A stretch of DNA of 26,291 bases from the IMG/VR virus record IMGVR_UViG_3300044655_000029, positions 1 to 26,291 of that record, one strand, 5' to 3'. The notes below the pieces were generated by a model. That model was not told where the DNA came from. It saw only the letters and a program-made list of their open reading frames with translations, and made no database searches. Shown here piece by piece: positions 1 to 26,291 of the stretch (within the stretch, counting starts at the first letter, position 1; every line of letters begins with the position of its first letter). The position numbers and the translations under genes are program-made. The DNA comes from a virus (Duplodnaviria > Caudoviricetes).

Positions 1-1
1 A

Positions 2-3000
2 ATGGGAATCAATATTAAAGGACTTGTTGAAGCGAACAAGGGAGATATTAAGGGAACTGTTGTAGGGTTTGCTAGAGCACTAGATGAACTAGATCCACTT
101 AATCGTGCTCGTGCTATTGAGCAACTGTTTGGTAAATTCCAGTTTGCTCGTTTGTCTACATTGTTCCAGAATGTATCTAAGGATGGAACACAGGCTGCAA
201 GAGCATTCCAGTTAACTGGCGCATCTGTTGAAGAGTTAGCAATTCTATCTGAGCGAGAAATGAAGAAAATCGAAGAGTCTGTCGGCGTTAAATTCCAGGC
301 TGCTCTAGAACAATTCAAGCAAGACATTATGCCATTAGGAAAGGCATTTCTTGAGGCAGTCACGCCAATAGTAAAGTTTTTTGGAAGTTTGTTTGAAAAA
401 TTTAATGGTCTTAGTGATCAAACTAAAAAAGTAATAACCACTATAGTTGGAGTTGTTGCTGGTATAGGACCAGTAGTTCTTATGACATTTGGTCTTTTGG
501 CTAATGGTTTGGCAAACTTAATTAAACTATTTGCAACAATAAGAGGCGGTATTGCAAAGTTAAACGGTCAAACAAATGTTTTGGGTGCAGGATTTAATTA
601 TGTAACACAAGAGCAGTTAGAGCAACAGGCAGCAGGACAAGCGCTACATAATACTCATACAAGATTAACTGAAATATTTAATATTGAAAAAACAGCAGCA
701 ATGCAATTAGCATCTGCATATTCATCTTTGACTTCTCAAATGAGAACTATGGCATCACAAAATCCTGCATTGTTTGCTGGAGGTGTTGGTGGGGCTAAAC
801 GTGCAGTAACAAAGTTGCCACCAATGAAAAAGTATAAAGATGGAATTATTTCTGTGCCAGGTCCAAAGGGTGCAGGAGACGTTGTTCCAGCAATGCTTTC
901 TCCAGGAGAAGCAGTTATACCTACAGAAACTACAGATAAGTATAGAGGTTTGATTACTGCAATGTTCCAGGATAAGGTTCCAGGCTTTATGGCTGGAAGA
1001 CTTCCAGGAGGGCCAGGCAGAGGTATACCACTTTCTGCAGGACCAGAAGCAGTTAGAAGAGCACAGCAAGCAAGAAATAGAAGAAGAGATGATGCTCGTC
1101 AAGGATACAACGAACCACATCCAGAGAGACAGTCAGGCGCTGTTTTTGTTGGCATGCCTAAGTCTGCTAAAGAAGCATCGCAGTCTAGAGAGATAGTAGA
1201 TAAGATAGCAAGGGATGTAAGTACTGGAAAGTATGGAAGTGTTGCTCCTACTGATTTCGGCACATTGCTTCAGCCATTCTCTGGAAGAAGTTTCCCTGTT
1301 AGAGGAGTTGGCGGGGTATACAGAAAGCCTAACGGAAAGATCGTAGTAGTAAAACCAACAATAGATGAAAAGACTGCATTAGCAGAAGTTCGTGCTACTC
1401 AGATTGCTAGAGAAGTTCATGGTTTGGTATCTCCAAAACAAAGTATTAAGACTATGATTGATCCAACAGATCCTTCAGGTCAAAGAAAGTTTATTGTTAT
1501 TGAGTCTCCATATGATCCAAGAATTGCAGCCATGGATGGTAAGTTCTCACAATCTGATATGGTTAAGCAACTTGTTGCATCTACATTAAGAGCAGATAAA
1601 GATTTACAGAAGGCAAACCTATCTGGAAACGTATTGGCTGATGTTGGAACTGCTGGAGTATTCGATAGAGCATCTGGCTTTAGAGATTTCTCTAAGGGAT
1701 TGCCAAGCATGGAGCAGCAAGCGCTTGTTAACTTGCTTGGTGTAAAGGGTGGTGCTAAAAAGTTCTTTGCACAAGAAACATCAGGCCTTGCTTCAAAGAT
1801 GACACCATCACAGTATGATGCTGCTATAAAGGCAGAAATAAATAAATCTATTCCAAGGCTAGAAAGAGTTATAAAGTCTTGGGATTTAACTCCAGACGAG
1901 CAAGTTGTATATAACAACATGCTTGAAAGACTTAGGGCTGGAGCAAAAACAGATTGGTCGCAACTTCATTCTGTTCATGCTCGTGCAGGAAACGGAGTTG
2001 TAAAGGCAATTGAGGGAATAGATCCAAAGGCAACAAATTCAATTGCAGAAGAGCAACTTAGAAAATATCTTCTTCCACCAGGAACACAAGAAAAAACTTT
2101 AATAGAAGAACTAAAGCGAACTGCAAATAATGATTTTATCAGAGAACTAGAAAAGGTTGATCCTCAAAGAAGAGCAGTTATCGAGGCAGCATGGAAGGGT
2201 GGAGTAGCAGCAGTACCACCATCTGGCAGAGAGCAATCTTTCACTTCTCCAAGACAAACACAGTTTATGAATGAACTTAGCAAGATGCACCCAGTCATGG
2301 TAAATGGTGAAACAAGATATATTCATAAGCAAGACCTGGATGCATTTTTAGCAGACCCAGATGGAAGGGCAAAATATTCTAGATCAGCGAAGCAAGTTAC
2401 AGACATGATGCTTTACCGAATGGGAGTTATTCCAAACGATAAGGGCAGACTTGTTTCTGGAGGAAAGTTCCAGGGAAGATTTGCAAGCATTGAACCTTTT
2501 GTAACAGCATTAAGATCAACTGGAAAGCAGGCTGGTGGTGGAAAGGCAAATATATCAAGTATCGTAAAGCCATTTGCCACAAAAGAAATTCAAGAATACA
2601 ATGCAAGAATCGGTAATCCCCTTACAACCAAAACAGGAAGAGCCATGTTGGCTGCTGGATATACTCCAGACGAAGTTAAAAGTTTATTAAAAGAAAATCT
2701 TTCACATATAAAGCAGGAAGTTACAGGTCGCCAAGGCGCACTAAAGATGAAGACTGGCGAGGCATTATATGACGCCAGAATTTTAAACAACTACATGAAT
2801 GCAAAGAGAAGAGGGTTAAACATACTCGATATCTTTAATAAAGACAATGTACTTGGTTTATCAGAAATAGAAAAGAAAGAATATAGAAAAGCAGCAGAAT
2901 TTATGGCAAGAGGAAGCCATCCAAAAAATCCACAAGAAAGAATGTTGCTTGCAAAAGCAGCGCAATTAGATCAGCGTGTTATTGATTATCAGGCAAATGG

Positions 3001-6000
3001 TGGCAAGGTAGCAGCCAAGTATTTACCAGCAGATTTAAGAACACCAAAAATGCTACTCACCTTATTATCAGATCCTCAATTCCAGCCAGGTAAAGTAATG
3101 AACCTTGCTGCTCAAAGAGCAGATGAAGTACTTGTTGCTGCAAAGAGAGGTGAAAGCCTTGTTAACAGAGATTTGACTGCTAAAGAAAAGATTAATAGTA
3201 GTAACAGTTCTCCTCTACCAAAGGGTACAGTTGGCGTTGATGAAAGGGGAAGACGTACTTCAGATAACGTAGTTGTTAGAAGGAGACAGGGTCAAGCAGT
3301 TGCAACTGCATCACAGGCTGCAAGACTTAGAATGCTTCCTGGTTTTGAAGATGGAGATAAAACTTTACGTGGCGGAGGAATAACTAATCCTACTAGACGT
3401 CAAGGAGAGATAGCAGTAGATCTACGTAGAAAAGGTTTTAGCCAGGCAGAAATTGATAAGACATTAAGAAAACTTGCAAAGAAAGAAATAAGGGCTAAGG
3501 AAGTAGCAGTTGCTGCAACAGAAAAAGCAGCAAGAACTGAAGCAGCAAGAGAAAAAGAACAAGCAGCAAATAACAAAAAACAAACTGAGGCTGCAAGAAA
3601 AAGGTTCCTTGAGAATGAGCGTAGAGCACAATTAAATGCTGCACAGGCAAAATACTACGATGCTGCAGTAAAAGAAGATCAACAGAGAACATTAAAACAA
3701 TTAAAGCAAACACAAAAAGCAGACAGAGAACAGCGCAAACAAGTTCGCCAAGAAAAGGTAAATAGATTCTCTGGCGGAGCCTCAATGGCCCTTGGAACTG
3801 CAGGTATGGGCCTAATGATGGCTGGACAACAAACTGCTGGTATGGTAGCAATGGGTGCATCCGCAGTTGCTGGAATGGCTCCTATGCTTGCTGGAATGGG
3901 TCCTATAGGATGGGCTATAACTGGGCTAACTGCTGCTGCTGGAGCATTCTATTTAACTGACAAGGCAGCAAAGAAAGCAGCAGAGTCACAGTCTAAATAT
4001 GTTGATTCAATTACAGCAACTACAGAAAAGATGTCAAAGATAGGGCAACTAACCAACACTGTAGGTGCTAGTGAGATTTATGCAAGAAAAAGACAGACTG
4101 GCGCTGCAGATAGATATACTACTGGTTTTGAAAGAGGTAAGCAACAGTTCGGTGAAACATTTATAGATAGCGAAGTTGGTAAATCAATATTTGAATCATT
4201 TAAGCAAAACATGACTGCTGGCGGAATAGATGCAGTTAAGGCAATATCAGTTCAATTAGCAGCATACGTTTCTGATGGAGTTATGACAGCAGAGCAAGCG
4301 CATAGCGTTGCTTCACAAATCGGTATTGAATTAAACAATACAACATTGATATCACAGATTAGTGGACAACTACTAGACCTAATCGGTCCAGAGGGACAAG
4401 ACTTAACTAAAGATCCACTAAATGTTAGAATGAATTTAATTACAGAGCAAAGAAAGTTATCTACTGGAGCAGTTAAAAATCTATCTAAAGATATAGATGA
4501 GAATTTGCCAAGCACTGAAGAGTCTGTTATAGAAAGATACAAAAGATTATTTAACCCTAAAAAGGCATGGGAAGAAGCAATAAAGCCTATCTTTACTGAA
4601 ACTGATGCAGAAAAGTCAGCAGCACAAATAGCAGCACTTAATGCTAATAACTTAGAGTTAAACTTAGCACAACAAGACTCTTTATCAAAACAATATGATA
4701 CTGAAATTAAAAAATTACAAGCACAAAAGGCAGCAACTTCGGATAAGGCAAAACAAAAAAAGATAGATGATGAAATACTAAATCTTGAAGGTCGTAAGCA
4801 GTCAGGACTTGATGCATTAAGAGAAAAGAATAGGGCAATTTTAAATGATCAGATTAAAGCATTTAGAACTGCATCTAAAAATGATCAAACCAAAGACGCA
4901 TTTTTTAATTCATTAAACTCTCAAATAGCCACTAAGTATGAAGGAAATCCTTTTGCAAAAACATTTTTACAAAAATCTGCAGACAAGTTACAATCTGAAG
5001 AACTAGAAGTAAAGATTAAAACAGTTGTTGCATCAGGGGATCTTGGTGTTGAATCTGGAGAAAGACTCATTGATATTTTTACAGGTAAGGATGGCACCGT
5101 TGATGAAAAAGGATTAGAGAGAAACTTAACATTAGCATTAACAAAACATGATCCAGGAGCAGTTACACAGTTAATTAATAGCCTCGGTGGAGTAGAGGAT
5201 GAAGTAGCAAAAAAGATTCTTGTAGATGTTCTAAAAAAGAATCCACAAGAGTTTGAAAAGACTGCCTCTGCAATAGCACTGGTTCAAAAGATGGCTGGCA
5301 AGGAAGTAAACATTGAAGCATTCTTCTCTTCAGAAAATGCACTAGCAAACCTTGAAGATTTACAAAAGGCATTAGAAGAAGTAGAAAAGATAGATACTCC
5401 AATAACAAAAACAGCATTAATGGAAATGAAAAATATTGGCGGGGTTAGTTTAGAAGGACTTATTCCTCTATGGGGTCAATGGGAAAATCTTCCAGACGAA
5501 ACTAAGAAAACTATTATTCAAGAATACATTACAGTACAAAAAACAATTACCGAAGGTGATGTCAGTGCTGAAATTGCACGAAGGGTTGCAACTGCTGATA
5601 AAAAGAAACAGGGATGGATTAATGCTTATTACAATACTCCAGCAGGAAGAGAGAAAGTAAGAAATGAACTTGCTGGACAAAGAACAATGCAGGCAGTAAA
5701 TCAAGATATTGCAAATGCTGAGGCTGGAAAGTTTAAGGATGACGAAAAGGGTGGTGGCAGTAAAGCAGATCCATTTGCAGACGTAATGAAGCGTCTTAAG
5801 AATGTTAGAAATGCTGCTCTAAATGCTGCTGGTGGATTTAAAGAATTACAAAAGGCAATGGAGGCAGCAGGCAGCAAGTCTGTCGCAAATAAGTTTGTTG
5901 GTATAGAACAGCAACTAATGAACAAGGGTTATAGCCAAGACTTTATTGACTTTATTACACAACTAGACCCAGAAGAGCAGAAGAAGTTTGGAAGCACTGC

Positions 6001-8791
6001 AACAAAGGCTGGAAGCAAAAAGTATAAAGAGTTTGATTACGAAACTGGAAAGATGAAAACCAGAACTCAGAAATACAAAAAGGGAGATTTTGTATTAACT
6101 GATGAAGGAAACGCAATGCGCCAAGGAATGGATAAGGCCGTTGTAGGAGAGTTCCAGATAGAGCAACAGAATGTACTTAAGAACATAGACGAACAAAATA
6201 AAGCATATGCAAAATTAAAGGCTGCTGGTCTATCTAATTTAGAAATAGAAAAGGCTATGGAGAATCAAGCATACGTTACAGCCATAGCAACTGGACAAAT
6301 AACAGCACAAGAATTAAAGACAAATAATGCTTTAACTAAGCAGGCTGTGCTAAGAGAACAGATAAATGGTTTGGTAGACAAAACAAAAACTAACCAAACA
6401 AGAATTGACGCTTTAAAGAAAACCCCAGAACTAATTAATTTCTTGTCTACTTTTAAAACATTAGATGCAGAAGGCAAGGAAGTTGCACTTTCTATTACGT
6501 CTATATATGATGCAATTCAGGACCCAGAAGATTTAATTAAGATGGTTGCAATAATGGATGCAATTAAGGCTGGAACATATGATGCCAAGGATGGCATGAA
6601 GCAATTATTTGATTTAATTAGTAGTTCAGAATCCGCAAAGGATCTTGAGAAAAATCTATTAACACCTCTTGAAAAGTTCCAAAAGGCTTATGATGCAGCA
6701 ATGAAGATTTTTGATGCATATAAGACAATGGACGAATATACATTAAAGGCTCCAAAAAATTCAGTAACACCAGAACTTGGTGGAAAAACATTTAAGCAAT
6801 TGAGTAGGACAAAGACAGAGAGCGACGAAGCCCTATCAGCAATGAATGCTGAACTTGCAATTTATGAACATCAGATTTCTATGATTCGTGACGAGATTGC
6901 AAAGATTGAATCTGATATTGAAAACATGGATGTTAAGGATTTAAACCTTACCGTAGATGGACAGAAGGTCACTGGTAAATTAAAGTATGTCCTAGAAGAT
7001 CTTAAGGAAAAGATTGATGACTGGGAAAGAGAAATAGAGATGAAGTATGAGCGTCCTATAAAGACGCTTCAGGATGAATCTAATGTCCTTTCTCATGACC
7101 TAGAGGTTATGGATTATCAAGCAGGAAAGATTAATGAAAAGTATGACAAGCAAGCAGAAGCATTAGCCGAAGTTCAAAAGGTTAACGACTCTATTATTCG
7201 TCAACAAGAACAGCAACTTGATTTGGCTGATGCCTTAACTCAAGGAGATATTTCTGCTGCTGCCCGTGCTGCCCAAGCAATGAGGGCTGGCAATGCAGCA
7301 GATTTTGCTACTGGCCAAAGCGATGCATTACAGCAATCAAGAGAAAATGAAATCAATGGATTAACAAATGCTAATGGATTAACAAGAGAACAAATTGAAG
7401 AAAGACGTTGGGAAATATCACAACAAATATATGCACTTGAAAATGATCCAGCCAGACTTGCTCTTCAAAAGAGTATACAAGAAACTAAAGATGCTATATA
7501 TGCGATAGAAGAGGCAAGAGAAGTTAAACTGCTTGCTATTAGAGCACACGAAGAAAGAATTTATCAAATTGAAAAAGATAAGATTCTTCCATTGCAAACT
7601 GCAATTAATCTTGAAACAACTAAAAATCTTGCGCTAGAATATCAGTTAGTCGTTCTTGGAAACATTATTGCTGCAAATGATAGAAATAGAGTAGTTGCTG
7701 GACAAACAAGAGATCAATGGGAAGAGATGCTAACCCAGATGACCTTGATGGACGAAAAACTTAGAAAAGAATTAAAAGATGCATTGGATAGTTTTAACGC
7801 TCAGAGCGGTACAGCAGAAGATATCTGGACCAGAATTAAGGCTCTTTATGATGCTATTAAAGATAAGACTGTAACTATTACAGTTAATTACGTGACTAAC
7901 GGTTCTACAGGAGATGGCTCTACTGGTGATGGATCTACAGGAGATGGCTCAACTGGCGATGGATCAACTGGCGATGGTTCAACAGGAGATGGTTCAACAG
8001 GAGATGGTTCTACAGGCGATGGTTCTACAGGCAATGGTTCAACAGGTAAAGGCTCTACAGGAGGCTCTAAGGGTGGTTCTGTCGTAACTGGCGGGGTATC
8101 TGGAGTAAACCCAGCAACAACACCAGTACCATATAAGTCTACATATAAGAGCATTACTGATCCAACAGCCAAGGCACATGTAAAGAGTCTTGAAGCAAAT
8201 ATATCATCCAACATTGCACAAAACTCTACATTGTTTGCACAAAAGGTTGCAGAAAAGAAAGCAACACAAAATGCTGGATCTGTTGCTGGACAGCATCTTG
8301 CAGATCTTAATAGAATGGGAAATGCTGCTGCCCTTGCTAAAAAATACGATGGGCCTGAAGCAGCAAAGAAAAAGGCAGAGGCAGTACAAAAAGCAAATGC
8401 AGATAAAGCAGCAAAAGCAAAGGCTGCAGCAGATCTTAAGAAGTTCGGAGGCAACGCAGCAGCAGCAAATTCATTTGCTAACTGGGGAAAGAGTAAGTCT
8501 GCTGGTGGCATAATAAAGAGATTTGCTAAGGGCGGACCAATAATAGGAACAGATGTTATTCCATCAATGCTTACTCCAGGTGAATTTGTTATGAGCAGAT
8601 ATGCTGTCGAATCATTTGGTCTTGATAATATGAAGGCTATAAATAATGGAGAGTCAGTTGGCGACTCAGTGTATAATTATAGTATTAATGTAAACGTTAA
8701 GTCTGATGCAAACCCAGACGAAATCGCACAGGCTGTAATGACAAACATACAGAGAGTAAATTCTCAGAAGTTAAGGAGCGTTAGAATATAA
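2..8791 (+). CDS. Giant tail tape measure protein (5'-truncated by window edge) with internal cargo domains
   Basis: 2929-aa ORF open from the window edge. The N-terminal part looks like the end of a PhageMin_Tail-type TMP domain (RARAIEQLFGKFQFARLSTLF). It has hydrophobic segments at ~431-541 and ~3767-3960, long Ala/Glu/Lys/Gln coiled-coil regions, and a typical TMP C-terminus (FAKGG..GTDVIPSMLTPGEFVM..YNYSINVNV). It lies directly upstream of tail-tip genes. The ATG at 2 is probably internal. Confidence 0.92.
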   Translation: MGINIKGLVEANKGDIKGTVVGFARALDELDPLNRARAIEQLFGKFQFARLSTLFQNVSKDGTQAARAFQLTGASVEELAILSEREMKKIEESVGVKFQAALEQFKQDIMPLGKAFLEAVTPIVKFFGSLFEKFNGLSDQTKKVITTIVGVVAGIGPVVLMTFGLLANGLANLIKLFATIRGGIAKLNGQTNVLGAGFNYVTQEQLEQQAAGQALHNTHTRLTEIFNIEKTAAMQLASAYSSLTSQMRTMASQNPALFAGGVGGAKRAVTKLPPMKKYKDGIISVPGPKGAGDVVPAMLSPGEAVIPTETTDKYRGLITAMFQDKVPGFMAGRLPGGPGRGIPLSAGPEAVRRAQQARNRRRDDARQGYNEPHPERQSGAVFVGMPKSAKEASQSREIVDKIARDVSTGKYGSVAPTDFGTLLQPFSGRSFPVRGVGGVYRKPNGKIVVVKPTIDEKTALAEVRATQIAREVHGLVSPKQSIKTMIDPTDPSGQRKFIVIESPYDPRIAAMDGKFSQSDMVKQLVASTLRADKDLQKANLSGNVLADVGTAGVFDRASGFRDFSKGLPSMEQQALVNLLGVKGGAKKFFAQETSGLASKMTPSQYDAAIKAEINKSIPRLERVIKSWDLTPDEQVVYNNMLERLRAGAKTDWSQLHSVHARAGNGVVKAIEGIDPKATNSIAEEQLRKYLLPPGTQEKTLIEELKRTANNDFIRELEKVDPQRRAVIEAAWKGGVAAVPPSGREQSFTSPRQTQFMNELSKMHPVMVNGETRYIHKQDLDAFLADPDGRAKYSRSAKQVTDMMLYRMGVIPNDKGRLVSGGKFQGRFASIEPFVTALRSTGKQAGGGKANISSIVKPFATKEIQEYNARIGNPLTTKTGRAMLAAGYTPDEVKSLLKENLSHIKQEVTGRQGALKMKTGEALYDARILNNYMNAKRRGLNILDIFNKDNVLGLSEIEKKEYRKAAEFMARGSHPKNPQERMLLAKAAQLDQRVIDYQANGGKVAAKYLPADLRTPKMLLTLLSDPQFQPGKVMNLAAQRADEVLVAAKRGESLVNRDLTAKEKINSSNSSPLPKGTVGVDERGRRTSDNVVVRRRQGQAVATASQAARLRMLPGFEDGDKTLRGGGITNPTRRQGEIAVDLRRKGFSQAEIDKTLRKLAKKEIRAKEVAVAATEKAARTEAAREKEQAANNKKQTEAARKRFLENERRAQLNAAQAKYYDAAVKEDQQRTLKQLKQTQKADREQRKQVRQEKVNRFSGGASMALGTAGMGLMMAGQQTAGMVAMGASAVAGMAPMLAGMGPIGWAITGLTAAAGAFYLTDKAAKKAAESQSKYVDSITATTEKMSKIGQLTNTVGASEIYARKRQTGAADRYTTGFERGKQQFGETFIDSEVGKSIFESFKQNMTAGGIDAVKAISVQLAAYVSDGVMTAEQAHSVASQIGIELNNTTLISQISGQLLDLIGPEGQDLTKDPLNVRMNLITEQRKLSTGAVKNLSKDIDENLPSTEESVIERYKRLFNPKKAWEEAIKPIFTETDAEKSAAQIAALNANNLELNLAQQDSLSKQYDTEIKKLQAQKAATSDKAKQKKIDDEILNLEGRKQSGLDALREKNRAILNDQIKAFRTASKNDQTKDAFFNSLNSQIATKYEGNPFAKTFLQKSADKLQSEELEVKIKTVVASGDLGVESGERLIDIFTGKDGTVDEKGLERNLTLALTKHDPGAVTQLINSLGGVEDEVAKKILVDVLKKNPQEFEKTASAIALVQKMAGKEVNIEAFFSSENALANLEDLQKALEEVEKIDTPITKTALMEMKNIGGVSLEGLIPLWGQWENLPDETKKTIIQEYITVQKTITEGDVSAEIARRVATADKKKQGWINAYYNTPAGREKVRNELAGQRTMQAVNQDIANAEAGKFKDDEKGGGSKADPFADVMKRLKNVRNAALNAAGGFKELQKAMEAAGSKSVANKFVGIEQQLMNKGYSQDFIDFITQLDPEEQKKFGSTATKAGSKKYKEFDYETGKMKTRTQKYKKGDFVLTDEGNAMRQGMDKAVVGEFQIEQQNVLKNIDEQNKAYAKLKAAGLSNLEIEKAMENQAYVTAIATGQITAQELKTNNALTKQAVLREQINGLVDKTKTNQTRIDALKKTPELINFLSTFKTLDAEGKEVALSITSIYDAIQDPEDLIKMVAIMDAIKAGTYDAKDGMKQLFDLISSSESAKDLEKNLLTPLEKFQKAYDAAMKIFDAYKTMDEYTLKAPKNSVTPELGGKTFKQLSRTKTESDEALSAMNAELAIYEHQISMIRDEIAKIESDIENMDVKDLNLTVDGQKVTGKLKYVLEDLKEKIDDWEREIEMKYERPIKTLQDESNVLSHDLEVMDYQAGKINEKYDKQAEALAEVQKVNDSIIRQQEQQLDLADALTQGDISAAARAAQAMRAGNAADFATGQSDALQQSRENEINGLTNANGLTREQIEERRWEISQQIYALENDPARLALQKSIQETKDAIYAIEEAREVKLLAIRAHEERIYQIEKDKILPLQTAINLETTKNLALEYQLVVLGNIIAANDRNRVVAGQTRDQWEEMLTQMTLMDEKLRKELKDALDSFNAQSGTAEDIWTRIKALYDAIKDKTVTITVNYVTNGSTGDGSTGDGSTGDGSTGDGSTGDGSTGDGSTGDGSTGDGSTGNGSTGKGSTGGSKGGSVVTGGVSGVNPATTPVPYKSTYKSITDPTAKAHVKSLEANISSNIAQNSTLFAQKVAEKKATQNAGSVAGQHLADLNRMGNAAALAKKYDGPEAAKKKAEAVQKANADKAAKAKAAADLKKFGGNAAAANSFANWGKSKSAGGIIKRFAKGGPIIGTDVIPSMLTPGEFVMSRYAVESFGLDNMKAINNGESVGDSVYNYSINVNVKSDANPDEIAQAVMTNIQRVNSQKLRSVRI
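1220..1990 (+). other. HipA/PI3-PI4-kinase-like domain embedded in the TMP
   Basis: Kinase motifs in the expected order: Gly-rich GVGGVY (1304-1321), beta3 VVVK (K at 1352), alphaC AE (E at 1385), catalytic loop D-x-D-L-Q-K-A-N (1595-1618), Mg-binding DVG (1640-1648), then a helical C-lobe ending ERL. Boundaries are approximate. Confidence 0.7.
7901..8065 (+). repeat. 11 tandem 15-bp units encoding (GSTGD)x8, GSTGN, GSTGK, GSTGG
   Basis: Units read directly, e.g. GGTTCTACAGGAGAT, GGCTCTACTGGTGAT, GGATCTACAGGAGAT, GGCTCAACTGGCGAT. Variation is almost entirely at third codon positions. Confidence 0.97.
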
Positions 8792-9444
8792 TGGCAACTA
8801 GCACTTATATGAATGGTCGTAAAAAATATGGTAGACCACAGGCTATGTTGTGGTCTGAAAATTCTGGCAAACTAGAAAATGGTTTGTATATACCTAACGG
8901 TCTTGAAATTAATGCTAACCCAGGATCTGAAGTAGATCCAAATAACATTGATCAATTTTTAATTTTATCAGATGACAATAGATCACCAATAGATTTTGGA
9001 AAAATAAGAATTGAAAAGCGTGAACGTATGATAAACGGAAGAATGAGATCTTATCATATAGCAGACAAAAGAGTAATAAATCTTAGTTATACTAACTTAC
9101 CTTCAAGATCTTTTGCCTTTAATCCAGACTTTGATTCAAACGGACAATCAGAAATGACTGGACAATCTGGACTCCCTAACTCTCCAGATGCACAGTATAC
9201 AACCGACGGTGGTGCTGGAGGAGTAGAACTTCTTGATTGGTATGAAAACCATCAGGGATCATTTTGGTGCTACCTATCATACGATAAGTATTCTGTGTTT
9301 GGAAAAGATGATTCTGCTTATGCACACCTTCCACAATATAATGAACTAGTAGAAGTTTTCTTTACTGACTTTTCTTATACAGTAAATAGAAGAGGCCCTA
9401 AGTTTGATTTCTGGAATATATCCATAGGCTTGGAAGAGGCATAA
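8791..9444 (+). CDS. Minor tail protein, probable distal tail (Dit-like) protein
   Basis: 217 aa, coupled to the TMP by a TAATG overlap. It sits immediately after the TMP and has a beta-rich pattern (ERMINGRMRSYHI..K....L.Y..L, C-terminal WNISIGLEE) typical of Dit-like proteins. Confidence 0.6.
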   Translation: MATSTYMNGRKKYGRPQAMLWSENSGKLENGLYIPNGLEINANPGSEVDPNNIDQFLILSDDNRSPIDFGKIRIEKRERMINGRMRSYHIADKRVINLSYTNLPSRSFAFNPDFDSNGQSEMTGQSGLPNSPDAQYTTDGGAGGVELLDWYENHQGSFWCYLSYDKYSVFGKDDSAYAHLPQYNELVEVFFTDFSYTVNRRGPKFDFWNISIGLEEA

Positions 9445-12400
9445 TGTTTTACAATGAAGATTTAAAAAAACATCTAGAGACATCTTCTGTAGTTAAAACT
9501 AAAAGCGCTGTTATTGCTGAGTGGAATTTGAACTCCCCAACAAACATTCTTAAGATTGGTAACTATAGATATAGGCCAACTAGGTCAGACTCAGTATATA
9601 AAATTATTCCAAGCAACTTCGACCCATCAGAAAATAAAGACACGTCCATACCATTTTACTATGGCGCCACAGATGCAGATGTAGTTATTGATGGAGGAAT
9701 AGATCCAGAAGATAATCAGACCCCAATAACTTTAAAAACTTCAAAAGAAAAATTAAAAATGATCTATTCGTTAGAAGATTGCTTTAAACAATTTAGACCA
9801 AGATCAGGAATTAATAAAGCAGTATACTTACCAGGAAATTATTTGCATCACCCTAACATTAATATGGCAAACCGTCCTAGATATTATATGCCAGACGTTA
9901 AGGATTCATTTAAATATTGGACATCGTTTAGAACTGAAAATGGTATAGAGTATGGAATATCTCTTTCTAAAAATGGAGAGTTTGCCATTGAAGATACCGC
10001 ACCATTTATTGTATATAAAGATACTGTATCTGCAAATAGAGTTGTTATTAAAATGCAAACACATGTTGGCAGCGTGGACCTTGGAACTTTCTCCTCTGCG
10101 TCAGCATCAATATCTGATCCATTTTATGGAGACTCTAAGAAAGCAACTCCAGTTAGATGGAAAGTACAGGCTTTAAAAAATAATTCATGGGTAGATTTAT
10201 TATCTTTTAATCAGTCTTCTGTTAGAAAAGACGGAACGCCTATCATAAAAAGTGACGGGTACGTTGAGTTGGCATATGGATTAAAGGTGCCACAACAGTA
10301 CAGAGATATATTTGTATATGCGGAAAAGTATAGTTCTGAAACCTTATTGCCAGAAAAGTCTGTGAATGGATATGCTTATTTAATTTGTACCAATGAAAAT
10401 GACATAGGTGAATTTCATATCTGGATAGATGAAATTAATGACTATAAGGTTTTCACGCCACAGTACGGGTGGTATTTAGAAGAGTCAGAGGTAGATAGAC
10501 TAACAAACTTTGTAACAGATATGACAAACCCTACAAAATATCTAAATGCTGGTGGTGCTCAGGTTTATAGAGAGTTCGATAACATTAAGGGACTTAGAGT
10601 TGTTGTTGATACAATGAACAAGTCAAACTGTACTTTTGATCTTATTGAAATGTCCCCAAGATTAACGGCAGACATATCGGATAAGACTGTAGATTTTTCT
10701 GTAAAAAAGAGTGCTTCAGATTTAGGTGTTAGTGGAATGCCAGTGGGACAACTTTTAGCATCCACTGGGTCTCTTTCTATATTTGATTACGATGATGCAT
10801 TTAATGAAAACAATACAGAAAGTATAATTAAAAACTACATCAATAGACATATACAGATTAAGTTTTATGATATTGTTTTTAATGTAGACGGATGGGATTA
10901 TTATATTCCAGTTAAGACTTTGTATTCAGATGGTTTTCCAAAAAGCAATAAATCAGATCAAACAGTAGAGTTAGAATTAAGAGATTTATTTTTTTATTTT
11001 GAAAATTTAACAGCACCACAAATTTTAATGACAAATGTATCTCTTAGTTCTGCAGTAGCATTTTTATTAGACTCAGTTGGATTTGCAAATTACACTTTTA
11101 AAAGAGTGGCAAATGAAACAGAACTAATAATCCCATACTTCTATGTAGAGCCAGATGTTAGCGTTGCAGAAGTTTTAGAGCAATTGGCAATATCGTCTCA
11201 ATCAGCAATGTTCTTTGATGAATATAATAATTTTGTTATGATGAGCAAAGACTACATAATGCCAACAGCAGATCAAAGACCTATAGATCTTTATTTATCT
11301 GGAAATGAGCCTGATTCAAACCTAAACATTCTTCCAAACATTCTTGAAATTGCATCAGAAGAAAACCAAGTATTTAATGATGGCAAGATTAATTATTCTG
11401 AAAAATATATTCAAAGATCTGTAGGAACTATTAAGCAGGCAAGCCTAATTGATATGGACAGGAATTGGATTTATAAGCCAGTTCTTTTGTGGGAAGTTGC
11501 TGGAACAGAAAATACTAAATCTGTTAACAATGAAACAGGTATGCAGTCTTCATATCTTTTAAGTGCTATACCGCTTAACTCTAATTTGTCAAATCAACTA
11601 CCTACAGTTGTAAATAGAGAATTGACAAATAACATTATAGACTTTGGTGAAGGTATTTATTGGATAGCAAGATATAATGGATATTTTTATTCTAATGGTG
11701 AAATAATTAAGTACGATGCTGCACAATTTAATGTTGCTAATTTCGGCAACGTTTGGGTTAGCAGTGCTCAAGAGTATGAGTACTATTTTTCACAGTTACC
11801 GTTTAACGGAAAGATGTACCCTACTGGACTTGTAAGAATATACACTGAACCCAACTATGAAGAAATAAACGGGGTGCTAAAATTAAAAAATGGAGCAGTT
11901 GCAAAACATGGAAGAGGACAGTTTGGAACTTCTATTACAGAACACTATGCAGGATTAAACTCGTACTGGAGAGATGACGCAAACATTAGAGGGTGCTCTA
12001 TGCAGTCAAAGTATTTATTTGAAGACAATACACAAGCACCAAATACTGTCGAGGGTGCTGCTGGAATAAATAATGAACTTGCCAAAAAAACAACAAGAAA
12101 TGGAATTATAAGAAATTTTATGTCTGCTACTTTTAATGCTGAATCAGATGTAAATACTTTTACAACACCAAAATCTGGAACTATACAATCCTCTGCTTTT
12201 GTTATGCAAGGACCATCGATACCAGTAACAGGCAAGCCAAGAGATTTTGTTTCATATGTCTATAAGCCACTTAATAATAAATTTAAACATTTTGGCACTA
12301 GAATGAGAATTATAGGAAAGATAGAAAATAATGCAAGCCGTGGACAAACAGCAAACGGTAGTACTAATTACTACACTGTTCCAGGACTAACTCCAGATAG

Positions 12401-13703
12401 AGACATAACTATTTCTGGAGGTGGTGGAGGTCTTGCCATAATGGTAAATCCAGAAACAAACAATGGATACTACTTAGAGTTGAGTGCACTTGGAAGTTCT
12501 AACATATCTACTCTTGAAAAACAGAATGTGCATAATGTTGTATTTTATAAAATTAAAAAAGACTCTGCTTCTTCTGATGCCATACCAGTAAAAATCTGGG
12601 AGGGATTAGGAAATATTATTGTAGATGATGGCAAGTTTACTGGTCAATACAGGATGGCATCTGAACAAAATGTAACAGTTTACGATATTGGAATTGAGTA
12701 TGAGGCTTTAGGAAATGCAAGAGTTTTTCATTTATACATGAACGGCTCACTGTTGACAACAGTTGTAGATCAAGACCCACTTCCAATATATAACAATATG
12801 GCGCTTTTTGTTCGTGGCTCATCAAGAGTTATGTTTGAAAACATATATGCACTGGCAAATAACTATAGCCAAAATGCTGTGTTTTCTTTGGATACACCAG
12901 TTAACAATATTTTTGATGATGAGATTAATGCTACAGAATCATTTAGAAAGTATGCTATGAGTGGTATTATTCAGGGAACCTATTTATCTGGAATCAGTAG
13001 TTCAGAACCTAATAAGTACAGCATTTATTTTGAAGAGTTTGGAACTATCATGCGTGAGGCTGCCACATTTAATATTAGATATGATAAAGCCTATCCAGCA
13101 CTTTATGCAAAAATGTCTCCAACGTTTAACAAGATAAAGGGGTACACGGTTTCTGGATTTAGAGCAGGATCCTATGGTGCTGAATTCATGATATTTAATG
13201 CTACAGATACTGCGTTAAGTTTAGATGAGACGACTGGAAACTACCTAAGAATCCAGGGAGTAACATTTACTCAAGAGTCTAATGGAGAGTTGACGGTAGA
13301 TGAATATTATTCTAAAAATAGTTCTTTGTCTGATCCTATTATAGAAGGCTCCAATGTTATTGTGTCTCCATTTAAAATAAATAAAGAGTATGAGGATATT
13401 AAATTAAGCAGAATGACTTACGGTAAAAAAGATTTTTCTATTCAAACTGCATACATTCAAACGCAAGATCAAGCAAATAGTTTAATGAAGTGGTTATTGT
13501 CTAAAATAATAAAGCCAAGAAAATCTATTGGCGTTAAGATTTTTGCTAATTCTACAATTCAATTAGGAGATATTGTTTCTGTTAAATACACAAAAGACAA
13601 TATTCAAAAAATTGCAAATGATAGATATGTTGTATATTACATTGAATATAGTAAAGGAACAGAAGGTCCAGACATGACGGTATACTTAAGTGAGGTAAAG
13701 TAA
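9444..13703 (+). CDS. Large tail-tip/baseplate hub (Tal-like) protein with inserted carbohydrate-binding-type domains
   Basis: 1419 aa, TAATG-coupled. Hub-like segments (SVAEVLEQLAISSQSAMFFDEYNNFV; C-terminal IQLGDIVSV..YVVYYIEY). A ConA/LamG-like beta-sandwich pattern occurs at ~12280-12850. Confidence 0.7.
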   Translation: MFYNEDLKKHLETSSVVKTKSAVIAEWNLNSPTNILKIGNYRYRPTRSDSVYKIIPSNFDPSENKDTSIPFYYGATDADVVIDGGIDPEDNQTPITLKTSKEKLKMIYSLEDCFKQFRPRSGINKAVYLPGNYLHHPNINMANRPRYYMPDVKDSFKYWTSFRTENGIEYGISLSKNGEFAIEDTAPFIVYKDTVSANRVVIKMQTHVGSVDLGTFSSASASISDPFYGDSKKATPVRWKVQALKNNSWVDLLSFNQSSVRKDGTPIIKSDGYVELAYGLKVPQQYRDIFVYAEKYSSETLLPEKSVNGYAYLICTNENDIGEFHIWIDEINDYKVFTPQYGWYLEESEVDRLTNFVTDMTNPTKYLNAGGAQVYREFDNIKGLRVVVDTMNKSNCTFDLIEMSPRLTADISDKTVDFSVKKSASDLGVSGMPVGQLLASTGSLSIFDYDDAFNENNTESIIKNYINRHIQIKFYDIVFNVDGWDYYIPVKTLYSDGFPKSNKSDQTVELELRDLFFYFENLTAPQILMTNVSLSSAVAFLLDSVGFANYTFKRVANETELIIPYFYVEPDVSVAEVLEQLAISSQSAMFFDEYNNFVMMSKDYIMPTADQRPIDLYLSGNEPDSNLNILPNILEIASEENQVFNDGKINYSEKYIQRSVGTIKQASLIDMDRNWIYKPVLLWEVAGTENTKSVNNETGMQSSYLLSAIPLNSNLSNQLPTVVNRELTNNIIDFGEGIYWIARYNGYFYSNGEIIKYDAAQFNVANFGNVWVSSAQEYEYYFSQLPFNGKMYPTGLVRIYTEPNYEEINGVLKLKNGAVAKHGRGQFGTSITEHYAGLNSYWRDDANIRGCSMQSKYLFEDNTQAPNTVEGAAGINNELAKKTTRNGIIRNFMSATFNAESDVNTFTTPKSGTIQSSAFVMQGPSIPVTGKPRDFVSYVYKPLNNKFKHFGTRMRIIGKIENNASRGQTANGSTNYYTVPGLTPDRDITISGGGGGLAIMVNPETNNGYYLELSALGSSNISTLEKQNVHNVVFYKIKKDSASSDAIPVKIWEGLGNIIVDDGKFTGQYRMASEQNVTVYDIGIEYEALGNARVFHLYMNGSLLTTVVDQDPLPIYNNMALFVRGSSRVMFENIYALANNYSQNAVFSLDTPVNNIFDDEINATESFRKYAMSGIIQGTYLSGISSSEPNKYSIYFEEFGTIMREAATFNIRYDKAYPALYAKMSPTFNKIKGYTVSGFRAGSYGAEFMIFNATDTALSLDETTGNYLRIQGVTFTQESNGELTVDEYYSKNSSLSDPIIEGSNVIVSPFKINKEYEDIKLSRMTYGKKDFSIQTAYIQTQDQANSLMKWLLSKIIKPRKSIGVKIFANSTIQLGDIVSVKYTKDNIQKIANDRYVVYYIEYSKGTEGPDMTVYLSEVK
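13681..13686 (+). promoter_or_regulatory. Possible -10 element (TATACT) upstream of the 13703 gene
   Basis: TATACT followed by SD-like GAGGT (13692-13696) and ATG 13703; no clear -35. Confidence 0.3.
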
Positions 13704-14233
13704 TGGCAACTAACTCAACCCCACCAATTCCACAAGCCAGTCCAAGTATTACTAGACCACAGGCGGTTAAGCCAGCAACACCAGATTTAATAATTACTCC
13801 TCCTGATACTGTTCCTATTGAAATAATGACTGATTTAATATTTGAAGATATAGGTGGCCATGAAATTATTACCATATCTAGAAGTGATTTAATTAATGGA
13901 GAGAACGTAGTTTATAGTCCTATTAAAAACCTAAGTTCTATATTCTTCCAATATAACCCTCAAAATATTCTTGCCCTACAAAAAACGGCAGATTCATATT
14001 TTAAAAATTTCCCAATTAAACTTAGCGACAGAATCCCAGAATGTGGTACTGGATATACGCTTGATGAGGTTGATCATACTAAGCAGATAGCAAACTGTAA
14101 AATAGTATATACAGATCCTATAACTGGAGACATTATAATCAACGTTATTAATATGGGTAAAGAAGAGCAGGTAGAGGTTCAAATCCTTCAGCAGGGGATT
14201 GTTCTTAGTGATACAATATACGAGGTGGAATAA
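13703..14233 (+). CDS. Hypothetical tail-associated structural protein
   Basis: 176 aa with a Pro-rich N-terminus, TAATG-coupled, SD GAGGT, inside the tail module. Confidence 0.65.
   Translation: MATNSTPPIPQASPSITRPQAVKPATPDLIITPPDTVPIEIMTDLIFEDIGGHEIITISRSDLINGENVVYSPIKNLSSIFFQYNPQNILALQKTADSYFKNFPIKLSDRIPECGTGYTLDEVDHTKQIANCKIVYTDPITGDIIINVINMGKEEQVEVQILQQGIVLSDTIYEVE
14209..14217 (+). promoter_or_regulatory. Extended -10 promoter TGATACAAT
   Basis: TGn-TACAAT in the last codons of the upstream gene, followed by SD GAGGTGG (14222-14228) and ATG 14236. Confidence 0.45.
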
Positions 14234-14235
14234 CT

Positions 14236-15393
14236 ATGATAACTAATAATGGGAAAAATATAATTGCCAAATACCTTGTGGGTCAATCCCCAGCGTATGC
14301 CTCCTATATTGCCGTGGGCTGTGGAGCAAAGCCATTAGACCCAGATCCAGAAGTTCCATTTGGAGATTATTCTAATCAGACAACATTGGACTTTGAAATG
14401 TTCCGTGTTCCAATTACTTCTAGAGGGTATATAAAGGACGAAGATGGAACTGCTAAGGTTGTACTTACGGCAGAACTTCCAACAGAAGAAAGATATGAGA
14501 TTTCTGAAATTGGAGTTTATTCTGCAGGTGCAAACCCAACTGCTGGTGCTTACGATAGCAAAACATTATTTTCATTTTCTGAGTCAGAGGGATGGGAATA
14601 TAATAATCAAATTGCATTAATACCAAAATATGAGCCACTAGATTCTACTGGGTCTAGCGGAGAAATACATATTAAAGACAATGGGTCAGACCTAATGGCA
14701 TTTACTACAAATGCAAATAATAGAATTTTTACAAACCCTGAAAGAGTTGAGCGGTATGAAAGATGTAGATTCTTAAATAATATTGTAATTACAAATGGGT
14801 CAATGTCAAATCTATCAACAGAAATGGTAGATGGGGTAAAAAGACTTAAGGCAAACACTGGAAGCAATTACGTAGGTCTAACTGGAACAGCATTAAACTT
14901 AAGTAAGAATGCCCCTACGGATGAAATAAGACTTGCCTTTTCGGTTGTAAATAAAAATGCAAACAATGTTGCACCAATTAATCCAGATAAAGTTTATATA
15001 CTAATTGAGTTTTCAGATACAGATGTTTATGGAGAAGGTCAGTGGGCAAGGTTTGAAGCAATTGTAGAAGACTATGATTTTGCAACTAATAGATATATTG
15101 TTAGCACTAAGCAATTACAAGAACTAAGAAAAAGCAGCACTGGTTTTAACTGGGACTCTGTAAATACTATAAAGGTTTATACTTCCGTGTTTGTTGAGAA
15201 CAATGTTATTTCTGATGATTTTTATGTTTGTCTAGATGCTGTTAGGTTAGAAAATGTTACATCAATAAATCCTTTATATGGTTTGGTTGGGTACTCTGTA
15301 ATTAAAAACATTGATGCTGCAACTGTCATTAAAGAATCAAATACAACAAGTTATATAGAATTTAGATTTGGGATGAATATTAATAATGGCTGA
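14236..15393 (+). CDS. Tail fibre-attachment/baseplate-like protein with C-terminal beta-sandwich
   Basis: The N-terminus (ITNNG...YIAVGCG...E.FR.PI...AELP.....EIGVY) resembles tail-collar/fibre N-terminal domains (DUF3751-like). The C-terminus (NWDSVNTIKVY...LDAVRLEN) resembles a galactose-binding-like fold. Confidence 0.6.
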   Translation: MITNNGKNIIAKYLVGQSPAYASYIAVGCGAKPLDPDPEVPFGDYSNQTTLDFEMFRVPITSRGYIKDEDGTAKVVLTAELPTEERYEISEIGVYSAGANPTAGAYDSKTLFSFSESEGWEYNNQIALIPKYEPLDSTGSSGEIHIKDNGSDLMAFTTNANNRIFTNPERVERYERCRFLNNIVITNGSMSNLSTEMVDGVKRLKANTGSNYVGLTGTALNLSKNAPTDEIRLAFSVVNKNANNVAPINPDKVYILIEFSDTDVYGEGQWARFEAIVEDYDFATNRYIVSTKQLQELRKSSTGFNWDSVNTIKVYTSVFVENNVISDDFYVCLDAVRLENVTSINPLYGLVGYSVIKNIDAATVIKESNTTSYIEFRFGMNINNG

Positions 15394-15808
15394 CCAAGGC
15401 GTTAAGAAAATAATTATTCCACGATCATCTTTGCCACCAGCAGGCAAGGATGGCGAATACCTAATTCGCTACAGAATAGCATCACAAGATAAAAATAGAT
15501 ATTCACACTGGTCTTTAATTCATAAGGTTATTGGCAAAAGCCTGCAGCCAGTTAGTGGCAGAATTGAAAGGGTTAACTCAATTATTGTAGTTGCTTGGGA
15601 TTCTGTACCTAACATATCAACTTATGATATATTTACAAAATATAATAATGAAACAGAGTATACATATCATGGAACTGCTACCTCAAATAACTATTCTATT
15701 ATTAGTCAGGGTGGAACAAGTATAGAAATAGCGGTACAAATAGGCGGTATATTCAAAGAAAGAAGAGATAGTAATACTATCTATACTGGAACTTTGAGTT
15801 TGGTATAA
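15386..15808 (+). CDS. Small structural protein with Ig/FN3-like beta-sandwich
   Basis: 140 aa; YLIRYRI...SHWS and VAWDSV...YDIF patterns typical of FN3-like domains. Confidence 0.55.
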   Translation: MADQGVKKIIIPRSSLPPAGKDGEYLIRYRIASQDKNRYSHWSLIHKVIGKSLQPVSGRIERVNSIIVVAWDSVPNISTYDIFTKYNNETEYTYHGTATSNNYSIISQGGTSIEIAVQIGGIFKERRDSNTIYTGTLSLV

Positions 15809-15820
15809 TTATACAGGAGG
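15801..15820 (+). promoter_or_regulatory. Extended -10 promoter TGGTATAAT plus SD AGGAGG
   Basis: TGGTATAAT (15801-15809) overlaps the upstream stop codon; AGGAGG at 15815-15820; ATG at 15825. Confidence 0.6.
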
Positions 15821-15824
15821 AACT

Positions 15825-16268
15825 ATGGCACAAATATCACCACCAGAACGAGGACAACCTTTAGACGTAAACTATATTTACAGTATAGTTAATGCAGTCA
15901 ATGAGTTATCTAAGCAAATATCACCATCGTCTTCAAAGTATGTAACGATTGACATCCCAGGGGATGGACCAAGATCAGTTAAGGCTTCTGAAGCAAGAAT
16001 TATTGGAACAGAGAAGGTAGTTGTAACCAACTCATCGAAGAATATTGGCGATGAAGAAACTTTTGAATATGTATTTCCAGCAGAGTTTAAGTTTAAGCCA
16101 GTAGCAACTGCTACTCCAGTCAACATAGGACAGACCAATGCTGGAGAAAATGTAACCGTAGTTTTAAAAAGCGTAGGAACTTCACGGGTGGAGGGCCTAG
16201 TTCGATTTAATGAAACTGGAAACTTATCTGTATCCGTAAACATATTGGTCGTTGGCATACCTCTTTAA
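15825..16268 (+). CDS. Minor tail/structural protein (C-terminal beta domain, H-type-lectin/gp53-like pattern)
   Basis: 147 aa, strong SD. The F....F...P...AT...VNILVVG pattern is typical of small tail-fibre tip domains. Confidence 0.55.
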   Translation: MAQISPPERGQPLDVNYIYSIVNAVNELSKQISPSSSKYVTIDIPGDGPRSVKASEARIIGTEKVVVTNSSKNIGDEETFEYVFPAEFKFKPVATATPVNIGQTNAGENVTVVLKSVGTSRVEGLVRFNETGNLSVSVNILVVGIPL

Positions 16269-16459
16269 TGATAAGTTGTAAGAAATGTTTTCGAAAAATG
16301 TTTATAGACAGGTTATATACCTCAGTCTCACATTTAGAAATATATTGTTTGACATGTGGATCAAGAAGATTTTTCCATCCACCATCTGATTCGGAGGAAG
16401 GTCGATGGCTACTAAAAAAGGAAATAGAACGAGCGAAGAATACAATGGCGCTCCTGTAA
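16268..16459 (+). CDS. Small C4 zinc-finger protein
   Basis: 63 aa with CKKC ... CLTCG; TAATG-coupled to the upstream gene. Confidence 0.7.
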   Translation: MISCKKCFRKMFIDRLYTSVSHLEIYCLTCGSRRFFHPPSDSEEGRWLLKKEIERAKNTMALL

Positions 16460-16947
16460 TACCTGGCAATAAAAAAGTTTGGTTTTTAAATAAAGATCTT
16501 GTTAGGATTGTGCATTATAACAGATCAAACGGTATTATGTCAATATACAATATTAACAAAGATAGATTAGAAAGTTGTTTAATTAATGATTTTAAAACTA
16601 AACGAGAACGTGCTTACACTGTAGGAGAAACTGCTGATCTTGTTAATAGACACAAAAAGTATATGCCGTCATTAATGAAGCGTGGAATTATTCCTTTCCC
16701 AACAGGATCACAAAAAGGCGGGGAGCGTGGATGGCAAGTAAGATCATATTACTCTGAATCGCAAGTAAGAGAGATTCGTGATATACTGGCTACATACCAT
16801 ATTGGTAGACCAAGAAAAGATAATTTAATAACAAACGATATCACACCAACTAAGGCTGAGTTGACACGCAGAATGGGTGATGGTATACTTACATATACGA
16901 AGACTGAAGACGGTAGATTTATACCTATTTGGTCCGAATCAATATAA
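16405..16947 (+). CDS. DNA-binding protein with MerR-like winged HTH
   Basis: YTVGETADLVNRHKKYMPSLMKRGIIP...RSYYSESQVREIRDIL matches a MerR/excisionase-type HTH; GGAGG lies upstream. Confidence 0.7.
   Translation: MATKKGNRTSEEYNGAPVIPGNKKVWFLNKDLVRIVHYNRSNGIMSIYNINKDRLESCLINDFKTKRERAYTVGETADLVNRHKKYMPSLMKRGIIPFPTGSQKGGERGWQVRSYYSESQVREIRDILATYHIGRPRKDNLITNDITPTKAELTRRMGDGILTYTKTEDGRFIPIWSESI
16861..16889 (+). promoter_or_regulatory. Near-consensus sigma70/sigmaA promoter inside the HTH gene
   Basis: TTGACA (16861-16866), 17-bp spacer, TATACT (16884-16889) with extended TG at 16881-16882; points into the replication module. Confidence 0.75.
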
Positions 16948-16961
16948 CAGAAGGGTATGAA

Positions 16962-17174
16962 ATGGAAAACGAAGATACAAAGGTATCTGTAACAATTGGG
17001 TACACACTAAACCTTGGAAACTTTCAATCACTAAGACTTGATCTTGGTGTTGTTGATTCAAGACGTAATGGAGAAACTCCAGACCAGGCTTTTGAGCGTG
17101 TGTATAAGTTTGTTGAAGATAAACTAGCAGCAAAGATATCAGAAGCAAAGGTTGAACTAGAAGAAAGCAACTAG
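16962..17174 (+). CDS. Conserved-looking small hypothetical protein (70 aa)
   Basis: ATG 16962 with SD-like AAGGG (16951-16955) is preferred over the 16929 start in the ORF track; motif GYTLNLGNFQSLRLDLG. Confidence 0.7.
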   Translation: MENEDTKVSVTIGYTLNLGNFQSLRLDLGVVDSRRNGETPDQAFERVYKFVEDKLAAKISEAKVELEESN

Positions 17175-17175
17175 T

Positions 17176-17484
17176 ATGACCGACAAGCAAAGTAAGTGGG
17201 CGTTGCTTAGTCGTTTTGACAAGCATTATAAGTTTAAGATGGGTCATGCTCCAACACATAATAAGTGGAAAGAGCAGAAGTCAGCAGAAATTCTTGTTGA
17301 GTCCTATACGCTAGAAACTTGCTATGCTTTGCTAGAGTACTATTTTGAAGTTACAGAAAATCCTACTTGGAATCATTTTTCTTATATTGCAGATGATATA
17401 CTAAAAGCAAAGATGATAGAAGAAAAAGATTTACATGATCGTGAACAACGCAAACAATTAGCAAAGGAGTGGTTGAGTGAATAA
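17176..17484 (+). CDS. Hypothetical helical protein upstream of helicase (possible loader/replication accessory)
   Basis: 102 aa, overlaps the DnaB start; function inferred from position only. Confidence 0.6.
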   Translation: MTDKQSKWALLSRFDKHYKFKMGHAPTHNKWKEQKSAEILVESYTLETCYALLEYYFEVTENPTWNHFSYIADDILKAKMIEEKDLHDREQRKQLAKEWLSE

Positions 17485-18703
17485 TACAGAATCTAAACTA
17501 ATCTCAGCCGTTCTTCAAGATAAGCAAGCGCATGTTTTGTTACAGGCAAATGTAGAGAACATCCTTACTACACATGTAGATGTGTGGCAGTTTATTAGAA
17601 AATATTATGAGTCAAATGGCACAGTGCCTCCTACAGATTTGGTTGTTGAAAAGTTTAGGGACTTTGATCCAGTTAGTGGCGTTGGTTCCACAAAGCATCA
17701 TCTTGAAGAATTACAGTCAGAGTATTTAACAAATAGTTTAAAAGATATTATTAGATCTGCTGCTACTGATGTACAGGGAGGTTTGGGATTAGATGCCCTT
17801 GAGTCTCTTATTACTAAAACAGCAGAACTTAGAAAAAATACAGCAGCAATTCGTGATATTGATGTTACAGATTTAGATTCTGCGGTTGCATATTTTGAAA
17901 ACCTAAAGAAGCAACAGGAGTCTGGAGCGCTTGGCATTAAAACAGGTTTGCCAGGTTTTGACAATTACTTACCTTCAGGAATTATGCCAGGGCAACTAGG
18001 AGTCTTCCTTGCATACCCAGGTATCGGAAAGTCTTGGTTGTCTCTCTATTTCGCTGTGCAGGCTTGGAAGCAGGGTCGTAGCCCTATGATTATCAGCCTT
18101 GAAATGTCTGAGGTCGAAGTTCGTAACCGTGTGTTTGCAATTATGGGAGAAGGCCTTTGGTCACATAGAAAGTTGAGTTCTGGTAATATTGAAATGGACA
18201 TGCTTAAGTCTTGGCATACAAAAACAGTTCAGGGTAGACCAGAGTTCCACATCATATCAAACGACACTGGTGGAGATATTAATCCAATGGTGCTTCGTGG
18301 AAAGATTGATCAGTACAAGCCAGACTTTGTAATTGTTGACTATTTACAATTGATGTCACCAAACCAAAAATCTGACAACGAAACAGTTCGAATGAAAAAC
18401 CTTTCTCGTGAATTAAAACTCATGGCTATTTCAGAGGAGGTTCCAATTATTGCTATCTCTTCTGCTACGCCTGACGATGTTACTAAACTTGAGACAGTCC
18501 CAACCCTTGGTCAAACAGCATGGTCAAGACAGATTGCCTACGATGCTGACTGGGTTCTAGCATTAGGTCGAGGTGCTAATAGCGACATTATTGAGTGTGT
18601 ATTTAGAAAAAACCGTAATGGTTTTATGGGAGAGTTCCTAGTTCAGGCTGATTTTGACAAGGGATACTACAGGTACAAGGATTATGAAGATAAGTCAGTA
18701 TAA
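17477..18703 (+). CDS. dnaB: DnaB-like replicative helicase (SF4)
   Basis: GTG start after SD AAGGAG; Walker A AYPGIGKS, SLEMS, Walker B VIVDYLQL, IAYDAD, Arg-finger KNRNG. Confidence 0.95.
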   Translation: MNNTESKLISAVLQDKQAHVLLQANVENILTTHVDVWQFIRKYYESNGTVPPTDLVVEKFRDFDPVSGVGSTKHHLEELQSEYLTNSLKDIIRSAATDVQGGLGLDALESLITKTAELRKNTAAIRDIDVTDLDSAVAYFENLKKQQESGALGIKTGLPGFDNYLPSGIMPGQLGVFLAYPGIGKSWLSLYFAVQAWKQGRSPMIISLEMSEVEVRNRVFAIMGEGLWSHRKLSSGNIEMDMLKSWHTKTVQGRPEFHIISNDTGGDINPMVLRGKIDQYKPDFVIVDYLQLMSPNQKSDNETVRMKNLSRELKLMAISEEVPIIAISSATPDDVTKLETVPTLGQTAWSRQIAYDADWVLALGRGANSDIIECVFRKNRNGFMGEFLVQADFDKGYYRYKDYEDKSV

Positions 18704-18704
18704 T
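18699..18704 (+). promoter_or_regulatory. -10 element TATAAT positioned for a leaderless transcript of the 18712 gene
   Basis: TATAAT overlaps the dnaB stop; 7 nt separate it from ATG 18712, with no SD. Confidence 0.4.
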
Positions 18705-18711
18705 ATGCTAC

Positions 18712-19038
18712 ATGGAGACATTTCAGCACAAGCCCATAAAAAGGTTTGCTTTGGACGGGGTCATTAATGATGACGCTGCCATATACAGATTACAGCAGGA
18801 GTATATCAGGCTACTGGTATCAGAGATGCGACTATCTGGCTATTCTCCAAGAATTGACATCGATCCACAATTTACATTATCATATAACGAAAACAAAAAT
18901 TACTTTGAATTTACATTAAGCGTATACGGAATATATATAGGGAGAAAGAAATCAGAATGGATACTAGGGATAGACGGAACCAAGCCAGTATATACACAGC
19001 AAATCAAATCAAAAGAGTACTCGCAGGATCTGGCGTAA
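18712..19038 (+). CDS. Hypothetical protein between helicase and primase
   Basis: 108 aa ORF filling the gap with protein-like composition; overlaps the primase by 82 nt. Confidence 0.7.
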   Translation: METFQHKPIKRFALDGVINDDAAIYRLQQEYIRLLVSEMRLSGYSPRIDIDPQFTLSYNENKNYFEFTLSVYGIYIGRKKSEWILGIDGTKPVYTQQIKSKEYSQDLA

Positions 19039-19901
19039 CTGTAGAAAAAGAAGCAGAGTCTGAGTACATAGTATTTTGCCCATTCCATTCGAATCATAGA
19101 ACCCCTGCTGGAGAAATAAATAAATATACTGGATTGTTCTTTTGTTTTTCATGCAGTAAAACAGCAGACCTAATAGAACTAGTAATGCATTTTTCCAATA
19201 GAACATATTTTGAGTCTGTTAGATTTATCAAAAGTAAAGAAGTTGAGACAAACATACTGTCTGAAGTTAATAATAAGTTAATTGAAAAAGAAGAGTGGAC
19301 AGAGTTTGACATGTCTGTTGTCAACAGACTTCATGAGCAGGCGCTTAACTCAGAAAGAGCAAAAGAGTATTTTGTTAAAAGAAAGATTACTAAAGAGTCT
19401 GTTGTAAAGTTTAAACTTGGTTATTCTGAAAACCAAGATATGATCTCTATCCCAGTACAAAATAATGATGGACTGTGTGTAGGGTTTGTTGGAAGATCTG
19501 TTGAGGGTAAAGACTTTAAGAATACATCCAAACTTCCAAAGTCTAAATTATTATTTAATTTAAATAGAGTAAAGACTGCATCTAAGGTTTATGTAGTGGA
19601 GTCATCATTTGATGCCATTAGGTTAGACCAGGTTGGCTTTCCAGCCGTTGCAACGTTGGGTGCTAACGTATCATCCAAACAAATAGATTTGCTTCAAAAA
19701 TACTTTAGTGATATAATTATTATTGCTGATAATGATGAGGCAGGCGGTAACATGAAAGAAAAGATAGTCGAAAGACTAAATGGAAATGTTACTGTGATTA
19801 ACTTAGATAAACAATATAAAGATATAGGCGACATGGACGACAAGTCAATAAAGGAATTGGAATACCAATTTGACAAATCAATATTGTCTATGCTACAATA
19901 G
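18957..19901 (+). CDS. dnaG: DnaG-like DNA primase (CHC2 Zn finger + TOPRIM)
   Basis: CPFH...CFSC zinc finger, GFVGR, VVESSFDA, ATLG, DNDEAG, KDIGD. Confidence 0.93.
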   Translation: MDTRDRRNQASIYTANQIKRVLAGSGVTVEKEAESEYIVFCPFHSNHRTPAGEINKYTGLFFCFSCSKTADLIELVMHFSNRTYFESVRFIKSKEVETNILSEVNNKLIEKEEWTEFDMSVVNRLHEQALNSERAKEYFVKRKITKESVVKFKLGYSENQDMISIPVQNNDGLCVGFVGRSVEGKDFKNTSKLPKSKLLFNLNRVKTASKVYVVESSFDAIRLDQVGFPAVATLGANVSSKQIDLLQKYFSDIIIIADNDEAGGNMKEKIVERLNGNVTVINLDKQYKDIGDMDDKSIKELEYQFDKSILSMLQ

Positions 19902-19914
19902 AAAAAACAAGGAG
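19870..19914 (+). promoter_or_regulatory. sigma70-type promoter and SD for ssb-dnaE-recA
   Basis: TTGACA (19870-19875), 18-bp spacer, TACAAT (19894-19899) with extended TG; SD AAGGAG (19909-19914); ATG 19920. Confidence 0.7.
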
Positions 19915-19919
19915 AAATA

Positions 19920-20579
19920 ATGAATAAAATAGTAGGACTAAAGAATATAAATGCTTTACTAGATAAGAAGACAGATGAAAACGGTCCAAAGGTTCGCTGG
20001 CTAAAGTTAGCCGATGGACAGGCAGTAAAGATTAGATTTATTGAAGAGTTGGACGAAGACTCTGCAAACTATAACGAAAAGCGTGGACTTGCATTCGTTG
20101 TTAAGGAACACACAAATCCAAAGGATTACAAGCGCAAGGCTGTAGACACACTAGAAACAGAAGGTCGTGACTGGGCTGAAGAGATGTACCGCAAGGATCC
20201 AAAGGGAAATAGTGGATGGCGTGGCCGTCTTCGTTTCTATTGCAACGTTCTTGTCGACGACGGTATCGAAGCACCATATGTTGCTATCTGGTCAATGGGT
20301 ATCAGCAAGCAATCATCATTTAATACAATCCGTGAGTATGCACTTGAAACAGGAAGCATCTCAAACGTTGTTTGGAAGTTAAAGCGTAATGGTCAGGGAA
20401 CTGAAACATCATACACTTTGATTCCTTCTGCTCCAGATAAGGAGCCTTTTAACTGGGAAGGTGTTGAACCATATGCTCTAGAGAAGGCATTGCGTCGAGT
20501 TCCATATGCGGAGCAAGAAGCATTCTATCTAGGTTTTGATTCACCTTCATCTACATCAGCGACGAATATCGACTGGTAG
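19920..20579 (+). CDS. Single-stranded DNA-binding protein (gp32-like/actinophage type)
   Basis: 219 aa between primase and polymerase; pattern KIRF...R.Y.NV...KLKRNGQGTETSY.L.P; low-complexity tail ending in acidic/aromatic IDW. Confidence 0.75.
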   Translation: MNKIVGLKNINALLDKKTDENGPKVRWLKLADGQAVKIRFIEELDEDSANYNEKRGLAFVVKEHTNPKDYKRKAVDTLETEGRDWAEEMYRKDPKGNSGWRGRLRFYCNVLVDDGIEAPYVAIWSMGISKQSSFNTIREYALETGSISNVVWKLKRNGQGTETSYTLIPSAPDKEPFNWEGVEPYALEKALRRVPYAEQEAFYLGFDSPSSTSATNIDW

Positions 20580-20582
20580 TAG

Positions 20583-23500
20583 ATGAACTACGTACCACTA
20601 CACTTACATACTCACTTTTCATTGTTCGACGGTATTGGGTTGCCGTCTGAATATGTAGATCGTGCTACAAAATTGGGTATGCCTGCAATTGCTATTACAG
20701 ACCATGGCTCCCTTTCTGGCCACAGAGAAATGTATCGTATTGCTAAAGCAAGTGGTATAAAGCCTATTCTTGGCATAGAAGGTTATATGTGTGAAGATCG
20801 CTTTGATCAAAGAGATAAAAGCGAGAGAGCCGATCAACTAGATATGGTTTATAACCATATAATACTTCTAGCCAAGAATAAGGTAGGTTTAGAAAATTTA
20901 AACAAATTAAATGAAATTGCATGGACAGAAGGATATTACAAAAAGCCTAGAATAGATTTTGAAGTTCTTGCAAAATACAAAGAAGGAATTATTGTTTCCT
21001 CTGCATGTCCTAGCGGAATTATCGCTAAGTCAATTGAACTTGGTGAACTTGGCATGGCAAAGAAATATATTAAATGGTTCAAAGAACAATTTGGCGATGA
21101 TTACTATCTTGAAGTAATGCCACATAATGATGACTCAATAAATAGAAATATTTTATTGTTAGCCGATGAATTTAAAGTTAAGCCAATTGTTACTCCAGAC
21201 TGTCATCACGTAGATCCATCTCAGAAAGAAATTCAAGAATTAAAACTTATCTTGAATACATACTCTAATAAGATTCAGAAGGATGCTACATACGAAAAGT
21301 CTAAAAAGCAAGGGGACTTAATGAGGCGTCTGGATTACCTATATGGCGCAGATAGACAAATGTCATTTAATAAGTTTGATATTCATTTATTATCTTATGA
21401 AGAGATTCAGGCTGCCATGGAGAAGCAGGCAATCTGGAGAACTGACATTTATGAAAATACAATCGACCTTGCTAACAAAATTGAAGATTATGATATTCAG
21501 GATAACCTGAACCTTCTTCCAGTTCAGTATAAAAATCCAGACAAGCAATTAAAAGAATTGGCTATGGCTGGTTTGGCAGAAAAAGGTCTTGACACAAACC
21601 AAGAATATCTTGATAGACTTGAAGAAGAGTTAACTGTAATTCAAGATAAAAAGTTTGGTCCATACTTCCTTGTTGTTCAAAGCATGATCTCTTGGGCAAA
21701 GAAGGAAAAGATTATGGTTGGGCCAGGTCGTGGATCATCTGCTGGTTCTTTACTTTGTTATGCACTGGGCATCACTGACATCGATCCATTAAAGCATGGA
21801 CTACTATTCTTCCGATTTATTAATCCAGAGCGTAATGACTTTCCTGATATTGATACAGATATTCAAGATACTCGTCGTGACGAAGTAAAAGATTATCTTG
21901 TTAGGCAGTATAAGCATGTTGCATCTATCGCAACATTTTTAGAATTTAAAGATAAAGGTGTTGTACGAGATGTTGCTCGTGCATTGAATATTCCATTAGT
22001 AGATGTTAATAAAGTTTTGAAGTTAGTAGATACTTGGGATGAGTACTGCACATCAAAAACTACTGCATGGTTTAGAGAGAAATATCCAGAGGTGGAGCAA
22101 TATGGAGAACAACTTCGTGGTCGCATTAGAGGTACTGGCATACACGCTGCTGGTGTTGTCACTAGCAAAAATCCTATTTTTAGGTACGCACCGATGGAGA
22201 CACGTAATTCTCCTGGTTCCGATGAGCGTATTCCTGTTGTGGCAGTTGATATGGAAGAGGCTGAAAAAATTGGTCTTATCAAGATCGACGCACTTGGACT
22301 TAAGACCTTAAGTGTTATTAATGACACAGTAAATATAATTAAGGAAAGAGAAGGAGTTGACATAGACTTATTGAATATAGATATGTCAGATCCAAAGGTT
22401 TATGAGATGCTTTCACAAGGATACACAAAGGGAATCTTTCAGTGTGAAGCAACGCCATATACAAACCTACTTGTTAAAATGGGTGTCAAAAATCTAGAAG
22501 AGTTATCTGCCTCAAACGCTTTGGTTCGTCCAGGTGCTATGAATACTATTGGCAAGGACTATATCGAAAGAAAGCACGGCAGACAGGCAGTAAATTATTT
22601 ACACCAAACTATGAAGCAGTTCACAGAAGAAACATATGGGTGTATCCTATACCAAGAGCAGGTCATGCAGGCTTGCGTTCAACTTGGAGGGATGTCATGG
22701 TCTGAAGCGGACAAGGTTCGTAAGATCATTGGTAAAAAGAAAGATGCTAGAGAATTTGATGTGTTTCGTGATCGTTTCGTTGACGGTGCTAGTAAGTTTA
22801 TTAGTCCTAATCAGGCTCGTGATCTATGGCATGACTTTGAGGCGCATGCGGGTTATTCGTTCAACAAGTCTCATGCGGTTGCTTACTCTACGCTCTCGTA
22901 TTGGACGGCATGGCTAAAGTATTATTATCCACTAGAGTTTATGTACTCATTATTAAAAAATGAAAAGGACAAAGATGCGAGAACTGAATATCTTATTGAA
23001 GCGAAAAGAATGGGTATTAGCATTAAATTACCTCACATTAACGATTCGGATATTGATTTTAAAATTGAGGGTAAGGGTATTAGGTTTGGACTCTCGGCGA
23101 TCAAGTTTATCTCTGATAAGATTGCAGAACGATATATATCGGCACGACCTTTTAAGTCTTTCGAGGAAGTTAAAACCTTTACATTTACGAAAGGTAATGG
23201 AGTCAACAGCAGAGCACTTGAAGCGTTAAGGCTGATTGGAGCAGCAACATTCCCTGATAATCCAAGAAATGATGATGAGTTACGAGAACACCTTTATGAA
23301 TATTTGGGGTTGCCAGAATTTACACAAACAGTTCCATCACACTATCATGCATTTATAAATTCAGTAGAAGACTTTGAGGAAAAGGGTTCTTTCATTCTTA
23401 TGGGAATGGTTAAGGGTATTAAGCGTGGTAAAGGGTGGTCTCGTGTTGAGATATTGGATAAGACTGGAAGCATAGGAGTATTTGATGAAGAACAAACTAC

Positions 23501-23861
23501 AATTGAGGCTGGACGAAGTTATATTGCACTCTGTACTGATAACAGAATTGTTAGTGCTGTTCCTGTGGACGAACTAAAGGGATCTGATGCAGCGCTGATT
23601 AAGTTTTTAAATTATCGAATGCTTCCATATAAAGATGATGAGTTATTTGTTGTATCGTTTAAACCAAGAATAACAAAGGCAGGTAAAAAAATGGCGTCTC
23701 TTACTCTAGCAGATACTTCCAGAGAGTTGCATTCTGTGACAGTATTCCCTACAGCATTTGCTAAGGCATACATGAAAATAGAAGAAGGCCACGCATACAA
23801 GTTTGAATTTGGCAAAACCAAAGATGGTACCGTAATATTGGAGGATGTAAATGTCGGTTAG
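20583..23861 (+). CDS. dnaE: DNA polymerase III alpha subunit (family C, DnaE-like)
   Basis: PHP domain (HLHTHFS, TDHG, GIEGY, SACPSG, PDCHH), GPGRGSSAGS, catalytic PDIDTD, HAAGVV, KIDALGL, YQEQVM, YSFNKSHA, HhH and C-terminal OB folds. Confidence 0.97.
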   Translation: MNYVPLHLHTHFSLFDGIGLPSEYVDRATKLGMPAIAITDHGSLSGHREMYRIAKASGIKPILGIEGYMCEDRFDQRDKSERADQLDMVYNHIILLAKNKVGLENLNKLNEIAWTEGYYKKPRIDFEVLAKYKEGIIVSSACPSGIIAKSIELGELGMAKKYIKWFKEQFGDDYYLEVMPHNDDSINRNILLLADEFKVKPIVTPDCHHVDPSQKEIQELKLILNTYSNKIQKDATYEKSKKQGDLMRRLDYLYGADRQMSFNKFDIHLLSYEEIQAAMEKQAIWRTDIYENTIDLANKIEDYDIQDNLNLLPVQYKNPDKQLKELAMAGLAEKGLDTNQEYLDRLEEELTVIQDKKFGPYFLVVQSMISWAKKEKIMVGPGRGSSAGSLLCYALGITDIDPLKHGLLFFRFINPERNDFPDIDTDIQDTRRDEVKDYLVRQYKHVASIATFLEFKDKGVVRDVARALNIPLVDVNKVLKLVDTWDEYCTSKTTAWFREKYPEVEQYGEQLRGRIRGTGIHAAGVVTSKNPIFRYAPMETRNSPGSDERIPVVAVDMEEAEKIGLIKIDALGLKTLSVINDTVNIIKEREGVDIDLLNIDMSDPKVYEMLSQGYTKGIFQCEATPYTNLLVKMGVKNLEELSASNALVRPGAMNTIGKDYIERKHGRQAVNYLHQTMKQFTEETYGCILYQEQVMQACVQLGGMSWSEADKVRKIIGKKKDAREFDVFRDRFVDGASKFISPNQARDLWHDFEAHAGYSFNKSHAVAYSTLSYWTAWLKYYYPLEFMYSLLKNEKDKDARTEYLIEAKRMGISIKLPHINDSDIDFKIEGKGIRFGLSAIKFISDKIAERYISARPFKSFEEVKTFTFTKGNGVNSRALEALRLIGAATFPDNPRNDDELREHLYEYLGLPEFTQTVPSHYHAFINSVEDFEEKGSFILMGMVKGIKRGKGWSRVEILDKTGSIGVFDEEQTTIEAGRSYIALCTDNRIVSAVPVDELKGSDAALIKFLNYRMLPYKDDELFVVSFKPRITKAGKKMASLTLADTSRELHSVTVFPTAFAKAYMKIEEGHAYKFEFGKTKDGTVILEDVNVG

Positions 23862-24864
23862 CATTGAAGATGTATTAGCACAGTTAAACCCTAAGTTAAG
23901 AAAGAGCATATTGGTAGGAGATGAAGTCCCTAAGACTGAATATGCAGCAACACCTAGTCACGGGCTTAATCGTGCCCTCAATGGCGGACTTCCATATGGA
24001 AGACAGGTATTGATATGGGGATCAAAGTCATCTGCTAAATCATCTTTATGCTTACAGACAATTGCATTAGCGCAACAAGAAGGAAAGGTCTGTGCATGGA
24101 TTGATGCCGAAATGTCCTATGATAAAGCGTGGGCAGAGAAGTTAGGTGTAGACACATCAAAACTAATTGTTTCTCAGGCAAGAACAATTAATGAAATGGT
24201 TGATGTCGGTGTAAATCTAATGGAGGCTGGAGTAGATTTAATTGTTGTAGATTCAATTACGTCTCTTCTACCTGCTATTTATTTTGAAAAAGATTCTGAC
24301 GAACTAAAGCAATTAGAAAACACAAAACAAATTGGTGCCGAGTCTCGTGACTTTAGTAATGCATGGAAGATGATTAACTACGCTAACAACAAGGTCAAGC
24401 CAACACTGTTTATATTAATTAGTCAATCACGAAATAATATTAATGCAATGTATACAAGCCAACAGCCAACTGGTGGACAGGCTACTAAGTTTTATTCCTC
24501 TACTGTTGTTAAACTATTTTCATCAGAATCAGATAACCAAGCATTGAAGGGAAAGATTTATGTTGGTGACAAGGCTATTGAAGAAAAGGTTGGTAGAAAA
24601 GTTAGATGGGAACTCCAGTTTTCAAAAACTAGTGCTGCTTTCCAGTCTGGTGAGTATGATTTCTATTTTAGAGGCGATAATTTGGGCATTGACTCTATCG
24701 CTGATCTTGTTGATACTGCTGAATCTTTGGGTATAGTTGAAAGAACTGGAGCATGGTATGTTCTTCCAGATGGGTCAAAAGTTCAAGGTAGAGATGGATT
24801 TGTTAACAGAGTAAGAGAGGATCTTGATCTACAAGAAATGATTAAGGCTAAGATCAGTGGATAA
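23851..24864 (+). CDS. recA: RecA/UvsX-like recombinase
   Basis: GGLPYGR, variant Walker A GSKSSAKSS, WIDAE, Walker B IVVDS, ISQ.R, TGGQATKFYS, GAWY, QGRD. Confidence 0.93.
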   Translation: MSVSIEDVLAQLNPKLRKSILVGDEVPKTEYAATPSHGLNRALNGGLPYGRQVLIWGSKSSAKSSLCLQTIALAQQEGKVCAWIDAEMSYDKAWAEKLGVDTSKLIVSQARTINEMVDVGVNLMEAGVDLIVVDSITSLLPAIYFEKDSDELKQLENTKQIGAESRDFSNAWKMINYANNKVKPTLFILISQSRNNINAMYTSQQPTGGQATKFYSSTVVKLFSSESDNQALKGKIYVGDKAIEEKVGRKVRWELQFSKTSAAFQSGEYDFYFRGDNLGIDSIADLVDTAESLGIVERTGAWYVLPDGSKVQGRDGFVNRVREDLDLQEMIKAKISG

Positions 24865-25033
24865 GTACATGATAGTTGAAGGAAAATTTCCTTGCAAAAC
24901 TTGTAAAAAAGAAGTAAAGACTATCAGAGTATATACCTCAACTGGTATGGCATCTTGGATGTGCTCTGAAAAACATTTATCAGAGGTACATTTATTTAAA
25001 GTTGGATATAAGAAAGTAAAAAGAGATGAGTGA
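24857..25033 (+). CDS. Small Zn-ribbon protein (58 aa), absent from the ORF track
   Basis: Translated by hand from GTG 24857: MDKYMIVEGKFPCKTCKKEVKTIRVYTSTGMASWMCSEKHLSEVHLFKVGYKKVKRDE*. It has CxxC-x19-CxxxH and fills the recA-resolvase gap, overlapping both neighbours. Confidence 0.75.
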   Translation: MDKYMIVEGKFPCKTCKKEVKTIRVYTSTGMASWMCSEKHLSEVHLFKVGYKKVKRDE

Positions 25034-25316
25034 GAGAGGCGAGAGTAAAAGAATAGGTGCCAAGCAGCACAAAAATTCTGGTAGAAATACCAAGAAAGGC
25101 GATGCTACTTGGGAAAATTTTACTGTAGATTTTAAAGAGAACTCAAAATCTTTTACATTAAACCAGGATGTGTGGGCTAAGGCAGTCACAGATGCTATAC
25201 GAAATGGCAACGACCCAGCAATTGTTGTGGTACTTGGCGAGGGTAACAAGAAGGTAAGACTTGCTATAATAGAGTTAGAACTACTAGAACAGATGGTGAA
25301 TAATGGAACAGAGTAA
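25026..25316 (+). CDS. Holliday junction resolvase-like PD-(D/E)xK nuclease (Hjc type)
   Basis: 96 aa: N-terminal E, SG....GD, VDFK, and C-terminal P.IVV; located downstream of recA. Confidence 0.75.
   Translation: MSERGESKRIGAKQHKNSGRNTKKGDATWENFTVDFKENSKSFTLNQDVWAKAVTDAIRNGNDPAIVVVLGEGNKKVRLAIIELELLEQMVNNGTE
25262..25270 (+). promoter_or_regulatory. Extended -10 TGCTATAAT within the resolvase gene
   Basis: Perfect TGn-TATAAT about 30 nt upstream of ATG 25303. Confidence 0.4.
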
Positions 25317-25608
25317 TACAACGCTTGATATGGTCAATGGTTTGTCAGAAATAGCAGAGTATATGGAGGACGAGGAGTTAACCTCTGCCCTAACATTTAT
25401 TGCTAAGATAATTATAAAGCCAGATATCCCCATGAGCGTGGCTACTGTAGAGATAGTTAGACTACAGGCAATTGCAGCCAAGATGGCATTCAGGGCTACA
25501 TGGATGGCTAATGTGGATAAGTCAAATAGGGGAAAGAAAAATATTTACTATACAGCAGCAGAGTCAATAAACAGTCTTGTGTCTGCTCTTAAATACATAA
25601 TTAAGTGA
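25303..25608 (+). CDS. Hypothetical all-helical protein
   Basis: 101 aa, overlaps the upstream gene, protein-like composition. Confidence 0.7.
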   Translation: MEQSNTTLDMVNGLSEIAEYMEDEELTSALTFIAKIIIKPDIPMSVATVEIVRLQAIAAKMAFRATWMANVDKSNRGKKNIYYTAAESINSLVSALKYIIK

Positions 25609-25612
25609 TATC

Positions 25613-25637
25613 TGCTATAATTAATACAAACAAAGGA
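25613..25637 (+). promoter_or_regulatory. Extended -10 promoter TGCTATAAT plus SD AAGGA
   Basis: Intergenic TGCTATAAT (25613-25621); AAGGA at 25633-25637; ATG 25643. Confidence 0.6.
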
Positions 25638-25642
25638 TAACA

Positions 25643-26291
25643 ATGACTAAAAATTTATTGAAGCAAGTAATGATAAAAAATCCAGACAAAACCTATGAGT
25701 CTAAAGAAGACACAAGTTTTATTGACGGAATAATAGAAAAAATAGAATCTGGTTACATGACAAAAACAAAGCCAAGATTTAGTAAGAAGACAAATTTTTC
25801 AGCATCTGCTTTAACTTACGGCGCAGGTGAGTGTCCAAGATACTGGTACCTTGCATTTGATGGGCAGGTTCATTATGATAATTCTGACGCATTCGGTGTT
25901 GCTAATAGAACTAACGGAACCCTTGGTCACGAAAGAATTCAGGAAGCCATTCAGGCTTCAGGACTACTTGATGAAGATATGGAATTCGATCCCATTGAAA
26001 GAAAATATAATAAGCAAACTCATCCAGCAATGGAGTTTAGAGTTAAATTAGACGACCCACCTTTTGACGGGTATGGAGATGTCATGCTTAATCATAATGG
26101 TGAAAGAATCATTGGTGAAATCAAAACAATAATGAATGAAGGTTTTGAATACAAAAAGAATAGCAGAAAGCCTAAGATGGGTCATCTTATGCAATTGCTA
26201 ATCTATATGAAGGTTTGGAAAGTCGGCAAGGGTGTAATGATTTATGAAAATAAAAATAATCATGAGTTGTTGACTTTACCAGTAGTAGTAA
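25643..26291 (+). CDS. Cas4-like/RecB-family PD-(D/E)xK exonuclease (3'-truncated; not in ORF track)
   Basis: Translated by hand: MTKNLLKQ...FSASAL...CPRYWY...GTLGHE...EFRV...GYGD...EIKT...HLMQLLIYM; open to the window end. Confidence 0.88.
   Translation, partial: MTKNLLKQVMIKNPDKTYESKEDTSFIDGIIEKIESGYMTKTKPRFSKKTNFSASALTYGAGECPRYWYLAFDGQVHYDNSDAFGVANRTNGTLGHERIQEAIQASGLLDEDMEFDPIERKYNKQTHPAMEFRVKLDDPPFDGYGDVMLNHNGERIIGEIKTIMNEGFEYKKNSRKPKMGHLMQLLIYMKVWKVGKGVMIYENKNNHELLTLPVVV

Follow-up and report, generated by a model that had tools for sequence, protein, structure and literature searches.

Complete loss of AGCT in most members of a whiB-bearing actinophage lineage and a candidate phage-encoded, DHH-like restriction endonuclease

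The window analysed here is a whole stretch of viral DNA of 26,291 bases (36.9% G+C), and the genes found in it are listed in Table 1. It is a phage genome fragment from a lineage of whiB-carrying actinophages whose relatives include Streptomyces phage BillNye. The whiB gene itself (PF02467 above cut-off) was detected in the relatives G001 and G003, the window not extending to the whiB region. whiB is described as the usual actinophage marker in the accessible part of PMC6802176, and the host was placed at phylum level only, through whiB in the relatives; a host search with PstS gave full-length matches of 29-32% only. Judging from that literature, the window phage may be of freshwater origin.

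Table 1. Genes and gene blocks of the window with their positions and supporting matches
Feature	Position	Strand	Remarks
Tape measure protein, 5' end cut	2..8791	+	PHROG 10030, E 5e-29; AGCT-free by synonymous recoding (codon contexts)
Tail gene block	8791..16268	+	PHROGs 10359, 9983; same order in BillNye
Minor tail protein	9444-13703	+	Inside tail gene block
Tail protein	14236-15393	+	Inside tail gene block
DnaB-like replicative helicase	17477..18703	+	PHROG 19, E 2e-64
DNA primase	18957..19901	+	PHROG 47, E 1e-53
Single-strand DNA-binding protein	19920..20579	+	PHROG 9721, E 8e-40
DnaE-type DNA polymerase	20583..23861	+	Closest annotated: Streptomyces phages, e.g. BillNye, 52-55% identity
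RecA/UvsX-like recombinase	23851..24864	+	Anchor for collecting relatives
Holliday-junction resolvase, small conserved ORF, Cas4-like exonuclease (3' end cut)	25026..26290	+	

A preliminary description of the window had claimed that the palindrome AGCT is completely absent from it, and an exact count confirmed this: 0 occurrences were found, with an expected count that runs from 85 by base composition up to 98 under a maximal-order Markov model on both strands (z = -14.1). The preliminary description had predicted several dozen to about 100 sites. AGCT is by far the most depleted 4-mer of the window, and the exact count rules out an artefact of manual scanning as the source of the zero. The trinucleotide AGC, said never to be followed by T, occurs 365 times and is followed by A (252), C (60) or G (53) in every case. 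Other palindromes listed as present were all recovered (GATC 92, GTAC 50, TGCA 149, CATG 67, CTAG 59, TCGA 31, GGCC 16 and GCGC 24). Zero counts of CCGG (9 expected), CGCG (8 expected) and GCSGC (6 expected) had been overlooked.

Codon contexts were counted over the 18 CDS of the window. Among 191 Ala codons preceded by an A-ending codon, GCA was used 153 times, GCC 21 times, GCG 17 times and GCT not once, while GCT was the commonest Ala codon after other codons (219/485). Leu codons preceded by NAG were TTA or TTG in 35 of 35 cases, and Ser was written as AGC in 0 of 106 positions preceding a T-starting codon vs 61 of 491 elsewhere. The codon-pair choices that had been read from the sequence stood in substance, but Glu-Leu and Lys-Leu are not limited to the two codon pairs named for each; GAA CTA, GAA TTA and AAA TTA, for example, are also used, none of which creates AGCT. 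The removal of AGCT from the genes of the window is synonymous, the amino acids being kept.

Comparison with related phages, which the preliminary description had suggested, revealed that the AGCT purge is lineage-wide and nearly all-or-none. Eight relatives of 91-123 kb contain no AGCT where 271-357 sites are expected, namely G001 (0/357), G002 (0/344), G003 (0/333), G004 (0/299), G009 (0/308), G034 (0/281), G036 (0/312) and G847 (0/271). G003 is a complete relative with terminal repeats. Other relatives retain 60-100% of the expected sites, with observed and expected counts of 154/216 in G005, 170/247 in G006, 106/150 in G007, 333/541 in G011, 352/455 in G012, 440/443 in G013 and 258/320 in G014. 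Among 80 RecA-anchored loci, 67 were without AGCT and 13 had 11-59 sites; the latter all fall within one 16-member clade, alongside three AGCT-free loci, which corresponds to 2 changes on the tree. Both RecA scans together covered 141 loci, their contigs partly shared, of which 107 were without AGCT, 4 had 1-6 sites and 30 had more. The resolvase, small ORF and Cas4-like genes were found in both AGCT-free and AGCT-containing relatives and are therefore not the cause.

The purge extends to tRNA genes. At tRNA positions 8-15, 11 of 21 tRNAs from AGCT-containing genomes have TAGCTCA, but none of the 61 tRNAs does in ten genomes that are AGCT-free or nearly so; the same tRNA types in the latter carry TAACTCAG, TAGTTCAG, TAGCATAG and similar sequences. 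Most of the changed D-arms have TAGTTCAG or TAACTCAG, both C-to-T products, and AGTT is slightly high (ratio 1.12-1.20 in AGCT-free genomes vs 0.92-1.14 in others), which would suit a host methylase marking AG(mC)T, the site then decaying to AGTT or AACT by deamination or being changed to dodge type IV enzymes. We regard this as very improbable. Amino acids were kept, the main Ala replacement is GCT to GCA (153/191), and among the one-mismatch neighbours of AGCT the increase of AGCA exceeds that of AGTT; moreover, mutation pressure would not yield strict zeros across 1.6 Mb, and type IV sites are only weakly avoided according to the accessible part of PMC6286503. Because a change of GCT to GCA cannot arise by deamination, and with AGTT at only 1.12-1.20, deamination was rejected as the main cause. 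Synonymous recoding, lineage-wide zeros, changed tRNA D-arms and the lack of a matching AGTT/AACT excess uphold the earlier proposal of strong, long-term selection; that AGCT was selected against because it is the target of a nuclease is well supported. The attribution of the cutter to the host, made in the same proposal, is less certain, though host restriction stays a serious rival.

An orphan gene encoding a 255-aa protein (83001-83765 in G003) is common to G001, G002, G003, G009 and G035. It is absent from the window fragment and lies in G003 about 51 kb past the match to the window's right end; G001, which is among the nearer relatives of the window (RecA 95%), carries it, and the window's own genome presumably does as well. 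All 99 fetched loci with this gene (1.63 Mb) are AGCT-free. When the fetched loci were pooled with those found through neighbouring genes and near-duplicates were removed, 106 of 106 non-redundant gene-carrying loci (1.60 Mb) contained 0 AGCT vs 4,339 expected, and AGCT was the sole word at strict zero among 4-6-letter words with at least 15 expected occurrences, AGCT-containing words being set aside. CCGG is present in 3 and CGCG in 20 of these 106 loci.

The slot occupied by the gene was sampled via its two neighbouring genes (at least 120 loci per scan, 80 with flanks), and the 155 loci used were assigned to 94 strain groups, 68 of which had enough flank to be counted. Among these 68 groups, 47 were gene-carrying and AGCT-free, none was gene-carrying and AGCT-containing, 14 lacked the gene and were AGCT-free, and 7 lacked the gene and contained AGCT (Fisher p 1.2e-4, kin counted as independent). 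Both neighbour-anchor patterns were derived from loci that carry the gene, and related groups are not independent of one another, so the test overstates the evidence; the association largely follows phylogeny, with 2 changes on both trees. In a quick tree of the neighbour proteins, L342, an AGCT-free carrier on a long branch, was placed among non-carriers that contain AGCT, a position that would imply a separate gain of the gene. Both flanking genes are adjacent and the slot is empty in the AGCT-containing G011-G014. The carrier G035 has 11 AGCT, all in the final 5 kb of its linear contig, an end that is possibly a misjoin or recent recombinant.

The 255-aa gene is not necessary for the AGCT-free state, because five genomes are AGCT-free without it: G847, 99.6 kb long and 90% complete, has its slot region intact but gave no match to the gene, and in G848, G849, G025 and G030, all strictly AGCT-free, the slot is spanned and the gene is missing. 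To explain such non-carriers, one has to invoke selection on bystanders, a recent loss of the gene, a different enzyme or host restriction; for recent loss, the nearest carriers sampled are only 71-76% identical. The contigs of G004, G034 and G036 do not include the slot, so these genomes were discarded as uninformative candidates for AGCT-free non-carriers. No gene was present in all AGCT-free and missing from all AGCT-containing genomes. Other phage genes considered as the cutter, including a 108-aa ORF between DnaB and primase, SNase, Cas4, RuvC, Endo VII-like ORFs and a 137-aa ORF with a weak DUF4143 match, were rejected since their presence does not match AGCT status.

The AlphaFold2 model of the 255-aa protein (pLDDT 92) has DHH/RecJ/NrnA proteins as its top structural matches (VIA-align best Z 7.7, rmsd 4.7, 193 aligned; none with Z of 8 or more). 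Foldseek gave weak matches to DhhP (E 8e-3) and RecJ-Cdc45 (E 4e-2), and a viral RecJ was matched in a structure search (E 3e-3). The metal-binding motifs of DHH phosphoesterases are DxD, D, DHH and D; in the 255-aa protein, D20, D22, D62, H76 and D132 do not vary among the 45 copies compared, with GNH where DHH is expected. A DHH-phosphoesterase-like fold is tentatively predicted. The gene had no sequence match in annotated phages (50,697 records), plasmids or PDB sequences, and the protein matched no PADLOC, Pfam, NCBIfam or PHROG family; 22 family members searched against PADLOC gave no REase match, and ESM Atlas matches were to unnamed clusters only. A divergent methylase-like ORF (HPPY/HPPF-type) lies behind the phage gene in no more than 15 of the 99 loci, none of them in G001, so most phage copies have no adjoining cognate methylase; these 15 loci are also AGCT-free, and the ORF is unrelated in detail to the methylase of the cellular homologues. 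Among five phage records, none had a C5 methylase and one had an N4/N6 methylase. Distant family members in other phage groups provided no usable loci for an association test.

A profile search for homologues returned 344 clusters, mostly proteins of 300-350 aa with residues of about 10-155 in common. One cellular subfamily aligns with the phage protein over residues 9-154 (hhalign 99.8%, E 6e-28), the C-terminal part of the phage protein remaining unaligned; the specificity of the protein would lie in that part. In 72 of the best 80 of 479 metagenomic loci, the cellular gene adjoins one conserved N4/N6 methyltransferase (PF01555), mostly in convergent orientation and often fused to a LexA-like domain; no methylase was found near the homologues G794 and L534. 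Across 66 non-redundant cellular loci (396 kb), no 5-mer is more depleted than AGSCT (101/331), and the AGCT ratio is 0.83. AGSCT consists of the AGCT half-sites with one central base. Where tested, members of the 344 clusters had no Pfam, NCBIfam or PADLOC match. In the Actinomycetota genome G222, a distant homologue (E 5e-7) has Vsr and a C5 methylase as neighbours; that methylase is possibly M.AluI-like, and its best PADLOC match is DruM2. In G142 an HNH gene and a large helicase are present as well, and the DHH-like match is weak (E 6e-4 to 3e-3); G384 has no DHH-like gene. None of these three genomes shows clear AGCT depletion (O/E 1.12, 0.81 and 1.12).

The methylase pairing and the AGSCT depletion argue, from sequence comparison, for a sequence-specific role of the family. 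They weigh against the idea that some other phage or host protein nicks or modifies AGCT and drives the purge, the DHH protein being an unrelated phosphoesterase. The DHH proteins characterised so far act as exonucleases or as phosphodiesterases on small molecules, which would suit that idea, as does the lack of any gene tracking the AGCT-free state across all genomes; with 72 of 80 cellular loci paired with a methylase, we nevertheless consider it quite improbable. All explanations other than a phage cutter and host restriction are, taken together, unlikely.

Words other than AGCT have also been lost. Nearly the whole lineage, carriers or not, has purged CCGG and CGCG, and single lineages purge other sites (TCGA, 0/41 in G006 and 0/62 in G036; GCGC, 0/47 in G013; GGCC, 0/96, and about a dozen more words in G012). 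No candidate phage enzyme was found for CCGG, CGCG or the other purged sites, and hence another pressure acts here anyway, probably host restriction. An AluI-like type II system of the host could also have driven the loss of AGCT, the DHH gene being a passenger or a weapon that became affordable after the purge. That different lineages purge different classic sites (TCGA, GCGC, GGCC) is expected of host type II systems, and AGCT-free genomes without the gene (G847 and four others) are in line with it. The C5 methylase family of G222, possibly M.AluI-like, has 6,320 matches in Actinomycetota, one of them named from a Ca. Nanopelagicales MAG; however, it was found in no more than 3 of the 401 Actinomycetota genomes sampled, its AGCT specificity is our assumption and PADLOC assigns it best to DruM2. 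Virulent phages are known to lose type II sites altogether (Rusinov et al. 2018, PMC6286503, accessible part). The accessible text of PMC6329791 reports neither methylated motifs nor MTases in seven freshwater actinobacterial MAGs from Lake Biwa (17-77% complete), a result read as absence of restriction systems in bioRxiv 10.1101/655167. AGCT m4C is reported, in the accessible parts of PMC10609329 and PMC8919816, from Nitrososphaerota and some methanogens, which are not hosts of these phages. Host restriction leaves unexplained both the zero AGCT in gene-carrying loci and the methylase pairs with AGSCT depletion, and we consider it a serious but less probable cause of the AGCT loss. Host restriction may also have come first, the orphan nuclease then becoming affordable.

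The reading that we prefer, with a probability of about 0.5, is that the phages encode a methylase-less, DHH-fold AGCT restriction endonuclease that drives the purge. The 255-aa protein would be an endonuclease with AGCT as its target, acquired from a restriction-modification pair without the cognate methylase, and an AGCT-free genome would make that methylase dispensable; the carrier would be immune to its own nuclease because its genome has no AGCT sites. Expressed during infection, the nuclease would cut the host chromosome and any co-infecting phage with AGCT. Non-carriers would remain AGCT-free where they infect the same host cells as carriers or where their loss of the gene is recent, and lineages beyond the reach of the nuclease would drift back to 60-100% of expected AGCT. 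The nuclease activity, AGCT specificity, expression and biological role of the protein are what we infer from these comparisons. More tentatively, DHH-fold restriction endonucleases may form a widespread undescribed family with a fold beyond the five known ones; a large actinophage lineage would have captured an AGCT cutter from it, shed the methylase, recoded its entire genome and its tRNAs to match and used the nuclease to shred host and rival DNA, thereby forcing non-carriers in the same hosts to be AGCT-free. A phage nuclease fits hosts reported to be without methylation, such as the Lake Biwa MAGs with no motifs or MTases. The use of AGCT avoidance as a host fingerprint, put forward in the preliminary description, is doubtful because the phage gene may be the cause.

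If the preferred reading is true, type II restriction enzymes gain a nuclease fold and orphan-fold enzymes such as AluI may be placed. Self-immunity would be achieved without a methylase, the genome's own word content acting as the shield, and site avoidance would not always be a host fingerprint. It would also account for the apparently extreme restriction evasion in phages of bacteria that reportedly have no restriction systems. A second specificity, AGSCT, is expected from the cellular subfamily, and the 255-aa candidate is small and well predicted. In the literature covered, mostly openly available main texts, we found no report of the AGCT loss described here, of a DHH-fold restriction enzyme or of an AGSCT methylome motif.

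The lineage shares with the Stanwilliamsviridae (BillNye and relatives) the order of genes between the tape measure and the Cas4-like exonuclease and a DnaE that is 52-55% identical. It differs in that BillNye keeps AGCT (265/303 in 50 kb) and has no GATC (0/150), and in that no match to the 255-aa DHH gene was found in 50,697 phage records. The target of AluI is AG^CT, the same word as that purged here, and, as in type IIP restriction-modification systems, the cellular homologues stand in nuclease-plus-methylase-like two-gene pairs, one of them with Vsr; in contrast, most phage copies have no adjoining methylase. The protein resembles the DHH superfamily (RecJ, NrnA, GdpP/DhhP, Cdc45) in its predicted N-terminal domain, with DxD, D, GNH (for DHH) and D motifs, but the structural matches are weak, staying below Z 8 and above E 1e-3, there is no Pfam DHH match and the protein has a small distinct C-terminal domain; to our knowledge, no DHH member has double-strand sequence specificity. 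Type II enzymes were assigned to five folds by Orlowski and Bujnicki (2008, PMC2441816), whose accessible text places AluI under 'unknown superfamily' and does not mention DHH, and the predicted DHH-like fold is none of the five. As in the restriction-site avoidance described in the accessible part of PMC6286503, short palindromic type II sites are fully eliminated, several at once, from a virulent-looking dsDNA phage; here, however, the loss amounts to about 300-350 sites per genome and includes the tRNA D-arm, and the AGCT-free state follows a gene of the phage rather than a known host enzyme.

Virus-encoded nucleases that attack host DNA and spare their own genome, as proposed here, offer the closing parallel. 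T4 EndoII and EndoIV degrade host DNA and T4 is spared by modified cytosine, and the restriction enzymes of chloroviruses are paired with methylases. In the phages described here, protection is proposed to come from absence of the target and not from base modification.

The loss of short words among the phage relatives of the window was found to extend beyond AGCT (counts are given as observed/expected). Relative G012 (loci L431-L435) has kept AGCT, yet GGCC (0/96) and about a dozen further words are gone, including GAGACC (0/20), GCAGGC (0/20), GGCACC (0/22), GGTACC (0/16) and CTCATC (1/26), which suggests that its host carries many restriction systems. All-or-none losses in single lineages were recorded for TCGA (0/41 in G006 and 0/62 in G036), GCGC (0/47 in G013 and 1/50 in G014) and ACGT (0/23 and 0/13; loci L134 and L149), and GATC is missing (0/150) from a 50-kb stretch, positions 25000-74999 (L191), of the cultured Streptomyces phage BillNye. 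At the contig end of relative G035 (102600-108124), AGCT-free sequence changes abruptly to AGCT-containing sequence, and this switch could represent either a misjoin or a fresh recombinant.

Outside the AGCT question, the tape measure protein of the window (2929 aa) has, as read from the translation, about ten tandem copies of Gly-Asp-Gly-Ser-Thr close to its C-terminus, and a 300-aa insert-like stretch within it looked enzyme-like and gave no matches against Pfam. Relatives G001 and G003 (L082-L093) carry a large accessory load, including about ten 2OG-Fe(II) oxygenases, a tryptophan halogenase, a catalase-peroxidase, glycosyltransferases, an APS kinase, an AdoMet decarboxylase and PstS.

Features located in the window and in fetched loci
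Feature	Location	Strand	Basis
Gly-Asp-Gly-Ser-Thr repeat tract	window, about 7880-8050	+	translation
Insert-like stretch of the tape measure protein	window, 1202-2101	+	inspection by eye
Methyltransferase with LexA DNA-binding and S24 peptidase region	L503, 6990-8429	-	
Defence-like island of G142	L539, 1310-11000		

The methyltransferase that accompanies the cellular DHH-family homologues often occurs as a fusion with a LexA DNA-binding and S24 peptidase region (L503 and many of L454-L533), hinting at damage-responsive control. A DHH-family homologue on a giant-virus MAG contig (L534, 4698-5273) has no adjoining methylase. In the defence-like island of genome G142, a large DEAD/MZB helicase stands with a weak DHH-like ORF, an HNH nuclease and a C5 methylase; this methylase belongs to a family whose member in the Actinomycetota genome G222 has DruM2 as its best match. 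The island is possibly a Druantia-related system.

Follow-up and report, generated by a model that had tools for sequence, protein, structure and literature searches.

A predicted kinase-fold domain carried as an optional cassette inside tape measure proteins of lake-water phages

The window analysed here (26,291 nt) is a 26-kb stretch of virus DNA, IMG/VR record IMGVR_UViG_3300044655_000029, with a completeness of 24%. Its start falls within an open reading frame of 2,929 aa (nt 2-8791, + strand), which is followed by minor tail genes. A replication block then occupies nt 17477-26290, with DnaB helicase, primase, a DnaE-type polymerase, RecA and unannotated ORFs. The first ORF matches PHROG 10030 (E 5e-29) and, in a tblastn search (76 records), annotated tape measure proteins (TMPs) of ~130-kb Streptomyces phages. 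A relative with a full-length TMP of 3263 aa (L001) has 334 more N-terminal residues than the window ORF, and TIGR01760 matches its N-terminus, the part missing from the window, with an E of 3e-35. PF10145 (PhageMin_Tail) was found in homologues. The TP901/PhageMin_Tail core and the position of a very long gene upstream of tail genes thus bear out the preliminary description of this DNA, in which the carrier protein was taken to be a TMP; the gene is 5′-truncated in the window.

The TMP is built, in order, of the core, a first hydrophobic segment (TM1), a junction module, the kinase, a second cargo domain, a second hydrophobic segment (TM2), a coiled region, a G-S-T-G-D repeat and another junction module, all encoded on the + strand. 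TM1 (nt 443-544) is predicted to insert into the membrane; its hydropathy peak is 2.32, at L001 aa 482-500, and it is conserved in relatives. The junction module, ~60 aa with the pattern K-Y-x-x-G...P-A-M-L-x-P-G-E...F-x-x-G, lies directly upstream of the kinase cassette (nt 821-997), and a second copy lies near the C-terminus (nt 8513-8692). The cassette (nt 998-2002) consists of a lead-in with a conserved G-M-P motif and the kinase-fold domain (nt 1220-1996), and is closed by a degenerate short junction motif, K-A-I-E-G (nt 2003-2017), which is K-K-[YL]-x-x-G in relatives. The second cargo domain follows at nt 2141-3115. TM2 (nt 3764-3958), Gly/Ala-rich and also predicted to insert into the membrane, closes the cargo zone; its peak is weak (1.52), and TM1 and TM2 are compatible with more than one count of membrane crossings. 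The tandem repeat (nt 7901-8063, 15 bp x 10.9) likely forms a flexible linker, and lies in a TMP region that varies between relatives. The preliminary description had placed a kinase-like insert at nt 1220-1990 of the TMP. Such an insert is present at that position with all motifs in the frame of the ORF, but the inserted unit is wider, about nt 998-2002. Two features went unmentioned in that description: the kinase cassette is optional, and it sits in a multi-cargo zone next to a repeated junction module.

The kinase motifs occur in the order and spacing, and at the positions, first reported. GVGGVY is at nt 1304-1321. The candidate catalytic set comprises a Lys at nt 1352, a Glu 11 residues later at nt 1385, an Asp at nt 1601 within D-K-D-L-Q-K-A-N, an Asn at nt 1616 and the Asp of DVG at nt 1640, their roles being deduced from how the motifs are spaced and from the predicted secondary structure, and not from superposed coordinates. 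Among homologues covering each position, these residues are kept in 135/136 (K), 140/140 (E), 147/148 (D), 147/147 (N) and 147/147 (D), and all five are jointly present in 133 of 135, while residues beside them vary. A G-x-S motif preceding strand 2 (nt 1283-1291) is near-invariant as well, and its Ser is a candidate site for phosphate binding or autophosphorylation. The dN/dS of the domain is about 0.23, which indicates purifying selection. HipA has a D-x-H-x-x-N catalytic loop, and the Gln that replaces the His in the window had been regarded as unusual. This column in fact varies widely (S 56, Q 35, G 24 and A 16 of 148 homologues), at least four sequences have His among the 60 of 73 loop variants listed, and the loop consensus, R-x-D-K-D-L-x-x-x-N, is without it. 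To our knowledge, active relatives likewise lack this His.

An AF2 model of the domain (pLDDT 90) has a bilobed kinase fold whose C-lobe contains five helices at high pLDDT (residues 164-254). CotH ranked first and CtkA third among the fold matches, both of them protein kinases. The Foldseek TM-scores were low (0.35-0.39), and protein and lipid kinases were nearly tied in the ranking. From this fold and the K/E/D/N/D set, the domain is predicted to be an atypical kinase of the PI3K/HipA/CotH type. It has both features in common with CotH, PI4KII-alpha, CtkA, MavQ, Fam20 and HipA, and differs from these in that identity to them is only 8-14%, Pfam and PDB sequences give no match, the loop His and an antitoxin domain are absent, and the domain is embedded in a TMP. 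Searches of Pfam, PHROGs, NCBIfam and PDB sequences gave no match to it. Neither the HipA_C/HipA_2 profiles (0/28 members at E up to 10) nor PF00454, PI3_PI4_kinase (28/28 without a match), recognised the family, and a feature neighbour toward HipA in the Atlas reached only 0.92. No D-x-H-x-x-N loop characterises the family, and no HipB-type antitoxin lies next to the domain in the window, where it sits inside the TMP gene with tail genes downstream. The initial label, HipA/PI3-PI4K-like, therefore holds for the structural clan of HipA, CtkA and PI3/4-kinases, and fails for sequence membership in the HipA or PI3/PI4K families.

A scan of 1.84 billion representatives found 171 clusters at 50% identity that carry the domain, and a profile scan counted 264 matching stretches. 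Among the 150 of 171 representatives listed, 112 have a TMP core and 34 more another TMP context; the other 4, short or without a placed context, appear to be fragments or chimeras. Short matches generally were mostly on short contigs or resembled TMP fragments or chimeras, and no intact stand-alone kinase gene was found among the same 150. All 80 IMG/VR loci of the first scan have the domain within the TMP; in one, L056, the TMP is frameshifted many times along its length, likely by sequencing or assembly error. The domain was not found in cultured-phage records or GTDB genomes. The kinases thus form a large family undetected by Pfam, PHROGs and NCBIfam. An internal promoter for the kinase was considered and rejected (2 sites versus 2.2 expected).

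When 80 loci were chosen by their TMP core, 35 carried the kinase and 45 did not, although among the latter four break off before absence could be judged and a fifth has a premature stop. In L087 and L088 the core is 87-88% identical to that of the window and the kinase is absent. Both nest inside a kinase-bearing clade (SH-aLRT 97) in a quick tree that places 3 changes of kinase presence among 84 rows. Both flanks of the cassette can be aligned between L030 and L087, with a difference of 308 aa from one shared anchor to the other, and complete TMPs with the kinase are about 340 aa longer than those without. The kinase was not found elsewhere in any of five kinase-free relatives. Among the contigs of four lake runs, none was seen to skip the whole cassette. 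The kinase domain of L001 (near aa 742-998) is 100% identical to that of the window. Compared with L001, L003 is identical in the core (100%) and nearly so in the kinase (98%) but has only 38% identity in the second cargo domain; L063 has 87% in the core and 55% in the kinase, and L007 76% and 86%, respectively. These identities indicate that parts of the TMP move independently of one another. Since core and kinase identities correlate overall (Spearman 0.73), inheritance is mostly vertical.

The kinase shares its zone with other cargo. In 100 TMPs with both TM anchors, near-identical sequences included, the region between TM1 and TM2 holds the kinase in 64/64 cases, the second cargo in 61/61, a related His-motif domain in 17/17 and an ART-like domain in 2/2, while LysM lies beyond TM2 in 4/4. 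Two proteins without a TM2 anchor, and so outside this count, have the kinase far toward the C-terminus: P0115 at aa 2212, and P0150, where it comes behind an M23 peptidase, at aa 2862. By plain hydropathy, a hydrophobic segment flanks the kinase on both sides in only 117/157. The second cargo domain has conserved or invariant S-H, Asp, Asn and His-Pro motifs and a confident model (pLDDT 89, pTM 0.63), and had no match in Foldseek, the Atlas, PDB profiles or PHROGs; an HNH nuclease was considered and found no support from Foldseek, the Atlas or the PDB profile search. It is more variable than the kinase and is swapped independently of it, differing between L001 and L003 and being present without the kinase in L087/L088.

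ART-like domains occur between junction modules in the same TMP as the kinase in L076 (aa ~949-1130), P0127 (aa ~788-970) and P0098. They were called by eye in L076 and P0127 from R/S/E-x-E motifs; a first regex search found no such motifs, and Pfam gave no match. An HAD phosphatase lies downstream of the kinase in eight proteins and one divergent one (P0037, P0038, P0040, P0056, P0066, P0074, P0079, P0161 and P0156), and a cytidylyltransferase-like domain lies upstream of it in P0136 (aa 730-859). Other TMPs carry CHAP plus LysM (P0044), NlpC/P60 (P0143), M23 (P0150) or OmpA (P0050, aa 2678-2771). CHAP, NlpC/P60, M23 and OmpA sit farther along the TMP than the cargo of the kinase zone, except in P0150, where M23 precedes the kinase. 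These Pfam results cover 35 of 150 representatives as well as 60 of the 89 cargo zones.

TMPs longer than 2,500 aa contain one to five copies of the junction module, often immediately on both flanks of the kinase. Because its profile matches TMPs of solved structures, with two copies in that of phage Douge (8zdo_S, E 7e-22) and one in 8rk3_A, the module is a general TMP element. For many unrelated contigs in the four lake runs the match is confined to nt ~850-930 and is lost on both flanks, a pattern that fits a shared recombination block but also plain conservation. Depth peaks and loose contig ends accumulate at the same module DNA (nt 850-930). A short junction motif stands directly behind the kinase in only 75/209 cases, compared with a 7% background, for a pattern chosen post hoc. 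The repeated modules likely serve as recombination points at which cargo is gained, lost or swapped.

At least half of the sampled words of the DNA were found in 14 lake-water runs, two of them flagged as possible sources of the record, and RNA runs contained only small shares of it. Lake-water contigs from four other runs, belonging to other studies, reproduce the DNA, among them X3, which covers nt 1112-2113 with zero differing letters. The actinobacterial host of the preliminary description is supported indirectly: whiB, described as an actinophage marker in the accessible text of PMC6802176 and PMC10202952, was found in 5/5 relatives, which are 100-120 kb long and 93-100% complete and of which four have the kinase and one lacks it. 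This gene was seen in the relatives and is not within the window, and from it the virus likely infects actinobacteria. A host assignment by whiB matches to MAG contigs L160 (Beijerinckiaceae) and L161 (Aquiluna) was not used, as these may be mis-binned phage DNA. Their whiB genes are 80% and 62% identical to that of G001 and phage-like. In the accessible parts of the literature, TMP diversification has been noted in close lake actinophages (bioRxiv 655167), and ARTs of freshwater actinophages are reported with no link to a TMP stated there.

We propose that the cassette kinase is packaged unfolded in the tail as part of the TMP, leaves with it when DNA is ejected, and refolds once it has reached the host membrane's cytoplasmic side, either still tethered or cleaved off at the modules. 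There it would phosphorylate host proteins at the start of infection and serve, where the DNA enters, in anti-defence or takeover. We give this reading a probability of about 50%. It best explains an in-frame domain in a TMP with a kinase-fold model, near-invariant catalytic residues, purifying selection, clean presence or absence, and a place between two hydrophobic segments. A cytoplasmic location is suggested because ATP- and NAD-type enzymes share the zone and wall-binding domains are mostly past TM2. Kinase activity, a protein substrate and the role in anti-defence or takeover are what we infer from these features. Counted against the proposal are the placement in P0115 and P0150, the hydropathy counts, the weak TM2, the low TM-scores, the near tie of kinase types and the frequency of the closing motif. 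Published accounts, as far as their accessible text goes, bear on several steps. Deletion of 114 aa from the TM4 TMP shortens tails by ~20 nm (PMC1796659), and by this analogy, in which a TMP cargo motif counts toward tail length, the kinase would be packaged in virions. TMPs are often proteolysed, sometimes with loss of an internal segment, so the cassette may not stay in virions (PMC1796659). TMPs are released, and a channel spanning the envelope has been proposed for them (PMC13033339); during injection, a biotin ligase fused to ManZ labels the TMP of lambda, at the place where SNIPE attacks DNA (PMC13190303).

Other readings of the same domain were weighed. The kinase could act late and in the producer cell, where the TMP is synthesised in a cytoplasm that contains ATP; as a CotH-like structural kinase it would phosphorylate proteins of the tail or the host while virions assemble, and would then be carried along passively or excised. 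CotH, a kinase of a structural coat, heads the fold matches, processing inside a TMP is on record (PMC1796659), and the domain could presumably fold only outside the tail lumen. Yet close relatives make tails without it, being fused to the ruler adds about 300 aa to the TMP where a late enzyme could be free-standing, and an intact stand-alone copy was not found among the representatives listed; we consider late action rather unlikely. Delivery might also be as proposed but with a lipid as substrate, so that phosphorylation of host phosphatidylinositol or another membrane lipid aids entry or blocks superinfection. The two protein kinases among the leading fold matches, the absence of a PI3_PI4_kinase Pfam match in all 28 members, the small size of the domain (259 aa) and the fact that a bacterial role of the phosphorylated-lipid product is not established make this unlikely.

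ATP is not normally available outside the membrane. This argues, together with the near-invariant ATP-binding residues and the HAD, ART-like and nucleotidyltransferase-like domains in the corresponding region, against an ejected kinase that stays outside, acting on the cell envelope or serving as a decoy or receptor-contact domain. The M23 domain ahead of the kinase in P0150, the freedom that hydropathy leaves in the number of TM1/TM2 crossings, and known TMP cargo that targets peptidoglycan (PMC1796659, accessible text) favour such a placement, which we regard as quite improbable. Least probable, and very much so, is a pseudokinase or inert spacer retained for tail length. Nearly all members do lack the HipA/PI3K His, and the cassette is dispensable, but the retention of the five catalytic and metal-binding residues amid varying neighbours and the low dN/dS dispel most of this earlier concern.

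T7 kinase gp0.7 is expressed after DNA entry. Its early action on host functions and defences suggests by likeness that the cassette kinase may have an anti-defence role; the analogy is one of role; gp0.7 has a DNA-binding domain, and the TMP kinase would arrive as a virion protein (PMC13645617, accessible text). The following comparisons likewise draw on the accessible parts of the papers cited. Closest in design are the polyvalent and MuF/portal effectors, which are proposed to be injected with DNA and in which, as here, kinase, ART and nucleotidyltransferase domains are strung on one virion protein with variation of cassettes between relatives; they ride head proteins (MuF, portal), whereas the present cassette rides the tail ruler (PMC5512222, PMC9503650). 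The word ‘tape’ has no matches in the main texts of these two papers, and lists of architectures belonging to PMC5512222 may contain TMP fusions. The polyvalent-protein kinase has lost the whole C-terminal subdomain and belongs to phages of Verrucomicrobia-Chlamydia and Bacteroidetes (PMC5512222), whereas the modelled TMP kinase keeps a helical C-lobe of the CotH/PI4KII/CtkA fold type. Mycobacteriophage TMP motifs (TM4 motif 3, Rpf) are likewise dispensable enzyme modules that add tail length; they are muralytic and act outside the membrane, in contrast to a cassette that needs ATP and lies between two hydrophobic segments (PMC1796659). The Sle1/Tme effectors of actinobacterial contractile injection systems also pass swappable domains through a tail tube on a TMP-like scaffold, but carry them C-terminally in a bacterial system, not as internal cassettes of a free-phage TMP (PMC13277306). 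Our literature search, which covered few subscription papers, turned up no description of a kinase within a TMP.

The known roles of TMPs are those of ruler, DNA conduit and carrier of cell-wall hydrolases. Tentatively, and with less confidence than we place in the action of the kinase itself, we suggest that in a large and abundant group of freshwater actinophages the TMP may be a polymorphic effector polyprotein. A cytoplasm-facing loop between TM1 and TM2 would carry exchangeable enzymes between junction modules; those proposed are kinases of the new family, phosphatases of the HAD type, domains resembling ARTs or nucleotidyltransferases, and the fold-unmatched domain. Delivered before phage gene expression, these would disarm defences at the DNA entry site, making the TMP a tail counterpart of the head-packaged polyvalent proteins. 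L030 and L087 offer a natural pair with and without the cassette, with a predicted difference in tail length of roughly 45-55 nm. If true, a TMP that delivers an ATP-dependent enzyme would give phages a new way to bring in effectors made beforehand, and would set an effector down where incoming DNA is attacked by membrane-bound defences such as SNIPE.
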